Positions 1 through 64,000 of a stretch of 64,000 nucleotides of DNA are shown here, one piece after another; positions within the stretch are counted from its first letter, which is position 1; every line of letters starts with the position of its first letter. Origin of the DNA: a virus (lineage: Duplodnaviria; Caudoviricetes); IMG/VR virus record IMGVR_UViG_3300013947_000034, positions 21,019 to 85,018 of that record. One strand, 5' to 3'. Both the position numbers and the translations under genes were made by a program. The notes under the pieces are model-generated. The model did not search any database. It was not told the DNA's origin and saw nothing but the letters and a program-made list of their open reading frames with translations.

Positions 1-3000
1 GTTTACGTAAAGGATTATCAGGTTTAATACTATTTAGTTTATCTTTAGAAGCACTATCGAGTAAAAGAGCACTAGCAACTTCAAAACCTTTATTCTCAGA
101 ATTAGACTGAATAATAGCTTTAACTTCATCAGCTTTAGACGTATAAGTAGTTTTATTATCCATACCTTTTACAGGGCGGCTTTCAGACTTACTAACTACT
201 TCAAAACTAAATCTAGCATTAGCACCTTGTTTATTAGCTGCAACTCTTCTAATATTGCTACCATTTTCTTGAGCCATATTAACTCTAAGAAGATTGTTTT
301 GTTGAACAAAATCTTTAAAGCTATCATAAGTAAGATTTATACCATTCTTTCCTTTATATTCAGGAATGGTAATTTTAAACTTACCGTCAGTAGTTCTACT
401 AGTAATACCTTGAAGAGGAATGTTATGATTATTATCAGACTTTAGAACAGCAAAGTTAATATTGAAATTAAGACCTTCTATTCCTTTAATAAGTCTATCA
501 GCTACAGCAGACAAATCGCCATTATAAGAAATATAAGTAGGTTTACCATCAACTTTACTAATAATTTGACCTACACCATCACCATTTTTATCTCTATAGA
601 AAAGAAGTTGATTATTCTTATTACCAAAGTTAACTCCAAGAATATTTGCAGTTCTAAATACAGATAGTCCTTTACTGAGGAAAATAGGATTCTTATTAAT
701 ATTAAGAAGATTATCAATAAAATCAATAAAGTTATCTCTATTCTCAGTAAAATTCCCATCGTTAATAGAAGCAAGTCTATCTTTAATTTGAGTAACTATA
801 GCACTTTGAAGTTGCTTAAAGTCTTTACCTGTCTCAACGTGTTGTTGTTTGCCATCTTTTGTATAGTATGTAGCACCTGCCCAACTTACAGGATAAGCAT
901 TGACAATATCTACAGTACCATTGCTACGAGGAACAGTAACATAAGTTCGACCAGCACTAACAAGAAATTTATTGCTTCCAATACCATTAATAAATTCTCC
1001 ATTAATAGACTTAGCAGCAATTTCAAACTTAGTATCTTTAGCAATAGCTAATTGAATAGGTTGAGACGTTTCAGCATCACTTTTGAAAGTACCATCATTA
1101 CTGCGAATAAGTTCACCTTCAAATACATCACTAGCTATAATATCAATATTTGGATTATTATCAAGTTTAGCAGTTTCATTATAACTTTCGCGAAGATTAT
1201 CAAACCATCTATCAATAGAATTAGCAACTACTGCACCAGTAAATTTATTAATATTACCTTCAGTAAGAACTTTATAATTATATCTCCAAAGTTTGGCAAG
1301 TCCATTAAGAGCAACTTCATATTCAGGACCAGTTTTATCAGAGTTAATCATATTATTAGCAACCATGTCTTGAACAATAGGATTACTCTTAAATTCGCTA
1401 ACTAGTTGTTCAGCATTAAACTTATCAAAAGCAGCTTTATGAATAATTTCATTAAGTTTAGCATGCTCAGGAGTTTTACTTCTAGCTATATCTTTAAGAA
1501 CTTGTTTAAGTGCTCCATCCTTAGAACCATCAGTTTTGTCTACATGATAAATAAGACCGTCATTCTTTTGGACATATTCGCCTCGTTCACCTTCAGAAGG
1601 AAGTGATATACTACCAATAAGTTTACCGTTAGATTTAATACCTAAACGATTAGTACCTTTAGCTGTAGTAACTCTTTCGATAGTAAGTTTATCTCCGTTT
1701 TTAAGTTTAACTTGTTCAGCATAATTCTCCTTTAAGTTTTCATCAGTATCAAAATCAGAAAGATTCATATTAACTCTATGAGTAGTTCCATTAGGAAGAG
1801 CAGCATCTCTTTCAGCTTGAGATTTATGGAAGTTATTCAAGAAAACAACAGGATTACTAACATCGTTTGCATCAGTAATATTAAACTTAGCTTGACCTTC
1901 AGGGGTATTAAGATAAGCAGACAAACTATTAAACATAAAGTCAGCCATAGAATAATCATCATAAGCAGACTTAATATAGTCCATAAGGTTCATAAGATTA
2001 CCATAATACTTACCATTAATTTGAGGAAGTTCAACATCTTTAGCATAAACATCAAGTAAATCACTAACAGCTTGTTTGTAAGAATCATCAAATACTACAG
2101 CCTTACCATCTTTTGTTTTAGCATTACGTTCTTCTTGGTCAAAACTACTGAAATAAACAGAAGCAACAGTACTTTCTTTATTCAATATTTTACTCATCTT
2201 TCTACGAACAAGTTTAAAAGCACTATCTATTACTTGTTTACTTTCAGTTTCACTATAACCTTTAGCAACATAATCATCAAGCATAGCTTTAGCTTCAGTG
2301 TCCAAATTTAAATCAGGAGTAGTTTTAATTTTAGCAATAACTCCTTGAAGTATTTTCTTATCATCAGAATTACTATAGAAATCAGGAACTTTAGCTTCTT
2401 CTTTAGGAGTAGTATCTTCTTCTAAATTGGGAGCAACTGGAACAGTAGGAGCAACTGGAACAGTAGGAGCAACTGTAGTAGTTGTACCTTCTTCTATCCC
2501 CCCGGTAGAAGGTATAGTTGTGTTTCCATTAGTTCCTTCTTCTTGATTTCCTTCAACTCCAAGTTTACCTTGACTAACAACTTCAAACTTACCGTCGTTA
2601 TCAAGTCTAACTATTGGAAAACTTACAGGATTAACGTTTTGCTCAGTAGCAATATCAGCATTTGCGAATAAATCATCATTAGCATTAAGTTTAGGACTTA
2701 GAGGATGAACTTCATATTCATTATCGACATCGGTTGGAACAAGTTGATAATCATCATCAGTAGTCTCTTTACCAGTAGTCGTTGTAAACTTATAATTTGT
2801 AAAATCTAATTTTCCGATTTTACTCGGTTTTATCGCAGACTGCTGTGTACCAACATTCGATAATTGCGTATTTCCTTGCGCTGTGACGCTTTCAACTAAC
2901 GACCCTGATAAATTATTCGTCTGACCAGTTTGAGGGGTTGAGAGCGAAGGATTTAGCGGTTCTACCGTTGGCGATGGTTCAGGAGAAGCAGGAGTTTCAG

Positions 3001-6000
3001 TATTAAGTTGTTCAGCTTCTTCTTCTTGAGCTTGAGCAGCAGCAGGTTTAGTCTCTTCAAATAAATCATCTTTAGCAAGCATTTCTTGAATTTGTTCACC
3101 AAAACGATAATTGAGTTTACCGCTAAGATGAAGACAATCTAGAGCTTCTTTTAAATCTGCTTTATCTTTATCGTTAAGAATTGATACAAAGTTATCATAA
3201 TTTTCAAAGTCTTGATTATAATAAGCACCGATTGCGTTAGTGATAGCATTACGATTATCTTTATTACGTTTAGCTATATCCTTAATAGTATCATAAGTTT
3301 GATTTATAACCTTAACTCTAGCATCATCAAGCGTTTGATTTAAGAAACTAAGTTCACTAGCTATATCTTCTCTATTCTTAACTTGTTTACTTTTAAGGTA
3401 ATCTCTATTAACTTCAGCAATAGCTTTATCTACAAGTAAATCAGTAAGATTTTTACCAACAACTCCAGGAATACCAAATTCATCTGCATCAGTAAGAATT
3501 TGATTAGCTTTTCTACGATTTTCTTCAAATGCTTTATTTTGTTCAGCAATAGTTAGTTCATCAGAATATTTACTAAACTCACCAACTATATTATGTTTAG
3601 TTGCATAATCATCAAGTCTTTTGAAATACTCGGCACGTTTAGCAATATCTTCATTTCCTTCAGCATCGTTTAAATTTAAAGACATAATATCTTTAAGTTC
3701 TTTGCTAGCACCTTCGTTAGGTTTAAATTTAAGAACACCATTTTCGTCATGGAAAGCAGTAATTCCAGTACGAATAGCTTCACGAAGGTAGTCAGGAGTA
3801 AGTTGAGCTTGAACAGCAGCTATATTTTTATTAATATTATCAAGAGCTACAGCACTACTAATATCAGTCTTAGCTTTTTCTTCAATTTCTCTACGTTGAG
3901 CATAAAGTTCAGCAAGATTATTAGCAAGAATTGTTTGAGCTGCAACTCTTTGTAAATCATCAATAGAAGTATCACCTAGTTTATCAGCAATTTCTTTAAC
4001 TTGAAGAGCAGCATTAATATTAGCTTGAGTTAAACCAAGTTTGTCTTCTTGACGAGCAATATCTTGACCATACTTTACATTGTTTGTAGCAATCATTTGA
4101 AGATACTCAATTGGAATAACTTGGTCATCCTTACGATGAGCAGCATAGTTATCAGCAATATTCATAACTCTAGTAAGTTCATTATCGTATTGTTGAGTAA
4201 CTTCATCCATTTTATTAAGTATCTCTTGTTGAGTTTGAGTAGCATCTTCTTTAGTAGTAATACCTTTATTTACTAAAGCATCACGTACTTCATTAGATTT
4301 CATAAACTCACGAAGATAACCAGCGTTACCGTGATGAGCTGCATTAAGAGTTAAATCAGTAATAAGTTCATCTTGTGCTCTAGATGCAGCAACTTGTTGA
4401 GCTACAGTATTTCCTTTAATATCAGCGTTTTCACTAGGAGCAGCAAAAGGATTAACTCCTTCTTTTATCTTAGCAGCTCTATCAAAGAATATATTAAAGT
4501 TATTCAACCAAGACTGCATATTATCTCTACGAGCTTTAACTTCACCAGTTTCACTAAGACCAAAAGAACTAGGAGTACTTTCTCCAGTTTGTTCGTCAGT
4601 TTTAGTTTTAGATTTTTCATCTATAGTAGCTTGAACTCTACCAAAAGCAGAACCTAAATGATGAAATACTACACCACCCATTACTCCCCAAAAAGCAGAA
4701 TCAGCAAGTCCTCCGCTACGAAGATACTTTTTCATTCTATCATCCCAAGGAGATTTATCTGCATCTGCTTCATCAAGAAGAACATGACCAAGATTAGTAC
4801 CTTCCATTTGAGCAATATAGTTTACACCTTCTTCAAGACCTTCACTAAGTTCTCCAGCTACAATAAGCTTTTCGTTTTTAAGTCTATCCCAAACTTTATT
4901 ACGAGCTTTAGTCCAAGTAGAAACTTTATCAGCAGCAGCTTTAATTTCTTCTTCAGTTTTGCCTATAGCAAGTCTATTGTTACGAAGAGTTTCATTAAGA
5001 CTAGCACTACCGCTTCTATTTTTAAGACCTTTCCAAAAACCTCTAAGTCCATACATTTGAATAATATCAAACGTAAGATTACCAAAGTTATATTTAAAGT
5101 CTTCATCAGCAGAAGCTTTAGAAATCTTTCTAGCAACAGCATCTTTATCAGAAGTATCAATATCTTGAAGTAGTTCTTGATTCTTATTTACAAATGCTTG
5201 ATAATCTTGATTATTCATACTATTAAGCTTATCAGTAGCAGTTTTATAAACATCTTGATAAACTCCTTGCGCTTCTTGATAATTTTCCATCATACGTTGA
5301 AGTACAGCATTACCTCCAACATTAGCAAAAGTATTAAGCTTACCTCCTTCTCTAGTGCTATTAATAATTCTAGCAGCAGCAGATTGAAAACCAGTAAGAT
5401 GAGTACCTTCTACCCCACGCTCAATATTATCAAGAGTTTTATTAATACCAAATAAACTTTTAAGACCGCTACGACTACGAGCACCGAGTTTAAGAGCTTT
5501 ACCTATAGTACCAACTCCTTTCATAATTCCACTAGCAGGAAGAAGTAAAGTTAAACTAGACATTACACTAGGGAAATTACTAGCCCACCAACCGAAATTT
5601 GTAAGACCTCCACTATAAATATCATTACGTGTAGGGTCACTATAAATTGGAGCTACTTCTTGGTCGAAATAATCTTGCCATTCTTTAATTGTATTACTAA
5701 TAGGATTTTGGTAATCACCATCACTAGTAAAGAAACCATTAGCGACAGCATCAAACAAATCAGGAACAGCTTTAAGTGTACCAAGAATAGCTTGACTAAC
5801 AAGAGCTTGACTTAAAGCATTACCAGCTTTAGTCCAATTAGACTGATTTTCAGCACGCTCTTTGTCAAGATTAGTAATTGGATTAGGAGTAACACCATAG
5901 TGTTGATAACTATGAGTATCGCCCATAACCCAAGTACTACCTACGTTCTTAGCAAATTCATTAGCTGCACCTGAAGTATTATCTTGATTTACATCTAAAG

Positions 6001-6103
6001 TATGAAAGAAGGGTTGTTGAGCACGACCCTTCTTTGTTTTAGGATTATAATTAGGATTACTAACTATAATTCCACTATTATTAAAAACACCTTCTGTATT
6101 CAT
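1..6103 (-). CDS. Giant virion/ejection protein of the crAss-type virion RNA polymerase gene cluster (partial, >2030 aa, runs off left edge)
   Basis: ATG at 6103 (MNTEGVFNNSGII...), 2 nt after the previous stop. The ORF track reports no terminated ORF in this frame and spot translations (160-181, 2440-2515, 2850-2941) are open. Position downstream of cargo genes matches crAss-like giant genes. No DxDxD RNAP catalytic motif was noticed in the visible part. Confidence 0.8.
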   Translation of the reverse strand, partial: MNTEGVFNNSGIIVSNPNYNPKTKKGRAQQPFFHTLDVNQDNTSGAANEFAKNVGSTWVMGDTHSYQHYGVTPNPITNLDKERAENQSNWTKAGNALSQALVSQAILGTLKAVPDLFDAVANGFFTSDGDYQNPISNTIKEWQDYFDQEVAPIYSDPTRNDIYSGGLTNFGWWASNFPSVMSSLTLLLPASGIMKGVGTIGKALKLGARSRSGLKSLFGINKTLDNIERGVEGTHLTGFQSAAARIINSTREGGKLNTFANVGGNAVLQRMMENYQEAQGVYQDVYKTATDKLNSMNNQDYQAFVNKNQELLQDIDTSDKDAVARKISKASADEDFKYNFGNLTFDIIQMYGLRGFWKGLKNRSGSASLNETLRNNRLAIGKTEEEIKAAADKVSTWTKARNKVWDRLKNEKLIVAGELSEGLEEGVNYIAQMEGTNLGHVLLDEADADKSPWDDRMKKYLRSGGLADSAFWGVMGGVVFHHLGSAFGRVQATIDEKSKTKTDEQTGESTPSSFGLSETGEVKARRDNMQSWLNNFNIFFDRAAKIKEGVNPFAAPSENADIKGNTVAQQVAASRAQDELITDLTLNAAHHGNAGYLREFMKSNEVRDALVNKGITTKEDATQTQQEILNKMDEVTQQYDNELTRVMNIADNYAAHRKDDQVIPIEYLQMIATNNVKYGQDIARQEDKLGLTQANINAALQVKEIADKLGDTSIDDLQRVAAQTILANNLAELYAQRREIEEKAKTDISSAVALDNINKNIAAVQAQLTPDYLREAIRTGITAFHDENGVLKFKPNEGASKELKDIMSLNLNDAEGNEDIAKRAEYFKRLDDYATKHNIVGEFSKYSDELTIAEQNKAFEENRRKANQILTDADEFGIPGVVGKNLTDLLVDKAIAEVNRDYLKSKQVKNREDIASELSFLNQTLDDARVKVINQTYDTIKDIAKRNKDNRNAITNAIGAYYNQDFENYDNFVSILNDKDKADLKEALDCLHLSGKLNYRFGEQIQEMLAKDDLFEETKPAAAQAQEEEAEQLNTETPASPEPSPTVEPLNPSLSTPQTGQTNNLSGSLVESVTAQGNTQLSNVGTQQSAIKPSKIGKLDFTNYKFTTTTGKETTDDDYQLVPTDVDNEYEVHPLSPKLNANDDLFANADIATEQNVNPVSFPIVRLDNDGKFEVVSQGKLGVEGNQEEGTNGNTTIPSTGGIEEGTTTTVAPTVPVAPTVPVAPNLEEDTTPKEEAKVPDFYSNSDDKKILQGVIAKIKTTPDLNLDTEAKAMLDDYVAKGYSETESKQVIDSAFKLVRRKMSKILNKESTVASVYFSSFDQEERNAKTKDGKAVVFDDSYKQAVSDLLDVYAKDVELPQINGKYYGNLMNLMDYIKSAYDDYSMADFMFNSLSAYLNTPEGQAKFNITDANDVSNPVVFLNNFHKSQAERDAALPNGTTHRVNMNLSDFDTDENLKENYAEQVKLKNGDKLTIERVTTAKGTNRLGIKSNGKLIGSISLPSEGERGEYVQKNDGLIYHVDKTDGSKDGALKQVLKDIARSKTPEHAKLNEIIHKAAFDKFNAEQLVSEFKSNPIVQDMVANNMINSDKTGPEYEVALNGLAKLWRYNYKVLTEGNINKFTGAVVANSIDRWFDNLRESYNETAKLDNNPNIDIIASDVFEGELIRSNDGTFKSDAETSQPIQLAIAKDTKFEIAAKSINGEFINGIGSNKFLVSAGRTYVTVPRSNGTVDIVNAYPVSWAGATYYTKDGKQQHVETGKDFKQLQSAIVTQIKDRLASINDGNFTENRDNFIDFIDNLLNINKNPIFLSKGLSVFRTANILGVNFGNKNNQLLFYRDKNGDGVGQIISKVDGKPTYISYNGDLSAVADRLIKGIEGLNFNINFAVLKSDNNHNIPLQGITSRTTDGKFKITIPEYKGKNGINLTYDSFKDFVQQNNLLRVNMAQENGSNIRRVAANKQGANARFSFEVVSKSESRPVKGMDNKTTYTSKADEVKAIIQSNSENKGFEVASALLLDSASKDKLNSIKPDNPLRK
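162..181 (+). repeat. 20-bp dispersed motif copy 1 (perfect, in CDS, read as SRPVKGM)
   Basis: ATACCTTTTACAGGGCGGCT. Confidence 0.9.
2430..2475. repeat. 18-bp tandem repeat (2.5 units) coding TVPVAP linker
   Basis: GGAGCAACTGGAACAGTA x2 plus GGAGCAACTG. Confidence 0.9.
2496..2515 (-). repeat. 20-bp motif copy 2 (in CDS, IPSTGG)
   Basis: ATACCTTCTACCGGGGGGAT. Confidence 0.8.
2854..2940. repeat. Composite ~90-bp element, coding copy
   Basis: ATTCGAT..GCG-TATTTCCT ... TGATAAATTATTC ... TTTGAGGG, colinear with 56151-56234. Confidence 0.65.
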
Positions 6104-6105
6104 AA

Positions 6106-8055
6106 TTAATCAATGTCTATATTATAAGCATCATCATCATACATTCCTATATTACTAAGAATATAATTAGAATAAATAGCTCGTTGATTATTAATAAGAT
6201 TAATATTATCAGTATCAATAAAACTACTCATAGCTTTAGCTAGTTTAGTTTTATAATCATCAGAAGAGAAATCTTCATTAACTACATTATTAGCAATAGG
6301 AGCAAAACTTTTCCAAGCATCAGGATAAAGTTCACTCATAGCACTAGTAACATAAGCATCAACTTGTTTAGTTAAATCAGTTTGGAATTGAGTATTAATA
6401 GCCCCATTTTTACCAACAATACCTTTACGAAGATTACCATCTTCATCATAAAATTGTTTGTTTGCCAAATCAATACCATCTTCAACTATAAGCATTTTAT
6501 TGACTTTACGAAGAGCATCATTCTTATCTAGAGGTTGAACTCTACCATTAGCATATTCCATTTGATAAACAGCTTTACCAGTAGCAGGGTCATTATAAAC
6601 ATTAAGTTTACCATCTTGAGGAATATCAACACCATATTGATACATTTCCATACTAGCAAGTTCTTTCATAGCTCTAGTCTGAGAATTTTGAGCAAATACT
6701 CTCTCAGCTTCACCATTCATAAAATCAGGAATAAATATCTGACGACTATTTTGTTTAATATCATCAATTTGATTGCCAGTTTCAGAATCTTTATCAATCT
6801 TAGTTGGAATAGTAATTACATAACCTGTTTGATTACCTTGCATACCGAGAGAAACTTGAGTATCAGGGTCAAACTTTCCACTAGCAATAGCAGCACGAAC
6901 TAAATCTTGAATATTAGCTTTTTCATTGCTATTATCTATAGCATGACGAACAGTTGTATGTTTATCTGAATCTTCTTCATCAGTAACATACATTTCATAC
7001 TGAGTAAAGTCAGCATTCATAAGACCATTAAGAATAGCATTACTATTTTCTTTTACAAGAGAATTAGCTAATTCAGTATTAAGTCTACCACTATTAAGAG
7101 CATCACTAATTTGTTTACGACGAGCACTATTAAAAGGAAGAATCATAGAACTAACAGTAGATACACCATTATTATCTACACCTTTTATCGGGCGGATAGT
7201 TTGTTTAGCTAATTCTATACTTAAAGCAGGAGCTTCAAAATTATCTATCATACTAACACTAGGATTGTAATAATATCCGTCACTTTGTTCAGTATTACTT
7301 GAACTACCAGTAAGTCTAGTAGCTATATCTAGCCCTTGATGTTTAATATTACCACGTTCCATAACAGAACTAGGAAGATTACTTTGATTGTTTTTAATAA
7401 GCTTACCTTTAGCATCAATACCAGCTATCTGAAACCTATAGAGACCTTTATCGTTCTTAATATTGCGAATAGTATCATATACTTTATTAAATAAAGAACT
7501 ACGTTTACTAATATCAAGAATATATTGACCATCTTTAATTCTAATTTTAGCACCAGCCTTTTTTAAAGCAGCTTGAGTAAGATGAGCACGCTTGAGCATA
7601 TCAGTAAATGCATCATTATCATATTCAACATCTTTAGCTAACCAATCAATGCCAAGAAAAGTTCTCTTTTCAGTTTTGTCACCAAATTTAATAGAAAGAC
7701 CTTCAGCATCAGTTCCTTTTATACTACCAAGATTTCTTTTAGCATCAGAATAAGCTTTACTAAAAGAATTACTTGCAGGAATTACATTACCGTCAGAATC
7801 TTTTCCGTTATTAAGTCCTGGTAGAAGATTATCATTATTAACTGCGTTAAGAAAAGCATAAGCTTTACGTTGATTTTCGTCAAAATGAGACATCATACCT
7901 TGTATTCTACGACCATCAGTTCTAAGCTTCTTAATGGTTGCATTAACCATTTGTTGTTTAACTGGGTCAGCAAAGTGAGCACGAGATAAATAATTAGCAG
8001 CACCAGCATAATCTCCATCACTTATAAACTTGTCATATATCTTTTTACTAAGCAT
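6106..8055 (-). CDS. 649-aa probable virion cargo/ejection protein
   Basis: Long ORF with typical codon usage, tightly packed between the 408-aa gene and the giant gene; function inferred from synteny. Confidence 0.6.
   Translation of the reverse strand: MLSKKIYDKFISDGDYAGAANYLSRAHFADPVKQQMVNATIKKLRTDGRRIQGMMSHFDENQRKAYAFLNAVNNDNLLPGLNNGKDSDGNVIPASNSFSKAYSDAKRNLGSIKGTDAEGLSIKFGDKTEKRTFLGIDWLAKDVEYDNDAFTDMLKRAHLTQAALKKAGAKIRIKDGQYILDISKRSSLFNKVYDTIRNIKNDKGLYRFQIAGIDAKGKLIKNNQSNLPSSVMERGNIKHQGLDIATRLTGSSSNTEQSDGYYYNPSVSMIDNFEAPALSIELAKQTIRPIKGVDNNGVSTVSSMILPFNSARRKQISDALNSGRLNTELANSLVKENSNAILNGLMNADFTQYEMYVTDEEDSDKHTTVRHAIDNSNEKANIQDLVRAAIASGKFDPDTQVSLGMQGNQTGYVITIPTKIDKDSETGNQIDDIKQNSRQIFIPDFMNGEAERVFAQNSQTRAMKELASMEMYQYGVDIPQDGKLNVYNDPATGKAVYQMEYANGRVQPLDKNDALRKVNKMLIVEDGIDLANKQFYDEDGNLRKGIVGKNGAINTQFQTDLTKQVDAYVTSAMSELYPDAWKSFAPIANNVVNEDFSSDDYKTKLAKAMSSFIDTDNINLINNQRAIYSNYILSNIGMYDDDAYNIDID
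7178..7197 (+). repeat. 20-bp motif copy 3 (in CDS, IRPIKGV)
   Basis: ACACCTTTTATCGGGCGGAT. Confidence 0.75.
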
Positions 8056-8061
8056 AACTCT

Positions 8062-9288
8062 TTAATTTAAAATACCACATTCAGATAATTGTCTACTAGT
8101 TTGTTGAAATACAGAACCGTCTGTTTTGACATCATAACTATATTCTCCAGGGTTACTAATATAAGTACCACCCAAAGTAGGAATAGGAGAAGTAATATTA
8201 CTAATATCAGTATTAGTAGAAAGAGCATGTTTTGTACTAAAGCTTAAACCTCTAGTAATACTATTACCAGTTTGAGTACTAGTAGTTATGTTATCATAAG
8301 CCATATTCTTAGTAATAATACCTATCTTACTAAGCATATATTCTTTAACTTTAAGAGGTTGCCCATTATCGTCATAAACATCACTCTTTAAAGCGGCAAT
8401 ATTGTTCTCAATATTCTTACGCTCACCTTCATCTGTAGTAGTTTCAAGTTTGTCATTAAGTTGTCCAACTTTCCATACAAGGTCATCGTATTGTTGAATA
8501 AGAGCGTTCATATTATCAGGGTCAAGAGCAAAGAGGTTATTATATACCTCATCAATTTTCTTCTTAGTTAAAGTTTCTCTTTGATAACTAGAACCACTTT
8601 GAGTGCTATAACCAAGTTTTACAGAACGAAGACTATCAGAACCAGAAGAAGCATTTCCTCCAACACCTTGTTCATCAGAAACACTAGACTGTGAACTACT
8701 ACTTGTAGCTTTCTTAACTGGAGCAGCAAGTTGACCAGCAAGAGTAACAAGACGACTAAGGTCAACTTTCTTAACTGGTTCCCAATTAGCTTTCCATTCA
8801 GAACCACCAACTATGTTGCCATTATCATCTTTAATATCTTCATAAGCATATTTATTTTGAGCAAGCCAACGTTCTTTAGTAAGACCTCCAATAACTCCAC
8901 TATTAGCAAGGGATTCAACTTCGCCTTTCTTCTTTTCATAAGCTTCATTAGCACGAATACGACCAATAACTTCAGGAGAAGAAGTAGCACTACCAGCTAA
9001 TTCAGTAGCAACATCTAAAGCTCTACTATAATCTCCATATTGAGCTGCATCGTTAATTTGTTGTTCAATACGTTTAGCATAATCATATTTCCACTTATCT
9101 TCAGCAGCGTTAAGTTTAAGCTGACCAATAGCGTTTGTAATAGCGGACTTTTGTTGAATTGCTTTATCAGAACGTTCATCAATCTTATTTAATGCTTGAG
9201 CAAGAGCATCAAGATTTGCACGAACAGGAATACGTTGAGGTACATAACCACCAATCGTAATAGTACTTTGATTATCCTTATAAGCCAT
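8062..9288 (-). CDS. 408-aa probable virion cargo/ejection protein
   Basis: Helical N-terminus and Ser/Thr-rich middle; first gene after the terminator-promoter pair at 9.3 kb. Confidence 0.55.
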   Translation of the reverse strand: MAYKDNQSTITIGGYVPQRIPVRANLDALAQALNKIDERSDKAIQQKSAITNAIGQLKLNAAEDKWKYDYAKRIEQQINDAAQYGDYSRALDVATELAGSATSSPEVIGRIRANEAYEKKKGEVESLANSGVIGGLTKERWLAQNKYAYEDIKDDNGNIVGGSEWKANWEPVKKVDLSRLVTLAGQLAAPVKKATSSSSQSSVSDEQGVGGNASSGSDSLRSVKLGYSTQSGSSYQRETLTKKKIDEVYNNLFALDPDNMNALIQQYDDLVWKVGQLNDKLETTTDEGERKNIENNIAALKSDVYDDNGQPLKVKEYMLSKIGIITKNMAYDNITTSTQTGNSITRGLSFSTKHALSTNTDISNITSPIPTLGGTYISNPGEYSYDVKTDGSVFQQTSRQLSECGILN

Positions 9289-9314
9289 AATATTATTAAT
9301 TTATTTACTAGTTA

Positions 9315-9322
9315 CAAAAATA
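9315..9322 (-). promoter_or_regulatory. Bacteroidetes-type -7 promoter element
   Basis: TATTTTTG fits TAnnTTTG; between terminator and 408-aa gene. Confidence 0.55.
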
Positions 9323-9327
9323 GCAAA

Positions 9328-9357
9328 ACTTCTGATAGTATTAACACTATCAGAAGT
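9328..9357 (-). terminator. Intrinsic terminator after cargo gene
   Basis: Perfect 12-bp ACTTCTGATAGT/ACTATCAGAAGT followed by TTTG. Confidence 0.75.
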
Positions 9358-9369
9358 AATTACTATATT

Positions 9370-12300
9370 TTAATTAATACCATACTTTCTACGTTCCTTA
9401 TCGGTAAGCATACTTAAATAGAAATTCTTAGTACGTTCATCAGTAGAAGCATTATACAAACCTGCAATCATTTGAGGAGAAAGATTATAGCCCATTTCGA
9501 GAAGTCTTGTAGGACTAGCTTCTTTACTAGAAGCAATCATAGCACGTCTACTTTGGTCATCTTCATAAGCAGTTCTACCAGCAGTCCAGAAATTAGTCCA
9601 AGCTTGAGACAAACCGCTAAGACCGACATTAAGAGCTTGAGCTTTAGATTGAACAGCATCGTTTTTAATCTTAGCAATTTCGCTTTGACGAGCAAGTTCA
9701 TTCTGAGCATTCTGAATAGCAACAGCTTGTTGATTCTTAGCGTCCTCAGTAAGCATCTTATTTTCTTCATTTTCCTTAGTAGCATAAAGTTTACTAAGTT
9801 GCTCAAGAGCTGTAAGATTAACATCATTTGCTCTATTAAGAGCGGCTACAGAACTAGAAGTATTATTATAAACTTGACTACTAAGTCTGTCTCTTTGACG
9901 TTTTATTTCTTCTACTTGAGGAGCAATATTATAATTAGTAGGAAGTTTACTAGCACTAATAATAGGTGCTCTATCAGGAAGATAATATTTACCAGCAGCA
10001 TTATAATTAATAAGACCAGTACTCAAAGCAGCAAGACTATCAATTCCTAGACCTACATAATCTCCACCAGTAAAAATAGTATGGGATTTACTACGAGGTA
10101 AACCACGATAAGGAACTTCAACATCTTCTGTAGGAGGAGTATAAGGGAGGTTAGGCACACTTACTTTATTAAAATTAGGAATCGTAGTAGCGTTTGTATT
10201 AATAGTAACAAAAGAGGGAGTTCTCCATTTTGCAGTAGCAACTACTGGATTAAGTTCTCCACCTATTTGGTCATATTCTTCTTTACCATATAAAGCTTTA
10301 TGTCTCATACCTTTTACAGGGCGGCTAGAAATTAAACTTCCACCAAGTTTATATTTAGCAACACCTCCATATCTAAAAGGGGCATCCATATAATCAAATA
10401 TATCTATTTTATTATGGATGTCAAAATTTCTAATTTTATCTTTTCCTTGCAATCGTCTACTTTTATCTAAAAGATAATTTCTACGAAGAGTTCTATTAAT
10501 TGTTCTATAATTTACATCTTTCATAAACTTAGTTTCTTTATTAAAATCGTATGCTTTACGAGGTTTCATAAATATTCTAGCTTCTCTAATAAAATCATCA
10601 AAACGATTATATTCTCTAGGTATGAAATAATTTTCATCACCTTTTTGAAAATCAACACCATCAGTATTCCAACGACCTGATTTATTGGTTTGGTTTAGAT
10701 ATTCTTCTAGATTTTGTAATGTAATCTTATCTTCTTTTGCAGAACTAGGCAAATAAGCACGTTCTGTTACATTAAGTATATCACCGTTGCTTCTACCATA
10801 ATTATCTTCTATTGCTATAGCTCCTTTCTTTCTAGCATCTTCGATAGATTCTTTATAATGTTTAGTACCAGCAAAAACATTATTATGTCCTCCTCTAACA
10901 ACTTTCATTCTTGCAGCTCTTAATTGGTCAGCAATAGGTTTACTTTTATCAATATCGAAATCATAGAACAATTTACCTATATAACCGTTGCTTATTCCGT
11001 CATTTGGATTTTTAAAAGCGTTAGCTATTCCTCTACTATTAGAAGTATATAAACCACCATTAGTATTCAATCTATCTCCTCCTCCACGATACGATTTAAT
11101 TGTAGTAAGATAATTTTTAGCAGTTTCTTTATCGTTAGCATATACTCCACGAAGACTTGTTTGTTGACGCTTTAAAAATTCGTCCACAGTACGCTGTTCA
11201 TTCCAAGGATATTTAACTTTAGGATAATTGACTTCTTCAAGAAACTTATAATATTCAGGATTATGATTCATTAAATCATAATAAGCATCTTGCTCAACTT
11301 TATTTGCAAAACCAGTAGAACCCCAACTATAACCATAATAAGTAGTTGGATTTCCAACAGGTTTTCCATTATGTGTAGGTTGAATCACTTGACCGTGATA
11401 TTTAGGAGCTTTCTTATTAAAACTATATTTAAAAAAATCTCGTTCCCTTCTATCAGGCGTAATGTAAGTATAAAATAAATCAGGATTTTTATTAACAGCT
11501 TTATTACGAACTTCAATAGGATATTCATACCAATTATTTTCAAAAGGTCTATTACCCAATGCGACATCTAAATTTTTGTCATAATTTTGTTGAATAGTTC
11601 TATAATCTCCTCTATCTAAAAGACCTGCTTTTTTATAAAGCTTATTAAGCTTATATCCATATTTTCCGTAATTCATAGGATTACGAAGAATGTTAGCAAT
11701 TTTATTTCCTACAATACCTAATCCTATATCACCAATAGCGTTAACTCCTAAACTCAAATAAGGATGTTCTTTAGCATATTCAGTATTAAGAAAACCACCA
11801 GTATCATTCATCATATAATGACGAAGAAAATCATTAGTGTTTTTACTATCACGAATAGAACCATATATGTTACTAGGTGTAAAATTAAGAATAGGAGCAG
11901 CAGCCGCTGTAGTAAAATTTACAGCACCCATTGGGTCATAATAAGAACTAGTATCTTTTTTACCTGCTTCTTTCCAATGATTAGCTTTACCAGTAATAAC
12001 TACATCTTCACCGTTTGTTGCAGAAGTAGTATAATTTTTACCATCTAAAGTATCAGTAAATGTACCATCATTATTAATGTGAATACGAGAATAAGGAATA
12101 GCAGTTCCTTGTCTAGCTTTACTTCCATCATCTTTAAGTCCATTTCTTTTCTTAAAATCTTGCTGTTCAGCAAACACTTTATCTTTATTGTAACCACGAA
12201 GAATAGCTTGAGCAGGAGACATTCCATTACCAAGAATAGGTTGAGCACTAAAAATTCTTAGAGCACCATTCTTTTTCTGAGCAACTTCACCACCTTCAGC

Positions 12301-12963
12301 TTCAACTTCATTACCACCAACATTAATACCTATACCAGTTTGACCAGTCTCGTTAATATCTTCATGAGAGCCGCCCTGTAAAAGGTATGTATTGTTGTCT
12401 ACCTTAGTAGCATCACCACCATCAGTAATATAAATACCTTTAGCACCAAGAGTTTTACCAAGTCTAGCAGCAGTTCTAAATTGTCTAAGATAATCTTCTT
12501 GATAATCAGAACTATTATTAAGCGCTTGTGTCATAGCGTTAGCTTCTTGAGTAGTGTCTTGCCAATCTTGCATGCTCTTTTGAAGACGCATTTGTTTCTT
12601 CTTTGCAGAATTACCAAAAATAGAACTAGCAATAGAAGTTGCAGCTCCAATAGCAGCACCAATCCAACATTTCTTACGACCACCAAGTTTCATCTTAGTA
12701 GGGTCATTAGGAATAGTTATTCTATTAAACCCACTAGGAGTACTAGGAAGTGGATTGGGGGCATCAAGATTTTTAATACCCTCAACATCAACTTTAGGTT
12801 GATTATTGTTAGTATTATTAACCTGATGCTTACTGACAGCACTATCTACAATAGAACCAGCAGCCGAAGCTACTGGTGCTATATAAGAAGTAAAGAAACT
12901 ACCGAAGTCAGCTTTAGGTCTACCACCACAACGAAGACTTCTTCTTTTAGTTTTTACAGTCAT
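9370..12963 (-). CDS. 1197-aa cargo-protein-1-like virion protein with a large central insert
   Basis: Directly downstream of the muzzle gene. Repeated basic-x-x-GG motifs, hydrophobic Gly/Ala segments (WIGAAIGAATSIASSIFG) and a coiled-coil C-terminus. Central ~590 aa looks accessory. Confidence 0.6.
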   Translation of the reverse strand: MTVKTKRRSLRCGGRPKADFGSFFTSYIAPVASAAGSIVDSAVSKHQVNNTNNNQPKVDVEGIKNLDAPNPLPSTPSGFNRITIPNDPTKMKLGGRKKCWIGAAIGAATSIASSIFGNSAKKKQMRLQKSMQDWQDTTQEANAMTQALNNSSDYQEDYLRQFRTAARLGKTLGAKGIYITDGGDATKVDNNTYLLQGGSHEDINETGQTGIGINVGGNEVEAEGGEVAQKKNGALRIFSAQPILGNGMSPAQAILRGYNKDKVFAEQQDFKKRNGLKDDGSKARQGTAIPYSRIHINNDGTFTDTLDGKNYTTSATNGEDVVITGKANHWKEAGKKDTSSYYDPMGAVNFTTAAAAPILNFTPSNIYGSIRDSKNTNDFLRHYMMNDTGGFLNTEYAKEHPYLSLGVNAIGDIGLGIVGNKIANILRNPMNYGKYGYKLNKLYKKAGLLDRGDYRTIQQNYDKNLDVALGNRPFENNWYEYPIEVRNKAVNKNPDLFYTYITPDRRERDFFKYSFNKKAPKYHGQVIQPTHNGKPVGNPTTYYGYSWGSTGFANKVEQDAYYDLMNHNPEYYKFLEEVNYPKVKYPWNEQRTVDEFLKRQQTSLRGVYANDKETAKNYLTTIKSYRGGGDRLNTNGGLYTSNSRGIANAFKNPNDGISNGYIGKLFYDFDIDKSKPIADQLRAARMKVVRGGHNNVFAGTKHYKESIEDARKKGAIAIEDNYGRSNGDILNVTERAYLPSSAKEDKITLQNLEEYLNQTNKSGRWNTDGVDFQKGDENYFIPREYNRFDDFIREARIFMKPRKAYDFNKETKFMKDVNYRTINRTLRRNYLLDKSRRLQGKDKIRNFDIHNKIDIFDYMDAPFRYGGVAKYKLGGSLISSRPVKGMRHKALYGKEEYDQIGGELNPVVATAKWRTPSFVTINTNATTIPNFNKVSVPNLPYTPPTEDVEVPYRGLPRSKSHTIFTGGDYVGLGIDSLAALSTGLINYNAAGKYYLPDRAPIISASKLPTNYNIAPQVEEIKRQRDRLSSQVYNNTSSSVAALNRANDVNLTALEQLSKLYATKENEENKMLTEDAKNQQAVAIQNAQNELARQSEIAKIKNDAVQSKAQALNVGLSGLSQAWTNFWTAGRTAYEDDQSRRAMIASSKEASPTRLLEMGYNLSPQMIAGLYNASTDERTKNFYLSMLTDKERRKYGIN
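10307..10326 (+). repeat. 20-bp motif copy 4 (perfect, in CDS, SRPVKGM)
   Basis: ATACCTTTTACAGGGCGGCT. Confidence 0.9.
12369..12388 (-). repeat. 20-bp motif copy 5 (perfect, in CDS, YLLQGGS)
   Basis: AGCCGCCCTGTAAAAGGTAT on + strand. Confidence 0.9.
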
Positions 12964-12966
12964 AAT

Positions 12967-15900
12967 TTAATACTTTGAATAATTAATATTTATATCTTCA
13001 AATCTAAAAGGAATATTATCAACATTATTAAATAAGAAACGAGTAACGAAATAACGACCATAAACAAGATTACGTTGGTCACTTGCATCACTCAACATCA
13101 TATCAACTTTAACTTTCTCTTTAGCATTAAGGTCTTTATAATGCTTTCCATAACGTTGAGCTATTTCTTCTCCTTGAAGTTCTTTACTAATATAATTACG
13201 AATATAATTAAAATTCCAAATTCCTTTATCAAAGTAAGGATGTTTATAATCTGCAACACCTTCTTTATTAACTTTGTCATTATTAATTATATTATTGATT
13301 GCAATATCTAAATCTCCAGTATCATTAGAATCAGTATATATACGAAGAATGTCACCACTATAATGTGTAATATCACCATACGTTCCATTCCCCATAACTG
13401 GCTCAGCCATTCTAGTAATTTTATCACTGGCATAAGCATATACTTTATTAAGGATATAACTGATAGAATTAAGACATTTAGGAACACTATAATATTCATT
13501 GAATAAAACATCAAATATAGCAGGCATTATAGTCTTAGTTACTTCACTATTATCTTCCTGCTTAATAGTAACATTTGTAGCATAAGTAGGAAAACCATAA
13601 GTAGTATGCCAAAGAGTAAGATAATCTCCAAGTCTAGCGTCTTTGTGAAAACAATATAGATAACTAGATTTACCATCTTCTGTAGCATAATAAAAATATG
13701 GTTTATTCTTAGTATTAGCAGATTTACTAAACTTGTAATCATGAAGACTAACATAATGTTTAGTAGTCATATCAAAACTAAGAGTAATATAATCTTTAGC
13801 AACATCTTTATTATGGTATTTAATGCAAACTATAACTCTGTTATTAACAAAGTCAGTAGTCATATGAGCATCATCAATAATAACGTTGTTAAGCCAACCT
13901 AATATATCATTACTTAAATCATTGAGTTTATTGTTATCAAAATTATATATTCTAGCATTATCTGCATCAACAAACCAATAACCGTTTGCGTTAACCGTCC
14001 AAGCTTCAGGATTTTGAAGTCCACCATAACCATGATTACTAGTAAACAACTCTATCGGTTCTACCTCAAACAAATCGGGCATTTTTAATTGCGCTGTAAC
14101 GTCCGATGTCTTGAGGAGGTTATCTCTATTAAGGTAAAACAAAGAATGCTCCGTGTGGACAAAAAAAGCGTTGCCTACGCCAACGATATTGGATATGTTG
14201 CCCTTCGCCTTAGACAGTACTTTATAGTTGTTCGACTGAAAATGTCGCCAAGCATTAGCAAGACTTTCATCACCTATAACATCGCTACGACGAATAGTTG
14301 TACGCTTATAACTATCATAGTTTAAATTATCCTTATAATTAGTATAAACTTTATAGGTACTTTCTATATAAGTATCCTTGAGTTCAATAAGGTCTGTAGC
14401 ATTGAGTGGTTGAACAATAAAATTCACACTACGTTGATGACTACCTTCTCCGCTTTCATTATCACCAAGAACACCAACTAAATAACTAGGTTCTTTCTTA
14501 ATAGAAACAGCATTAGTATTAATCCTACTAAACTTAGAATAATTAAGCAATCTAGCATATTCAGCAGTTTGTGAAGTCCATTCCTTAGCAATAGAATTTT
14601 CATCATTGATTTCATATACTTTACCAGTATCTGATATATAAACTTTTCTATCATAAATTAAAGCTTTATCGTTAACATAGAAGGCAGGATAATTAAAATC
14701 ATAACCATGAACGTAATTGTTAGGGAAATTACTAGCATCGTCACTATCAGCATAACTGTAAGTTTCAACATCATCATGTTTGTAACAAATAGGACCAAAA
14801 GAAACAAGTTGTTTATCTTTCTTACAATATATGTTACGATTGAAAACTATAACATTGCCGACTTCACCAATAGTAGGAATTACTTTACCTTTGCTATCTT
14901 TAAGACTAAGAACTATGCCACCATCAGAACCAGCAGTATTAATAGCATTCGTTGCCTTATCTGAGTTGATGCTATTAGAAGTAACAATACCAGCATCATT
15001 AATATAAGCTGGATTAGTTGATGGAAGCTCATAACCACTACTTGTAATTTTGTATTCAGGAACATATATAGAACCGTTATAATTAACATTACCAGTCTCA
15101 ACTTCGCTAGCTTTAAATAAACCTACATTATTATTAGTCTTAGCACAATAAGCTTGATAATTATTAGTTACTTCAGGTTTCTCATAACTGAAGAAGAAAC
15201 CAACATAACCATCAGGTATTTGAATGTTAGTAAAACCAATTTTAATAGCATACAAAGCACTATCAGATTTATTAAAAGCATGAGCAGCACCAGTCTTAAA
15301 TAACTTATCGTTATTATAGTTCTTATAATAACCAAATTGAGTTGATTTAGCATCATTACTTGAACTAGGAGAAATAGCACTACTTACAACTTCATAAACA
15401 AATTTATCTTTAAGAGTATCAATACTAAGTATATTAGTAAAATCTCTATCATTGCCTGAAGTAGCTCCACTAAGACGTTCAGCAAGAGCAGTAACGTTTG
15501 ATATTTGAGTGTCAACAGTATTAGCACCAGTCATAGTAACTGAGTTCATAATACTTGTTGGAAGAATATCGTTTGTGAGTTGATAACCGTTAGTGTAAGT
15601 ACCATCTCTACGAACATAATGAATAAAGAAGTTATATACACTATTAGGCATTAAAGTCCTAACTGCATCTTCAATATTAACTGTAGCTGAATAAGTTCTA
15701 GTATTACTAGCTTTAGTCATTTGAAAACGATTAGGTCTAAAGTATGCAGCAGGCATCCAATCTCCATATATTATTTTACCGACATTATCACCACTAAGTT
15801 TGTAAGCTCTATTTTTATTACTGCCTCCATTACCAGTACCTAAAGCCGCATAAAATCTATGAGATTTACCATTAACTGGAATACTAATAATATCAAATGT

Positions 15901-17328
15901 TGTACCATCAGTATTAAACGCTACCGCAAGACCAGATAATTTTCCTTCAGCTCTCCAACCAATAGAAACATTATCAAACTGGCTAGCATCATCTTTGTCA
16001 GTGCAAACCCAAGTAAAGTAACGTTTAAGCTCACCATAGTCTCTAATGTTAATTACAGCGTGATATGTAACTTTAGTACCATCAACTGTAACAATTGTAT
16101 TACTAGTCGGTTTCTTAATTTCAATTATAGCAGCAAATATAGCATTTGTTGTCCAACTAAATGTATACGCTTCATAAGTTTCTGTTGTATTAGTAGTTGT
16201 AGTTTGACTAGCACAAGCAGAATAAATCATTCTAGCTTTAACTTTATCGGCATAACTTTGAAGGTCAACATTATAATCGCTTTCATCATAGTTTGCAATA
16301 TAAAGGCGATTCTCATAATTACAAAGAGTTCTAACATTAAACAGATTAAAACTATTAGCAACTAAATCATCAATATTTGCTTCTTCAAAATTACTAGCAT
16401 CAAAAATAAACTCTCTAACATCGAAACTAAACTTACGCCAAATACGTGGTAAAGCAGCATCTTCATGCTTTAGAATATAACCTATTTGATAAGCTTTATA
16501 ACTATAGTTATCATCAAAGTTTATAGCAAACTTAAAATTATAGTTACAATCCTTATTATCATTATTATAAATACCATTACAACGAGTAAGAGCTAAATTA
16601 GTAGAGTCTTTAACGTCATAAACATGATTTATAATAGTTTTATTCTCAAGGTTTACAGCAAAGTATGAAGCGCCTATAGGAAACCAATTAGTATAATAAT
16701 CAGTATCAATTTCATAACGAATAAAGAATTGATAAATACCATTAGGCATACTAACACCAGGAACTTTATCTAGAAGACTAAGATTAGCAACTGGAGTATC
16801 AGCACATACATTATAAATCTCAGGATTGTCTGTACTAGAGCAACGAGTGAGATTAATAGTCTTCAAAGGAACATCTACTTTCTGAGTAACATTACGAGTT
16901 TCTTCATTATCTTTATCGGTAATTGCAATTTCTCTAGTTACATTATATTCACCAATAGCAATAATAAGCTCGTTATTTACATTATAGGTATAAGCTCCAA
17001 CAATGTCACCACCACTATAATTCCAAGCACTTTGAACTTCGGTCATATCAAGAAGACCAGTATCTACATTTTCAGTGCAACGATAAATGTGAGAACTAGC
17101 TTCACCAGTATCAGCAAGAAGATAAGAAAGAACAACAAGTTCTTTAGTACATGGTATAATACCAACAATCTTGCCTTCGATGTTTCCATCAAAAGCAAGA
17201 CTCATACCTTCTTCATTTGTTACATGAGAAGCATCAGGACTAATCTTAATGTTCTTTGCAAAGACAAAACTACCATTCTTTAGAGCATTAGGATTCTTAT
17301 TTAAATTAAGTTCTTTGACTATACTCAT
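12967..17328 (-). CDS. Tail stabilisation/muzzle protein (1453 aa)
   Basis: Beta-rich; N-terminus LNLNKNPNALKNG...AKNIKIS...NEEG typical of podoviral nozzle-like proteins; follows ring-protein genes. Confidence 0.7.
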   Translation of the reverse strand: MSIVKELNLNKNPNALKNGSFVFAKNIKISPDASHVTNEEGMSLAFDGNIEGKIVGIIPCTKELVVLSYLLADTGEASSHIYRCTENVDTGLLDMTEVQSAWNYSGGDIVGAYTYNVNNELIIAIGEYNVTREIAITDKDNEETRNVTQKVDVPLKTINLTRCSSTDNPEIYNVCADTPVANLSLLDKVPGVSMPNGIYQFFIRYEIDTDYYTNWFPIGASYFAVNLENKTIINHVYDVKDSTNLALTRCNGIYNNDNKDCNYNFKFAINFDDNYSYKAYQIGYILKHEDAALPRIWRKFSFDVREFIFDASNFEEANIDDLVANSFNLFNVRTLCNYENRLYIANYDESDYNVDLQSYADKVKARMIYSACASQTTTTNTTETYEAYTFSWTTNAIFAAIIEIKKPTSNTIVTVDGTKVTYHAVINIRDYGELKRYFTWVCTDKDDASQFDNVSIGWRAEGKLSGLAVAFNTDGTTFDIISIPVNGKSHRFYAALGTGNGGSNKNRAYKLSGDNVGKIIYGDWMPAAYFRPNRFQMTKASNTRTYSATVNIEDAVRTLMPNSVYNFFIHYVRRDGTYTNGYQLTNDILPTSIMNSVTMTGANTVDTQISNVTALAERLSGATSGNDRDFTNILSIDTLKDKFVYEVVSSAISPSSSNDAKSTQFGYYKNYNNDKLFKTGAAHAFNKSDSALYAIKIGFTNIQIPDGYVGFFFSYEKPEVTNNYQAYCAKTNNNVGLFKASEVETGNVNYNGSIYVPEYKITSSGYELPSTNPAYINDAGIVTSNSINSDKATNAINTAGSDGGIVLSLKDSKGKVIPTIGEVGNVIVFNRNIYCKKDKQLVSFGPICYKHDDVETYSYADSDDASNFPNNYVHGYDFNYPAFYVNDKALIYDRKVYISDTGKVYEINDENSIAKEWTSQTAEYARLLNYSKFSRINTNAVSIKKEPSYLVGVLGDNESGEGSHQRSVNFIVQPLNATDLIELKDTYIESTYKVYTNYKDNLNYDSYKRTTIRRSDVIGDESLANAWRHFQSNNYKVLSKAKGNISNIVGVGNAFFVHTEHSLFYLNRDNLLKTSDVTAQLKMPDLFEVEPIELFTSNHGYGGLQNPEAWTVNANGYWFVDADNARIYNFDNNKLNDLSNDILGWLNNVIIDDAHMTTDFVNNRVIVCIKYHNKDVAKDYITLSFDMTTKHYVSLHDYKFSKSANTKNKPYFYYATEDGKSSYLYCFHKDARLGDYLTLWHTTYGFPTYATNVTIKQEDNSEVTKTIMPAIFDVLFNEYYSVPKCLNSISYILNKVYAYASDKITRMAEPVMGNGTYGDITHYSGDILRIYTDSNDTGDLDIAINNIINNDKVNKEGVADYKHPYFDKGIWNFNYIRNYISKELQGEEIAQRYGKHYKDLNAKEKVKVDMMLSDASDQRNLVYGRYFVTRFLFNNVDNIPFRFEDININYSKY

Positions 17329-17333
17329 AATTG

Positions 17334-18092
17334 TTATCTTCTTGGGTCAAAGGTTGAATTATAGAAGAAGTTTCTCCAACCTTCATCATTATACATATCA
17401 TTACGAACAGAAGCAATAGCTTTAGTTTTTAAAGCTTGCCATTGAAGATAAGGATTAGTAACAGGACTATTACTTTTCAAATCATAAACTTGATGATGAC
17501 TTCCACGACTAAGATATTTATAAAGAATATAATAAACTATAGCCTCAAGTAAAAGACCGTTATCATAAACATAAGGAACTTCACAATCATAATACTCATC
17601 ATAATATGTCATAGGTTCATAACTTTCTACAGTAATATTATCGGTATCAAAGTTAAGTTCAATATGTCCATTATCGGTTATTACAAAGTTACGATTAGTA
17701 TCTCTATTAATAACTTTACCAACTCTCATAAAATTAACTCCAGTTGTATTAGTATCATCAATAATAGCAATTTCAGAATCTAATTCATTATTATTGTTTG
17801 AATTAAGTTCTGAACTACAACAACTAGATGTATCTTCAAGTTGCTTTATTTCGCAACCGTTATTGTCATAAACTTTAATTTCTGTAGCATTAAGCTTACA
17901 AGGAAATATAGCTATACGACTATGAACTTCTAGTTTACGTTTCTTCTTTGCCATTGGAAGACACTTCATTTGACTAAGAGCATCAATAATCCAAGCAGCA
18001 GCACGAGGAATCCAATCGCTCTCGCTTAGGTTAAAGTCATTATCAACTTTGCCTACTATACGCTGCATAGTAACTTTTTGTTTGACCTTCAT
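17334..18092 (-). CDS. Tail tubular/ring protein
   Basis: 252 aa, WIIDAL and YILYKYL helices, immediately upstream of muzzle gene as in crAss-like tail modules. Confidence 0.6.
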   Translation of the reverse strand: MKVKQKVTMQRIVGKVDNDFNLSESDWIPRAAAWIIDALSQMKCLPMAKKKRKLEVHSRIAIFPCKLNATEIKVYDNNGCEIKQLEDTSSCCSSELNSNNNNELDSEIAIIDDTNTTGVNFMRVGKVINRDTNRNFVITDNGHIELNFDTDNITVESYEPMTYYDEYYDCEVPYVYDNGLLLEAIVYYILYKYLSRGSHHQVYDLKSNSPVTNPYLQWQALKTKAIASVRNDMYNDEGWRNFFYNSTFDPRR

Positions 18093-18981
18093 TTCTTATG
18101 TATTTAGTATATAATGTTTTATCTGCATCAAGACAAAGAGTAAGTTTAACTTTAAGACCCATTGAAATATTCATTATTTCATCAGTATTGCCATGACACC
18201 TTTCAACTATCTCTGCATTAGTAAGTTTTCTAACACTAGTGTCACGATAATCAATAGCTTCAACTTTTAAACTCTTACCATTAGGTACGTGCGATTGACA
18301 TAAACAAAACTCATACCAAGCATCAGGTTGTCTATAAACTCTAGGGTCAACAGCATCATAAGGAATGCCATTCTTCTCACAGAACTCAGCTTCATCTTTA
18401 TTCCATATTTGTTTACCTTCAGCAATAAGTTGTTCACGTCTTCTACGAGTACCTTGGAAATCACATATTTTACTACCAGTATTAAGAACACGATTAAAAC
18501 ATAACCAACCTAACTTACCTTCAAAACGATAACCATAACCATCAAGAATAAGAAAACGTTGAACTTTCTCATAATAAGTCTTGATTATAGCTTTATATTG
18601 AGCAGGACTTAAAGCAAGTATCTTCTTACATAGCTCAATCTCTTTCTCTAACTCTACTATCTTTCGTAAATCGACAGCATAACCGACTAGTTGAAAACAA
18701 AGATGTTTAAGCTCCATATCGTTACGAGTATCAGCATACAAACCTTTAGCAGCAGATTCAAGTCTACCATTAATATATTTATTTTGTTGAAACTCTGGAT
18801 AATCAATAATAGGATACTTAAACTTATCAACATTAGGAACAATAGCAGAACGTTTATCTTTAATAGAACCAATAAGAATATCATAACTAATTCTAGCTCT
18901 TTCAAGTCTTACACTAAAAGCATCGTTAGCATCTTGCTGATATTCTTTAAGTCCTTTAGCTTTAAATCTAATTGCAGTCAT
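18043..18981 (-). CDS. HU/IHF-like domain protein of crAss tail module
   Basis: Segment QYKAIIKTYYEKVQRFLILDGYGYRFEGKLGWL resembles the HU/IHF helix-strand pattern; lies between ring-protein genes. Confidence 0.45.
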   Translation of the reverse strand: MTAIRFKAKGLKEYQQDANDAFSVRLERARISYDILIGSIKDKRSAIVPNVDKFKYPIIDYPEFQQNKYINGRLESAAKGLYADTRNDMELKHLCFQLVGYAVDLRKIVELEKEIELCKKILALSPAQYKAIIKTYYEKVQRFLILDGYGYRFEGKLGWLCFNRVLNTGSKICDFQGTRRRREQLIAEGKQIWNKDEAEFCEKNGIPYDAVDPRVYRQPDAWYEFCLCQSHVPNGKSLKVEAIDYRDTSVRKLTNAEIVERCHGNTDEIMNISMGLKVKLTLCLDADKTLYTKYIRNEGQTKSYYAAYSRQS

Positions 18982-18984
18982 AGC

Positions 18985-19671
18985 TTAATATTTAATTGTA
19001 TTAGGTACTTCATCAGTTTCATGATGATTATTAATTAATTCTCGCTTAGTAATGATTTCTTTAATTTGACCAATCATATCTTCACTAAGCAACCATTCAT
19101 TACTATCATAAAGCTTATCTTCATCAGTAAGTTCTCCATTAATTTCAGCTATTTGATTAGGATGCTCAAAAGCACTTTCGATAATAATAGCGTCAACTGG
19201 AACAACTTTATTAGCAGCACTAGGAAAAAGATAAATATATCCATTAATGTAGTCATAACTAATAGCACCACATAAACCAGGAACACTATCTTTAAATCTA
19301 GCAGTAGTTTCTTTAATATAAGGAAACTCTCTATTAGTTTTATAACCAACTGAACTAACTCTATCAAAAGGAAGATTATTAGTAAGTCTAACTGGTCTTG
19401 GAACCTTTTGTAAAGTTCTCTTTATCTTATCAAGAGGAAGACCTTCATAATCTTCAGGAAGTTCTATATCACCATCATTAACTGTAGTAAGACTAACTCT
19501 AAAACGTTGAGTAAGTATTTTATCAACATAAAGATGATTCTCATAACTTCTACGAATAATCTCATTACGAGTATGAATAATAAGATTACGAATACGATTA
19601 CGAAGACTATGATTATTAGGTTGACCCATACTATGAGCAATCTCACTAACAAGCATATTTATACTAGCCAT
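18985..19671 (-). CDS. Tail ring protein
   Basis: 228 aa, YINGYIYLF motif and C-terminal EDMIGQIKEII; synteny with crAss tail ring genes. Confidence 0.55.
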   Translation of the reverse strand: MASINMLVSEIAHSMGQPNNHSLRNRIRNLIIHTRNEIIRRSYENHLYVDKILTQRFRVSLTTVNDGDIELPEDYEGLPLDKIKRTLQKVPRPVRLTNNLPFDRVSSVGYKTNREFPYIKETTARFKDSVPGLCGAISYDYINGYIYLFPSAANKVVPVDAIIIESAFEHPNQIAEINGELTDEDKLYDSNEWLLSEDMIGQIKEIITKRELINNHHETDEVPNTIKY

Positions 19672-19698
19672 ATCATTATTAATTTAATTATTAATGAA

Positions 19699-19755
19699 AG
19701 CCGCCCGGTAAAAGGTATAACAATGTACACATACAATACCTTTTACAGGGCGGCT
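19699..19755. repeat. Inverted doublet of 20-bp motif (copies 6 and 7), 17-nt spacer
   Basis: AGCCGCCCGGTAAAAGGTAT-aacaatgtacacataca-ATACCTTTTACAGGGCGGCT. Confidence 0.9.
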
Positions 19756-19771
19756 AGATTCACTATTCTTA

Positions 19772-20278
19772 TTACTTACTAGCTGGAGCATTAGCACCAT
19801 CACTAGTATTCTCTTTAGCAATAAGGAAGTCAAGAAGCTCAAGTATACCAACATTAAAATCAGTAGTAACAAAAGCTTTGATTAAATCATCTTCCTTAAT
19901 AGGAGTAATTTGAACAGCAATAACTTTCTCATCAAGTTCTTTAGTAAACTTCTGAATCTTCTTATTAGCAGCATCAAAATACTCAATTACTTCAGCACGT
20001 TGTTCATTATCAGTACGAGTAAAAGTATAATCACCACTAGATTGTTTAGCCTCTTTCTTCTGAAGTTCTTCAAGAAGTTTATTCATCTTATCATCATCTT
20101 CTGATTTAAGAGACTCTTTAGCATCTTTAATAGCATCTTCATAAGAAGTTGCAGTAGCTTTTAAACTCTTAACATTCTTCCAAATAGCAAGTACTACTTC
20201 AGCAGGAAGTTCTTTAGTCTTAATTTGCTTGAGTACATTATATGCACTAACAGCATTAATTGTTTTTACTTTAGCCAT
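19772..20278 (-). CDS. Tail-fibre-associated helical protein (possible assembly chaperone)
   Basis: 168 aa, charged helical; downstream of tail fibre cassette with its own promoter-like site. Confidence 0.4.
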   Translation of the reverse strand: MAKVKTINAVSAYNVLKQIKTKELPAEVVLAIWKNVKSLKATATSYEDAIKDAKESLKSEDDDKMNKLLEELQKKEAKQSSGDYTFTRTDNEQRAEVIEYFDAANKKIQKFTKELDEKVIAVQITPIKEDDLIKAFVTTDFNVGILELLDFLIAKENTSDGANAPASK

Positions 20279-20315
20279 TGTATTATTTATTTTACTAGTT
20301 TAATTTTGACTGGCA

Positions 20316-20323
20316 CAAATATA
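20316..20323 (-). promoter_or_regulatory. Bacteroidetes-type -7 promoter element
   Basis: TATATTTG upstream of 20278 start. Confidence 0.55.
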
Positions 20324-20396
20324 TTAATAATATATTATTATATAACTACGTTATATATATAATAATATATTTTAATATAATTGTGTCAGCGTTATA

Positions 20397-20699
20397 CTAC
20401 TCGGTTACTACTGTAACTTTGTCAGGGTCAGAATTGACAGCCTTAATAAATTCACTTACACCACTTGAAATGCTATTCATTTCATCACTATCAGTAGTCT
20501 GATAATTGATATTAAGATTATTAGTTCCGTAATAATTGAAACTAGCAACTTGATTGTTACCATCACTAGTAACACTTCCACTATCAATGTTTTCAATGTT
20601 ACCATTACGAACACGAACATCACCACTAATTGTGTGGTCACCAACAGTAGCTTCTACATGAGAAGTTACACTTACAATTTTAGTTACTTTTAAATCCAT
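20397..20699 (-). CDS. 100-aa tail-fibre-associated protein
   Basis: Beta-rich ORF with good codon usage, directly after the 427-aa gene. Confidence 0.6.
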   Translation of the reverse strand: MDLKVTKIVSVTSHVEATVGDHTISGDVRVRNGNIENIDSGSVTSDGNNQVASFNYYGTNNLNINYQTTDSDEMNSISSGVSEFIKAVNSDPDKVTVVTE

Positions 20700-20735
20700 A
20701 ATTAATTTATAATTAAATAATTAGTATATAATTTA

Positions 20736-22019
20736 TCAATTCATAATATAACTACCTCCTGGAGGAACTTGTTTCCAACTGCCATCTATATTAATTTCAA
20801 AAGACAATTCACATCTTTGTCCCCAATAACCACCTTCATAAACATTGTCAAATCTAATATATATATTAACATAACTTGTTTTATCTCCTTTAGGAATAGT
20901 TACAGAATTTATATTTTGACCAGATACATTAGAAACATAACCTCTTCCATATATTGTTTTAGTATAATTGTTATATTTACAAACACTTCTAAACAAACCA
21001 TCAGTAACAGTAAATGTATTATCAGGAATTTTATATATTGTTACTTTACAAATACAAGTACCACCGATTAATGTTTTTAATGAGGAGAAATCAACAAAAT
21101 CACTAGCACCACTTTTAATGCTTTCCATATAAATTAGTCTAGGATAATATTTAAAATAAATACTCCCAGCAGGAGATATAAAAATTATTTTTGTATTATC
21201 ATATAAATTTGCATTACGAGTATACGCTAAAAAAGGTACAATGGTAACATATTGGTCTCCACTACCTACATCAAAAGTTATTTCTTTACTTGCATATATA
21301 TAATCTGTTGGTTCTTGACAATTAGCTACATAATAATTTTTATAAATCTTATCCTTAGTATTATATGGTGAATTATAACAAATTTGAACCCAAAAAGACC
21401 ATGCTAAATATAAATCAGGTATTATATCATCCATAGTAAGATTTTTAGTATCATCAATATTTGTATTCTTATATAAGATACAGTTATATTTAATAGTTGA
21501 AGAATAATAAACTTCAATACTTCTTAAAATAGGAAGAGAGGTTAGAAACGTATTTGACTTTGCTTTATTATTATAGTTTCTAAAATCACCTAATCTATAA
21601 GGAGAATTAATACCACCTTTTGGAAAATGTTTTCCTGATACACTTGTGGTCATATTATCTTTAACATATCCAGTAGCACCGTATACATTATCTATATAAA
21701 AGGTATCACACGCTTTAATTACAAAGCCTTCTTTACCATAATTATTGTATAAATTTTTATAAGTGTCCATAGGTATATTCATACCACAACGAACAACACA
21801 ATTATAGTTATTATAAGAAGATGTTGTAGTTTCATCAGAGTCTTCTCTAATAGGATATTCTTTAAAATCTCCTTTACAATTTATAGGTTTGAATCTACTC
21901 CATATATTTATATTCTCACTCTTACACAAAGTAGCTAAATCATTACTTGATTCACCTAATGCGCTCTTAACATCATCAATACTAACAGGAGCATTAATGA
22001 TTCCATTATTATACGGCAT
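20736..22019 (-). CDS. 427-aa tail-fibre partner / candidate receptor-binding accessory protein
   Basis: Overlaps tail fibre stop by 11 nt; N-terminus APVSIDDVKSALGESSNDLATLC is of a type that follows chaperone-terminated fibres in Bacteroides phages; more AT-rich than flanks. Confidence 0.55.
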   Translation of the reverse strand: MPYNNGIINAPVSIDDVKSALGESSNDLATLCKSENINIWSRFKPINCKGDFKEYPIREDSDETTTSSYNNYNCVVRCGMNIPMDTYKNLYNNYGKEGFVIKACDTFYIDNVYGATGYVKDNMTTSVSGKHFPKGGINSPYRLGDFRNYNNKAKSNTFLTSLPILRSIEVYYSSTIKYNCILYKNTNIDDTKNLTMDDIIPDLYLAWSFWVQICYNSPYNTKDKIYKNYYVANCQEPTDYIYASKEITFDVGSGDQYVTIVPFLAYTRNANLYDNTKIIFISPAGSIYFKYYPRLIYMESIKSGASDFVDFSSLKTLIGGTCICKVTIYKIPDNTFTVTDGLFRSVCKYNNYTKTIYGRGYVSNVSGQNINSVTIPKGDKTSYVNIYIRFDNVYEGGYWGQRCELSFEINIDGSWKQVPPGGSYIMN

Positions 22020-25000
22020 ATCTTTTATTCTTTAAAAGTTCAACTTCATTTTCTAATTCTCTAACTCTAGCTTTAAGTTTTGTAACTTCATCATCAACTT
22101 CAGTTATAGCACCAAAAGCAAGACTAATAAGTTTAGGATGCCAATAATTAATCTTTAGATAATCATTAGAATCTCTAGTAACTATATCGTTAATTAATGG
22201 ATTATTGACTCGTTGAGCAATAAAACCAATACTATGTTTACCTGTGCGAATATAATCAAATTCATAAGTTCCACCAATAGACTTAATAACATTTAAACAA
22301 TTAAGTTTAGTAACATTACGTTTAAGCCTAATATCAGAAGTTTGATATGCTGTTATACCTCCAGTAGCAAGAATGTTACCACTAGCTGTAATACTAGAAG
22401 TAAGTAAACTACTTATACCAGCTCTAAGATTAATAGTGCCGCCACTTTGAGCAGAGTTGGCATTAAAGATGGTTCCATCAGCAATACCAAGATAAATAGT
22501 CTTACTACTATGAGTATATTTAAGACCTGCCCATTGATTCCAATCCCAATTAATAGGACCAAATCGAATAGTACCATTACTAGAACTATTAATAATAAGT
22601 TGATTTGCTAAACCACTAATAGGAGTACCATTAATAGTAATTCCATTATTATCTTTAGTAGTACTAATTGTAGAACTTGCAGATATAGTACTAGCTCCAC
22701 TTAATGCTCCACTAATATTACCAGTTCCATCAAAACTTTGCCCCCAAATAGTTCTAGCAGTTTGAAGCTTAGCAGCACTACTCGAATTACCATCACATCT
22801 TGCACTAATATTTGAATAGTTTACAATACAACTATCAGACCCAACAGTTGTACCTTGATATGGGACATTATATAATTTAGTAGCCGCATCAGACAAACTT
22901 GTATAAGCTTCAACATCATGAGTTGAGTTAATTAATTTAAAATTATTATTTATTGAACCACGACTATCTTGTATAGCACGAATTACAGTTCCTTGATAAG
23001 CGCCAGGAGTTTTAATAAATACATCAACGTAAGCTTTTTTTAGATGAATATAATATCCAGCTTGAATCGAATCTGTTGAATAACCTTTACGTACTAACCA
23101 GTGTAAAGCAACACCTCCTCCTGCTGTATCACTATTATTTATATCATTAGTTCTAAATTCTACCCTACATAAACCAAACCATCCACTAATATAACCTTGA
23201 CTAATATAAAGTAGAAGAGCGTTATCATTGTAACTGTAATTAGCATCGACATGAGCAATACGTTTAAATGGTTTAGGGTTGGTATCGCCTAAATTAATAG
23301 TACAGAAATTAATTGCTCCATTTAAAGATACATTTCCTGCACCATCAAAATTAACATTTCCAACAAAATCCTTACCAGCTATAGATATGTTTCTAGCATT
23401 AGTGAGTTTGGTAGCAGAATAAACTTGCATATTACTAACAGTTTTAGTAGTTCCACCAACTGTTAAACTAATACCATTATTAGAATTAGATAATGCAGTA
23501 AGAAGACCATTAGCGTGAATACCGTCAAGTTTATCAGCGTTGGTTGCGGTAGCAGCATTACCACTAATACTAGCACTACTTGTTATATATCCAGCTCCAT
23601 TAGTTAATTGATTAGTGTTATTTGGTATAACAAAACTTTTATTACTAGAACCATCATAAGAACCTGAATTATAACCACTCCAAGATAATGAATAAGGTGA
23701 TTTAAGAGAAGTAGGAATTTCAGAAGTTAGCGCAAGAGTACCAGTTCTAGCAGGAAGGAATACAGCGTTACTATTATCTCCTTGTGCTTGAATTCTAACA
23801 GAGTAATCAACATTAGCAGTATTACTACAATGAAAATCTATATATTTACCTATTTCAATAACACCATCAATTCCTATTTGAGGTATTTTACCAAACATGT
23901 TTACATTACCAGAACTACCTAAAAAAACAACACTCTTATCAACTTTATTACTTAGTTTACTATCAACATCACTCTTAGTATAATAATTACTCAAACTTTG
24001 GTGAGATGTAAGAAACGTTGTACCTTTAGTTACAGTTATTGTACTACCTGATTTGCTAACACTTGTAACAGCATTACCAGTTCCAGTAGTAGTAACCGTT
24101 TGCGCACAATTAGCTAGACTTTGATGACTAGTTAAATAAGTTCCTAAATCGACAGCAGTTCCTCCACTAGCTGCAATAGTTTTAGTAGCACCATTAATTT
24201 TTACACTATGAGTATGTCCACTAGAAGCATAACTGCCAGCAGGTTGATAACTGCCTTTTGCTTGATACACACTATCAAGTTTAGATTTTATATAATTATA
24301 TATAGAAACAGCTTTACGCTTATGAGGTACATTGACAGCATTAGTATCAGCAAAACCTTTATCACTAGCACAACTAGTAATAAATTGAGTACCATCAGTT
24401 ATATCTGCGTTTCCAGTTGCAAGAGTAGCAACAAGGTCAGTAAACGATTGATGTTTAGTTAGATAACCGCTATCGTTAGTAAATGCACTAACTTTAGTAG
24501 GTCTATCTGTAATGTCTGTCCATTTGTGAGTATGAGCACTAGGAGTAAATGTACTAGGTTTGCCAGTAATATTATTCCAACTTAAACTAAGTCCACTAAG
24601 TTCATCACCAATATTATTAACTCTAGATGTAAGAGAAGCAATACTATTATTGAGTGCTGCAACAGAATAGGCAGAAGCAATCTTACTTAAATCTTCAGTA
24701 GTAAGTTTAATAGCGTTATCATAAGCAATTATGCTTCCGTTAAGTCCACCTCCACCCCCGGTAGAAGGTGTATATGTACCGTAAGCAGATATACCTCCAC
24801 TTACTCCAACATTAGCGACATCTTTAGTATTTACATTAGTTATCTCAAGAACATTATCTCCTTTATTTTTAAGAAGTATATTACCAATTTGAATTTGACC
24901 TCCGTTAGTCGTGTTACCAACATATAAACCAGTAGGAAGATTAGAACTAGCTTCAGTACCCCCTTGAGGAAGAATCTCAAGTCTACTAAAAACTTTCTTA

Positions 25001-28000
25001 GGAGTTATATAATCAATATCATTAAAATTACTACTACCAGTTACTCCATAATGTAAATAGAACAATCTAGTATAACTGAACATAGTAGCAAAACTAGTAC
25101 CTTGAAGAATAAAACTATTAGGGTCACCATGAAGAACTCCATCAGTTCCCCAATAAATAGCTCCACTAGCAAGATAACCACTACCGTCATGACGAAATAA
25201 ACTTCTAGCATAATCTGTACCAGCAACTTTGTTAGCAAGTTGCTCACTAGTAAAAGTATTACGGTCAATCATAGGTCCACCATACCAAGCAGCAATAGCA
25301 GTTTTATCTCCTGCGACAATACCATTTATACCAGCAGTAATACTACTATCAGTATCTTTAAGTTGAATAGCACTAGTAAGAACTAAACCGCCTGTAACTT
25401 CCGTAGTTTGGTTAAGAGCTTCTTTAAGGTATTTATAAGTACTTAAATCAGTACCAAGACTGCTAAGTATATCAGCTTGACAAGCAGCAAGATATTGCTT
25501 AACTTCTTTAAGCCTAAGCTGAAGACTATTATAAAGTGTGTTGGCAGTAGCTATATTGCTCTTATTAATAGCAGCACTACCAGCAATAAGTTTATCAATT
25601 AAAGTTTTGTATTCAGTCCAAGCTGTACTCATACCAGTTTGAGCTTCAGTTAACTTACCAACATTAGCATTATTTTTAAGATAAGTAGAAGCAGTAACAC
25701 TCTTAATTTGGTCATTAGCAGCAGCAACCTCATTACTAGCTTGAGCTAACAAATCAGTAAGTCTAGCTTTCTCAGAAGAATCAAGAATACCATCTTTAGT
25801 AAAACTATTAAACTTATCATCAAGACCAGGAAGTGTACTAGCACTAATATTATTAATCTTATTATTAACTTGAGCAATACTATCAGCTAACTCAGTAGGA
25901 CCAATATAACGAACTTTCTTAATCCAATGTTTTTCATTGAATGCAGTACCATCAGCAGTAGCAGTAAGTAAGTCGCCTTTGTAATATTGAGTTCCGTTAA
26001 TTACAGCAGCAGCAGGAAGAATCCAAAGGTCACGTTCTTTATAACCTTTAGATATAACACCTTTACCAGCTTTAGCATCATTATAAGAATCAACAAATAT
26101 AGAAGACTTACCATCAATAGTATCAAATACATCTTTAGGAATATCCATTTGCTCCCAGCTAGTACCATTCCAATAATTAGTAGTACCAGTATTTGTATTA
26201 TACCAAATATCTCCTTCATGATTAGACTTGTCTGTCCATGATGTACTAGGGTCTGTATCTTGATACCAAGTTTCAGCTTTGCCATCAAGTTGACCTTGAA
26301 TACCTTCAAGTTCTTTATTAACAGCATTGCTAAAGTCAGCTAAATCTTTATCATTAGACTTAACCCAATTAGTACCATCGTAAACCCAAGTCTCAGTTTT
26401 ATCATTAACTTGTTTAAGCCAAAGGTCACCTTTATCATAAGGTTTAGAAGGAGTAGTGCTAGAATAAAATATACGACGCTTACTATCAGCTAAATCGTTA
26501 GCAGCTTTAGCATCATCTTTTGCGGCTCCAGCAGCAACAGCAGCATCTTCGGCAGCTTTAGTAGCATCACTAGCTGCTTTCATAGACTTATCAAAGTCTG
26601 CATCTTTAATCTCAACCCAAGCAGTACCAGTCCAACGATAAGAATGATTATTCTTAATATCATAGAATATATCACCAACATGTTCATTACGAAGAGCGTC
26701 AGTATTCCATTGATTGGCAGGAATATTGCTTACAGTAGGAGCATATTCATAAAACCAAACAGTAACACTCTCATCTTTCTGTTGTTTAACAGTATCGACA
26801 AGATTACTAAACTTAGTTTCATAATTATTTTGCCAAGTAAGTATATCAGCAATAGCTTCAGAATAACGAGAAGCTAAAACCCAATGGTCAGCGTTAAATG
26901 TTTCACTTGCTGTAGTAGCACGAGCAATATCGTTATTAAACTTACCAGCAAGAGTAGCATTAACCCACATGTCACCAACATGATAATTAGTTGGAGGAGT
27001 ACTACCATAAAAGATTTTCATCTTACTATCAGCAGTAGCCTGAGCTTTAGCAGCAGCATCAAGAGCTTTAGTTATATCAGTATCTGTAATTCTGCTCCAA
27101 CGATAAGGATTAGCATCATCATCATAACGAGTAAAACGATAAGCATAACCGGTAAGTCTATCATAATACAAATCGCCTACATGAATATCTTTAGTATTCT
27201 TATCAGTCCAATTCTTAGCAGGCTCGTTAGTTAATGTTGGAGCACCGTCATAGAACCAAGTTTCAATAGCACCATCGGTTTGTTTCTGAAGGTCTTTAAT
27301 AACTTGACTATTATTAATAATACTAATTACAGTAGCTTCATCAACTCCAGCATTATCTTTAATATATTGATTAAGGTCTTTGCCTCCAATACTAGAACCT
27401 ATTTCGAGGTCAGCTTTAATACTAACCTTACCATTTTTATATTTAACATAAGTAGTAGGATTAATACCTCTATCTCCAATATACATATCACCATATACAT
27501 TAAAGAAAGCTTTACCTTGATAAACGCCATATTCAACATACTCTTTATTCAAAAGAGTAAAGTCGTTAATTCCACCATAAAGAGAAATACTTGGCGCAAA
27601 ATTATCAACAGCATTAATAACAATAGCAGATTGACGTTGAGCATCATTCCCACGATAACCAAGTTGATTAAGAACATCGCCTGGAGCAGGAGCATCAGAG
27701 CCAGCATCAAATACTAGTTGACTCAAATCAATATAATGATATTTCTTATTATCTATAGTTACAGTTTCAGTACTAACGCCAACAACAAGTCGCCAAAGAT
27801 AATGATTACCTGCCTTATGATAAGTTCCTTTCTTAACATTAAAAGATTTAGCTTGAGCTTGGTCTCCAACTTTCCACTTATTGTCTATCTCTTCACCATC
27901 TTGTTCGCCAAGAAAATAGCAACGATAAACATTCTGTTCAACATCATCTATAGTAACTTTCTTATCGTCTACATAAGCAACTTTAACGCTACCAGCAGGA

Positions 28001-28620
28001 GAAACAATAAGTTTACCACCAATAGTATCAACATCAAGTATTTGAAGAGTTTCAAATATAGCTTTAAGACGAACATAAAGATAATCTGTAGTAAGATAAC
28101 TCTTACCGTTCTTATCTATAGACCAAGTACCACCAGTATAAGCAGTTGGCTTTCCGATAGTAAGACCATTGACAAAATTATAAATACCATTAATAGTCTC
28201 ATCATTCATCTTCTTAGGATAAAGAATATCACTCTTTAAAGCTGAATAAACATTACTATTAGAAGGAGATTTATCACTAGTAGTAGTTATAATATCAAAG
28301 CCTTTACTATAACCGCCACCAATAACACCATTATCAAGACGACTAACAATGTCTTGGTTAATTTGTGCTTGAGAAAGTCGATAAGCATAATCCCACCAAT
28401 TAGTAGTAGATTCAAACAGTCCATCAGTGACAATTTGATAAATCTCACTAATAGTTGGTTTACGAGTATTATCAACTTCGTCAATAGCAGCTTTACCACT
28501 AAGAGTTTCGTCGACTTCATTAACTGAAGCGGTAGTGATCTTAGCATTAACAACTACATCTTTACTTTCTCGAGAAGGACTGTTGCCGTCTATCTCATTA
28601 ATTGTTGGAATTTTACTCAT
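22009..28620 (-). CDS. Long tail fibre/spike (2203 aa) with C-terminal S74-type intramolecular chaperone
   Basis: C-terminal TSDIRLKRNV...GFIAQ...coiled coil is the peptidase S74 signature; HxH and HQS repeats; three W-F-Y/H-x-G-D repeats; Gly linker. Confidence 0.85.
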   Translation of the reverse strand: MSKIPTINEIDGNSPSRESKDVVVNAKITTASVNEVDETLSGKAAIDEVDNTRKPTISEIYQIVTDGLFESTTNWWDYAYRLSQAQINQDIVSRLDNGVIGGGYSKGFDIITTTSDKSPSNSNVYSALKSDILYPKKMNDETINGIYNFVNGLTIGKPTAYTGGTWSIDKNGKSYLTTDYLYVRLKAIFETLQILDVDTIGGKLIVSPAGSVKVAYVDDKKVTIDDVEQNVYRCYFLGEQDGEEIDNKWKVGDQAQAKSFNVKKGTYHKAGNHYLWRLVVGVSTETVTIDNKKYHYIDLSQLVFDAGSDAPAPGDVLNQLGYRGNDAQRQSAIVINAVDNFAPSISLYGGINDFTLLNKEYVEYGVYQGKAFFNVYGDMYIGDRGINPTTYVKYKNGKVSIKADLEIGSSIGGKDLNQYIKDNAGVDEATVISIINNSQVIKDLQKQTDGAIETWFYDGAPTLTNEPAKNWTDKNTKDIHVGDLYYDRLTGYAYRFTRYDDDANPYRWSRITDTDITKALDAAAKAQATADSKMKIFYGSTPPTNYHVGDMWVNATLAGKFNNDIARATTASETFNADHWVLASRYSEAIADILTWQNNYETKFSNLVDTVKQQKDESVTVWFYEYAPTVSNIPANQWNTDALRNEHVGDIFYDIKNNHSYRWTGTAWVEIKDADFDKSMKAASDATKAAEDAAVAAGAAKDDAKAANDLADSKRRIFYSSTTPSKPYDKGDLWLKQVNDKTETWVYDGTNWVKSNDKDLADFSNAVNKELEGIQGQLDGKAETWYQDTDPSTSWTDKSNHEGDIWYNTNTGTTNYWNGTSWEQMDIPKDVFDTIDGKSSIFVDSYNDAKAGKGVISKGYKERDLWILPAAAVINGTQYYKGDLLTATADGTAFNEKHWIKKVRYIGPTELADSIAQVNNKINNISASTLPGLDDKFNSFTKDGILDSSEKARLTDLLAQASNEVAAANDQIKSVTASTYLKNNANVGKLTEAQTGMSTAWTEYKTLIDKLIAGSAAINKSNIATANTLYNSLQLRLKEVKQYLAACQADILSSLGTDLSTYKYLKEALNQTTEVTGGLVLTSAIQLKDTDSSITAGINGIVAGDKTAIAAWYGGPMIDRNTFTSEQLANKVAGTDYARSLFRHDGSGYLASGAIYWGTDGVLHGDPNSFILQGTSFATMFSYTRLFYLHYGVTGSSNFNDIDYITPKKVFSRLEILPQGGTEASSNLPTGLYVGNTTNGGQIQIGNILLKNKGDNVLEITNVNTKDVANVGVSGGISAYGTYTPSTGGGGGLNGSIIAYDNAIKLTTEDLSKIASAYSVAALNNSIASLTSRVNNIGDELSGLSLSWNNITGKPSTFTPSAHTHKWTDITDRPTKVSAFTNDSGYLTKHQSFTDLVATLATGNADITDGTQFITSCASDKGFADTNAVNVPHKRKAVSIYNYIKSKLDSVYQAKGSYQPAGSYASSGHTHSVKINGATKTIAASGGTAVDLGTYLTSHQSLANCAQTVTTTGTGNAVTSVSKSGSTITVTKGTTFLTSHQSLSNYYTKSDVDSKLSNKVDKSVVFLGSSGNVNMFGKIPQIGIDGVIEIGKYIDFHCSNTANVDYSVRIQAQGDNSNAVFLPARTGTLALTSEIPTSLKSPYSLSWSGYNSGSYDGSSNKSFVIPNNTNQLTNGAGYITSSASISGNAATATNADKLDGIHANGLLTALSNSNNGISLTVGGTTKTVSNMQVYSATKLTNARNISIAGKDFVGNVNFDGAGNVSLNGAINFCTINLGDTNPKPFKRIAHVDANYSYNDNALLLYISQGYISGWFGLCRVEFRTNDINNSDTAGGGVALHWLVRKGYSTDSIQAGYYIHLKKAYVDVFIKTPGAYQGTVIRAIQDSRGSINNNFKLINSTHDVEAYTSLSDAATKLYNVPYQGTTVGSDSCIVNYSNISARCDGNSSSAAKLQTARTIWGQSFDGTGNISGALSGASTISASSTISTTKDNNGITINGTPISGLANQLIINSSSNGTIRFGPINWDWNQWAGLKYTHSSKTIYLGIADGTIFNANSAQSGGTINLRAGISSLLTSSITASGNILATGGITAYQTSDIRLKRNVTKLNCLNVIKSIGGTYEFDYIRTGKHSIGFIAQRVNNPLINDIVTRDSNDYLKINYWHPKLISLAFGAITEVDDEVTKLKARVRELENEVELLKNKRYAV
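24752..24771 (-). repeat. 20-bp motif copy 8 (tail fibre linker, TPSTGGG)
   Basis: ACACCTTCTACCGGGGGTGG. Confidence 0.75.
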
Positions 28621-28785
28621 ATAATTATTATTTGAAAAATAAAAGGAGCAGGACTTCTAGGACTTAATACATTAGCAACTTAAACACCAATTTAATTAAT
28701 ATTCTTGTTAACTGTTTGCCTGCTCCTTATTCGTTTATTACTTAGTTCTTTTTGATTGAAATATCAACACAGATACACATTCTTT

Positions 28786-28862
28786 GCGTTCTGAGACGTT
28801 TTAATACCTAGTCATGATAAGTTATTCACGAGATACCCAAAAGTCGCTTACATCGAAAATTT
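28786..28862. repeat. Composite element, intergenic copy
   Basis: CTGAGACGTTTTAA, TGATAAGTTATTCAC (28815-28829), TCGCTTACATCGAAAATTT. Confidence 0.7.
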
Positions 28863-28915
28863 GATACTAAAATAAAATCTTAAATTTAGTATTAGTCGTT
28901 GTATTATACGTTAAA

Positions 28916-28944
28916 CCCCCAAGACTAATCTCTAGTCTCAGGGG
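28916..28944 (-). terminator. Terminator-like hairpin after head fibre gene
   Basis: CCCC-AGACTA-loop-TAGTCT-GGGG, short T run. Confidence 0.5.
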
Positions 28945-28985
28945 TCACGGACACACATTTCAGCATCGCAGAAAGCAAGAGTATC

Positions 28986-29705
28986 TTAAAGCTGAATAAT
29001 ACCAGCAGTTCTCATCTGAGCTAGAAGAGTATTAATAACACCAGCAAGACTTGCAATAGTTGCTGATTCAGCATCAATGTCAGCAATATTAGTTATAGCT
29101 TTAACACCACCAATAGCTTCTTTTGTAGCTTTAGGTAAAGTATAACTTATAGGAGCACTAATAGTAAACTCACTTTGCTTAGTAACCGCTCCATCTTTGG
29201 CGATCTTATAAATTACAGCATGACCTTCATCAGTTGTGACAAAACTGTTACCTCCATCAGTAGGCAACCAACTGGCAGTACCAAAACCATAATTAATACT
29301 AGCAAAGAAAGTATGTTGAGTATCACCAAGTTTAGCAAGATTTGCAGCTTTAATTTCATTACTATCTCCAATAGTCAGCTCGATAATAGGAGAAGGAATA
29401 TTAAGATTATCAACTTTATCAGTTAAAGTTTTAACCTTGCCATCGACTTGTTTATATAAATCAGCATTAGTACTAATATTTTTACTATTAGTTGTCACTT
29501 TAGTATTAATCTCTTCTATATTAGATTTGATTGTAGTAACATCAGTACTAACAGCACCAACTTCTTTATCAATATTGTCAACTTTAGTTTCAAGCTCTTG
29601 CATACCATCACCAGCTCCTTCGTTAAGAGCTTCTTTGATAATATTACGATGGTCTAGTGAAATACCAAGAGCATCAACCGCAGCATTAATCTTTACTTTG
29701 TCCAT
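28986..29705 (-). CDS. Head fibre protein
   Basis: Coiled coil then C-terminal LPKATKEAIGGVK...INTLLAQMRTAGII, a head-fibre trimerisation motif. Confidence 0.7.
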   Translation of the reverse strand: MDKVKINAAVDALGISLDHRNIIKEALNEGAGDGMQELETKVDNIDKEVGAVSTDVTTIKSNIEEINTKVTTNSKNISTNADLYKQVDGKVKTLTDKVDNLNIPSPIIELTIGDSNEIKAANLAKLGDTQHTFFASINYGFGTASWLPTDGGNSFVTTDEGHAVIYKIAKDGAVTKQSEFTISAPISYTLPKATKEAIGGVKAITNIADIDAESATIASLAGVINTLLAQMRTAGIIQL

Positions 29706-30030
29706 AACTATTAATTGTTTTATCTATATCTTTATAATCATAACCAAACTTTCTAAGTGTTGGTTTAAATATCCAACTCCAACTTAGAGGAGCAAGTATC
29801 GCACTATTGATTAAAACTTTGCCGTCAATAGTTCCCCAAGTTCTATAAGCAATACCTATAATAATAATACTAAAAATAAGTATTACTCTTTTCCATCCTC
29901 TACCTATTTGCTTATTGATTACAGCACTAATTGTAGTAATAAGAAAATAAGTAAGAGTATTAACAGCAAAACAATAAGCTATATCGAATCCATTTATTAC
30001 TTGCTGTATCATTTGATTTATTAGTTCCAT
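29686..30030 (-). CDS. Holin-like membrane protein
   Basis: ATG at 30030 preferred over TTG 30054, which overlaps the promoter; 2-3 hydrophobic segments and charged C-tail. Confidence 0.45.
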   Translation of the reverse strand: MELINQMIQQVINGFDIAYCFAVNTLTYFLITTISAVINKQIGRGWKRVILIFSIIIIGIAYRTWGTIDGKVLINSAILAPLSWSWIFKPTLRKFGYDYKDIDKTINSYGQSKD

Positions 30031-30051
30031 AACCTTATTCTTTAATGATTG

Positions 30052-30059
30052 CAAATATA
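30052..30059 (-). promoter_or_regulatory. Bacteroidetes-type -7 promoter element
   Basis: TATATTTG upstream of 30030 start. Confidence 0.6.
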
Positions 30060-30109
30060 GTTTATTAGCATCTTTATTAGTATTAACTACAGGATATTTA
30101 ACAAAATAA

Positions 30110-30143
30110 AAGTAGCCAACAGTTACAACACTATCAGCTACTT
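30110..30143 (-). terminator. Intrinsic terminator closing accessory operon
   Basis: 13-bp stem with GU pairs followed by TTTATTTT. Confidence 0.7.
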
Positions 30144-30160
30144 AATTAAGACTACTACTG

Positions 30161-30583
30161 TTATCTACACTCATACCAATCAATTTGAATACCTTTACGA
30201 CACATATCTGCATACCAACGATTAAAAGCTATTCCATCATAGCCATCAACATCGTCTATAACATCTTTCACATACATACAAAGATGTTCTTCATCTGGAA
30301 CACTACTACCAAGATAATCAGCTTTACACATATTAGCAACAAATACTGCATCGTAAGAAGCATCATTATTAGTTAAATGTATTCCACATTGTTTCATCAT
30401 AGTTTCTAGTTTCTCTTTTGTAATTGGCTCTAGAGCAACTTCTGTACCATTATTGTCTCTAGTGGTCATTTTACTAACCGCAAAATCAACTAGTTTACGA
30501 TTAAAATGCCTACCATTATAACGAAGATAAACAATCATATCTTCAGGTAATTCATCATAAGTATCAAAAGCTTCTTTATACAT
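30161..30583 (-). CDS. Conserved hypothetical protein of accessory operon
   Basis: ATG at 30583 (MYKEAFDTY); the longer track start at 30634 lies inside the repeat doublet. Confidence 0.65.
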   Translation of the reverse strand: MYKEAFDTYDELPEDMIVYLRYNGRHFNRKLVDFAVSKMTTRDNNGTEVALEPITKEKLETMMKQCGIHLTNNDASYDAVFVANMCKADYLGSSVPDEEHLCMYVKDVIDDVDGYDGIAFNRWYADMCRKGIQIDWYECR

Positions 30584-30600
30584 ATCAATAAGTTTATTAT

Positions 30601-30656
30601 AGCCGCCCGATAAAAGGCATGGAATTGTATACAACTATACCTTCTACAGGGCGGCT
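30601..30656. repeat. Inverted doublet of 20-bp motif (copies 9 and 10), 16-nt spacer
   Basis: AGCCGCCCGATAAAAGGCAT-ggaattgtatacaact-ATACCTTCTACAGGGCGGCT. Confidence 0.9.
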
Positions 30657-30664
30657 TTCATTAC

Positions 30665-30880
30665 TTAGTATCTACTATAACGACCACGTTCACGACTATC
30701 ATAATCTCTATCGTGATAACGGTCATCATCATTATTATATCTACTACTACGAGAATTATATTCTCTATCATCATCACAACGTGCAAGTTCTTCTTCTAAA
30801 TCTTCAAGTTCTTCACGCATACGTCTAATCTTACTTCTAAGTTCAGACTTACTTTTCTTCATTTCTACCATAATGTACAT
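30665..30880 (-). CDS. Small Arg/Asp/Tyr-rich protein
   Basis: 71 aa, coiled coil plus RYNNDDDRYHDRDY low-complexity tail. Confidence 0.65.
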   Translation of the reverse strand: MYIMVEMKKSKSELRSKIRRMREELEDLEEELARCDDDREYNSRSSRYNNDDDRYHDRDYDSRERGRYSRY

Positions 30881-30884
30881 AATT

Positions 30885-31358
30885 TTATTGTTTAGTTACA
30901 GCAGCAAGTATTTTAGCAATATCGCCTTTCATACCTGCAACTTCAGATTTAATACCAGCTATTTCTTCATCACGAGCTTTATCTTTAGCAAACTGAGGAT
31001 TAAGTTCTTTGAGAACTTCTTCACAAGCAGTAACTTTATTCTTATAATCTTCAATATGTTCAATTACATAAGTAGCGTGTTGAAGAGTAGCTTCTACTTC
31101 AGATTGAATAGATTGTTTAGTCTCGGCAATAACAAGATTACCATTGTTATAACTAACAACATTATTGTTAGCGGGAACATTATTGTAATCTATAGTATTA
31201 CCATTAACTTTAACTTTAAGGTTTATAACCATCATATTACTACCGTCAGTAGCAAACATAGGAGTAGTTGTGCCAACAACTTCACCAACCTTAAAATCTA
31301 TTTCATTAGTCTTGTCTAGAATATAAACATGACTACCTTGATTAAGAGCAGAAAACAT
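30885..31358 (-). CDS. Hypothetical protein (beta N-terminus, coiled-coil C-terminus)
   Basis: 157 aa, coupled to upstream gene by a 1-nt overlap. Confidence 0.7.
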   Translation of the reverse strand: MFSALNQGSHVYILDKTNEIDFKVGEVVGTTTPMFATDGSNMMVINLKVKVNGNTIDYNNVPANNNVVSYNNGNLVIAETKQSIQSEVEATLQHATYVIEHIEDYKNKVTACEEVLKELNPQFAKDKARDEEIAGIKSEVAGMKGDIAKILAAVTKQ

Positions 31359-31672
31359 TATACTACAAGTTGAAGTTTATTATTTTGTTTATCAAATACT
31401 ACAATATGAAGACCTTCTGTAAGAGCAGTCAAAGCTTCACCATTGCTTGCTAAGAGAGGAAGAGTAACATTATTAACCATCATTTCAAAACCAGTTGCAG
31501 TAGTTGTAGCTGCATTGAAATTAATTACCATAATACCGGCAACACCCATAACTCTGAAAGTATGATTAGGCATTGTAAAAACAGCATTAGCAGTAGCACT
31601 GCCAGCAGTCGTTTGAGTAGCAGCTACTAAAGGTATACCACCACGATTACCAATGAATTCATTATAAGCCAT
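31358..31672 (-). CDS. Hypothetical 104-aa beta protein
   Basis: Good codon usage within accessory operon. Confidence 0.7.
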   Translation of the reverse strand: MAYNEFIGNRGGIPLVAATQTTAGSATANAVFTMPNHTFRVMGVAGIMVINFNAATTTATGFEMMVNNVTLPLLASNGEALTALTEGLHIVVFDKQNNKLQLVV

Positions 31673-31690
31673 AATATTATCTCCTATAGT

Positions 31691-32575
31691 TTAAAGCCAA
31701 AAGTTATTCAAACCATTGTTATTATACATACCATATTGATAAGCAACACAATTTGGAACAGCTTGAAATGGGGTATAAGGAACAGTCACAGTTTGTGGCT
31801 GAGCACATTTAATTTCATTAACTGCTTGAGCAATAGGATTAACAGCAGCAGCTATTTGTTGAGCTATTACACCACTTTGATGTTCAGTAGTAAGCTGAGT
31901 CTGTAAAGAATTAATCTTATCTTGCATAGCAGACTTTTCTGCTGCGTCAAGTTTAGCAATAATTCTATCGCCCACACCATCAACTGATTTTTCAAGGTTA
32001 CAAGTCTGGTCGCGAAGAGCATAACCAACATCAGCAAAACCACGAGTAACAGCATTACCGACATTATTAACTGATTCTTTAACTACGCCAGCTTGTTCGA
32101 TAATTGTTGATTTCAAATTACAGCAACAATTTGCTAACTGGCTAGCAAGTGTCATTGTATTCTGAGTACCAGCATTAAGAAGAGCACCAGTAGAAGAATC
32201 AATCTTACAACCAACTTGAGTAACAGAATTACTCACATTAGCAATAGCTGCTTGAATCATATCAACCTTAGTACCAAACATTGTAGCAAGACGTTGAATA
32301 GCTGCGCCATTACCATTAATAGCTTGCATAAGTAAATCACGACCATCATTGTTATTAACCATGTTAGCAAGATTACCTAAACAACCGCCATTTGCACCAG
32401 CATTACCAAACAGACCACCATTACGCATAAGAGGATAAAGGAAGAAGAGAAAGATAACCCAAATCCAACTACCATTACCAAATCCACCATTACTAAGAAG
32501 TAAAGGAAGAAGACTGTTCGCATCATTACTCTTAGTTCCACAATCAGGGAACATAAAAACTTTAGAATCGTCCAT
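31691..32575 (-). CDS. 294-aa Gly-rich membrane-anchored coiled-coil protein
   Basis: GGFGNGSWIWVIFLFFL hydrophobic segment, NCCC motif, coiled coil; first gene after promoter at 32634. Confidence 0.7.
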   Translation of the reverse strand: MDDSKVFMFPDCGTKSNDANSLLPLLLSNGGFGNGSWIWVIFLFFLYPLMRNGGLFGNAGANGGCLGNLANMVNNNDGRDLLMQAINGNGAAIQRLATMFGTKVDMIQAAIANVSNSVTQVGCKIDSSTGALLNAGTQNTMTLASQLANCCCNLKSTIIEQAGVVKESVNNVGNAVTRGFADVGYALRDQTCNLEKSVDGVGDRIIAKLDAAEKSAMQDKINSLQTQLTTEHQSGVIAQQIAAAVNPIAQAVNEIKCAQPQTVTVPYTPFQAVPNCVAYQYGMYNNNGLNNFWL

Positions 32576-32633
32576 AATTAAATTATTAAGATTAATAAAA
32601 CATATAGTACATTAACTAGTATTTTGTACAATG

Positions 32634-32641
32634 CAAAGATA
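32634..32641 (-). promoter_or_regulatory. Bacteroidetes-type -7 promoter element
   Basis: TATCTTTG upstream of 32575 start. Confidence 0.6.
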
Positions 32642-32666
32642 AGCACTTTCTGCAATATAAACAAAA

Positions 32667-32700
32667 AGATGACAACTAGATTATTCTCCAGTTGTCATCT
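32667..32700 (-). terminator. Intrinsic terminator after DnaA-like HTH gene
   Basis: Perfect 11-bp AGATGACAACT/AGTTGTCATCT followed by TTTTGTTT. Confidence 0.8.
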
Positions 32701-32743
32701 AATTAATATAATGATTAGCAAGTATTTATTTACTAGTTATGTA

Positions 32744-33082
32744 CTAAATACACATGGGTTCAACATTTTTATTCTTTAGAGTTGCTTCAGCAGTAGCGAG
32801 ACGATAAACTCTTGAAGTATTTAGCCATTTATATGCTAAATCTCTAAGATGTCTTACTGTATGAACAGTTCTATTAAGAATGCTTGCAATAGTGGTTACA
32901 CTAAATCCAGCATGAAGCATTTGTTCAACTATCATAGCTCTAGTCATAACTACATTTTCAGCACGACTTTTACCAAGTACATCTTTTCTAGTAATATTAA
33001 ATGTACCATCAGGAAGAGTAGTTCCACAACATTGAATTACATTATCGATTACTCTCCACAATTCTTTCTCTTTATCGTTCAT
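32744..33082 (-). CDS. DnaA domain IV-like helix-turn-helix protein
   Basis: LGKSRAENVVMTRAM...GFSVTTIASILNRTVHTVRH matches the DnaA C-terminal pattern SR-x4-V-x-AR...S-x3-IG...RDHTTV. Confidence 0.65.
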   Translation of the reverse strand: MNDKEKELWRVIDNVIQCCGTTLPDGTFNITRKDVLGKSRAENVVMTRAMIVEQMLHAGFSVTTIASILNRTVHTVRHLRDLAYKWLNTSRVYRLATAEATLKNKNVEPMCI

Positions 33083-33109
33083 AATTAGAAAAGTTAAATG
33101 ATTATTAAA

Positions 33110-33427
33110 TTATTCTACTGTTCCATCATCAGAACTAGTAGACGAACCACTACTTATGTCTTCTGATTCTTTAATCTTAATATCTCCATATTTATTAGCA
33201 AGTTGCTTAGCAACATAATTTATATAGAGATTAGCTAGCTTAGTATCATTAAGAGCATAAGCAGCACAAGCAGCTTGAAATATGTTCCAACAGTTAAACA
33301 TGACACTACCATCGCCTTTGCAACCGTAAGAACAATCGTTAAGAATAGCTTCACCTGCTTGACTAATTACAGTAAGAAGCCTAACATAAATATCTTCCCA
33401 TTCATCAGGAACTTGTAAAACTATCAT
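33110..33427 (-). CDS. Hypothetical structural-region protein
   Basis: 105 aa, 4-nt overlap with upstream gene. Confidence 0.65.
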   Translation of the reverse strand: MIVLQVPDEWEDIYVRLLTVISQAGEAILNDCSYGCKGDGSVMFNCWNIFQAACAAYALNDTKLANLYINYVAKQLANKYGDIKIKESEDISSGSSTSSDDGTVE

Positions 33428-33639
33428 AATACTATCACTTTATTATTAAACTTATTAATATCAAAATCAATAATTCTATCACTATGTTTAAGCACAGCTT
33501 TATACATAGCAATAGTTGTAAGTTTGAGAGTCTTATCTCTATTAACTACAAAACCTTGAGCAGCTAGATACTCAAGAGTATTCACAACTCCTTTTTCTAA
33601 CTCCTCAAGGTTTTTTGTAGTGTCAGTTACATTATTCAT
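33424..33639 (-). CDS. Hypothetical protein
   Basis: 71 aa, packed in operon. Confidence 0.6.
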   Translation of the reverse strand: MNNVTDTTKNLEELEKGVVNTLEYLAAQGFVVNRDKTLKLTTIAMYKAVLKHSDRIIDFDINKFNNKVIVL

Positions 33640-33651
33640 AAGAACATCTTA

Positions 33652-34275
33652 TTAATGATTAAACACTTTGTTATTTACATATATAGAATATTCATTAGTA
33701 AGAATAAGAAGTTTATTAGTTACTTGAATAATTCTATTATCTTTATCTTGACCATCGTAAATAATAGCAAGACATTCGTTGGTTACTGTATCAATCCAAT
33801 CTTCTTTAAGTTTAGTAGCAATACATACACCATCTACATCATACGCAGAGAAAACATTATAAAGCTTATAATACTCGGTACTTATTACCTTGAATAGGTT
33901 CTGCTTTATCAATTCTTTATTCTGTTCTATATTGTTATGAATAATAACATCATGACAATTAGAAGCAATAACACCTTTAAAATTACCAAAAGCAGTTTCA
34001 ATAGTATTCTTTACTTTACTGCGTTCTTTATTCTCAGCATCACGGAAAGCTTTATCTAAGACACCATTAAGCTTAACTACATTCTCGCTTACTTGCTTGA
34101 TTGCAGTAGCCATTTCAACCATCGGACGATTACGGTTCTTAGCCTTAAACAAATCAACTAACTTAATAATAAGAGTATAAGCAAGATATACTCCGCTACT
34201 AATAAGTACTGTGATATAAGAAGTATCTTTAATTGATTCAGCTATAATATCATTTATTTGATTAAATTCATCCAT
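33652..34275 (-). CDS. Membrane protein (single N-terminal TM), possible holin/antiholin
   Basis: YITVLISSGVYLAYTLIIKLV hydrophobic helix followed by coiled coil. Confidence 0.5.
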   Translation of the reverse strand: MDEFNQINDIIAESIKDTSYITVLISSGVYLAYTLIIKLVDLFKAKNRNRPMVEMATAIKQVSENVVKLNGVLDKAFRDAENKERSKVKNTIETAFGNFKGVIASNCHDVIIHNNIEQNKELIKQNLFKVISTEYYKLYNVFSAYDVDGVCIATKLKEDWIDTVTNECLAIIYDGQDKDNRIIQVTNKLLILTNEYSIYVNNKVFNH

Positions 34276-34288
34276 AGCTAAACAATAA

Positions 34289-34335
34289 AGACGGAAAGCC
34301 GCCCTGTAAAAGGTGAGACGAGCAGCATTCCGTCT
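34289..34335 (-). terminator. Terminator after auxiliary capsid gene, built partly from the 20-bp motif
   Basis: AGACGGAA/TTCCGTCT plus GCTGCTC/GGGCGGC, followed by TTATTGTTT. Confidence 0.7.
34297..34316 (-). repeat. 20-bp motif copy 11 (inside terminator hairpin)
   Basis: TCACCTTTTACAGGGCGGCT. Confidence 0.88.
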
Positions 34336-34357
34336 ATCAACTAAAACCTATTGAATA

Positions 34358-35269
34358 TTACTTCTTTTCATCGTTAGATGAAGCATCAACGTTCGCAGCT
34401 GCATGATTAGAAGGAGCGCCTTCCAAAGTAAGAACTGTATCGAGTGAACCAGTTAAAGTATCATTAGCTACTGGAACAGCAATAATAACTTCTTGCCATA
34501 CAGCCTCGTCACGAGTACGACCGTAAGCACGAGGATACTTAAATCGAATGTTATAAAGCTTATAATCATCGGAATCAACAACCATTGGATAACCAGGATA
34601 AATAGAAGCACCTTCCTGATAAGTATTGTTGAAACCACGGTTCTGAGCACATACAGAAGCAAGATTCTTAACATAAGCGCCGTCACAAGTTGGAGCTACA
34701 CCGTGAGTTTGAGTTACAGCTGTACCAACAAGGTCGTCAGCGGCAATCAAATTCCAATCCTTCCAATCAGTACCAGTAATAGTAATTTTAGCATCTGCTA
34801 CAGTTACTTTAAGCTCAAGTTCTGGATTACCAGCCTCAATCATATTAGTAAACTGCTTAGCAAGACTAGCAGCCATAGTAGTAGCAGTAGTCTTATGGGA
34901 ACCGTTATCAGTAACAGTCCAACTATTACGTTCATGCTTAATAGCACCAACCTTAACAAGTTGAAGAGTATAATCTTTACCTGCAACTGGAGCAGGAATA
35001 GTAATCTCACCTTTAAAGTGAACTCCAGTTGTCTTCGTGATAGTAGTTACACGAGCAGAAGCAAAGTCAATTGGAATAACTACGGCTTGACTATTAGGAC
35101 GACCATAAGCAATACTAAAGTCAGCAGTAGGAGCAGCAGCAAGGAATTGACTATCATCGTCATTCTGCCAAATACCCACAGTACCAGCATTTACACCAGT
35201 AAGGTCTTGAGGCTTAGCAGGAGTAGCTGCAAGAGTAGCATCAGCACTACAAATAAACAGTTGTTTCAT
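34358..35269 (-). CDS. Auxiliary capsid/decoration protein
   Basis: 303 aa, Ala/Thr-rich beta protein with highly biased codon usage like the MCP; synteny. Confidence 0.6.
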   Translation of the reverse strand: MKQLFICSADATLAATPAKPQDLTGVNAGTVGIWQNDDDSQFLAAAPTADFSIAYGRPNSQAVVIPIDFASARVTTITKTTGVHFKGEITIPAPVAGKDYTLQLVKVGAIKHERNSWTVTDNGSHKTTATTMAASLAKQFTNMIEAGNPELELKVTVADAKITITGTDWKDWNLIAADDLVGTAVTQTHGVAPTCDGAYVKNLASVCAQNRGFNNTYQEGASIYPGYPMVVDSDDYKLYNIRFKYPRAYGRTRDEAVWQEVIIAVPVANDTLTGSLDTVLTLEGAPSNHAAANVDASSNDEKK

Positions 35270-35297
35270 TATTAATTATTTTATAAGTTATACAATA

Positions 35298-36203
35298 TTA
35301 TTGGGCACTAGGTTGATAACCCTCATCTCTAGCATTGTTACGAACGTTTTCACGTTGTTGTTGCTGTTGAGCACCTTGAGCAGCAGCAAGACCACCATTA
35401 AGAGCAGTACGATACAAATCAACTGCGTGCTTAACAATATCAACGTGCATACTCTCAGGAAGTTCACAATCAACATCTTCACCACCAATATCTTCATTGA
35501 AATGAACAGTACCAGGCTTACCAATATAAGATAAACGAATTTCGTTTACACTAAGACCATCACCAAACTTATAAGTATCAGGAGTACTCTTAGTGGCAGC
35601 ATCCGGTTTATCAATATAAAGTTCAATATTGTTATCATGAATTGTAGCAACAGGACTACGAAGATTTGGAGCCATTACAAAATCATTAACAACATCGGCA
35701 AGATATTGGTCATCAACAAGACGAATAGGGAAGATATTAGTTGTAAAACTACCACCACCAACAGCTTTAGTATAATCAATACTCAAATCTACAAGGAAGA
35801 AGTATTCAATACTTGCAGGTTTACCATCACCAGTTGCATCAGCAGCATAAATAGCATCACCTTTCTTAATAGTACTATCATTAGCTTCACTAGCTAAACG
35901 GAAGTTTGTAAGAGGAAGAATGTAACTAGCAATATAATTAGTCTTTGGAGTAGGAAGAGTAACTTTACCCTTCCATACTCTATAAAGACTTTTAAGAGCA
36001 TTGACTTGATTGAGCTTAGAGTTATCAGTAATTACTCTATCACTAGTAGTACCAATGTTTTGAGCAATCACTTGATTAACAGTGTCCGAAATGGAGTTGT
36101 TCAGGAGTAAGTCTATCTGCGATGGCAAGATAGCTCTCACATTTTGCATACCCATTTGTTGAGCATAATTTCTGAACATTTGATGCATTTCAGCAGTAGT
36201 CAT
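35298..36203 (-). CDS. Head-tail connector/ring protein
   Basis: AILPSQIDLLLN N-terminus and ELPESMHVDIVKHAV C-terminus typical of connector ring proteins; two genes downstream of MCP. Confidence 0.6.
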   Translation of the reverse strand: MTTAEMHQMFRNYAQQMGMQNVRAILPSQIDLLLNNSISDTVNQVIAQNIGTTSDRVITDNSKLNQVNALKSLYRVWKGKVTLPTPKTNYIASYILPLTNFRLASEANDSTIKKGDAIYAADATGDGKPASIEYFFLVDLSIDYTKAVGGGSFTTNIFPIRLVDDQYLADVVNDFVMAPNLRSPVATIHDNNIELYIDKPDAATKSTPDTYKFGDGLSVNEIRLSYIGKPGTVHFNEDIGGEDVDCELPESMHVDIVKHAVDLYRTALNGGLAAAQGAQQQQQRENVRNNARDEGYQPSAQ

Positions 36204-36214
36204 ATCTCTATCTA

Positions 36215-37354
36215 TTAAATCAATTTGAGTTTATTTTCTAACTTAGTCTTCAGACCAGCATTGTTAGGATTATCAAAGAAAGCAATAGCATCATTAATGT
36301 TAGCTCCAACGAAATCACCATCAGGAGTACTAATCTGTTGATTAAAGTCAGAACGTACAAGTTCACCACGTGCAATAAGTGTTTCAATAAACGCCTTGCT
36401 CATCAATTTGCGGTCACTAACAAGTTCGTTGAACTTACGAGGATTTGTAGTAGCAAAATCCATAAGTTCCTTAGTCTGAATAAGACCATTCTTAGCAAGA
36501 CCATCGGCAAGATTAATTCCACTATATACACAATAGTTGATATAAACTGCACTTGTCTTAGTAGGAGAAGATTGAAGCTCTACAAGATGCTTCATGGCAG
36601 CTTGTTGTTCCTTAATAAGTTTCTCCTTACGAGCCTCTTCTTTACGTACATCTTTAATGTAGAAACGAAGATTAGCATTACTATTGATGAAAGCTTCATC
36701 TTTAGCAACATCAGGATAATTAAGACAATGACGATAAATAATATATTGCTCAAGATTAAGAGGGTCACCATATTGGTACTTAGTACTCTCAAGATTAAAC
36801 AAATCATTATCACGCATTACAGCAGCTTCATAGAGTTTAGCGGCATTAGAACGGTCAACCTCATTATACTTAGCCCAAATTCTATCCTCAGCAGCCTTAA
36901 TCTTCAAATAATCTCTCTTATGGTGATAACGGAAAGAAATATCAATCTTTCTCTCAGTATCACGAATATCAAGAAACATATTATTAAGATAATTCTTAAC
37001 ACGAGTAATAAACTCTGGGTTATTAGAAGCAACACCTACAAGTTCAGGGAAATAATGTTCTACTTCACCTTTGTTACTCATAAGTTTACGAACTGAATTG
37101 ACAGAAGAACCAATCATATTACGAGGTTTACCAATAGCAGCCATATTCATTCTACGATAAGCAGAATAATTAAGTACAGAAGCAATGATAATAAATCGCT
37201 TATCAATATACTCTTCATCAAGTTCAGCTTCTAATGCAGCTTTCTTAGCGGCTTCCTCTTCAGCTACAGTAGGATTTTGTTTTGCAGCATTCTCTTGAGG
37301 AGCATCATTACTATTTGAAGGACTCATGTCCAAAGGGACTTTAATATCAGTCAT
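36215..37354 (-). CDS. Conserved crAss protein downstream of major capsid gene
   Basis: 379 aa helical, immediately after MCP. Confidence 0.6.
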   Translation of the reverse strand: MTDIKVPLDMSPSNSNDAPQENAAKQNPTVAEEEAAKKAALEAELDEEYIDKRFIIIASVLNYSAYRRMNMAAIGKPRNMIGSSVNSVRKLMSNKGEVEHYFPELVGVASNNPEFITRVKNYLNNMFLDIRDTERKIDISFRYHHKRDYLKIKAAEDRIWAKYNEVDRSNAAKLYEAAVMRDNDLFNLESTKYQYGDPLNLEQYIIYRHCLNYPDVAKDEAFINSNANLRFYIKDVRKEEARKEKLIKEQQAAMKHLVELQSSPTKTSAVYINYCVYSGINLADGLAKNGLIQTKELMDFATTNPRKFNELVSDRKLMSKAFIETLIARGELVRSDFNQQISTPDGDFVGANINDAIAFFDNPNNAGLKTKLENKLKLI

Positions 37355-37374
37355 AGCTTTATAAGTTTAATGAA

Positions 37375-38853
37375 TTACAATACACACTTCAACTGGAAGA
37401 ACTTAGTAGCCTTGTCTACTTGCAAACCGAATGAATTCTTAACCTCATAACGAGAGCAGTCAATATCAGTAGCAAGAGAATTAGTAGGAACAGCACCCCA
37501 AGAAGCAGGAATAGGAGTAAGACCTTTAATCACACCATTAATATAAACTTGACCCTTCTTACGAACCTTACGAATGTTGTTATGACCATTATAAGAAGAA
37601 GCGTCGAGCATAAATGCTTGATGAGAAGTCATAGGATAACCAGTACGAGGATGTACATCACCATTAGCCTTAGCGTTCTCAGCAAAAGTACCACGGTCGA
37701 GGAATGAAAGATGTTTCAAAGTAATCATATGACCATCAACAGTCTTATACTGACGGAAGTAGTTACCATAAGAAAGACCGCTAGCAGAAGTTTGAATCAT
37801 CTTATCACCAAGAGGAGTAACAAAACCCTCACTCTTAGCCTCATTCTTAATAGCACGGTCAAAGTCCTCTACGAAACCTTTACCACAAGCAAGAACAACA
37901 TCCATATTACCAGTGTCTGTATCCTTATCAAGAACATCACCAACAGTACGAACAAGCTTATTGATTGTAAGCTCTTCACCATAAGTGTCGTAATTAGATT
38001 CACGACAAATCTGTTGCATACCTGCTGTATGAGGAATTGGCTGACCATTATCTTCATCAACAAGAGTAATCTCACCATTGATGGTCTTATTATACTCAGC
38101 AAACCACAAACGCTCCTCATTCATTACACGTTGCTGTAACTCAAACTGGCGCATCTCCTCATTAATCCAAAGATTAGTAGTACCGCCACCAGTAGTCTTA
38201 AACTCATAAGTTACAATAGTGTTTGCAATGTTACCTGCAATCTCCTTACTAAAACGATGGAACTCAAGTTGAGAAGTCATCTTACCAGGTCCCATAGTAT
38301 TAGTACGATTACCCTTAGAATAACTCTCTGGAATAGTAGGAGCAGTCAAAGACCAACTTTTACCTACAGTCAAGTTCTTAGCTACATCGACAAAAGCTTG
38401 TGGGTTAGGATTTGTAATACGAAGACGATACAAGTAACCACCATGAGCACCAGCACCAAGGTCTTTCATAATACGAACTTGAGTTACACCATCAGGAGCA
38501 ATCAAACCATACTGCTCAATAAACCAATGAGTACGGAACTCAACTTCAAAAGTAGCACCACCCTTACCAGGAGTTGTATTAGCGTTGTTAAACCAAAGTA
38601 CAGTATCGTTGAACTTCATACGACCCATAGTCTTCCAAGTCCAATCAGTAGTATCAATATCAACTGTACCAGCAGTACCTTGACCTTCAGTCAAGAAATT
38701 AAGTGGGAATCTATCATCATCCATACCAAAAGTATAGGTGAGCATAGAATTAATCTCACTAGGTTTAGATAACATAAGATGAGCAATGGTTTCTTCATTA
38801 GAATAACCACGGTCTTCATAGTTACCACGTTGTACTTCACGAATTGCGTACAT
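37375..38853 (-). CDS. Major capsid protein
   Basis: 492 aa, strongest codon bias in window, YRQYKTVDGHMITLKH segment, position after scaffold and portal. Confidence 0.85.
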   Translation of the reverse strand: MYAIREVQRGNYEDRGYSNEETIAHLMLSKPSEINSMLTYTFGMDDDRFPLNFLTEGQGTAGTVDIDTTDWTWKTMGRMKFNDTVLWFNNANTTPGKGGATFEVEFRTHWFIEQYGLIAPDGVTQVRIMKDLGAGAHGGYLYRLRITNPNPQAFVDVAKNLTVGKSWSLTAPTIPESYSKGNRTNTMGPGKMTSQLEFHRFSKEIAGNIANTIVTYEFKTTGGGTTNLWINEEMRQFELQQRVMNEERLWFAEYNKTINGEITLVDEDNGQPIPHTAGMQQICRESNYDTYGEELTINKLVRTVGDVLDKDTDTGNMDVVLACGKGFVEDFDRAIKNEAKSEGFVTPLGDKMIQTSASGLSYGNYFRQYKTVDGHMITLKHLSFLDRGTFAENAKANGDVHPRTGYPMTSHQAFMLDASSYNGHNNIRKVRKKGQVYINGVIKGLTPIPASWGAVPTNSLATDIDCSRYEVKNSFGLQVDKATKFFQLKCVL

Positions 38854-38884
38854 ACTTAAACGAATTAATTAATTAAACAATAAC

Positions 38885-40249
38885 TTAACTAAACTGAATA
38901 TCATCAGTTGCATTTTTATTATCTTTAGCTGGTTTAGTAATTCGTACAGTACCACGACCTTTATTTTGTTTAGCTGTTAATCTGAGAGTTTTAACTTCAT
39001 GTTCTCTAACAGCCATCTTTACTAGGTCTTCATAAGAACCACCTGTGTACATTAACCAAGCTTGTAGAATTTCATTATTAAGAGCATCTTCAGGAGTTTG
39101 TTTAGCAAGAGCACGTTCATAACCAGTAGCTACATTACCTTGCTCGTCTTTAATACCTCTTGAAAGATAATCATAAAAATCGTTAGGAGTAACAGTAACC
39201 TTTTGTCCATTAACCTCACGAACAAGAGATTCAGGAAGTTGATAATTACCAACCTTACGACCTTCAACGACAGTTTTTACATTATTCCAATAAGCAATAG
39301 TATCTTGTTCTTGTTGCTTACGTTGAGCTTCAGCTTGTTTAGCAGTCTCTTCATCACGTTTTTTATCAGCAGCTTGAAGATTAGCTAACTGAGTTTTAGC
39401 TTCATCATAAAGACCACCAGAATCTTTAAGATACTTAATGTAATTATCATTGAGAGAAGCATTACCAAACTCTCTAGCAGCAGCTTTGATGATTGCAATC
39501 TGTTGCTCTTCGGACTTTTCATCAACAGTCAAACCACTACGGTCAGGACGTTCACCAAATCCACGAGGGTCACCATTGTTAACAGTAAGATAATCAACAA
39601 ACTGTTTGAGGATTGGATTATCAACAAATACTTTGTTTACAGCAGCTTGAGCAACTTCATTAGACTTGAGTTCAATAGCAGAATTAATATAACTCTTAAT
39701 ACCATCTATATCATCAGTAAATTCAACTGGCTTACCTTCTTCATCAGTAATGTCAATATCAAGAGCTTTACGAATATTTTCAAGATTAACATCAGCACCA
39801 GGTTCGTCTACCTGAAGAGAATCAATCCAACCCTTAACGTCTTTAGCTTCTTTAAAAACTTTACCATCCTTATCTACAAGGTCGCCATTATCAGCAACAG
39901 TATAAGTTTGACCTTCAAACTCAACTCGCATACCTTTCTCTAGCTCCCCGGTAGAAGGTGTAGTATCGTTTCCATTATCATCTTTACCGTCAGCATCTTT
40001 AGTATCAGCAGAATGCTCATCACCAGATTTATCATCTTTGTCATCTTTACTGTCGGAAGCGTTACCGTCACCATCTGCGCCTGTACCGTCACCGTCTTTT
40101 CCTTCTCCATCACCTTTGCCGTCTTTACCAGTAATATCGGTAGTATCAGTACCACTGTTACCACCAGTTCCAGTAAAATCAATATCGAGTACTGGAGCAC
40201 AAAGACGAGCATGAGGTTTAAAACCTAGAGTATTACGAAATACAAACAT
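38885..40249 (-). CDS. Acidic capsid scaffold-like protein
   Basis: D/G/K-rich disordered N-terminus, helical remainder, directly upstream of MCP. Confidence 0.6.
   Translation of the reverse strand: MFVFRNTLGFKPHARLCAPVLDIDFTGTGGNSGTDTTDITGKDGKGDGEGKDGDGTGADGDGNASDSKDDKDDKSGDEHSADTKDADGKDDNGNDTTPSTGELEKGMRVEFEGQTYTVADNGDLVDKDGKVFKEAKDVKGWIDSLQVDEPGADVNLENIRKALDIDITDEEGKPVEFTDDIDGIKSYINSAIELKSNEVAQAAVNKVFVDNPILKQFVDYLTVNNGDPRGFGERPDRSGLTVDEKSEEQQIAIIKAAAREFGNASLNDNYIKYLKDSGGLYDEAKTQLANLQAADKKRDEETAKQAEAQRKQQEQDTIAYWNNVKTVVEGRKVGNYQLPESLVREVNGQKVTVTPNDFYDYLSRGIKDEQGNVATGYERALAKQTPEDALNNEILQAWLMYTGGSYEDLVKMAVREHEVKTLRLTAKQNKGRGTVRITKPAKDNKNATDDIQFS
39942..39961 (-). repeat. 20-bp motif copy 12 (scaffold linker, TPSTGEL)
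   Basis: ACACCTTCTACCGGGGAGCT. Confidence 0.8.
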
Positions 40250-40302
40250 ACTTTAATTGATTAAATGATTAATAAATAAACTAACTGTTTTATTAGTTGC
40301 TG

Positions 40303-40310
40303 CAAATGTA
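40303..40310 (-). promoter_or_regulatory. Bacteroidetes-type -7 promoter element for scaffold-MCP operon
   Basis: TACATTTG upstream of 40249 start. Confidence 0.6.
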
Positions 40311-40510
40311 TTACTATTAATTTAATTACCATTGTTAGCACTCTTTGTTTATAGTTTATTAATAGCATAAGCAAAAGTATTATTAATATAATGTATAAGT
40401 CTACTAATGTAAACATTTGTAGCACTAGTTATAGCACTAAGTCAATTAGTAGCATTATGTATCAAACCGATGCTCATAGGTGCTTTCGCTGACAACTCTG
40501 TGTCGGGAAC

Positions 40511-40600
40511 ATTCGATTTTTGCTACAATCCTTTTACAGGGCGGCTTTAAAATGCTTTCGTGAATAACTTATCACCAACTAATCGAAAGTGCCACAGAGA
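40511..40600. repeat. Composite element, intergenic copy (reverse) containing motif copy 13
   Basis: ATTCGATTTTTGCTA, GTGAATAACTTATCA (40560-40574), CCAACTAATCGAAAGTGCCACAG. Confidence 0.7.
40527..40546 (+). repeat. 20-bp motif copy 13 (intergenic, inside composite element)
   Basis: AATCCTTTTACAGGGCGGCT. Confidence 0.88.
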
Positions 40601-40634
40601 AGAATTTAAAATATTAAATTTGCTATCAATATAT

Positions 40635-40671
40635 AAAAGAAAAGGAGCAGCACTCTCACGAGCACCACTCC
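40635..40671 (-). terminator. Intrinsic terminator after portal
   Basis: GGAGUGGUGCUC-GUGA-GAGUGCUGCUCC followed by UUUUCUUUU. Confidence 0.85.
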
Positions 40672-40702
40672 CAACATGAAAAAAATTACATATAATTGTG
40701 TG

Positions 40703-43129
40703 TTATTTGTCGTATCTATTCTTATTTGTTCTTGCTATCTTTAATTGATTAGCCATTTCTTCTCTCTTAACCTGACGGTCGGCAGCTTTATTATAACTAT
40801 CCATAGCAAGTTTCTGACGTTCGAGTTGAATTTTAGCAGCTTCACTAGCACGTTTGCTTTCTTCTTGAATACGAGCTAACTGACTCTTAGCATATTCGTC
40901 ATTATCTGGATTTGTATCACCAAGCAAAGCAATATCACCTTTAGCATATTCAAGTTGTAAATCATACTGTGCTTTAAGCGCAAGAGTTTCACGGTCTTGT
41001 TCACCTTTTGCTGCAATCTCTTGAAGCTTCATTTGATTAGCTTGTTCTTGAATAGCTTGGTCCATTTGTTTCATTTGCTCTTCATGTTGTTGACGAATCT
41101 CAGTAAACTTACGAATACTATCAGATATAGCAGCAACATTATCACCTTGAATAGCAGCAAGAGCAGAATCTAAATCACCATTTTGTGCAGCACTAAATGC
41201 CCATTGTCTTAATTGTTGAAGCTTATCCATTTCTTTAGCATTGTTTCTAACTGTGGTTGAATAGTCAGAACCGACAAAGCTATTAACATCAAGACTAATA
41301 TAATGTTTCTTACCAGTTGTTTTATCTATGTAAGAAGTTTCAAGACCATCAATATAAGCAGACTTAGCAAAATCAATATCTCTATTGTAATCAGCGCAAC
41401 GCATAAGGTCAAACATTTGGAATACTAAAACAGAACCAGTACTTGATTGAGCAATAGCGTTTTGAGTAGTAGAAGCTCCAGCAGATTGAGCTATTTGACC
41501 ATAACGTTGAGCATTCATATCAACAAGTTCACGAGCTTCTTGTTTAATCATTTCTTTAAGATTACTAAGTTCAGTAATATACTGACCCATATTAGCATTA
41601 AGTAATCTAAAGTTTTGAGCTTTAGTTCCAGCTGGGTCTTCACTATCATCAAAAGGAAGAACACCGTCAGCTGCCATCTTATATATAGCATCTTCAGGGT
41701 TATCACTAACAAGAGACTTTGGAACAAGCAATATAAGCATCTTGTTTTTTGCTATTACCATTTCTTGATGATAAGAAACTATATTACGAAATACTTGGAA
41801 AGGAGTAATAATTTGAATAATACTAAACTTACCCATATAAGGAACAAGTTCCATAATACCATTGTAAGGAAGTTTACCTTTACGTTCATAAAGTATAGGT
41901 CTAGCTTTTACAGGATAAATACCATTAAAACGAGTGCCAATACGATAACCTTCATAAACTTGAGGTTTGTATTCCCATTCAATACTAATATCTCCAGCTT
42001 CTTTATTAAGTTGATAATCTTCTTCAACTATGGTTTGCTCTTGAAAACCGACTTCATTTATACGAGTAAGAATACCAACTTTAGCAAAACCTTTCCAAAC
42101 TACATGCCAAACTTCATAAAGAGTAGTATTATCTTCATAACTATTAAGTTTCTGAGACTTATAAAGTTTACGTTCTTCATCAGTAAACTTATCACAAACA
42201 TCAGCATATTTTTCAAATAATTGATTCCAACCAAGTTGAACAGTCTTTGCACTACTACCAGGAACACGATTATAAAGGTCATCAAGATAGGCTCTATCTT
42301 TATCTTCTAGATAATCATCAAAAGCATCAATAATTTGATTATAAGACATCATAATACGTCTAGCAAACATATCATGGTCTTCAACCATCATTTGATTATT
42401 TGGAATAGGAAAAGCTTCTGCAACTGGAACAGCTTCTTTAATAATCTTATCTCCACGAAGTTCAGTATAAGTATAACATTCCCCAAGAGCACAATAATTA
42501 AAGAAAGCAGTAAGATATATTTGAGCATCGTTAGTAAGGTCACGAATAAAGTTAAGTATATCTTGACCTTGCTTACTTTCTCTATCAATATAATTTTGAT
42601 TAAACTTATTCATAAACTCTTCTGGGTCAGGCATCACATCTTGAGGATTAATACTATCGACTGATTGTCCTTGTCCTTGAGCTTGTTGAACAGCTTCTTG
42701 ATACTTACGTTCAAACTCTTGTTGAAAAGCTTGCTGAGCAGCTTCCGTCACTTTCTCTTTAAGAGCAGCATTTCTATTAAATACAATATCAGGATTATTA
42801 GCTCCTACAACAAAGTCATGAATTCCTTTAAAATACTCTCCAATATACCTACGTACAATATCGGACATAATGTCATAATTACGAAGTACAGCAGGAAATC
42901 GTTTATAACGCTCTTTAGTAGCATTATAAGGATTGATAGTTTTTCTATAAAACTCATTAGGTAATTCACCATGAAGAACACGAAGCATTGTTTCAGTTTC
43001 AGTTCTATCATTTAAACTAAGTCCTAGACCAATAATATAATCAATACTATTGGCATACCAATAAGGTTTTGCTTTCTCAGAAGCAGACACCTTTTGTTTA
43101 GGAAATTGAAAACTTAAATTATTAAACAT
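40703..43129 (-). CDS. Portal protein
   Basis: 808 aa, FPKQK N-terminus, WHVVWKG and YEGYRIG motifs, Gln-rich coiled-coil tail; follows terminase. Confidence 0.85.
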   Translation of the reverse strand: MFNNLSFQFPKQKVSASEKAKPYWYANSIDYIIGLGLSLNDRTETETMLRVLHGELPNEFYRKTINPYNATKERYKRFPAVLRNYDIMSDIVRRYIGEYFKGIHDFVVGANNPDIVFNRNAALKEKVTEAAQQAFQQEFERKYQEAVQQAQGQGQSVDSINPQDVMPDPEEFMNKFNQNYIDRESKQGQDILNFIRDLTNDAQIYLTAFFNYCALGECYTYTELRGDKIIKEAVPVAEAFPIPNNQMMVEDHDMFARRIMMSYNQIIDAFDDYLEDKDRAYLDDLYNRVPGSSAKTVQLGWNQLFEKYADVCDKFTDEERKLYKSQKLNSYEDNTTLYEVWHVVWKGFAKVGILTRINEVGFQEQTIVEEDYQLNKEAGDISIEWEYKPQVYEGYRIGTRFNGIYPVKARPILYERKGKLPYNGIMELVPYMGKFSIIQIITPFQVFRNIVSYHQEMVIAKNKMLILLVPKSLVSDNPEDAIYKMAADGVLPFDDSEDPAGTKAQNFRLLNANMGQYITELSNLKEMIKQEARELVDMNAQRYGQIAQSAGASTTQNAIAQSSTGSVLVFQMFDLMRCADYNRDIDFAKSAYIDGLETSYIDKTTGKKHYISLDVNSFVGSDYSTTVRNNAKEMDKLQQLRQWAFSAAQNGDLDSALAAIQGDNVAAISDSIRKFTEIRQQHEEQMKQMDQAIQEQANQMKLQEIAAKGEQDRETLALKAQYDLQLEYAKGDIALLGDTNPDNDEYAKSQLARIQEESKRASEAAKIQLERQKLAMDSYNKAADRQVKREEMANQLKIARTNKNRYDK

Positions 43130-43175
43130 ACGTACATTTAAATTATATAGTTAACTAATAGTTGCAACAATTATT

Positions 43176-45479
43176 TCAAAACCATTCTCTCTCCCATATA
43201 GAGTCTTTATAATTTGTTTCAGTTGCTTTCTTTCTATGAACAAGTTCTTTAGCTGCTTGAACATCTTGAACTCTCCATTGAAGAGCACGTATAATCATTT
43301 CAGATACACGGTCAAAGTTTCCTTTAACGTTCCATTTAAGAAGTTCAAGTATAGCTTGATGGTCATAAATAGTTTGAAACAAATAAATGTCTTCACCTTT
43401 ATAATTTTGACCGACTTTGCTATAAAGCATTTCTTTTAAAAGACGAAGACCTTCAAGAACTTTAGTACCGCCTTGACCGTTGCCACCTCCCATGTTTACA
43501 CCATAAGAAGCAGACAGTTTTGCTTTAATAGAACTATCCCAAAGTTCAACTGGGTCTTTCATCAAATATTTCAACGCTTTCCATTTAGTAAAGTTACTAA
43601 CAGTTTCACCTCGGTTTACCTCAACTCCTGTAGTACCAATACAATTATAATAACGAGCCATATAATAACATATACGGTCGGCATCTTCAAGTTTCTCAGG
43701 ACGACCATAATAAGCACAAACGCATTTAGTCTTAAAATTATTATATTGCGTAGGATTTTCCCAAACTCTAATACTATTATGAGAATGTTTATTTGTTATA
43801 CCTTCGTTTTCTTTATCAACACCAACAGGGTCATAACTAATACTATATTGACCAGGAGGAATACCAACAACTTGATGACCTTCTTTATCAGTATAAGCTA
43901 CATGAATAGGTTCAAACCATTTACGAACACAACCATGATGATGTTCATGAGCTTTACGTGGAACTCCTTCTATCCAATCATAAAAATCAACATTAAATTT
44001 ACCACCTTCTGCTTTAATACGAGCATTAGTCTTAAAAATAATCTTATGATTAATATCTTCAAAGAACATACCATCATCACTTATATCAGTATAAGCAGGG
44101 TCATTTTTAAGTATCTCTTCCCAGTTCATTAAAGCTTCAGAACTAAATAAGTTCTCACTAGTAGAACTAAATGATTCACTAGGCATATTAGCATATTGCC
44201 CGAGATAATTAATATAATCACTAAAAGATTTACTACTCTCTTTCTTAGCAACACGTTCACGATAAGCAATTCTAAGACCATTAATTATGTCAGAATTACC
44301 ATCTTTATCCATAGCAAAGTCATTACCTATTTGTCCCTGAAGACCCCAACAATAAGGTTTGAAATAACCACATATTTCATTACGAGAATCTTTATCCCAA
44401 ACATTCTCAAAAGGCATAAAATGAAATTTCTTTGGATTATAGAAGTTCATCTCGAATACTTGCATATTACCACTAGTAGCAGTACCCCAAGCAAAAAGAT
44501 TACCGGTAACATAACTACCAGTACGCATTGCAGGTTCGGTAACATTCATGTATTCATCAAAGTTTTCCATAGTAGAAACCTCCTCAGTCTTAACACTAAC
44601 AGCATCCTTACCAATAGCACAATCGGGATTGTTATTAGCAGAAGCACTAAATAAAGCACTATTCCAAGACTTAGGACTAACATCACCGTTAGGTAGTTTA
44701 AAACCTAAAGTAAAGTTCTCAGCAGCTCTAGAAAGAATACCACGTTTAAAGAATGTATTATTCTCATAAAAATAAAGATTACGAATAGTAAAGTCAGTAA
44801 GACCTCCACGCTTAGTAAGATATTTACTATCCGCTGCAACATGAATACAAACTTTATTAGGTTCGAGATTAATCTTATTGGCACTATGACTAGCCATAAT
44901 ATAAGAGAAACCACCACGGCGAGTTTTATCTATAAGAAGATGAAAACCATTAAGTTCACAAAACTCAATAATAGCAAACGTCCAAAATTGAGCATCAATA
45001 AACTTTGGAAAGTCTTGTTTCTTCTTAGCAACAGAACCTTTATCAGTATGAATAATACTCTTTTCATCAAGCTGTTCAATAACTATATAATTTAAATAGT
45101 TATACATAGCTCCACTAATATGAAGATTACGAACTTTGCCATCTCTCATAAAACAAGGAGCTTCGTAACCATTAGTTCTTCTATATTCTTCACGTTTACG
45201 AAGTTGTCTATGAGGAATAGAATCTTCTTTATAAAGAGTATATTTACCACCGTTTATATGATAAAGATTAGCCATTTCCTGAAACAGATTTGTATCTACA
45301 AATCTATCACCTTTACGTATATCAAGAAGAAAGCCACCGCTTTCTCCAATCATAAACAAATCATTAGGGTCTTTATAACCTGCATCTTTGGCACGTTGAT
45401 AACAACTCTTTGGTTCATTTATGTATTGTAAGAATGGGTAGCTTTCAATATACTTTTCAACAGAACTTATATCACTCAT
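43176..45479 (-). CDS. terL: Terminase large subunit
   Basis: KTRRGGFS Walker A-like, KTEEV Walker B, GTATSG, nuclease SYDP and FDRVS; ATGA overlap with upstream gene. Confidence 0.9.
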   Translation of the reverse strand: MSDISSVEKYIESYPFLQYINEPKSCYQRAKDAGYKDPNDLFMIGESGGFLLDIRKGDRFVDTNLFQEMANLYHINGGKYTLYKEDSIPHRQLRKREEYRRTNGYEAPCFMRDGKVRNLHISGAMYNYLNYIVIEQLDEKSIIHTDKGSVAKKKQDFPKFIDAQFWTFAIIEFCELNGFHLLIDKTRRGGFSYIMASHSANKINLEPNKVCIHVAADSKYLTKRGGLTDFTIRNLYFYENNTFFKRGILSRAAENFTLGFKLPNGDVSPKSWNSALFSASANNNPDCAIGKDAVSVKTEEVSTMENFDEYMNVTEPAMRTGSYVTGNLFAWGTATSGNMQVFEMNFYNPKKFHFMPFENVWDKDSRNEICGYFKPYCWGLQGQIGNDFAMDKDGNSDIINGLRIAYRERVAKKESSKSFSDYINYLGQYANMPSESFSSTSENLFSSEALMNWEEILKNDPAYTDISDDGMFFEDINHKIIFKTNARIKAEGGKFNVDFYDWIEGVPRKAHEHHHGCVRKWFEPIHVAYTDKEGHQVVGIPPGQYSISYDPVGVDKENEGITNKHSHNSIRVWENPTQYNNFKTKCVCAYYGRPEKLEDADRICYYMARYYNCIGTTGVEVNRGETVSNFTKWKALKYLMKDPVELWDSSIKAKLSASYGVNMGGGNGQGGTKVLEGLRLLKEMLYSKVGQNYKGEDIYLFQTIYDHQAILELLKWNVKGNFDRVSEMIIRALQWRVQDVQAAKELVHRKKATETNYKDSIWEREWF

Positions 45480-45829
45480 TTCAATAAACTTAAAATCAAT
45501 AATACAATAGCGGCAGCAGCACCACCTATAGTGACATTACGTTGTGTCTTTACTTTCTTACTCTGCCTACGAAGTAAAACACATTCTTGTCTAGTTTGTT
45601 CAATAAGAACACTATCATTCTTGACAATTTGTCTAAGCTTACTATTAATATTTTTCTCATAACTTAATTGAATTAATTTTGAATTAGCTTTACGAAGGTC
45701 AGCAACAGCAACAGTTACACTATCAGGAGAGCCGCCCTGTAAAAGGTATAGATTCTTACTTGATGAGTTGATAGAACAACTTAACAGTACTATCATTATC
45801 AAGTGCTTCAACTTCAATAACTTTCGCAT
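45476..45829 (-). CDS. Spanin-like lipoprotein with additional C-terminal TM helix
   Basis: MRKLLKLKHLIMIVLLSC lipoprotein-type signal; C-terminal VTIGGAAAAIVLLILSLLK; overlaps upstream gene by 74 nt. Confidence 0.5.
   Translation of the reverse strand: MRKLLKLKHLIMIVLLSCSINSSSKNLYLLQGGSPDSVTVAVADLRKANSKLIQLSYEKNINSKLRQIVKNDSVLIEQTRQECVLLRRQSKKVKTQRNVTIGGAAAAIVLLILSLLK
45730..45749 (-). repeat. 20-bp motif copy 14 (perfect, in CDS, YLLQGGS)
   Basis: AGCCGCCCTGTAAAAGGTAT on + strand. Confidence 0.9.
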
Positions 45830-46019
45830 CTTTAGCACTATCTAAATTATTAACTTGAATTTTTAAACTATCATTATGTTTAGCAACATCAGTATTGTCT
45901 ATAATATTGTTATTCTTTTTATGATGGTAATCACCTATAGCTATACCAAGACAAAGAACAACAACTAAAGTTAGAATAACACCACAACCTTTATTGGTTT
46001 CATTAACAAAACTATCCAT
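45756..46019 (-). CDS. Inner-membrane spanin-like protein
   Basis: N-terminal TM (VILTLVVVLCLGIAI) then coiled coil; follows endolysin. Confidence 0.5.
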   Translation of the reverse strand: MDSFVNETNKGCGVILTLVVVLCLGIAIGDYHHKKNNNIIDNTDVAKHNDSLKIQVNNLDSAKDAKVIEVEALDNDSTVKLFYQLIK

Positions 46020-46627
46020 TACAAATCCTCCTCATTAATCAATGTATAAGTAAATAGTTTACCATAACCTTGACTAATTTGTCTATGAGCGAGTTTCATA
46101 AGTTCATCAAAGTCTTCTTTGTTAGCAAGAACTTGACAACCAGCAGACCAATTATCTACACGAGTAGAATGAGTTCCAGCTTTATGAATATTAATTCCAA
46201 AAGTACCTTCTTCAATAGTCTTTGAATTAAAATCATAAACAGTATCTTTATTGTTATCTCTATATACCTTTACAGGTTTATATTGAACAATAGCTTCATA
46301 TTTACCTTGATGATAGCCAAGTTTCCAAGCTCCTTTATATTGACCAGGAACAAGAATAGCACAACCTTTATAACTAACTGGTTTAGTCATAGTAGTAATA
46401 CCAGGGTCAGTAGTTGCAGCATAAATTTTACGAGTTCTAATATCATAAACATCGTTATATTCTACAACTATAACATCATCAAACTTATTAGTAACAGAAT
46501 TACCAGCAGCTCTAATACCAATAATATTGAGATTATACTTACCTTTAGTAAAATATACATATCCCTTATTAACGAGAATTTTACTAAAGTTTGCTTTAGC
46601 TGCTTTATTATATAACTTTTCATTCAT
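46019..46627 (-). CDS. Endolysin candidate, L,D-transpeptidase (YkuD-like) fold
   Basis: GINIHKAG-x8-WSAGCQV His/Cys motif; adjacent to spanin-like genes. Confidence 0.7.
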   Translation of the reverse strand: MNEKLYNKAAKANFSKILVNKGYVYFTKGKYNLNIIGIRAAGNSVTNKFDDVIVVEYNDVYDIRTRKIYAATTDPGITTMTKPVSYKGCAILVPGQYKGAWKLGYHQGKYEAIVQYKPVKVYRDNNKDTVYDFNSKTIEEGTFGINIHKAGTHSTRVDNWSAGCQVLANKEDFDELMKLAHRQISQGYGKLFTYTLINEEDL

Positions 46628-46686
46628 AACTTTATTATTTTAAAATACCAAGTAAATAAAAATCTCCACTTTCAGAAAGACCTTTA

Positions 46687-46694
46687 CAAACATA
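46687..46694 (-). promoter_or_regulatory. Bacteroidetes-type -7 promoter element for lysis-packaging operon
   Basis: TATGTTTG upstream of endolysin. Confidence 0.55.
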
Positions 46695-46753
46695 TTTATT
46701 TCCTCCTGCTTCTACTATATGTAGAACTCTAGGATTAATTCTTCTTCGTCTTG

Positions 46754-47749
46754 TCATAAGTCAAATTGTAATTCAGTTTGTTTATTCAATAAACCTTTAT
46801 TTCCAAGATAAATCTTTCTATCTCTAAACATAGCATCTATTTCATTACGAATATAATTAATCTTATACCAAGTAACAACTTCTTTACCTTCAGTATCAAT
46901 CTTATACATACCATGAATATCACGATAAGGCATACTATATTTATTCTTAACAAAAGGAGTTTGTATATGACAAAGACCAAGACCAACACAAGGAATACCA
47001 AGTATCATTTCAGTCATTCTAGCATAAGTAGATAATTGCATAGTATAATGATTGCCATTGCAATTCTCTAGATGAGCAAAAGGAGGAAGCATATATTCAT
47101 GAGTATCAATCCACTCAGACGTAAGTTGAACAGGTTTCATAGTTTTGTCTTTCTTATAGAAACCACTACTAAAATGAAGACCGTCTTTATTAGTTTTCCA
47201 ATCAAGAATTACAAACTTTTCAGGACGAACACAAAGAACATCAATAGTACCACTAAGAAGAAGCTCTGGAACAAATACTCCAATTTCAGAATAAATAGTA
47301 TATCCTTTATCAACATAATATTGAAATACACTATATATCTCAGGATATTTATTATCAGTAGCAATTTTAAACTGTTCTATATCTAGAGGATGAGCTAAAA
47401 GATTTGGAATATCAGCAACAGTAATACATCTACCGCTTTTAACTTGATTAAGATATTGAATAGCATCTTTAAACATACTACTACCTTTAATTCCATCCTC
47501 AAGTCCATTATGTGTTTTAGTACCACGTTCACAAGCTTCTTTAGTAATTCTTTCCCATTCCATTTCAAGCTTACGTTCACTAATACCACGTTCTTTAGCT
47601 TTCTTTCTTAACCAATACTTCTTATCAAACTTTGGACAATAATTCTCAATATTAGTTGTAACACTAAGATATTCATTGCCGTTAGTATCAGTGTACTTAT
47701 GATGAGCTTCTTCAAAATAAAGGAACGTATTATTATAAAGATTATTCAT
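46754..47749 (-). CDS. PD-(D/E)XK nuclease
   Basis: SEIGV...GTIDVL...LDWKT and MQLSTY motifs. Confidence 0.8.
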   Translation of the reverse strand: MNNLYNNTFLYFEEAHHKYTDTNGNEYLSVTTNIENYCPKFDKKYWLRKKAKERGISERKLEMEWERITKEACERGTKTHNGLEDGIKGSSMFKDAIQYLNQVKSGRCITVADIPNLLAHPLDIEQFKIATDNKYPEIYSVFQYYVDKGYTIYSEIGVFVPELLLSGTIDVLCVRPEKFVILDWKTNKDGLHFSSGFYKKDKTMKPVQLTSEWIDTHEYMLPPFAHLENCNGNHYTMQLSTYARMTEMILGIPCVGLGLCHIQTPFVKNKYSMPYRDIHGMYKIDTEGKEVVTWYKINYIRNEIDAMFRDRKIYLGNKGLLNKQTELQFDL

Positions 47750-47771
47750 ATCTATAGTATTTACAAGTTAA

Positions 47772-48512
47772 TTATTTATATCTCCAAATGTAACCTCCTG
47801 CTAATTTAGCACAACCTTTTATACAATTATGTATACAAGTTTTACCTACACCAATAGCATTTGCAGCAACACGTAAATTAGGAAACTCATCTATTGTTTC
47901 AAAAGTTGTTGGATTTATTTGTAAAACTATTCTAGGCTTGTTAGAATAGTTATGATTATGATTATTGTTTTTATATTCCCAACAATACCCTCCAGCAGTA
48001 ACATATATTTTACTCAAAGCTTTAAAAATGCTACTTGAAGTAATTCCAGTATGTTTAGCTGCATCTCTTCCGCTTTTAAAAGTATTAATTACTTTACCAG
48101 TAGTAGCATCAATCATTAAAACAGCATTCTCTTTTTCTTTATATTGACTATTTTCTCTAGGTGTAACCCATTCAAGATTATCGACACAATTGTTAAGAGT
48201 ATTGTTGTCTTTATGATTAACTTCTATTTTACTAGAATCGTTGTTAGGTATAAACATTTGAGCAACAATTCTATGAATAAATACCATCTTTCCTAAGATA
48301 TGTACTCTTTCATAGTTATTTGTGATTTGAGTACTCATAACTCTAATGCCATTCCAATTAGAAGATATTAATTTACCCTTATTTGTAATCCAATAAATAG
48401 ACCTAGCTCCTCTAGCATATTCTTTATATTCTTCATCTTTATCTAAAAGCTTAGAAGGATTGTCTTCTATTTTATTTTTATGATGAAATTTTAAATCTAA
48501 ACTTATTTCCAT
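47772..48512 (-). mobile_element. Free-standing HNH homing endonuclease with two NUMOD1-type DNA-binding repeats
   Basis: IHRIVAQMF...VNHKDNNTLNNCVDNLEWVT HNH motif; two repeats ending AGGYCWEY and AGGYIWRY. Confidence 0.85.
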
Positions 48513-48514
48513 AA

Positions 48515-49135
48515 TTACATATATTGACTTGAATCCATAGAACTTGATACAGCATTACCTCCTCTAGCAACTTCAGCTTCTTTTTCATACATAAGATTTT
48601 CTTTAGCTTCATCAAGAGCTTTAAGTATCTTAGGCATTTCTTTAGCTTTATCTGCAACTTTATCTGTTAGATTCATAATAATGTCTGCATTTTCAAGAGT
48701 TAAATTAGCTTTATCTCTAAGCTTTTCATTAAGAATAGTATTAATTGCATCAAGAGAAAGATTTACGTTATGAAGAGTTTTAAGAAGATTCTCAACAACT
48801 CTACCAGCTTCACCAATTTGTTGAGCATAATATCTTCTAATTATTTTAAGCATTAAAGCTGTAGGATGATAACTAACAGGAAGACCTGCTTGTTCAATAG
48901 CCATCTTTAATGCTTCAGCATCACTAAGACCTTGTTGTTTAGCAGGAGATTTAGGGTCGCCTAAATAATATATAACAATACATTGTTTAATATATTCTGC
49001 TTTATTGTCAGTCTTATCTTGTTCATAAAGAGTTCTAACATCTTTATCCATAAGTTGACGAATTGATGGAGCTTTAGGAATACCATTATCGTCAATAACA
49101 AGCATGTTGTCTATAATCAATTCATCTCTTCGCAT
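48515..49135 (-). CDS. Conserved helical protein, possible terminase small subunit
   Basis: 206 aa helical, upstream of packaging genes; function from position only. Confidence 0.35.
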   Translation of the reverse strand: MRRDELIIDNMLVIDDNGIPKAPSIRQLMDKDVRTLYEQDKTDNKAEYIKQCIVIYYLGDPKSPAKQQGLSDAEALKMAIEQAGLPVSYHPTALMLKIIRRYYAQQIGEAGRVVENLLKTLHNVNLSLDAINTILNEKLRDKANLTLENADIIMNLTDKVADKAKEMPKILKALDEAKENLMYEKEAEVARGGNAVSSSMDSSQYM

Positions 49136-49623
49136 GGTGGACTATATGTTAAATGTAAAACACCATGAAACATCATATCAGTTCTTGCAGCACCAATCTC
49201 ATCAACTAGATTCCAATAACTTCTACGATTATTTCTTTTATTAGCAATCATACTCGTTTCATACTTATAAAGCCTATTGTAATTATCTTTACAAACTTCT
49301 TCACGAATAAGCTCTTTACGAAACATAATATAATTATCTTTATCCATAGTGAGTTTAGCAGCTTGAATCTCATTACTATGAAGAGTTAGAGCAAGAGAAC
49401 CAGCACGTTGTTTAATGCGTCCTATAAAAGGGATACCTGCTGCTACACCAGCTGCAACATAACCTCCTAAATTAATTTCAAGTTGGGTTATAAGTTCATA
49501 AGCAACATCCTTATCTATTACGTTATCGTCAATAGTTTTAAGAACATCTTTCTTATTGACTAAAGTAACATTTTCAGGATGTACACCCCAAGGAAACTTA
49601 CGAACTTCAAGTTCATCACTCAT
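49117..49623 (-). CDS. Hypothetical protein, possible HU/IHF-like fold
   Basis: VAYELITQLEINLGGYVAAGVAAGIPFIGRI resembles the HU helix-G-x2-IP-x-G pattern. Confidence 0.35.
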   Translation of the reverse strand: MSDELEVRKFPWGVHPENVTLVNKKDVLKTIDDNVIDKDVAYELITQLEINLGGYVAAGVAAGIPFIGRIKQRAGSLALTLHSNEIQAAKLTMDKDNYIMFRKELIREEVCKDNYNRLYKYETSMIANKRNNRRSYWNLVDEIGAARTDMMFHGVLHLTYSPPCEEMN

Positions 49624-49690
49624 ATCATTATAAGTTATAATAGTTACTTAATAAGCTTCGGGAGCATTCGCTCCCTCAGCAGTTTACTCT

Positions 49691-49710
49691 AGACCCCCGG
49701 TAAGAGGTAT
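49691..49710 (-). repeat. 20-bp motif copy 15 (intergenic)
   Basis: ATACCTCTTACCGGGGGTCT. Confidence 0.75.
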
Positions 49711-49725
49711 AGTCGTATCTAACTT

Positions 49726-50262
49726 TTAATTATCCACAGACCCATTAGTATTAGCAGGAGTTAAATAAACAGGAGCTTCTTTCTGACTATTACCAATAGT
49801 TCCATGAATATAAGCAGCAGCTACAATCTTAAAATCTACAAAGTAAGTAGGAGACATTACTCCAATAAGTTTCTTATTCAAATCAGGATTGCTATCAAGA
49901 AGTTGAACCAAACGATGAGGAGTAAGGTCATTAGCAGGAACACCTACAGTATGACCGAGAGCAATATCAGAAGGAGCAATAACAATGCCTTCACCTGATT
50001 GAATAGAAGAATAAAACTCATCGTCACTATTAACTTTAATCATCATAGCAACACCTGCCACACTAGCATTCTTATTCTGTCTAACAGTACTTACAATTTC
50101 AATTGGACGAACTTTATAAGCAACAGCAATAAGAGCATAATTCGGGGCAACAGATACATGACGAGTAATCTTCTGAAGATAATCTACTGATACTTCATTA
50201 ATTGTAGTAGGTAAAGTAAGATTATACTCACCACCACGATAATTAACTTTTAAATTAACCAT
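49726..50262 (-). CDS. First gene of late operon, hypothetical (possible GroES-like beta barrel)
   Basis: 178 aa; downstream of promoter at 50400. Confidence 0.55.
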   Translation of the reverse strand: MVNLKVNYRGGEYNLTLPTTINEVSVDYLQKITRHVSVAPNYALIAVAYKVRPIEIVSTVRQNKNASVAGVAMMIKVNSDDEFYSSIQSGEGIVIAPSDIALGHTVGVPANDLTPHRLVQLLDSNPDLNKKLIGVMSPTYFVDFKIVAAAYIHGTIGNSQKEAPVYLTPANTNGSVDN

Positions 50263-50399
50263 AACTTTAATATTTAAATTAATAACTAGAATATACTTAT
50301 CTTTAGTAAGTTATTTAATATTTTATTTTAATAGCTCTGGAGATAATGCTCAAGCTACTACTGAAGATAATGCTCAAGATATTGCTCCAAAACCTGCTG

Positions 50400-50407
50400 C
50401 AAAGATA
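50400..50407 (-). promoter_or_regulatory. Bacteroidetes-type -7 promoter element at head of late operon
   Basis: TATCTTTG upstream of 50262 start. Confidence 0.55.
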
Positions 50408-50490
50408 TATATAAATAATGTACGTGCTACTACTGTTAGTCTTCATTTGTTAAGATTAACAAACTGAAACGATTAGTGTTATACATATCA

Positions 50491-50510
50491 ATACCTTTTA
50501 CAGGGCGGCT
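50491..50510 (+). repeat. 20-bp motif copy 16 (perfect, 3 nt past RepL-like stop)
   Basis: ATACCTTTTACAGGGCGGCT. Confidence 0.9.
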
Positions 50511-50513
50511 AGA

Positions 50514-51029
50514 TTATCTAACACTTCTACTAGTAAGGTCTTTAACACCAAAAGCAACTTTATTAGTCGGATTAGTATTATGATTATCAATAGTTGTAGG
50601 AATGTCTAGAAACTCTTCAAATTCAAGAGCTTTAAATTCATTAATAACAACACCAGCAGTATTATTAATATCTTTAATAGTACTATTAACTTGTTCATTC
50701 CAATTATCTATATTAATATTTCTAACAACCAAAGGATTAAGAAGATACCAATTACGATTAGGCTTAACTACATTCGGATAATCAGCAACAATATCTTGCC
50801 ATCTACACATACAATGATTATCTATAAGAATTTTAATAGCATTTCTTATAGTCTTATCATCCTTAACACCTAAAGCTTTACTAATTCCTTTAACTTCAAG
50901 TTCAACAGTAGTTTGATTAGTATATAAATTAGCAGATACATACTCAAGTATTCTTCTAGCTGTATTATCTTTTATATTAAACGCTACAGCAGGATTATAA
51001 TAATTAATATTGTAATCAAAATTCTTCAT
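50514..51029 (-). CDS. RepL-like winged-helix protein
   Basis: ISKALG...TIRNAIKIL HTH followed by WYLLNP. Confidence 0.55.
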   Translation of the reverse strand: MKNFDYNINYYNPAVAFNIKDNTARRILEYVSANLYTNQTTVELEVKGISKALGVKDDKTIRNAIKILIDNHCMCRWQDIVADYPNVVKPNRNWYLLNPLVVRNINIDNWNEQVNSTIKDINNTAGVVINEFKALEFEEFLDIPTTIDNHNTNPTNKVAFGVKDLTSRSVR

Positions 51030-51030
51030 A

Positions 51031-51588
51031 TTAATAATTAGTTATTATAACTTTACCATTATCATTAAGTTCTCCTTTTCGATTACCATATAACATATTA
51101 TAATCTACAGCAAATAAATCAACATCACCATTAAACAATAAATTATGATTTACAATATAAGTATTAGGTTTATTTGTTCTAACTAAAACATTTAATTCTT
51201 TTCTATAACAAATACTATGTATTATAGTTTTAGCATGTTCAATAGTACAGTTTAGTTTATAGCCTATACTTTCATAATCTACAACATAAATATTAGAATT
51301 ATATGGAAGAGTTGTTCCGATATAAAGCATAGTACGAATTTCATCAACATGTAAATTACCATTATTAATAATAGCTTCACTTAATTTTTGATTAATTCTA
51401 AAAGTACTAGGAACATTATGAGGAACATATAATTTACAAGTTTCTATAAAATCAAATAAATCATAATCTTCATTATCTTTAGGAAGAATAACATCATATA
51501 TTGTTGGAACAATATAAGCACTTTTAATTCTAGCAGCTCGTTGTGCTACAAATTGAATGCGATAAGCAGAATAATCGTCTAGTTTCAT
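51031..51588 (-). CDS. RepL-like winged-helix protein
   Basis: ESIGYKLNCTIEHAKTII HTH and TYIVNHNLLFNG (RepL-type Y-x-VNP-x3-F-x-G). Confidence 0.65.
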   Translation of the reverse strand: MKLDDYSAYRIQFVAQRAARIKSAYIVPTIYDVILPKDNEDYDLFDFIETCKLYVPHNVPSTFRINQKLSEAIINNGNLHVDEIRTMLYIGTTLPYNSNIYVVDYESIGYKLNCTIEHAKTIIHSICYRKELNVLVRTNKPNTYIVNHNLLFNGDVDLFAVDYNMLYGNRKGELNDNGKVIITNY

Positions 51589-51622
51589 AATCTTATTTAT
51601 TTTAATTGTTAAAATGATTTTG

Positions 51623-51692
51623 CAAATATATTAATAATTTGTTAATAAATGACATTATATTTACTATATTATATATTAATAATGTATATTTG
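51623..51692. promoter_or_regulatory. Divergent pair of TATATTTG promoters
   Basis: Minus 51623-51630 toward RepL-like genes; plus 51685-51692 toward ncRNA candidate. Confidence 0.6.
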
Positions 51693-52012
51693 CAGTCGCA
51701 GACCTACATAGCAGAATAATAGTTGTTCAAATAGTTACAACTACTGTAACTCGACCTGCTAATGAACTTGTATTAGATTGAGTGTTACTCATGGTTTACA
51801 AGAGTTAGCAATAAGTCTGTGAGGGCTTCTTGGTTCTCCTTTCATTTAAAGCTAAAAAGCAAGGTGGAAAGACTCTTACAAGAAGTTGAGAATTATGTAA
51901 TCAAAACAAAGTTTTTGACCAGAGTATACTCTTATACTCAAGAGATACTATATTCACTAAAGAAATAAATAATAAAGTAGCTGTTGGATAAATTAATCTA
52001 ACAGCTATTATT
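51693..52012 (+). ncRNA. Candidate structured non-coding RNA at the strand switch
   Basis: TATATTTG promoter at 51685, nested stems, no ORF longer than 5 codons, 12-bp terminator-like hairpin at 51978-52007. Confidence 0.5.
51978..52012 (+). terminator. Terminator-like hairpin closing ncRNA candidate
   Basis: TAGCTGTTGGAT/ATCTAACAGCTA followed by TTATTG. Confidence 0.6.
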
Positions 52013-52590
52013 GTATATAATAATATCAGTAATAATAATTGTAGTGTTGTTGAAGAAGATAATAATGATGAATATAATAATTAGGCGATGATAGTAAAGA
52101 TAATTATAATATAAATAATGATGGTATTGATAATTATAATATAAATAATTGTAAGGGAGGACATAAAATAGATAGTATAGATAATAATAATGATGAAATT
52201 GGTAATAATGAAACTGATAATAGAGATAATGAAGAAATTAATGATGATAAAGTTGAAAATGATGATAAAGAAATTAATAAAGATGAAGAAAATAATAAAG
52301 ATAAAGAAGTTGAAGTTACTGATGAAGTTACTTATGAAGTTAAAGCTACTGATAATAAAGTTGCTGATAAAGTTACTGATGATGATGAAAGTGATTTATA
52401 TAATTGTAAGGAAGGAAGTATGTACTACTGCCCCCGGTCTTCGATAAGCTAATTGAATGCCCCCCCCCCTACTCATCAACAACTGAAAAATCATTGTCAT
52501 GCAACAACTAAAAAAGTCTTGGCTGGAGAAAATCTTCATGCTAGTAGTAGACGAGCTGCTACTTATTGTTTTACTCCTAATTATATTCAA

Positions 52591-53085
52591 ATGGAGACAA
52601 CTATTATTTCTGCTAGTATTCGTGTTAATGCTGAGACTGGTGCTCGCACCGTAGTTATGAACACTGCTGATGAATTTGATTTCATTGATTCAGCAAATGG
52701 TTTTGCTCATGGCAAGCGTAAGATGATTGTTATATCAATGAAGCAGTTGCTTCACTTCATTAATGAAGCTGATAGTGAGCTTGGTGATGATATTGCATTC
52801 ATGGCTATGGCTACTAACCCAACTAATGCTCAGTTTGAGGATTTACTTATGGGTGCTAAAGTTGACATTGCTCAACAAGAACGTAGTGCTGGTGAGCAAT
52901 ACGAAGCTAATGGTCAGCAAATTATTGCAACTTATGATAGTATTCATATTTCTCAGTTTACTATTAATGCTGTTAGTCCTGTTGGTCGCTATGCCATTGA
53001 TTACAATGGTATTCCTGATGCTTATGCTACTACTAAGGAACGTAGAGTAGCTTGGAATACTACTCGCAAAGCTCTTCGTGCTTAA
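52591..53085 (+). CDS. First early gene, 164 aa, paralogue of 54293-54784
   Basis: ATG at 52591 preferred over TTG 52453; strong codon bias; shares L-x-GAK...Q...AG..Y...DS pattern. Confidence 0.75.
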   Translation: METTIISASIRVNAETGARTVVMNTADEFDFIDSANGFAHGKRKMIVISMKQLLHFINEADSELGDDIAFMAMATNPTNAQFEDLLMGAKVDIAQQERSAGEQYEANGQQIIATYDSIHISQFTINAVSPVGRYAIDYNGIPDAYATTKERRVAWNTTRKALRA

Positions 53086-53091
53086 TATGGT

Positions 53092-53123
53092 GAAGCTGCT
53101 CTGGCTTAGGCTAGAGTGGCTTC
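53092..53123 (+). terminator. 14-bp hairpin after first early gene
   Basis: GAAGCTGCTCTGGC-TTAG-GCTAGAGTGGCTTC, weak U tract. Confidence 0.5.
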
Positions 53124-53279
53124 TCATGTTGCTACTTGTCAACAAGAAAGAACAAGTACTCGACAAGAACTAAAAAGGTCTTGTCAACAAGAACAAAAAA
53201 GGCTTTGATGTGGAATTGGCTTATAGTGAAAGTAAGCGTTCTACTACTGATAAATGTTTAATTAAATAAGGAGAACTTT

Positions 53280-53510
53280 ATGAATAAATTAATGATTTTA
53301 GCAATATTAGTTGCTTATAAGGCTTTTAATGATAAAAGTCTTAAACTTACTGTTAAAGAGGGTAATGTAATTTATGTTATTCCTAGTATTACAATTGATG
53401 ATATATGTGCTGATGGTAGCATTGATATTATAATTGTTGATGAGAATAATAATGCTCGTCTTAGAACTATTTATGTTGATGATATTGTGAGTGTAGAGTT
53501 TGTAAAGTAG
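53280..53510 (+). CDS. Small early protein
   Basis: 76 aa, preceded by AAGGAG and AT-rich leader. Confidence 0.7.
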   Translation: MNKLMILAILVAYKAFNDKSLKLTVKEGNVIYVIPSITIDDICADGSIDIIIVDENNNARLRTIYVDDIVSVEFVK

Positions 53511-53518
53511 TTTATAAT

Positions 53519-53824
53519 GTGTTTTATAGTGAAAGAGAAGGAGATCCCGTTAAACTAAGTGTTCCTCTTCCTATTCCTTCTTCTTCACTTTCAAATCCTT
53601 ATTTTATTATCATTATTAATATTATAACTCTTACTAATGTTCTTAGTATTACTTATATTATTTGTCGAACTCATAATGATATTGCTAATGAACGTCTTGT
53701 TAAGACTTATCATATTAATCATCTGATTATTAATCATTTAGATGGTACTAAAGTTATTTTTGATGATAGCATCACTGTTGTTATTTTTGAAGATAATTGT
53801 ACTGTTATTCCTGATAATCAATAA
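53519..53824 (+). CDS. Small early membrane protein
   Basis: 101 aa with one hydrophobic segment. Confidence 0.6.
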   Translation: MFYSEREGDPVKLSVPLPIPSSSLSNPYFIIIINIITLTNVLSITYIICRTHNDIANERLVKTYHINHLIINHLDGTKVIFDDSITVVIFEDNCTVIPDNQ

Positions 53825-53827
53825 GTT

Positions 53828-53952
53828 ATGGCACTTGATGATTTTACTCTCTTGATACTAGTGATACTGGTATTGATTATGCTTGTCAAGCTAATGCTGA
53901 TGAGTATAGAATATGTATGTCATGTTTTATAATTATACTAATGTTAGATTAA
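53828..53952 (+). pseudogene. Small acidic ORF broken by a -1 frameshift at a T4 run (or assembly error)
   Basis: ATG 53828; the -1 frame from 53845 has genome-typical codons and stops 1 nt before the next ATG. Confidence 0.45.
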
Positions 53953-53953
53953 A

Positions 53954-54154
53954 ATGAAAGAATTATATAAGATTTATTTTAGACTTATACTTATCGCTTG
54001 TGTAGGTCTTGGAATTATTCTTACTCTTCATGGTTATAACGAAGTTGAAGATAGTTTTGATGGTTTTAATTATGCTGGAGTTATACTTATTTGTGTAGGT
54101 GTAGCATTAACTGTAATAGATGAACTTAATAATAAAGATAAAGATATAAAGTAA
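53954..54154 (+). CDS. Small two-TM membrane protein
   Basis: 66 aa, two hydrophobic helices. Confidence 0.7.
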   Translation: MKELYKIYFRLILIACVGLGIILTLHGYNEVEDSFDGFNYAGVILICVGVALTVIDELNNKDKDIK

Positions 54155-54208
54155 ATAAGTAATCTATTGTGTAATAAACTGGTTCTGTTTTTGCAGAATG
54201 TATGTTTG

Positions 54209-54240
54209 CTAGTACGGTTCGTGAGAATAGTACTAGTTTT
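54209..54240 (+). terminator. Intrinsic terminator
   Basis: CTAGTAC-G-GTTC-GTGA-GAAT-A-GTACTAG followed by TTTT. Confidence 0.7.
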
Positions 54241-54292
54241 AATAAAGATAGTGTTAATCAATTAATATATTAATCATTTAAATTAAACAATT

Positions 54293-54784
54293 ATGGATAC
54301 AAAGAAAGTTATTGCTGGGCTGACTAGCGTTAAGACTAACAATGTAGTTAAAGATGTAGTAGTTCGTAACATTAATGTTACAGAGTTGGAGAATTATAAT
54401 CGAGTAAGTATTACTCTTGACAAACCAGTTAAGGGTATGATTGCTCAAGAAGATGGTTCTTATGTCGAAAGTGAGACTAATGTTATCTTTGTTGGTAACT
54501 ATTCTATTGTCGCTGCTCTTCGTGAGAATCCAGATGTTGCGTTTTGTGGCAATCATTTGATTATGCATCCACAAGCTCTTAATGTTATTCTTAGTGGTGC
54601 TAAGATTAATGTTATTCAGGAAGCTGTAACTGCTGGTCAAATGTATACTAATCCATTTAGTACTAATGCTACTCCTACTCCTGTTCAGCATGATTCTTAT
54701 TACAATCATGTATATGATATTCGTTTGAGTACATTTGGTCTCAAGATGCTTGATAAGCTTGCTGAGAAGATGTTGTTTGACTAA
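54293..54784 (+). CDS. Conserved early protein, 163 aa, paralogue of 52591-53085
   Basis: Strong codon bias, followed by hairpin terminator. Confidence 0.8.
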   Translation: MDTKKVIAGLTSVKTNNVVKDVVVRNINVTELENYNRVSITLDKPVKGMIAQEDGSYVESETNVIFVGNYSIVAALRENPDVAFCGNHLIMHPQALNVILSGAKINVIQEAVTAGQMYTNPFSTNATPTPVQHDSYYNHVYDIRLSTFGLKMLDKLAEKMLFD

Positions 54785-54797
54785 TTATTATTATTGT

Positions 54798-54838
54798 TGC
54801 TAGTGGTAGTATTATTTATACTGCTACTGCTAGCATTT
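54798..54838 (+). terminator. Terminator after 54784 gene
   Basis: TGCTAG-TGGTAGTAT/ATACTGCTA-CTAGCA followed by TTTATTT. Confidence 0.65.
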
Positions 54839-54872
54839 ATTTATTAACAAATTAATTATAAGGAGAATTTAT

Positions 54873-55061
54873 ATGTGCAATAGATATTTCTTTACTTCTT
54901 CACGCACTAAAGAAAGAGCTGAAGGATATGTGTTTATTTCTACTAGTAAAGATGAAGCTTATGCTAAGAAATTAGCTAAAGCTCGCTTTAAGATTTATGG
55001 TTATAAAGGTAGACCTATTAGAATAACTCCTCTTAGTGCTATTAAACTAGGAGTTATATAA
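54873..55061 (+). CDS. Small basic early protein
   Basis: 62 aa, AAGGAG leader. Confidence 0.7.
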   Translation: MCNRYFFTSSRTKERAEGYVFISTSKDEAYAKKLAKARFKIYGYKGRPIRITPLSAIKLGVI

Positions 55062-55076
55062 TATTCTTAATATTAT

Positions 55077-55096
55077 AGCCGCCCTGTAAAAGGTAT
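55077..55096 (-). repeat. 20-bp motif copy 17 (perfect, intergenic)
   Basis: AGCCGCCCTGTAAAAGGTAT on + strand. Confidence 0.9.
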
Positions 55097-55142
55097 GGTT
55101 TATTATCATTATCTTTGCATTGTAATTATAAATGATATAACT

Positions 55143-55289
55143 ATGACTGATAATGATTTTGATTTAAATGCTCAAGACATCGACCAATACTGTGTAACTC
55201 ATGATATTGATGATTATGATTTATTCGGTGAAATTATGGCTGAGGATGGTGATAGTTCTGGCTTTGGTGATGATATTGAGTTTGAGTAA
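55143..55289 (+). CDS. Very acidic 48-aa peptide
   Basis: ATG 55143 (MTDNDFDL); track start 55095 lies in a repeat copy. Confidence 0.6.
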   Translation: MTDNDFDLNAQDIDQYCVTHDIDDYDLFGEIMAEDGDSSGFGDDIEFE

Positions 55290-55313
55290 ATAACAATTAA
55301 ACATAAGAGAATT

Positions 55314-55742
55314 ATGGCAAAAGTAAACGAAACTCTTAGTGCTTCCGACAAATGTAGAAGAACTAAGCTTAGTAAGAAAAGTTCTGATGAACTTATTAGT
55401 ATCATTCTTCGTAAAGATGATACTGAGCGCAGACATAGTAAGCAAATTGAGACTTATAAAAAGCTTCAAACGCTTAATGAAAAGAGAGTTGAAACTCTTA
55501 AAGCAACTATTGAAAATCAAGAGAATATCAATAAGTCTCTTGAGCAGACTGTAATCGCTAAAGATGCAACTATCAATACTCTTGATAAAACCGTTGATTC
55601 TAAGGATTCTAGAATTGATAATTTAACTAAAGGTTATAATAATCTTTATAATGCTAATGTTAAAGCTAAACGTGATTTACGTTATGCTACTATAGCAATA
55701 GCTATTCTTACAGTCGCTCTTGTAATTGCTATTGTGTTGTAA
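55314..55742 (+). CDS. Tail-anchored coiled-coil membrane protein
   Basis: Long coiled coil, C-terminal TM YATIAIAILTVALVIAIVL. Confidence 0.75.
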   Translation: MAKVNETLSASDKCRRTKLSKKSSDELISIILRKDDTERRHSKQIETYKKLQTLNEKRVETLKATIENQENINKSLEQTVIAKDATINTLDKTVDSKDSRIDNLTKGYNNLYNANVKAKRDLRYATIAIAILTVALVIAIVL

Positions 55743-55771
55743 TACGCATCTGATATTTATATAAATCTGCT

Positions 55772-55812
55772 AACCACTATTGCTTGTGAAAGTAGTAGTG
55801 GTTTTATTGTTT
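55772..55812 (+). terminator. Intrinsic terminator
   Basis: AACCACTATTGCTT-GTGA-AAGTAGTAGTGGTT followed by TTATTGTTT. Confidence 0.8.
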
Positions 55813-55828
55813 AATTAAATCTATAATT

Positions 55829-56014
55829 ATGGGTAAAATTAAGAATGTAATTACTGGACTTATTATTAAAGGAGAACTTTATAATGTTTGTCCTAATGGT
55901 GTTAAATGTCCTAATTGTGCAATTAAAGATTATTGTATGAAAGGACTTGGAAACATAGTACAATTTGATTGTGCTAGTGCTCATCTTGAAAAAGTTGAAA
56001 ATAAAGCTGTTTAA
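55829..56014 (+). CDS. Small Cys-rich (possible zinc-binding) protein
   Basis: C-x5-C-x2-C-x5-C cluster. Confidence 0.65.
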   Translation: MGKIKNVITGLIIKGELYNVCPNGVKCPNCAIKDYCMKGLGNIVQFDCASAHLEKVENKAV

Positions 56015-56017
56015 GAT

Positions 56018-56149
56018 ATGAATAAAGTAACTGTTCTTCCTTCTCCTCCTGATGTCATTGTTCTTAATGATGATGTTCTTGCTGATATTTATAATGATAT
56101 GCAAGCAGACCAAGCACTTATGCTTGAGCAATCAGGCATTTATGAGTAA
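56018..56149 (+). CDS. 43-aa acidic peptide (below ORF-track cutoff)
   Basis: MNKVTVLPSPPDVIVLNDDVLADIYNDMQADQALMLEQSGIYE, typical codons, 3 nt after previous stop. Confidence 0.6.
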   Translation: MNKVTVLPSPPDVIVLNDDVLADIYNDMQADQALMLEQSGIYE

Positions 56150-56234
56150 AATTCGATTTAAGCGATATTTCCTAGGTTTCACAGCCCTCAATTAGTTTGG
56201 TTGATAAGTTATTCACTAAATTAATTTGAGGGCT
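56148..56234. repeat. Composite element, intergenic copy
   Basis: TCGATTTAAGCG, AGCCCTCAA/TTGAGGGCT stem around TGATAAGTTATTCAC (56202-56216). Confidence 0.75.
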
Positions 56235-56263
56235 TTATGTGAGAAAATAAAATATTAAATAAC

Positions 56264-56506
56264 TTGATAGTTGTAACTCAAGCTCAATTAAAGAATAAAG
56301 ATACAGAAGCATTGGTGCTTATACGTAATGAAATTAAAAGTCAATTTAATACTATTGTAATTGATTATTTTGTTATAAGTGCTATTGCTGAAATTCTTTA
56401 TAATCGTTTTAAAGATAAACATCATGATATAATATATAAAACAAGTATTATTAATGATGAAGTTCGTAAACCTTTTAATATAAGAATAAACTATGGTAAA
56501 AAATAA
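56264..56506 (+). CDS. Small early protein (TTG start)
   Basis: 80 aa, overlaps next gene. Confidence 0.55.
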   Translation: MIVVTQAQLKNKDTEALVLIRNEIKSQFNTIVIDYFVISAIAEILYNRFKDKHHDIIYKTSIINDEVRKPFNIRINYGKK

Positions 56507-57308
56507 AGAATTAGCTGTTGGTAGTATTGTAGAATATAATGGTAATAAATATAAAGTGTTAGCTGATTTAGGATGTCCTGATTGTTCTGTAATAAGTATT
56601 TGTCCTAAAACTTGTATGCACAGTCGTGAATTACCAAAACTTAGTCCTGATACTTTTGATAATATTTTTGGTAAATGTTCTTTTTCTGAACGTAATGATG
56701 ACCAATCTGTTGTATTTAAGGAAATAAAGGATGATACATCTACACCTTTTACAGGGGGGCTAGAACAAGCAGACAGCAGCGAAGCTGATGCCGGTACTGA
56801 TAATAATATTCAAAATGTATTTCCTTTATATAAAGATAATAATACCGTTAAAACTATTGTTGTTGATATTCCAAAAGATTATGAGGTTGACATGGAAACT
56901 AGTAGTTTAGTTAAAGGTATTATTAATTTTAAGAAGAAGTATATTAATATTGGTGATGTTTACGATAAACTTAATTCTACAAACATTGTTAGTTACGCAA
57001 AATATGTAAAATATACTAGTGGTCCATCAACAGAAGAAGAACTTAATAAAAACAATTATCTTATTAATTTGGCTAATCTTATGGATATAGCTCAATATTA
57101 TAACGGTGATTGGAAACTAAACTTTAAAGAGTTTGCTCCTAGATATTTCATTAAATTTGATATTACTTCTAATCATTTTAGTGTAGGTCATTGTATGCAA
57201 ACTAATAGTCATTATGTTTATTTTAAGAACAAAGAAGATTGTCAAGCTGTAATTGACAATCCTAATTTTAAAGAAATACTTAATATTATATATGGAAATA
57301 AGAACTAA
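56493..57308 (+). CDS. Two-domain early protein with Cys-rich N-domain
   Basis: 271 aa; acidic linker contains a 20-bp repeat copy. Confidence 0.7.
   Translation: MVKNKELAVGSIVEYNGNKYKVLADLGCPDCSVISICPKTCMHSRELPKLSPDTFDNIFGKCSFSERNDDQSVVFKEIKDDTSTPFTGGLEQADSSEADAGTDNNIQNVFPLYKDNNTVKTIVVDIPKDYEVDMETSSLVKGIINFKKKYINIGDVYDKLNSTNIVSYAKYVKYTSGPSTEEELNKNNYLINLANLMDIAQYYNGDWKLNFKEFAPRYFIKFDITSNHFSVGHCMQTNSHYVYFKNKEDCQAVIDNPNFKEILNIIYGNKN
56742..56761 (+). repeat. 20-bp motif copy 18 (in CDS, TPFTGGL)
   Basis: ACACCTTTTACAGGGGGGCT. Confidence 0.85.
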
Positions 57309-57465
57309 TGATAAGATTAATGTTGTCGGTAATGACGATAACGATTGTATTGATTATAAAGCCAAACTATACGATACGTTTCTACCTGTAGATGGCTATG
57401 ACGGTAAAGCTAATCGTAGAGCTAGACGTAAATATGAAATTCGTAAAAAGAAAGGAAGATTATGA
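57292..57465 (+). CDS. Small protein with basic C-terminus
   Basis: ATG 57292 (MEIRTND). Confidence 0.55.
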   Translation: MEIRTNDKINVVGNDDNDCIDYKAKLYDTFLPVDGYDGKANRRARRKYEIRKKKGRL

Positions 57466-57683
57466 GAGTAGCTTATTATTTTAAGTTTAATACTCGTAAA
57501 GGTTTTAAAATGATTTATTATCTTATGAGATTAAGTAATGCTAGTTTTGCTAGAGTACTTGTTGATATGATTAGAATTAGACATGATGATATGAATAATG
57601 TCATATCTGAACTTGATTCTATGGAAAAGGAAAATAAAGATATTCTTAGTGAACTTATCAAAACTGGTTATGTATATCCTTAA
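57462..57683 (+). CDS. Small early protein
   Basis: 73 aa, 4-nt overlap. Confidence 0.6.
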   Translation: MRVAYYFKFNTRKGFKMIYYLMRLSNASFARVLVDMIRIRHDDMNNVISELDSMEKENKDILSELIKTGYVYP

Positions 57684-57690
57684 ACTTTTA

Positions 57691-57741
57691 ACTCCTAGTA
57701 AGTGTAGAAATACGGCTTATGGTGCGAAACCAACTAGGAGT
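57691..57741 (+). ncRNA. Three-way-junction RNA element in early transcript
   Basis: 9-bp closing stem enclosing GAAA-capped and GCGAA-capped hairpins. Confidence 0.5.
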
Positions 57742-57768
57742 ACTAATATTAATTTAAATTATAAAGTT

Positions 57769-58080
57769 ATGAAGTATAATATATCAAAAGAAAGTTTGCT
57801 TGAATTATTTACTAAAAGATTAGATGTTAGAAAGACATACGATGAATGTTTAGCTAAAATTAGTAATGAATTTTTTGAGCAAAATAATATACCTTTTAAA
57901 GTGGGTGATAGAATTACATTTAGACTTGAAGGTAAATCTATTATCGGTGTTATTAATTATGTAACTATAGCTAATAATATTAATAATATTGAGAAAATAG
58001 AGCCTAAAGTTATTGTAAGTGTAGAAGGTTATATCGGTCTTATTGAAAAAGCTGATATTAGTAAGATAAAGAAAATATAA
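57769..58080 (+). CDS. Helix plus KOW/SH3-like small protein
   Basis: ATG 57769 (MKYNISK); FKVGDRI motif. Confidence 0.65.
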   Translation: MKYNISKESLLELFTKRLDVRKTYDECLAKISNEFFEQNNIPFKVGDRITFRLEGKSIIGVINYVTIANNINNIEKIEPKVIVSVEGYIGLIEKADISKIKKI

Positions 58081-58082
58081 TT

Positions 58083-58400
58083 ATGGATATAAAATTTAAA
58101 CAAATAGCTGTTGATGATATAGCTATTGAGACTAAGGCTGAATATAGAAAACTTAAAGCTGAAATAAACGAACGTATGAAAGAAATTACCAATAATTTCT
58201 TTAAAAATAAAGGTTTTAAGTTTTGTGTTAATGATAAAGTTAACATTACTCTTTCAAATGGAGAAATAAAAACTGGTTATGTTGCTTATATAGGTATAAG
58301 TACAGGGTTTTTAAAGATATTTATTAAAGAAGATATTAATAGTTTCATTCCTAAATATTCTGTAAATCCTTCTCAAATAAATCAAGAGCATAATGAATAA
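58083..58400 (+). CDS. Helix plus KOW/SH3-like small protein
   Basis: FCVNDKV motif after charged helix. Confidence 0.65.
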   Translation: MDIKFKQIAVDDIAIETKAEYRKLKAEINERMKEITNNFFKNKGFKFCVNDKVNITLSNGEIKTGYVAYIGISTGFLKIFIKEDINSFIPKYSVNPSQINQEHNE

Positions 58401-58457
58401 AAAAATCATCTTATTGATGATATAATTAATAGTATTAATAATTAAACTTTTTGTAAA

Positions 58458-58730
58458 ATGGCAAAAAAACATGATGAAAGAAAGTGCTTAATTTCATTAA
58501 GCAAAGTGTGTAGAATTAGTGGAAATCATATTAGTGGTAATCCTGCTAATATTGGTATTCATCGTTGGGGTATGATTGATTATCTTACTAAGTATTGTGG
58601 ATATGTATTTAATACAGATATTCATGCTACAGGTAACCGTATTACATTTACAGACGATAATACTTCTGAAAGTGTTCGTGCTGCTAAGAAAGCCCGTAAA
58701 GAGCATAAATTGACTAATAAGAAGAAGTAA
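58458..58730 (+). CDS. Small basic protein
   Basis: 90 aa, WGMIDYLTKYCGY core. Confidence 0.7.
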   Translation: MAKKHDERKCLISLSKVCRISGNHISGNPANIGIHRWGMIDYLTKYCGYVFNTDIHATGNRITFTDDNTSESVRAAKKARKEHKLTNKKK

Positions 58731-58732
58731 TT

Positions 58733-59227
58733 ATGGCTGTAGATTTTAGTAAACTTAGTCTTAACCTTAATATTAAGGTGACTAATAAAAGACGTGCTCC
58801 AACGAAAGTTGACAAAGTGCTTACTAAACAAGTTGAAGCTAAGTGTATTTATAAAGATGGTGATTTCTTTGCAGAAATACCTTATACTGCTTATTCTAAT
58901 AAATGTAAGAATGGTGTTGCGCTTAGTGAAGTTGGTACTAATAACTTAACTCTTGAGTTTACTCCTGAATCTTATGATTTAGACAATCTAGATAGAGTAT
59001 TTACAAGATATGGTCAAGGTACTAAAAATTATATTTGTTTAGTCCGTAACGAAAGTGATAAAATATTTAAGAAATTAGACCCTGAACGATATGTTCCTTT
59101 TTGTCATAATTGGATTGTTCGTGTACGTATTGTTAGACGTAATGGTATTCGTTATGCTGACTTTAGAGGTCTAATTACTATTAATGGTCATTTATATAAT
59201 GTTAAACATGACGACGAAGATGAATAA
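58733..59227 (+). CDS. Hypothetical protein upstream of helicase
   Basis: 164 aa, tightly packed. Confidence 0.7.
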   Translation: MAVDFSKLSLNLNIKVTNKRRAPTKVDKVLTKQVEAKCIYKDGDFFAEIPYTAYSNKCKNGVALSEVGTNNLTLEFTPESYDLDNLDRVFTRYGQGTKNYICLVRNESDKIFKKLDPERYVPFCHNWIVRVRIVRRNGIRYADFRGLITINGHLYNVKHDDEDE

Positions 59228-59230
59228 ATT

Positions 59231-60724
59231 ATGCACAACGAAGATACTTTAGTATTTGGTAATGGTAAGAATATTAGTACTCAAACAGATAAAGATAGAG
59301 TTAATACTTTTGGTTTTACAGAAGACCAAAAGAAAGCCTATCTCGGTCTTATTGAGTTTATTAATGAACCATTTAATCCTAGTGATTATAGGCGTGCTCT
59401 AGTTGGTCCTGGAGGTGTGGGCAAAACGTTCCTTCTAAAAAGTATTATACAGAATTGTAATGTTCCTTTTTCTAAGATTGGTATAAGTGCTCCAAGTCAT
59501 AAAGCTTGTAGAGTTCTTAGAACTAATCTTATTGGTACTCATACAAATGTAAATACTATTCAATCTGATTTTGGTTTTAGACCTAATTTTGATATTGAAA
59601 AGTTTGATGAACGTAATGTTCAGTTTGCTAAGAGTGGTAGAATTAAGGTTGAAGATTACAGTATTTATATTATTGATGAATCTTCTATGTTGAACAAAAG
59701 TCTTGTTAATTATATTAATAAAACTCTTTCTGCTCAACATTGTAAAGTTATATATGTTGGAGATGACCATCAAATACCTCCTGTAAATGAATACGAATCT
59801 ACTGCTTTCAAAGGTATTAAAACTTATAGATTAACTCAGATTGTAAGACAAGATAATGATAATCCTATAAGAAAACTTTGTGATATGCTTAGATATGATA
59901 TTGAACATTATACTTTTACGTTCCTTGAATATCTATGTAAACATCATGAAGAATATGATGCTACTATGACTAAAGGATTTAAAGTTTGTGGAGCAGCTGA
60001 ATTTCAGAGACAAGTTAATCTTCAATTTAGTGATGAAGCAATTACTCATAATACAGATTATGTCAAAGTTATAGCTTATACTAATAGATGTGTTTCAGAT
60101 TGGAATAAATATATTAGAGAAACTATAATTAAAGATGCTGATAAATCTGTTATTACAACTAATGATTTAATTACTTCTTATATTACTATTGTTGATGATT
60201 TCAATGATGCTATTATAAGAAATAGTGAAGATTATATAGTTAAAAGTATTGCTAATTATACTCATCCTAAGTATGAAATTAAAGGCTTTATGGTTAAATT
60301 TCAAGCAGTTTATGGTGGAGCTGTAACTTCTCCTTTGTTTGTTATTGACCATAGAGATAAATATTCTGTTCAAATGTATTGTAAAATAAGTAAAGACCTT
60401 ATTGAACAAGCACAAAATGCTGACCGTTACAAACGTGCTGCAAAATGGAAAGAATACTTTAAGTTCAAAGAAAGTTGCTTGCTTTTGATTAATCTTGTAC
60501 GTAGTGATGAAACAGTTCTTCATTATCGTAATCTAGATTATGGTTTTAGCGTTACTGCACACAAGGCTCAAGGCAGTACTTATAATGTTAGTATGGTCGA
60601 TATTAATGATATAGTTTATGATAAGAATGGACATCCTTATCAAAACGCTAAAGATATTAATAAACGACTTTATGTTGCAATTTCTAGAGCAAAAGAAAAA
60701 GTAATCATGAAATATGGATATTGA
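59231..60724 (+). CDS. SF1B (Dda/RecD-like) helicase
   Basis: GPGGVGKT, IIDESSM, VGDDHQIPPV, LTQIVRQ, TAHKAQGSTY, YVAISRAK. Confidence 0.9.
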   Translation: MHNEDTLVFGNGKNISTQTDKDRVNTFGFTEDQKKAYLGLIEFINEPFNPSDYRRALVGPGGVGKTFLLKSIIQNCNVPFSKIGISAPSHKACRVLRTNLIGTHTNVNTIQSDFGFRPNFDIEKFDERNVQFAKSGRIKVEDYSIYIIDESSMLNKSLVNYINKTLSAQHCKVIYVGDDHQIPPVNEYESTAFKGIKTYRLTQIVRQDNDNPIRKLCDMLRYDIEHYTFTFLEYLCKHHEEYDATMTKGFKVCGAAEFQRQVNLQFSDEAITHNTDYVKVIAYTNRCVSDWNKYIRETIIKDADKSVITTNDLITSYITIVDDFNDAIIRNSEDYIVKSIANYTHPKYEIKGFMVKFQAVYGGAVTSPLFVIDHRDKYSVQMYCKISKDLIEQAQNADRYKRAAKWKEYFKFKESCLLLINLVRSDETVLHYRNLDYGFSVTAHKAQGSTYNVSMVDINDIVYDKNGHPYQNAKDINKRLYVAISRAKEKVIMKYGY

Positions 60725-61064
60725 TAATAAAACTCTTCTTAATCTCATAAATACTCTAATGCACAAAGAAAAAGAGATTAATGAAATTAAAGATACTATT
60801 GCTCATACTATACTTGACGAAAATGGTGTAAGTATTGGTGATAGAATCCTTTTGAAGCATAAAACTGATGGACGTCAATATTATGCTGAGATAACTGATG
60901 CAACTGTTATTCCAATTGGTGATACAGTACATAAAGTTATCGTTGCTCGACCTGATAATGTGTATGAGAAAGTCAGGTTTTCTCTAGGCGATTATGAGTT
61001 GTGCGGGGTCTTTCCATTGGAGGAAGATAATCCCGACAATCGCATAAATCGACATTTAGTGTGA
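60714..61064 (+). CDS. Helix plus KOW/SH3-like small protein
   Basis: VSIGDRI motif; 3' end overlaps a repeat element. Confidence 0.65.
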   Translation: MDIDNKTLLNLINTLMHKEKEINEIKDTIAHTILDENGVSIGDRILLKHKTDGRQYYAEITDATVIPIGDTVHKVIVARPDNVYEKVRFSLGDYELCGVFPLEEDNPDNRINRHLV

Positions 61065-61102
61065 TTTTAGCCGTTTACACGATAGGCACGATTAATTAAT
61101 CG

Positions 61103-61122
61103 AGCCGCCCCGTAAAAGGCAT
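61103..61122 (-). repeat. 20-bp motif copy 19 (intergenic)
   Basis: ATGCCTTTTACGGGGCGGCT. Confidence 0.85.
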
Positions 61123-61152
61123 GAAACGTAAAATTAAAATATTAAATAAATT

Positions 61153-61557
61153 ATGTGTGACGTAGGTATTCCAAGAACTCTTAGAGAAAGAGTTCAAATT
61201 TATATTAATCAAGCTCATAAAATTAAAGGAGATTATGAGACTAGAATGGCAGCTTTAAAAGAAGATGCTACTAAAGATATTCTTTCTAATTGTCATATTA
61301 AAGTGGGTGATGTTTATATTACTCATAAAAATACTGCTTATGGAGAAAAGAGTATTTATTATAAAGTAGCTAAAGTTGATGCCAATATTGATGGTGTAGT
61401 TATGGTTTATGGTTATAAACGTAAACTAGACCGTATGTGGGGTAAACGTAGTGATAACTTTATGTTTGCTGCTTGTCCTGCTGATGATTATAAAGCAAAT
61501 AATAACTTCAGTAAAATTGAAGGTTATGTAGAGCCTAATGATGGAGTTAAACAATAA
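61153..61557 (+). CDS. Helix plus KOW/SH3-like small protein
   Basis: IKVGDVY motif. Confidence 0.65.
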   Translation: MCDVGIPRTLRERVQIYINQAHKIKGDYETRMAALKEDATKDILSNCHIKVGDVYITHKNTAYGEKSIYYKVAKVDANIDGVVMVYGYKRKLDRMWGKRSDNFMFAACPADDYKANNNFSKIEGYVEPNDGVKQ

Positions 61558-62113
61558 ATGCTCTAATTGTGCCCTAGGATTATTTAATGAAAAATGTAAA
61601 TGTCTTAGTGGTGTTGGCAATCCAATGTCAGGTAAACTAATTGTTGTACCTAATGTTGATTATCGAGCTTATAAGAATAGAGGAATGACTTTTAGCAAAT
61701 ATGTGGAAATAGTAAAAGATATACTCATGTCTTCTACCGGGGGTCTAGAGCAACTAGACGTATTTATAGTTCCTCTTATTCGTTGTAAGCTTACTGATAA
61801 ATGTCCTGTAACAGACGATATTGCTAAGAATTGTATGACTTATACTTTTGATGATATTGTTAATAATGATATACATAAAGTAATGTTACTTGGAAGTGCT
61901 GCTTTCTATGCAGGTTTTCCTAGTAGTAGTATTACTAAAGATAAGTTATTTGTTCTTGGTAATGTTGTTTATAGTACGGCATATTCTCCTTTTGTCAAAT
62001 TTAAAGATGATATTAAATACAAAGAACTTTGTAATCGTCTTATTAAATGGTATGGTGCTGACAAAACTAATAATTATAATGGAATGGAAATAGTAATGCA
62101 GAATGATACATAG
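61538..62113 (+). CDS. Uracil-DNA glycosylase family 4-like protein, degenerate active site
   Basis: C-x2-C and C-x14-C Fe-S-type cysteines, VMLLGSAA; lacks GE(A/G)PG and HP motifs. Confidence 0.65.
   Translation: MMELNNKCSNCALGLFNEKCKCLSGVGNPMSGKLIVVPNVDYRAYKNRGMTFSKYVEIVKDILMSSTGGLEQLDVFIVPLIRCKLTDKCPVTDDIAKNCMTYTFDDIVNNDIHKVMLLGSAAFYAGFPSSSITKDKLFVLGNVVYSTAYSPFVKFKDDIKYKELCNRLIKWYGADKTNNYNGMEIVMQNDT
61727..61746 (+). repeat. 20-bp motif copy 20 (in CDS, MSSTGGL)
   Basis: ATGTCTTCTACCGGGGGTCT. Confidence 0.75.
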
Positions 62114-64000
62114 TTTAGCGCATGATGTAGAATGCTTTCCTAATATGTTTAGTGTTACTTTTGTAGATATGAGAGATTATCTAGAAAAGTTCGCTGATTG
62201 TAAGGGAGCTTTAACTGACACTCTAACAGTTTCTCAAATTAAGGAAAGACTTGATGGTGTAAAGAGTTGGATATTTTATATTTCTGATACAGATGATACT
62301 CAGCTTCTAGAGTTGGTTGATTTTATCGAAAAGATGAGACCTATATCTAAAGAAGATGGTACTGTTGATAGATATGATTTATTTGGCTATAATAATCAAG
62401 CTTATGACGATATGATGATTAAATCTTTCATGATGTATTTTAATCGTTTTGATAATACTAAACAACTTTGTGAATTTCTCAAAGAAGTTAATGATAAGCT
62501 TATTGCTAGTCAAGACGATAGAGATGCTTTATGGAATGACCCTTTGCTTAAAGTCATAAGAAATTATCGTCTTCCTTATGTAACTGTTGATTTGTTTAAG
62601 ATATATGCTTTGAATAGTGCTGGCGTTAATGTTGACAAAGATACTGGCGAACGTAGAAAGTATGGTAAAAGTCTAAAGCAAGTAAGTATTAATCTTAAAT
62701 GGTATAATCTACTAGATTTTACATTACCTCCTATTAATGATGAAGAAGGTGATATTTATAGAAAACAAGATGCTTATCGTGGTATGAGTAACGAACAACT
62801 TAATAGTTTGTTTACTAATGACTTTAATCGTCATGTTCTTCCTAAATATGTAAAGCCTATGCTTCATTATAATAAGAACGATGTATTTCTTGTATGCGAA
62901 ATTGCTAGACAAAAACCTGATGAGATTAAACTAAGATATAGTCTTAGTCATGCTTATAAACTTAATCTTTTATGTAGTGCTCGTAGTAATATAGCTGATA
63001 AACTATTGTATAAGTTTTATAGTGAAAGAAGTGGACTTCAAGTTGATGCTTTTAAGAATCTTCGTACTAATAGAACTGCTCTTAGTTTTAAAAAGATAAT
63101 CTTTTCTCATATTAAGTTTAAAACTCCTGAACTTCAAGCTCTTCTTGAAGATATGAAGAAGGTTGTTATTTATAGAACTAATAAGGATAGTTTTGTTAGA
63201 GATGTTGCTTTTCGTGGTACTAATTATACTATAGCTACAGGTGGTCTTCATTCACAAGATAAACCTGGTGTTCTAAAAAGTTCTCCAAAGTATATTTATA
63301 GACACTATGATATTTCCAGCTTCTACCCGAGTGTAATGGTGTCTTATTCTATTGCTCCAGCTCATCTTAATAAAGCTGTTTTTGTGAAAATGGTTGACTA
63401 TTTTAGACTAACTCGTATTAAGTGTAAACATACTAAAGATGAAGATGGTCAAGTAGTGACTGGTGTTCATAATAAGCTTGCAGCTGAAGCACTTAAAATT
63501 GTCATTAATGCTATATACGGAAAGTTCGGCTTCGATTCGTTCTTCTTATACGATAGATTTGCACAGATGCAAGTGACAATTAACGGACAATTAATGGTAA
63601 TGATGGTAGTAGAAGACCTTGAACTTGCAGGCATACATGTAGTTAGTGCTAATACTGATGGTATAATTGTTAAAGTTCCTACCAATAAAGAAGTTGAATT
63701 TAAAGCTATTACAGACGCTTGGTGTGATTTTAATAAACTAGGTGCTGATAGTGAAGATTATAAGCTTTTTGTTAATAGAGATATTAATAATTATTTTGAT
63801 ATTCAAACTAATGATAAAGTAGAATATAAAGGTGGTCTTGACCCTAAACAATATATTAAAGATTTGAAGAAAGGTTATGATATGCCTATTGTCGCTACTG
63901 CTGTGTTTGAATATTTTGCTCATGGTGTTTCTGTTATGGAAACTCTTCGTAATCATAAAGATATACTTGATTTTTGTAAAACTCAAAATGTTGGTAAACA
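62103..64000 (+). CDS. polB: Family B DNA polymerase (partial, runs off right edge)
   Basis: ATG 62103; Exo motifs HDVE, GYNNQAYD, YNKNDV; Pol motifs YDISSFYPS (63306), KIVINAIYGKFG (63495), NTDG (63651), all in frame. Confidence 0.92.
   Translation, partial: MIHSLAHDVECFPNMFSVTFVDMRDYLEKFADCKGALTDTLTVSQIKERLDGVKSWIFYISDTDDTQLLELVDFIEKMRPISKEDGTVDRYDLFGYNNQAYDDMMIKSFMMYFNRFDNTKQLCEFLKEVNDKLIASQDDRDALWNDPLLKVIRNYRLPYVTVDLFKIYALNSAGVNVDKDTGERRKYGKSLKQVSINLKWYNLLDFTLPPINDEEGDIYRKQDAYRGMSNEQLNSLFTNDFNRHVLPKYVKPMLHYNKNDVFLVCEIARQKPDEIKLRYSLSHAYKLNLLCSARSNIADKLLYKFYSERSGLQVDAFKNLRTNRTALSFKKIIFSHIKFKTPELQALLEDMKKVVIYRTNKDSFVRDVAFRGTNYTIATGGLHSQDKPGVLKSSPKYIYRHYDISSFYPSVMVSYSIAPAHLNKAVFVKMVDYFRLTRIKCKHTKDEDGQVVTGVHNKLAAEALKIVINAIYGKFGFDSFFLYDRFAQMQVTINGQLMVMMVVEDLELAGIHVVSANTDGIIVKVPTNKEVEFKAITDAWCDFNKLGADSEDYKLFVNRDINNYFDIQTNDKVEYKGGLDPKQYIKDLKKGYDMPIVATAVFEYFAHGVSVMETLRNHKDILDFCKTQNVGK

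Follow-up and report, generated by a model that had tools for sequence, protein, structure and literature searches.

A GC-rich 20-bp word dispersed over an Intestiviridae phage genome as the probable local dialect of a family-wide recognition signal in DNA

When a phage genome with a GC content of 32% carries one GC-rich word at some twenty places, inside genes and between them and on either strand, the question arises as to what maintains this word: the peptides that it happens to encode, its own spread, or a molecule that reads it as DNA? The word in question, ATACCTT(T/C)TAC(A/C)GGG(C/G)GGCT (20 bp), comes from a window of 64,000 nt, that is, the whole stretch of DNA analyzed here (positions 21019-85018 of record IMGVR_UViG_3300013947_000034, which is 85,018 bp long and 88% complete). 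The phage belongs to the Intestiviridae, order Crassvirales, and is close to Fohxhuevirus cr8_1. When up to 3 mismatches are allowed, the consensus matches the window at 19 places, as compared to 0 matches across 100 dinucleotide-preserving shuffles. These 19 places have the same coordinates as copies listed in a preliminary description of this DNA; the 20th copy listed there (24752, minus strand) is weaker, with the core TTCTACCGGGGG kept and the 3' end gone. The tallies of that description are borne out as well: seven copies are identical, nine lie on the plus and eleven on the minus strand, ten are inside genes, and the largest gap is 7.3 kb. The whole 85-kb record contains 26-27 copies, 13 on each strand. 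The motif holds 29-43 bits of information over 16-20 bp, the conserved flank around it extends no further than ~4 bp, and no target duplications were seen. No description of it was found in the literature, a search by the motif letters included. The copies in the window are as follows.

162..181, plus strand: perfect consensus inside a 2364-aa virion gene (minus strand), antisense, SRPVKG; orthologues in the relatives G001, cr8_1, G002 and ctcc615
2496..2515, minus strand: TACC variant in the 2364-aa virion gene, sense, IPSTGG; orthologous copy in G001
7178..7197, plus strand: TATC variant in a 649-aa gene (6106-8055), antisense, IRPIKG
10307..10326, plus strand: perfect copy in a 1197-aa gene (9370-12963), antisense, SRPVKG
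12369..12388, minus strand: perfect copy in the same 1197-aa gene, sense, other frame, YLLQGG; kept, as YLLRGG, in cr8_1, G001 and G002
19699..19718, minus strand: intergenic, left arm of inverted doublet 1, flanked by a 168-aa gene and the gene for tail ring protein 2
19736..19755, plus strand: right arm of inverted doublet 1
24752..24771, minus strand: weaker copy with intact core and lost 3' end in a 2203-aa gene (22009-28620), sense, TPSTGG
30601..30620, minus strand: intergenic, left arm of inverted doublet 2; doublet kept in cr8_1, G001 and G002
30637..30656, plus strand: right arm of inverted doublet 2
34297..34316, minus strand: single intergenic copy, an island of identity with flanks ~70% identical to relatives
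39942..39961, minus strand: copy in a 454-aa gene adjoining the major capsid gene, sense, TPSTGE; kept in G001, G002, cr271_1 and ctcc615, decayed in cr8_1
40527..40546, plus strand: single intergenic copy downstream of the portal gene (40703-43129, minus strand)
45730..45749, minus strand: perfect copy in a 117-aa gene (45476-45829), sense, YLLQGG; at this place relatives use another frame, IPFTGG
49691..49710, minus strand: single degenerate copy, intergenic
50491..50510, plus strand: perfect intergenic copy, 3 nt beyond the stop codon of gene 50514-51029; kept in relatives
55077..55096, minus strand: perfect copy between genes of the early/replication block (plus strand), antisense to its transcription; no copy at this place in G002
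56742..56761, plus strand: copy in a 271-aa gene, sense, TPFTGG, in a lineage-specific linker insertion; orthologues of the gene have no such copy
61103..61122, minus strand: intergenic, the sole copy of this genome with G at motif position 12
61727..61746, plus strand: copy in a 191-aa gene, sense, SSTGG, kept across Obtuvirinae; by synteny with cr8_1 gp30, the gene probably encodes a uracil-DNA glycosylase

What selection maintains is the DNA of the motif rather than an encoded peptide or an RNA. The peptides named in the preliminary description are indeed encoded by the in-gene copies, with (T/I)P(S/F)TGG as the sense reading, YLLQGG as the sense reading in another frame, and SRPVKG as the antisense one. 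The accompanying claim that the constraint lies on DNA rather than on peptide stands: copies are read in 5 of the 6 frames, the sixth having a stop, and genic copies are sense or antisense in a ratio of 102:70, against 3:2 expected from the open frames (p=0.88). Genes hold 64% of the copies, and 36% are packed into the 7-10% of the DNA that is intergenic, where single copies are sense in 18 cases and antisense in 22; the early block is as dense in copies as the late one. Reading by an RNA guide was considered and is ruled out by the A/C and C/G degeneracies. With regard to structure, for 8 of 10 single copies the fold is no more stable than that of shuffled sequence, and strong folding is confined to the doublets, of which, as single-stranded DNA, doublet 1 reaches -23.8 kcal/mol (z=-9.1), with -10.9 kcal/mol (z=-2.9) for doublet 2; a reading of the motif variants of 10 genomes revealed no stem conserved across them. 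Another genic copy recurs at codons 273-278 in 70 of 76 full-length primase genes. It is spelled there with G-rich codons that are rare, and two lineages read it in another frame, although its place coincides in part with a YGG peptide that is itself largely conserved. The assignment of this gene to primases comes from PHROG 12622 and GenBank annotation; the primase domain gave no match in PDB or Pfam, and its single-sequence fold has a mean pLDDT of 34.

How widely is the word distributed? All 10 Intestiviridae genomes tested, including the prototypical crAssphage and the cultured crAss002 (one of two cultured isolates in this set), carry 17-31 copies, as compared to 0-3 matches in reversed-sequence controls; the conservation is family-wide, something that the preliminary description could not know. 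The motif is absent from 3 genomes outside the Intestiviridae: Suoliviridae cr10_1 shows only a weak excess of TTACTYNRGA that lacks strand alternation, no analogous word was found in Fpv3, and Crevaviridae cr127_1 carries another repeat instead, one of 28 bp. Within the Intestiviridae, the 10 genomes use lineage "dialects" of the word that share the core YTYYACGGGG. The places of copies are orthologous in 12 of 13 and 14 of 14 cases within the genus group; they are kept among close relatives and turned over among subfamilies. The spelling behaves otherwise. Compared to G001, motif position 12 is changed at 14 of 16 orthologous sites (G to A in seven, G to C in seven), while 9 other motif positions are 100% identical at these 16 sites and the flanks are 60-80% identical; even within a 24-kb block that is ~90% identical to G001, 7 of 7 copies have a changed dialect. 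The motif sequence shifts in concert within a lineage. Because position 12 may be either A or C, this shift fits neither base pairing to a guide RNA nor copying from one master. In our view, the 20-bp word is best read as the spelling, in this phage, of a recognition signal that acts at the level of DNA and is common to the whole family.

The same data bear on another possibility, insertional spread of the word as a miniature mobile element of the REP/REPIN type or similar to the GC clusters of mitochondria. In keeping with such an element are the contrast between a GC-rich word and a GC-poor genome, the resemblance of the doublets to REPINs, and the lineage-specific copy in an inserted linker segment (56742..56761). 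However, the places are orthologous across relatives despite diverged flanks, there is neither flank conservation beyond the few base pairs noted above nor target duplication, the dialect changed to A or C rather than to one copied sequence, and the spacing is even and strand-alternating (see below). Nor was rearrangement seen at copies in the public contigs of 4 runs (the only runs listed with this phage, all of one study and none of RNA; window 1-20000), which, being assembled, do not reveal starts, ends or nicks; three apparent contig "joints" are cross-matches of 21-27 letters between motif copies. Insertional spread is, on this evidence, hardly tenable. A shufflon-like inversion between 10307 (plus) and 12369 (minus) was also considered and rejected, given that there is no long opposite-strand ORF and no inverted form in the contigs.

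The layout of the copies is informative in its own right. The preliminary description had seen no strand polarity and, for this reason, argued against directional signals. This argument does not hold: although strand use is balanced in the 10 Intestiviridae genomes, neighboring copies lie on opposite strands in 190 of 258 cases (p=1.6e-14), with a coefficient of variation of the spacing of ~0.5. Gaps below 2 kb are inverted in 64 cases and tandem in 4, and all 28 close pairs (<250 bp) are on opposite strands; between copies on the same strand, the median gap is 6.4 kb, almost never below 2 kb and in only 2 of 248 cases below 1 kb. Such alternation, with regular intervals along either strand, is the signature of a directional layout. 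The scarcity of close same-strand copies could alternatively result from selection against direct-repeat deletions, the phage encoding RecT, and the case for an orientation-dependent function is weakened to the extent that such avoidance could explain the ban on close same-strand pairs.

Three further explanations can be weighed against this layout. Architectural, partition or packaging tags (sites of a DNA-organizing protein, parS-like or pac-like sites) would account for the even coverage of the genome. As far as known, though, such sites have no need of alternating orientations, packaging is unidirectional, and parS or pac sites form palindromes or clusters or occur in small numbers, as opposed to an asymmetric word dispersed in 26-27 copies; furthermore, the HU/IHF-like candidate binder put forward earlier, a 228-aa protein (18985-19671), matches the Pfam family of crAss tail ring protein 2, and its 312-aa neighbor, the other "HU/IHF-like" protein, has no match. 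We give such tags little probability. Of the binding or recombination site system initially proposed, a system of binding or processing sites survives as the best reading, whereas its parS-like and packaging versions leave the need for both orientations unexplained.

A second candidate is a set of stoperator-like sites through which a global repressor or silencer would keep the phage quiet in a carrier or plasmid-like state. The copy number is similar (~25-30), intergenic DNA is enriched in copies, the lineage dialects suggest co-evolution with a binder, and a plasmid-like lifestyle has been proposed for p-crAssphage (PMC10983915). Against this, orientation is independent of transcription both within genes and between them, alternation and even spacing are not predicted, and the early block is no denser than the late one, so that silencing appears very unlikely. 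Rather unlikely, too, is the use of the copies as single-strand nick sites of a phage nickase, as in T5, phiKMV-like and tf/LUZ24-like phages. A long asymmetric consensus has precedent in phage nick motifs (PMC3517423), and the high information content resembles recognition of the homing-endonuclease type, but nicking both members of a close pair, always on opposite strands, would produce a double-strand break. In addition, the only excess of read ends reported for p-crAssphage is at its terminal-repeat region (PMC10983915), a weak argument as short reads see nicks poorly.

If the word is directional, recombination deserves particular attention. Similarity breakpoints between relatives lie within 300 bp of copies in 30% of cases versus 17% expected, and 5 intragenic junctions versus 1.1 expected fall within 50 bp of copies (P=0.006), a modest enrichment of mosaic breakpoints at the motif that is confounded in that breakpoints and copies both favor gene ends and linkers. 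Exactly at the copy at 7178..7197, identity to G001 falls from 0.88 to 0.63. No directional asymmetry of similarity around copies was found. The enrichment is compatible with a phage-private Chi-like signal or polar barrier, whereby a helicase-nuclease or other translocase that sets out from a break, in either direction, would be attenuated, or switched to recombination, at a correctly oriented copy, sparing and repairing phage DNA but not untagged host DNA. Copies in both orientations everywhere, each evenly spaced, are what random breaks would require. The information content is above the level needed for absence from a 5-6 Mb host, and in bacterial assemblies the 16-mer turns up solely as isolated chance matches or in mis-binned crAss contigs. 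The phage encodes an SF1 helicase, and annotations in relatives include a nuclease, RecT and a Gam-like inhibitor. The last of these, however, suggests that the host exonuclease is blocked rather than steered; known Chi sequences have 5-8 nt, this word 16-20; and neither the inverted doublets nor the near-universal primase copy are given a role. A host Chi is not indicated either: two Bacteroidales genomes (not proven hosts) contain 37 and 46 matches to the core YACGGGGRG, as compared to 30 and 44 for the reversed control. Altogether, we consider a Chi-like function unlikely, albeit worth keeping in mind.

Taken together, the word is best read as a signal that is private to the phage, is read by a protein, depends on direction and serves replication or recombination. 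Within this range, we favor strand-specific initiation of phage DNA synthesis with a phage-lineage-specific reader, at a probability of roughly 0.4; control of DNA-end processing and recombination is a close second. The candidate reader would be a protein specific to the phage lineage, with contacts over some two helical turns and an orientation-dependent effect on whatever travels along the DNA, one way or the other. The copies would then be dispersed priming or origin-like sites, working like single-strand initiation sites, and the inverted doublets would be bidirectional starts. As by-products, the stable hairpins of intergenic doublets may double as terminators and the conserved word may serve as a crossover point between diverged relatives. 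Since DnaG-family primases recognize trinucleotides rather than 20 bp, an accessory specificity factor would be needed. The binders suggested earlier are weak candidates, and for the RepL-like pair among them the RepL domain (PF01719) is not detectable in this 88% complete record. Circumstantial evidence for a link to replication comes from the near-universal primase copy and from p-crAssphage LMMB, where each of the two RepL genes has a doublet upstream and one of these doublets lies in the region of the origin predicted in PMC10983915. The switch of strand bias at an origin that simple theta or rolling-circle replication predicts was not seen among the copies. A more general possibility, which we hold only tentatively, is private genome marking: some 30 evenly spaced, strand-alternating words, co-evolving with a phage protein, would tell a traveling machine (replisome priming, end resection or another translocase) both "self" and where to act, and the dialects would amount to compatibility groups between co-infecting phages.

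Whichever of these functions applies, the motif is present in every genome examined of the Intestiviridae, the phage family most abundant in the human gut. Its retention in essential genes, despite rare codons and odd peptides, suggests that the reader is probably central to the life cycle. The dialects, and the evidence for an imported 24-kb block whose copies were converted to the resident spelling, suggest a system of specificity, which might decide which crAss phages can recombine or co-replicate with one another. On the practical side, crAss contigs mis-binned into bacterial genomes can be recognized by this word, a short marker specific to the family.

Several known systems resemble this one in part. 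The stoperators of Cluster A mycobacteriophages, read by L5 gp71, are likewise numerous (some 25-35 per genome), asymmetric and found both inside genes and outside them, and their variants co-evolve with a phage repressor, as the dialects described here may do with their putative reader; they have 13-17 bp and a single orientation relative to transcription, whereas the word described here is longer, ignores the direction of transcription and alternates between strands. The nick motifs of T5, phiKMV-like and tf/LUZ24-like phages are also long, conserved and asymmetric and occur at a handful to dozens of places, but, to our knowledge, all nicks in nicked phages are in one strand, as opposed to the 13 plus and 13 minus copies with opposite-strand close pairs seen here. 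The uptake sequences of Haemophilus and Neisseria (USS/DUS) share with our motif the conservation of a DNA-level word in several frames and both orientations, the even spacing and the intergenic inverted pairs that form terminator-like hairpins, yet they are bacterial and read by the competence machinery at uptake, with no known phage counterpart. Chi, read by RecBCD or AddAB, is an oriented, over-represented, genome-wide word that works only on an enzyme traveling one way and, like the phage word, is linked to exchange points; unlike the latter, it is short and belongs to the host, having no phage-private lineage dialects. Finally, single-strand initiation sites and minimal origins, such as ssiA and ssiB of RSF1010 with RepB' or the Rep origin of ColE2, are read by plasmid or phage priming proteins. 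These sites number 1-2 per replicon, in contrast to the ~27 dispersed copies here, which are mostly in unrelated genes and, as single copies, lack a conserved single-strand hairpin; the likeness extends to an asymmetric, highly specific, strand-specific word of ~20-40 nt, to inverted pairs on opposite strands, which would here, too, make a bidirectional start, and to a copy inside a replication gene, as with the lambda ori in gene O.

The consensus of the 20-bp motif (family-wide core YTYYACGGGG), searched in the window with up to 3 mismatches, yielded 19 matches, all at coordinates listed in the preliminary description, and none in 100 dinucleotide-preserving shuffles; the twentieth listed copy is weaker. 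The whole IMG/VR virus record (85,018 bp, 88% complete, the window being its bases 21019-85018) contains 26-27 copies, 13 per strand. When every copy was placed relative to gene calls (long ORFs), 14 were genic and 12 intergenic, the genic ones being read in three ways: as (T/I)P(S/F)TGG in one sense frame, as YLLQGG in a second sense frame and as SRPVKG in antisense. Three intergenic inverted doublets, i.e., two nearby copies on opposite strands, occur in the record, and the window contains two of these. In its major capsid protein, the phage shares 93% identity with uncultured phage cr8_1 (Crassvirales, Intestiviridae, Obtuvirinae, Fohxhuevirus) and 63% with p-crAssphage.

19699/19736, opposite strands: intergenic inverted doublet
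24752, minus strand: twentieth copy, core kept, 3' end degenerate
30601/30637, opposite strands: intergenic inverted doublet

Complete genomes were scanned with a loose core pattern, with reversed sequence as the control (0-3 matches), and the same word emerged as the top signal of each genome in an independent de novo 10-mer enrichment. The motif is common to the whole family Intestiviridae, each lineage having its own dialect, with an information content of 29-43 bits.

Motif copies (loose core scan) and dialects
cr8_1: 28 copies
G001 (IMG/VR relative): 30 copies
G002 (IMG/VR relative): 28 copies
cr271_1: 17 copies; dialect TTCTACGGGGGAGCT
ctcc615: 20 copies
cr3_1: 29 copies
cr110_1: 30 copies; dialect ATCCTCTACGGGGGGTCT
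p-crAssphage LMMB: 29 copies; dialect CCATCCTCYACGGGGRGT
Cultured crAss002: 31 copies
This genome: dialect ATACCTTTTAC(A/C)GGGCGGCT
Genus of this genome: dialect TTTTACGGGG(C/G)GGCT

The core was not found in one Crevaviridae genome, two Suoliviridae genomes and Flavobacterium phage Fpv3, and k-mer checks revealed no analogue in cr127_1, cr10_1 and Fpv3. The Crevaviridae genome cr127_1 (MT774393.1; loci L064-L068), where the Intestiviridae word is missing, contains another GC-rich repeat, 28 bp in length (TGGCCACAAGGGCGAGAGGTGTTCCGAA), in 10 copies distributed over both strands, several of which form inverted pairs 180-550 bp apart. In cr10_1 (Suoliviridae; NC_055875.1; loci L069-L073), TTACTYNRGA has 51 occurrences (reversed control: 9) that do not alternate between the strands, and it probably reflects a pattern of codons or peptides rather than a counterpart of the motif. 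A candidate second dispersed repeat family, with the core TGATAAGTTATTCAC, has been flagged in the window at 2854-2940, 28815, 40560 and 56148-56234.

Selection acts on the motif DNA, not on peptide or RNA, as the preliminary description had held with regard to peptide. Across ten genomes, genic copies are read in every frame (five of six) except the one that contains a stop, and the ratio of sense to antisense copies (102:70) fits the 3:2 expected from the open frames (p=0.88); given also that single intergenic copies are split nearly evenly (18 sense, 22 antisense), there is no transcriptional polarity. Intergenic DNA is strongly enriched, with 36% of the copies in the 7-10% of DNA that lies between genes. 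Eight of ten single copies fold no better than shuffled sequence; folding is strong in the doublets (-23.8 kcal/mol, z=-9.1). In some sense-frame copies (window 2496-2530 and 39942-39975), ACCTTCT, in the 5' part of the word, can pair with AGAAGGT or AGAAAGG shortly downstream to form a local hairpin (z=-2.5 for the copy at 2496), which may be due to chance or belong to a linker peptide that recurs (TPSTGGxEEG). The orientation data rule out roles tied to transcription.

The earlier remark that the strands are used without polarity is wrong in an important way, because the copies form an alternating layout that is evenly spaced on each strand. Spacing is far more even than random (CV ~0.5, P<0.003 in 8 of 10 genomes), and the strand switches between neighbouring copies in 190 of 258 cases (p=1.6e-14). 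Gaps shorter than 2 kb are inverted in 64 cases versus 4 tandem. Below 250 bp there are 28 pairs, every one of them inverted and most arranged with their A/T-rich ends inward. Between copies on the same strand, the median gap is 6.4 kb and the CV 0.2-0.7 (≤0.5 for 18 of the 20 strand sets); of 248 such gaps, only 2 are below 1 kb. Avoidance of close direct repeats alone could yield part of this alternation; relatives annotate a RecT recombinase. The possibility that the motif marks stable nicks is disfavoured, since close pairs always lie on opposite strands.

Within Obtuvirinae, genic copies occupy homologous codons in the same orientation (12/13 and 14/14); between subfamilies, most genic copies have turned over. 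Where alignments are only ~70% identical, the word forms a conspicuous island of identity. For 16 sites, this genome and G001 could be compared as orthologues: position 12, the twelfth base, differs at 14 of them, having changed from G to A in seven and from G to C in the other seven, and nine other motif positions are 100% identical. All seven copies inside a 24-kb block otherwise ~90% identical to G001 have changed at this position, an outcome extremely unlikely under neutral change at ~10% per site; the change is therefore selected. That the new state is "A or C" rather than a single base speaks against a copied master element as well as against guide-RNA pairing, and the switch fits a protein with an altered contact at this position. 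It is very unlikely that the motif is a mobile element. The block itself (record 6.1-30 kb; window 1 to ~9000 plus upstream sequence) comprises the virion RNA polymerase and giant virion genes, the remaining genome being 65-85% identical to G001, and is a large mosaic segment whose left edge falls on a motif copy located at the polymerase gene's 3' end. The clearest case here of gain together with an indel is the copy at 56742, which sits in a lineage-specific acidic linker insertion of ~20 residues in a 271-aa gene (window 56742-56820), absent from the orthologues in cr8_1, G001 and G002.

In four close genomes, 30% of similarity breakpoints fall within 300 bp of a copy, versus 17% expected; most are at gene ends. 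Intragenic breakpoints number 45, and 5 of these have a copy no more than 50 bp away, versus 1.1 expected (P=0.006), one of these junctions being in the window, at 7178. Thus, copies do coincide with mosaic junctions, a link that fits Chi-like or barrier control of end processing; it could also be that a conserved island just serves as a crossover point. No directional asymmetry of similarity was seen around copies.

The binders proposed previously fare poorly. The 228-aa protein (18985-19671, minus strand), to which crAss genomes usually give an IHF or histone-like subunit annotation, hits the Pfam family for crAss tail ring protein 2 (PF25702, E=1e-48), and is probably a structural tail protein rather than a DNA-bending factor; its 312-aa neighbour, the other member of the "IHF-like" pair, had no match, and no RepL domain was detectable in this 88% complete record. 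Two Bacteroidales genomes showed no enrichment of the core. The p-crAssphage 16-mer was present in bacterial assemblies only as single chance matches, or in several copies on 89-98-kb contigs (CAUWBF010000007.1, loci L096/L154; CAVAGO010000001.1, L153; CAJJKI010000006.1, L148), which are filed under Clostridia or other bacterial MAGs and are probably mis-binned crAss-like phages. No description of the motif, its letters included, was found in the literature. The data point towards a highly specific DNA signal that is private to the phage and whose orientation matters.

The word is present at codon 273-278 in 70 of 76 full-length primase genes from IMG/VR (PHROG 12622, annotated as the DnaG family), a nearly universal place of the motif; it is written TAC GGG GG in a genome of 30% GC, and two lineages read it in another frame. 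In p-crAssphage LMMB, doublets precede both RepL genes, one of them falling in the region of the origin predicted by Schmidtke et al. (PMC10983915). The primase copy, these doublets and the even spacing per strand lend the most circumstantial support to the possibility that motif copies would act as priming or origin-like sites. Chi-like or barrier sites would best explain why both orientations are needed everywhere; on balance, priming or origin-like sites are slightly favoured over such Chi-like or barrier signals.

Follow-up and report, generated by a model that had tools for sequence, protein, structure and literature searches.

ROOL, GOLLD and the phage small RNAs are phage-encoded, ORF-free RNAs that have their own promoter and an unknown or accessory role. 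In phage P1, by comparison, oriL lies inside repL. For the crAss-like phage phi14:2, the preprint that describes its transcription reports that two long intergenic regions near the left end of the genome are transcribed rightward at levels above most genes and from the earliest time point on (bioRxiv 10.1101/2020.03.07.982082), and it places the abundant long non-coding RNAs of this phage between g004 and g005 and between g005 and g006 (Drobysheva et al., bioRxiv 10.1101/2020.03.07.982082). Small ORFs were once annotated in these regions and have since been removed by RefSeq. phi14:2 is a marine relative of the phage studied here and its RNAs are the only experimental hint of this kind; for gut crAss-like phages, our literature search turned up no description of non-coding RNAs.

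We analyzed a window of 64,000 nucleotides, which comprises bases 21019-85018 of an 85-kb IMG/VR virus contig. On the basis of gene content, i.e., a major head protein, a large terminase and a Dda-like helicase (Table 1) together with a weak signal for a family-B polymerase at the window's right end, the source was assigned to the crAss-like phages (Crassvirales, Intestiviridae), near cr8_1. The major head protein has 93% identity to its counterpart in the uncultured phage cr8_1 (Crassvirales, Intestiviridae, Obtuvirinae). Genes run leftward up to 51588 and rightward from ~52500, and the cumulative GC skew reaches its minimum at ~52000. Given this switch in gene orientation and the skew minimum, the ORF-free unit is positioned exactly between the diverging structural and replication arms, in agreement with the initial annotation, which had placed a structured, ORF-free transcription unit at the late/early switch. 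Downstream of the unit lies a purine-rich tract of 360 nt with 15-nt periodic repeats, and every relative has such a tract (65-78% purine). The first conserved rightward gene starts ~500 nt past the terminal hairpin of the unit and has its own conserved upstream element (52392-52500), which is common to relatives without any plus-strand host-type promoter and for which no consensus RNA fold was found. This location also suits a DNA-level alternative, which we consider unlikely, namely that the stretch belongs to a replication origin or an operator region served by the RepL-like/winged-helix proteins encoded beside it, and that its promoter would provide transcriptional activation or a primer, as in P1 oriL or ColE1. 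The skew minimum and the purine-rich tract, which would favour R-loops, are consistent with such an element; however, the skew switch coincides with the switch in gene orientation and is therefore not independent evidence.

Table 1. Features of the switch region and marker genes of the window (window positions; RNA elements as predicted).
Feature	Position	Strand	Description
Two accessory genes, 171 aa and 185 aa	50514-51588	-	Divergent from the unit
Leftward promoter, -7 box TATATTTG	51623-51630	-	Sense-oriented, 35 nt from the start codon
Rightward host-type promoter	51668-51694	+	AT-rich upstream part, -7 box, then CA
5′ domain	51697-51821	+	Closing helix encloses a 7-bp hairpin and a three-tier hairpin
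Middle hairpin	51824-51887	+	GCTTCTTG 51825 / CAAGAAGT 51879, inner CTTTC 51839 / GAAAG 51867
Two short hairpins	51888-51947	+	Include the palindrome AGAGTATACTCT at 51921
A/U-rich stretch	51948-51975	+	Unpaired in the minimum-free-energy and centroid structures of the 323-nt fold
Terminator-like hairpin	51976-52009	+	14 bp (4 G-C) by terminator scan; 12-bp core 51978-52007
Major head protein	37375-38853	-	Gene content of the window
Large terminase	43176-45479	-	Gene content of the window
Dda-like helicase	59231-60724	+	Gene content of the window

Primary-sigma promoters of Bacteroidota have TAnnTTTG as their -7 element. The box TATATTTG at 51685-51692 matches this element, and when TTTG about 19-21 nt upstream of the -7 box was taken as the criterion for a -33 element, a 3/4 match was found in TTTA at 51660-51663, with a spacer of 21 nt. 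The 18-mer TAATAATGTATATTTGCA recurs identically just 5′ of ATG genes in unrelated Bacteroidota phage contigs, and a scan of the contig collection with the 18-mer TAATAAKGTATATTTGCA likewise led to unrelated phage contigs, in several of which the motif lies 9-30 nt before an ATG-started gene; the plus-strand promoter that had been proposed at 51685 was thereby borne out as a Bacteroidota-type promoter. A perfect -33 TTTG is also missing from several of the 18-mer-matched promoters found elsewhere. The bare 8-mer box showed no enrichment in the window (11 copies versus 10.2 expected). When only intergenic TAnnTTTG boxes of the window were considered, 13 of the 15 were sense-oriented toward the downstream gene; all but one of these 13 have the start codon 22-138 nt away, and in most the sequence runs on as TTTGCA. 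The copy at 51685 is the best fit to the TTTGCA-type box consensus of the window and is the only sense intergenic box there that has no gene within 140 nt, the next gene start being 899 nt away. We take it to be a generic strong promoter, which very probably fires. Host RNA polymerase carrying the primary Bacteroidota sigma factor would start at ~51696-51699, just past the consensus -7 box, and the closing helix CGCAGAC has its first base at this predicted start. In addition, no minus-strand TAnnTTTG box was found to the right of the unit, which favours transcription of the plus strand. The second promoter of the region (Table 1) probably drives the 185-aa and 171-aa genes, and its region has 77% identity over 59 nt to the promoter region at 20316. 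The leftward and rightward promoters stand back to back with 54 nt between their boxes, and therefore their upstream regions overlap. That the rightward promoter is a perfect consensus and not decayed argues against an alternative which we regard as improbable, namely that the locus is inert and consists of a stranded promoter followed by inverted repeats that arose by chance or are relics, in a recombination hot spot for accessory cassettes.

All of the stems, the palindrome, the promoter box and the hairpin described in the initial annotation were confirmed on the sequence at their positions, and the minimum-free-energy fold reproduced the claimed stems. In the 5′ domain, the closing helix CGCAGAC (51697)/GTCTGTG (51815), which starts at the predicted transcription start, encloses a hairpin of 7 bp at 51733-51751 (AGTTACA 51733/TGTAACT 51745) and a three-tier hairpin at 51757-51810 (TGCTAA 51757/TTAGCA 51805, CTTGTA 51767/TACAAG 51797 and TGAGT 51779/ACTCA 51787). 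The domain has a folding energy of -32.6 kcal/mol, and its z-scores are -2.69 (plus strand) and -3.65 (minus strand). When scored over 51822-51890, the middle hairpin is indistinguishable from shuffles (-17.3 kcal/mol, z -1.0), and the two short hairpins are weak (-11.6 kcal/mol, z -1.9). The terminal hairpin reaches -18.7 kcal/mol on the plus strand versus -12.6 kcal/mol on the minus strand, with a z-score of -7.0; the hairpin of 12 bp that had been described at 51978-52007 is present as the core of this element, which the terminator scan extended to 14 bp. A conformational switch had also been suggested, based on pairing between TAGCAG at 51709 and CTGCTA at 51756. The two motifs are indeed complementary, but a pairing of 6 nt is expected by chance in 320 nt, and the proposed switch gained no support.

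The tail after the terminal hairpin, ATTGTATATA, has five T in eight positions and no uninterrupted U run, and read-through is possible because this U tract is weak. The order of promoter, structure, terminator hairpin and same-strand genes is a classic attenuator layout, and together with the weak U tract it is what would be expected if the promoter were an entry point of host polymerase into the rightward arm and the 320-nt stretch a cis-acting attenuator or antitermination leader with no function once released. We consider such a leader quite unlikely, given the distance of about 500 nt between the hairpin and the first conserved gene, and given that this gene has an upstream element of its own, shared with relatives that lack a plus-strand host-type promoter.

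When the whole stretch of 323 nt was compared with dinucleotide shuffles, z-scores of -5.16 (plus strand) and -3.85 (minus strand) were obtained. The proposed fold thus stands out from shuffled sequence but is only moderately unusual against the genome background: 45 random 323-nt sense-strand segments of the genome had a mean z of -1.33 (sd 1.69, minimum -5.46), one of the 45 reached -5.16 or lower, and when folding energy was regressed on GC content across 1,600 strand-windows, the residual of the unit was about -2.1 sd. Since one in 45 segments is as extreme and the residual is -2.1 sd, the fold falls among approximately the most extreme 2-5% of the genome without being unique. Shuffle z-scores overstate the significance of folds in this genome, and a comparison with the genome background is needed. 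The terminal hairpin and the 5′ domain contribute most of the signal. The position of the fold within the tail of the background and the lack of significance of the middle hairpin are what an inert locus would give; on the other hand, the first helix begins at the predicted start and a hairpin of -18.7 kcal/mol closes the unit. With respect to strand, mirroring the fold of either strand onto the other cost 12-14 G-U pairs both ways, and since the fold of each strand uses its own G-U pairs, these are uninformative on strand. Folding therefore fails to separate the strands, except for the terminal hairpin, where the plus strand has an advantage of 6 kcal/mol. Near-equal folding of both strands fits plain DNA inverted repeats as well as it fits RNA, and the fact that the minus strand folds nearly as well, with the 5′ domain even better on that strand, favours the origin or operator alternative.

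The coding potential of the unit was examined next to its structure. The statement in the initial annotation that the stretch has no ORF over 5 codons holds for ATG starts, but not for a GTG-started ORF of 49 codons (51819-51968) and a stop-to-stop frame of 63 codons that are present in the unit. No gene was called in the unit in 9 independent assemblies of the same species, the 63-codon frame had no match among 5.8 billion protein clusters, and six-frame tblastn of the unit against about 1 Mb of related loci returned nothing. A small-protein reading was rejected, there being no homologue, no gene call and no six-frame remnant, and the unit is ORF-free in practice. The same tblastn search gave no trace of a decayed gene, which argues against an inert relic.

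No match was obtained for the whole window with the Rfam 15 families, among them riboswitches, 6S, tmRNA, RNase P, ribozymes, ROOL/GOLLD and CRISPR repeats, at the gathering threshold, and at E values up to 10 the best hits in 51400-52500 had 16-18 bits (E 5-7) versus thresholds of 38-79. A resemblance to CRISPR-DR61 at 51716-51750 (18 bits, E 6.8) was dismissed as noise. No riboswitch or leader family in Rfam matched the unit, which argues against the leader alternative, and ARAGORN found no tRNA or tmRNA gene in the window. Gapless antisense runs against the phage's own transcripts were 13-17 nt long with G-U pairs allowed, with no extended match, and were judged ordinary by a rough count of chance 11-mer matches, made without shuffle comparison. 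One outlier in duplex energy, at a nested internal ATG, was set aside as it involved unphysically long loops, and an 11-nt similarity between 51740-51751 and 20403-20420 was discarded as about 10 such matches are expected by chance.

The distribution of the unit was then determined by several types of search. A blastn search of the phage database with the region gave no match, and blastn and nhmmer against 22 related loci (helicase identity 46-71%) returned only AT-rich low-complexity matches. Exact-pattern scans of viral and metagenome contigs with RNA-internal 20-25-mers found nothing, and a covariance model of the 5′ domain (R1), run over 34 sources, found only itself. For the 185-aa neighbour, 53 blocks of assemblies were recovered, and all of the proteins are identical or 98% identical to it. 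When the 171-aa neighbour was used as the anchor, many 202-aa homologues were obtained, with no window-type unit beside them; the contig of the 71%-identical relative ends 215 nt upstream. Across all these searches, the unit is restricted to one phage species, and in 9 near-identical strain sequences it differs by a single SNP (51852 C>A), which breaks one pair in the weak apical stem of the middle hairpin. The closest other species (L083 and L084; first early protein at 84% and 69% identity) lack the whole block, i.e., the two accessory genes, the two promoters and the ORF-free unit. Given that positions 50263-50513 of the window match the switch region of these species without the block, the block looks like an inserted accessory cassette, and because the closest other species lack it, the unit is dispensable. 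The absence of the block, Rep-like genes included, from these species rules it out as the core origin. The limitation of the element to one clonal species is also in line with an inert locus. L083 and L084 have a plus-strand TAAATTTG box that reads into the same purine-rich tract, and this observation favours the leader alternative.

The two genes transcribed divergently from the unit had been called RepL-like in the initial annotation. No Pfam family, RepL (PF05732) included, was found for the 185-aa or the 171-aa protein at E values up to 0.01, and PHROGs gave nothing for either. The ESM-Atlas clusters nearest to the 185-aa protein by features and predicted structure do include RepL (scores 0.94-0.95, TM 0.5-0.63); a single-sequence structure prediction of this protein had a pLDDT of 31 and was unusable. 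The 171-aa family comprises over 100 homologues, most of which are 202 aa long, and its only Pfam trace is HTH_36 at E 0.027. An alignment-based model of residues 12-103 of the 171-aa protein predicts a winged helix (mean pLDDT 54, 63-88 in blocks across residues 21-100), and the best Foldseek matches of this model are MarR, GntR and ArsR regulators (E 0.02-0.2). The label could thus not be kept as a family assignment, and the RepL and winged-helix likenesses serve as leads only, not as evidence of membership. For the origin or operator alternative, the position of the unit beside two genes with RepL- or winged-helix-like products counts in favour, as do two or three AAAAATTGC-N8-GCAA-TTTTT palindromes beside the 202-aa homologue in relatives that have it. 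However, no iterons or repeated half-sites are present inside 51690-52012, and the Pfam RepL family is unmatched.

The switch region was found to be a variable slot, whose content differs among close relatives; such variation among close relatives would also be seen with an inert locus in a hot spot. L006 and L009 have a different unit of about 135 nt on the minus strand, with the promoter TATCTTTGCAGTCG, two hairpins and a terminator. In L012 and L015, the back-to-back promoter pair of the window recurs; its rightward promoter is followed by about 500 ORF-free nt and a canonical T6 terminator, and this type of unit is also present in six further distinct metagenome-contig sequences. In the first two sequences, 17 of 74 pairs are compensatory and none is broken. 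In an alignment of eight distinct sequences (A8), 22 of 65 pairs are changed on both sides and 520 of 520 cells pair, while structures slid by 1-3 columns gave 0-3 compensatory pairs; A8 was fitted to its own model, a covariance model of 227 positions and 65 pairs (R2), and is somewhat flattered by this, the margin still being large. Five pairs are G-U in every sequence, and these conserved G-U pairs indicate that the unit acts as a plus-strand RNA. Together, the alignments indicate a constrained plus-strand RNA structure, which is not in Rfam. Model R2 had no match in the window at E values up to 10, nor did model R1 match L012/L015-type loci.

The gene beside the L012 unit is an orthologue of the core 178-aa gene of the window (E 4e-26), and no RepL-like genes were found beside the L012/L015 unit. 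The sibling and the window's unit share their position between the core 178/192-aa gene and the purine-rich tract, their promoter type (TAATAAgGTATATTTGCA), and an ORF-free build in which a multi-branched 5′ domain is closed near the start and a hairpin stands at the end. In contrast, there is no detectable homology between them, the sibling unit is longer (about 500 nt) and ends in the canonical T6 terminator, and it has 22 compensatory pairs whereas the window's unit has none. The presence of a covarying plus-strand RNA at the same locus without a RepL-like gene argues against an origin or operator, its strong T6 terminator argues against a leader, and the constraint on this RNA in sibling phages argues against an inert locus. 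By the same evidence, the sibling RNA family is better supported and a stronger lead than the window's unit, and because of its covariation it is the better target for experiments.

Taken together, we favour the reading that the window's unit is a species-specific accessory non-coding RNA transcription unit, with a probability of about 0.45. The support that promoter, locus and lineage lend to a non-coding RNA is circumstantial and makes it plausible. According to this reading, about 320 nt without a translatable frame would be transcribed from the rightward promoter, with termination at the 14-bp hairpin for a large share of the transcripts. In the product, the first helix of a three-way junction domain would lock up the 5′ end, hairpins and an unpaired A/U-rich segment would follow, and a stable hairpin would form the 3′ end, a build that would suit a stable stand-alone RNA rather than an mRNA. 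The most likely mode of action of the product would be to bind a protein, host or phage, rather than to pair with mRNA, since the search against the phage's own transcripts gave no extended antisense match; for an RNA with a helical 5′ end, a multi-branched body and a hairpin that stabilizes the 3′ end, the most economical guess is that it stands alone and binds a protein. If the RNA is real, gut Intestiviridae would also give a strong host-type promoter at a regulatory hub to an RNA product, and the slot would be swapped between species. A broader proposal, which we put forward as speculative and somewhat unlikely, is that the strand-switch locus of Intestiviridae is a slot for interchangeable, lineage-specific structured RNAs with consensus host promoters, of which the 320-nt unit of the window, the L012-type RNA and the 135-nt L006/L009 unit would be examples. 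Such RNAs might be accessory effectors, e.g., protein-binding decoys against host defence or RNA machinery, and gut counterparts of the phi14:2 long non-coding RNAs.

The window's unit can be compared with known systems. With P1 oriL/RepL and ColE1 RNA II, it has in common a promoter that reads into a structured non-coding stretch beside RepL-like genes and upstream of a purine-rich tract; unlike P1 oriL, the unit is oriented away from the Rep-like genes, and close relatives can do without the entire block. As with ROOL, GOLLD and the phage small RNAs, the unit is phage-encoded and ORF-free and has its own promoter, but it is much smaller than ROOL and GOLLD and has no Rfam match, and compared with antisense small RNAs it is larger than typical and no antisense target was found in the phage. 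It would plausibly be a new single-species member of the phage-encoded non-coding RNAs, among which RNAs of unknown function are already known as a class. The phi14:2 RNAs are not similar to the unit in sequence; they come from longer regions (about 1.7 kb for the two), and one of these regions matches the Rfam tmRNA at 46 bits whereas the window's unit is without a tmRNA by ARAGORN and Rfam; the unit of the window has a host-type promoter. The two systems have in common the phage order and the rightward direction, and in both the ORF-free stretches are long and located close to where the rightward early/replication arm begins.

Comparison of the strand-switch loci of sibling crAss-like phages, in which the leftward structural and rightward replication arms diverge, identified an RNA family, at least about 230 nt in length, that has a consensus host promoter ahead of it and a T6 terminator after it (features are compiled in the table below). 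In the alignment of its eight distinct sequences (A8), 22 of the 65 base pairs were compensatory and every cell was paired; the alignment is fitted to the covariance model of the family (R2). A search of the A8 family against Rfam gave no match. Judged from sequence comparison, the A8 family is a structured RNA that has so far been unannotated.

Features at and around the strand-switch loci
Feature	Location	Strand
Structured RNA family (alignment A8, model R2)	sibling phages L012: 3437-3663 and L015: 2974-3200; also L100, L104, L105, L106, L108 and L110	
Purine-rich tract (A+G 67%) carrying repeats with a 15-nt period	window 52040-52452	
ORF-free unit of ~135 nt with promoter TATCTTTGCAGTCG, two hairpins and a clean terminator	phage loci L006: 1543-1721 and L009: 1307-1485	minus
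26-nt palindrome-like motif (AAAAATTGC-N8-GCAA-TTTTT), two or three copies	L027: 2090-2230 (G005); L006: 1725-1820	
Motif ATACCTTTTACAGGGCGGCTA, right behind the stop of the 171-aa gene	window 50491-50511	
Conserved element TAAATAATTGTRAGGGAGG ... ACTAGCAACCCCCG ... TTGAA ... CCCCC, directly ahead of the first rightward gene	window 52392-52500	
Stretches without annotated gene flanking the homologue of the 185-aa protein	phage L118: 2236-2847 (612 nt) and 3400-4358 (959 nt)	

The window shares the conserved element with relatives whose helicase identity is as low as 52%, and it also carries a partial copy of the element at 52131-52160. Since no consensus RNA fold was found for this element, it is probably a signal acting at the DNA level, e.g., an early promoter or a terminus. 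A 99-nt terminal repeat of one relative begins on an element of this type; in addition, the length of the poly-C run in the element differs between strains, and the contig of one strain ends within the run. The purine-rich tract occurred in every relative, with a purine content of 65-78% versus 53% across the whole arm. In the window it contains an open frame of 123 codons, with many D, N, E and K residues, that has no ATG, GTG or TTG start until close to its end, and strain indels within the tract are multiples of three; the tracts of the relatives have stops in all frames.

The leftward promoter at 20316-20323 (within 20279-20735) and the promoter at 51623-51630, which serves the divergent 171-aa (winged-helix) and 185-aa genes, were 77% identical across 59 nt; the two appear to be copies of one promoter module. 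The ORF-free unit of L006 and L009, known from just two near-identical copies, lies immediately upstream of the promoter of a winged-helix gene of 202-205 aa, and its own promoter has the same TTTGCAGTCG as the start of the promoter-driven unit of the window. The palindrome-like motifs adjoin the 202-aa homologue of the 171-aa winged-helix gene and look like operators or iterons; they were absent from the switch region of the window. L008, G001 and G002 have the motif ATACCTTTTACAGGGCGGCTA conserved at the corresponding position. In cr110_1 (L118, NC_055879), a protein distantly homologous to the 185-aa one, with 28% identity, is encoded next to the SSB gene, and the 959-nt flanking stretch is pyrimidine-rich and of low complexity on the strand of the homologue gene.

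Cellulophaga phage phi14:2 (NC_021806) has two ORF-free stretches to be considered here, of which the one at 2905-3590 finds no explanation in the tmRNA match of the other. The latter match, to the Rfam tmRNA family (RF00023), covers 4031-4502 on the plus strand with 46 bits (E 6.8e-16), one bit below the gathering score of the family, and falls inside the g005-g006 intergenic region. This region is described in a preprint by Drobysheva et al. (bioRxiv 10.1101/2020.03.07.982082) as producing large amounts of a long non-coding RNA with no known function. In view of the Rfam match, the transcript may be a tmRNA of the phage.
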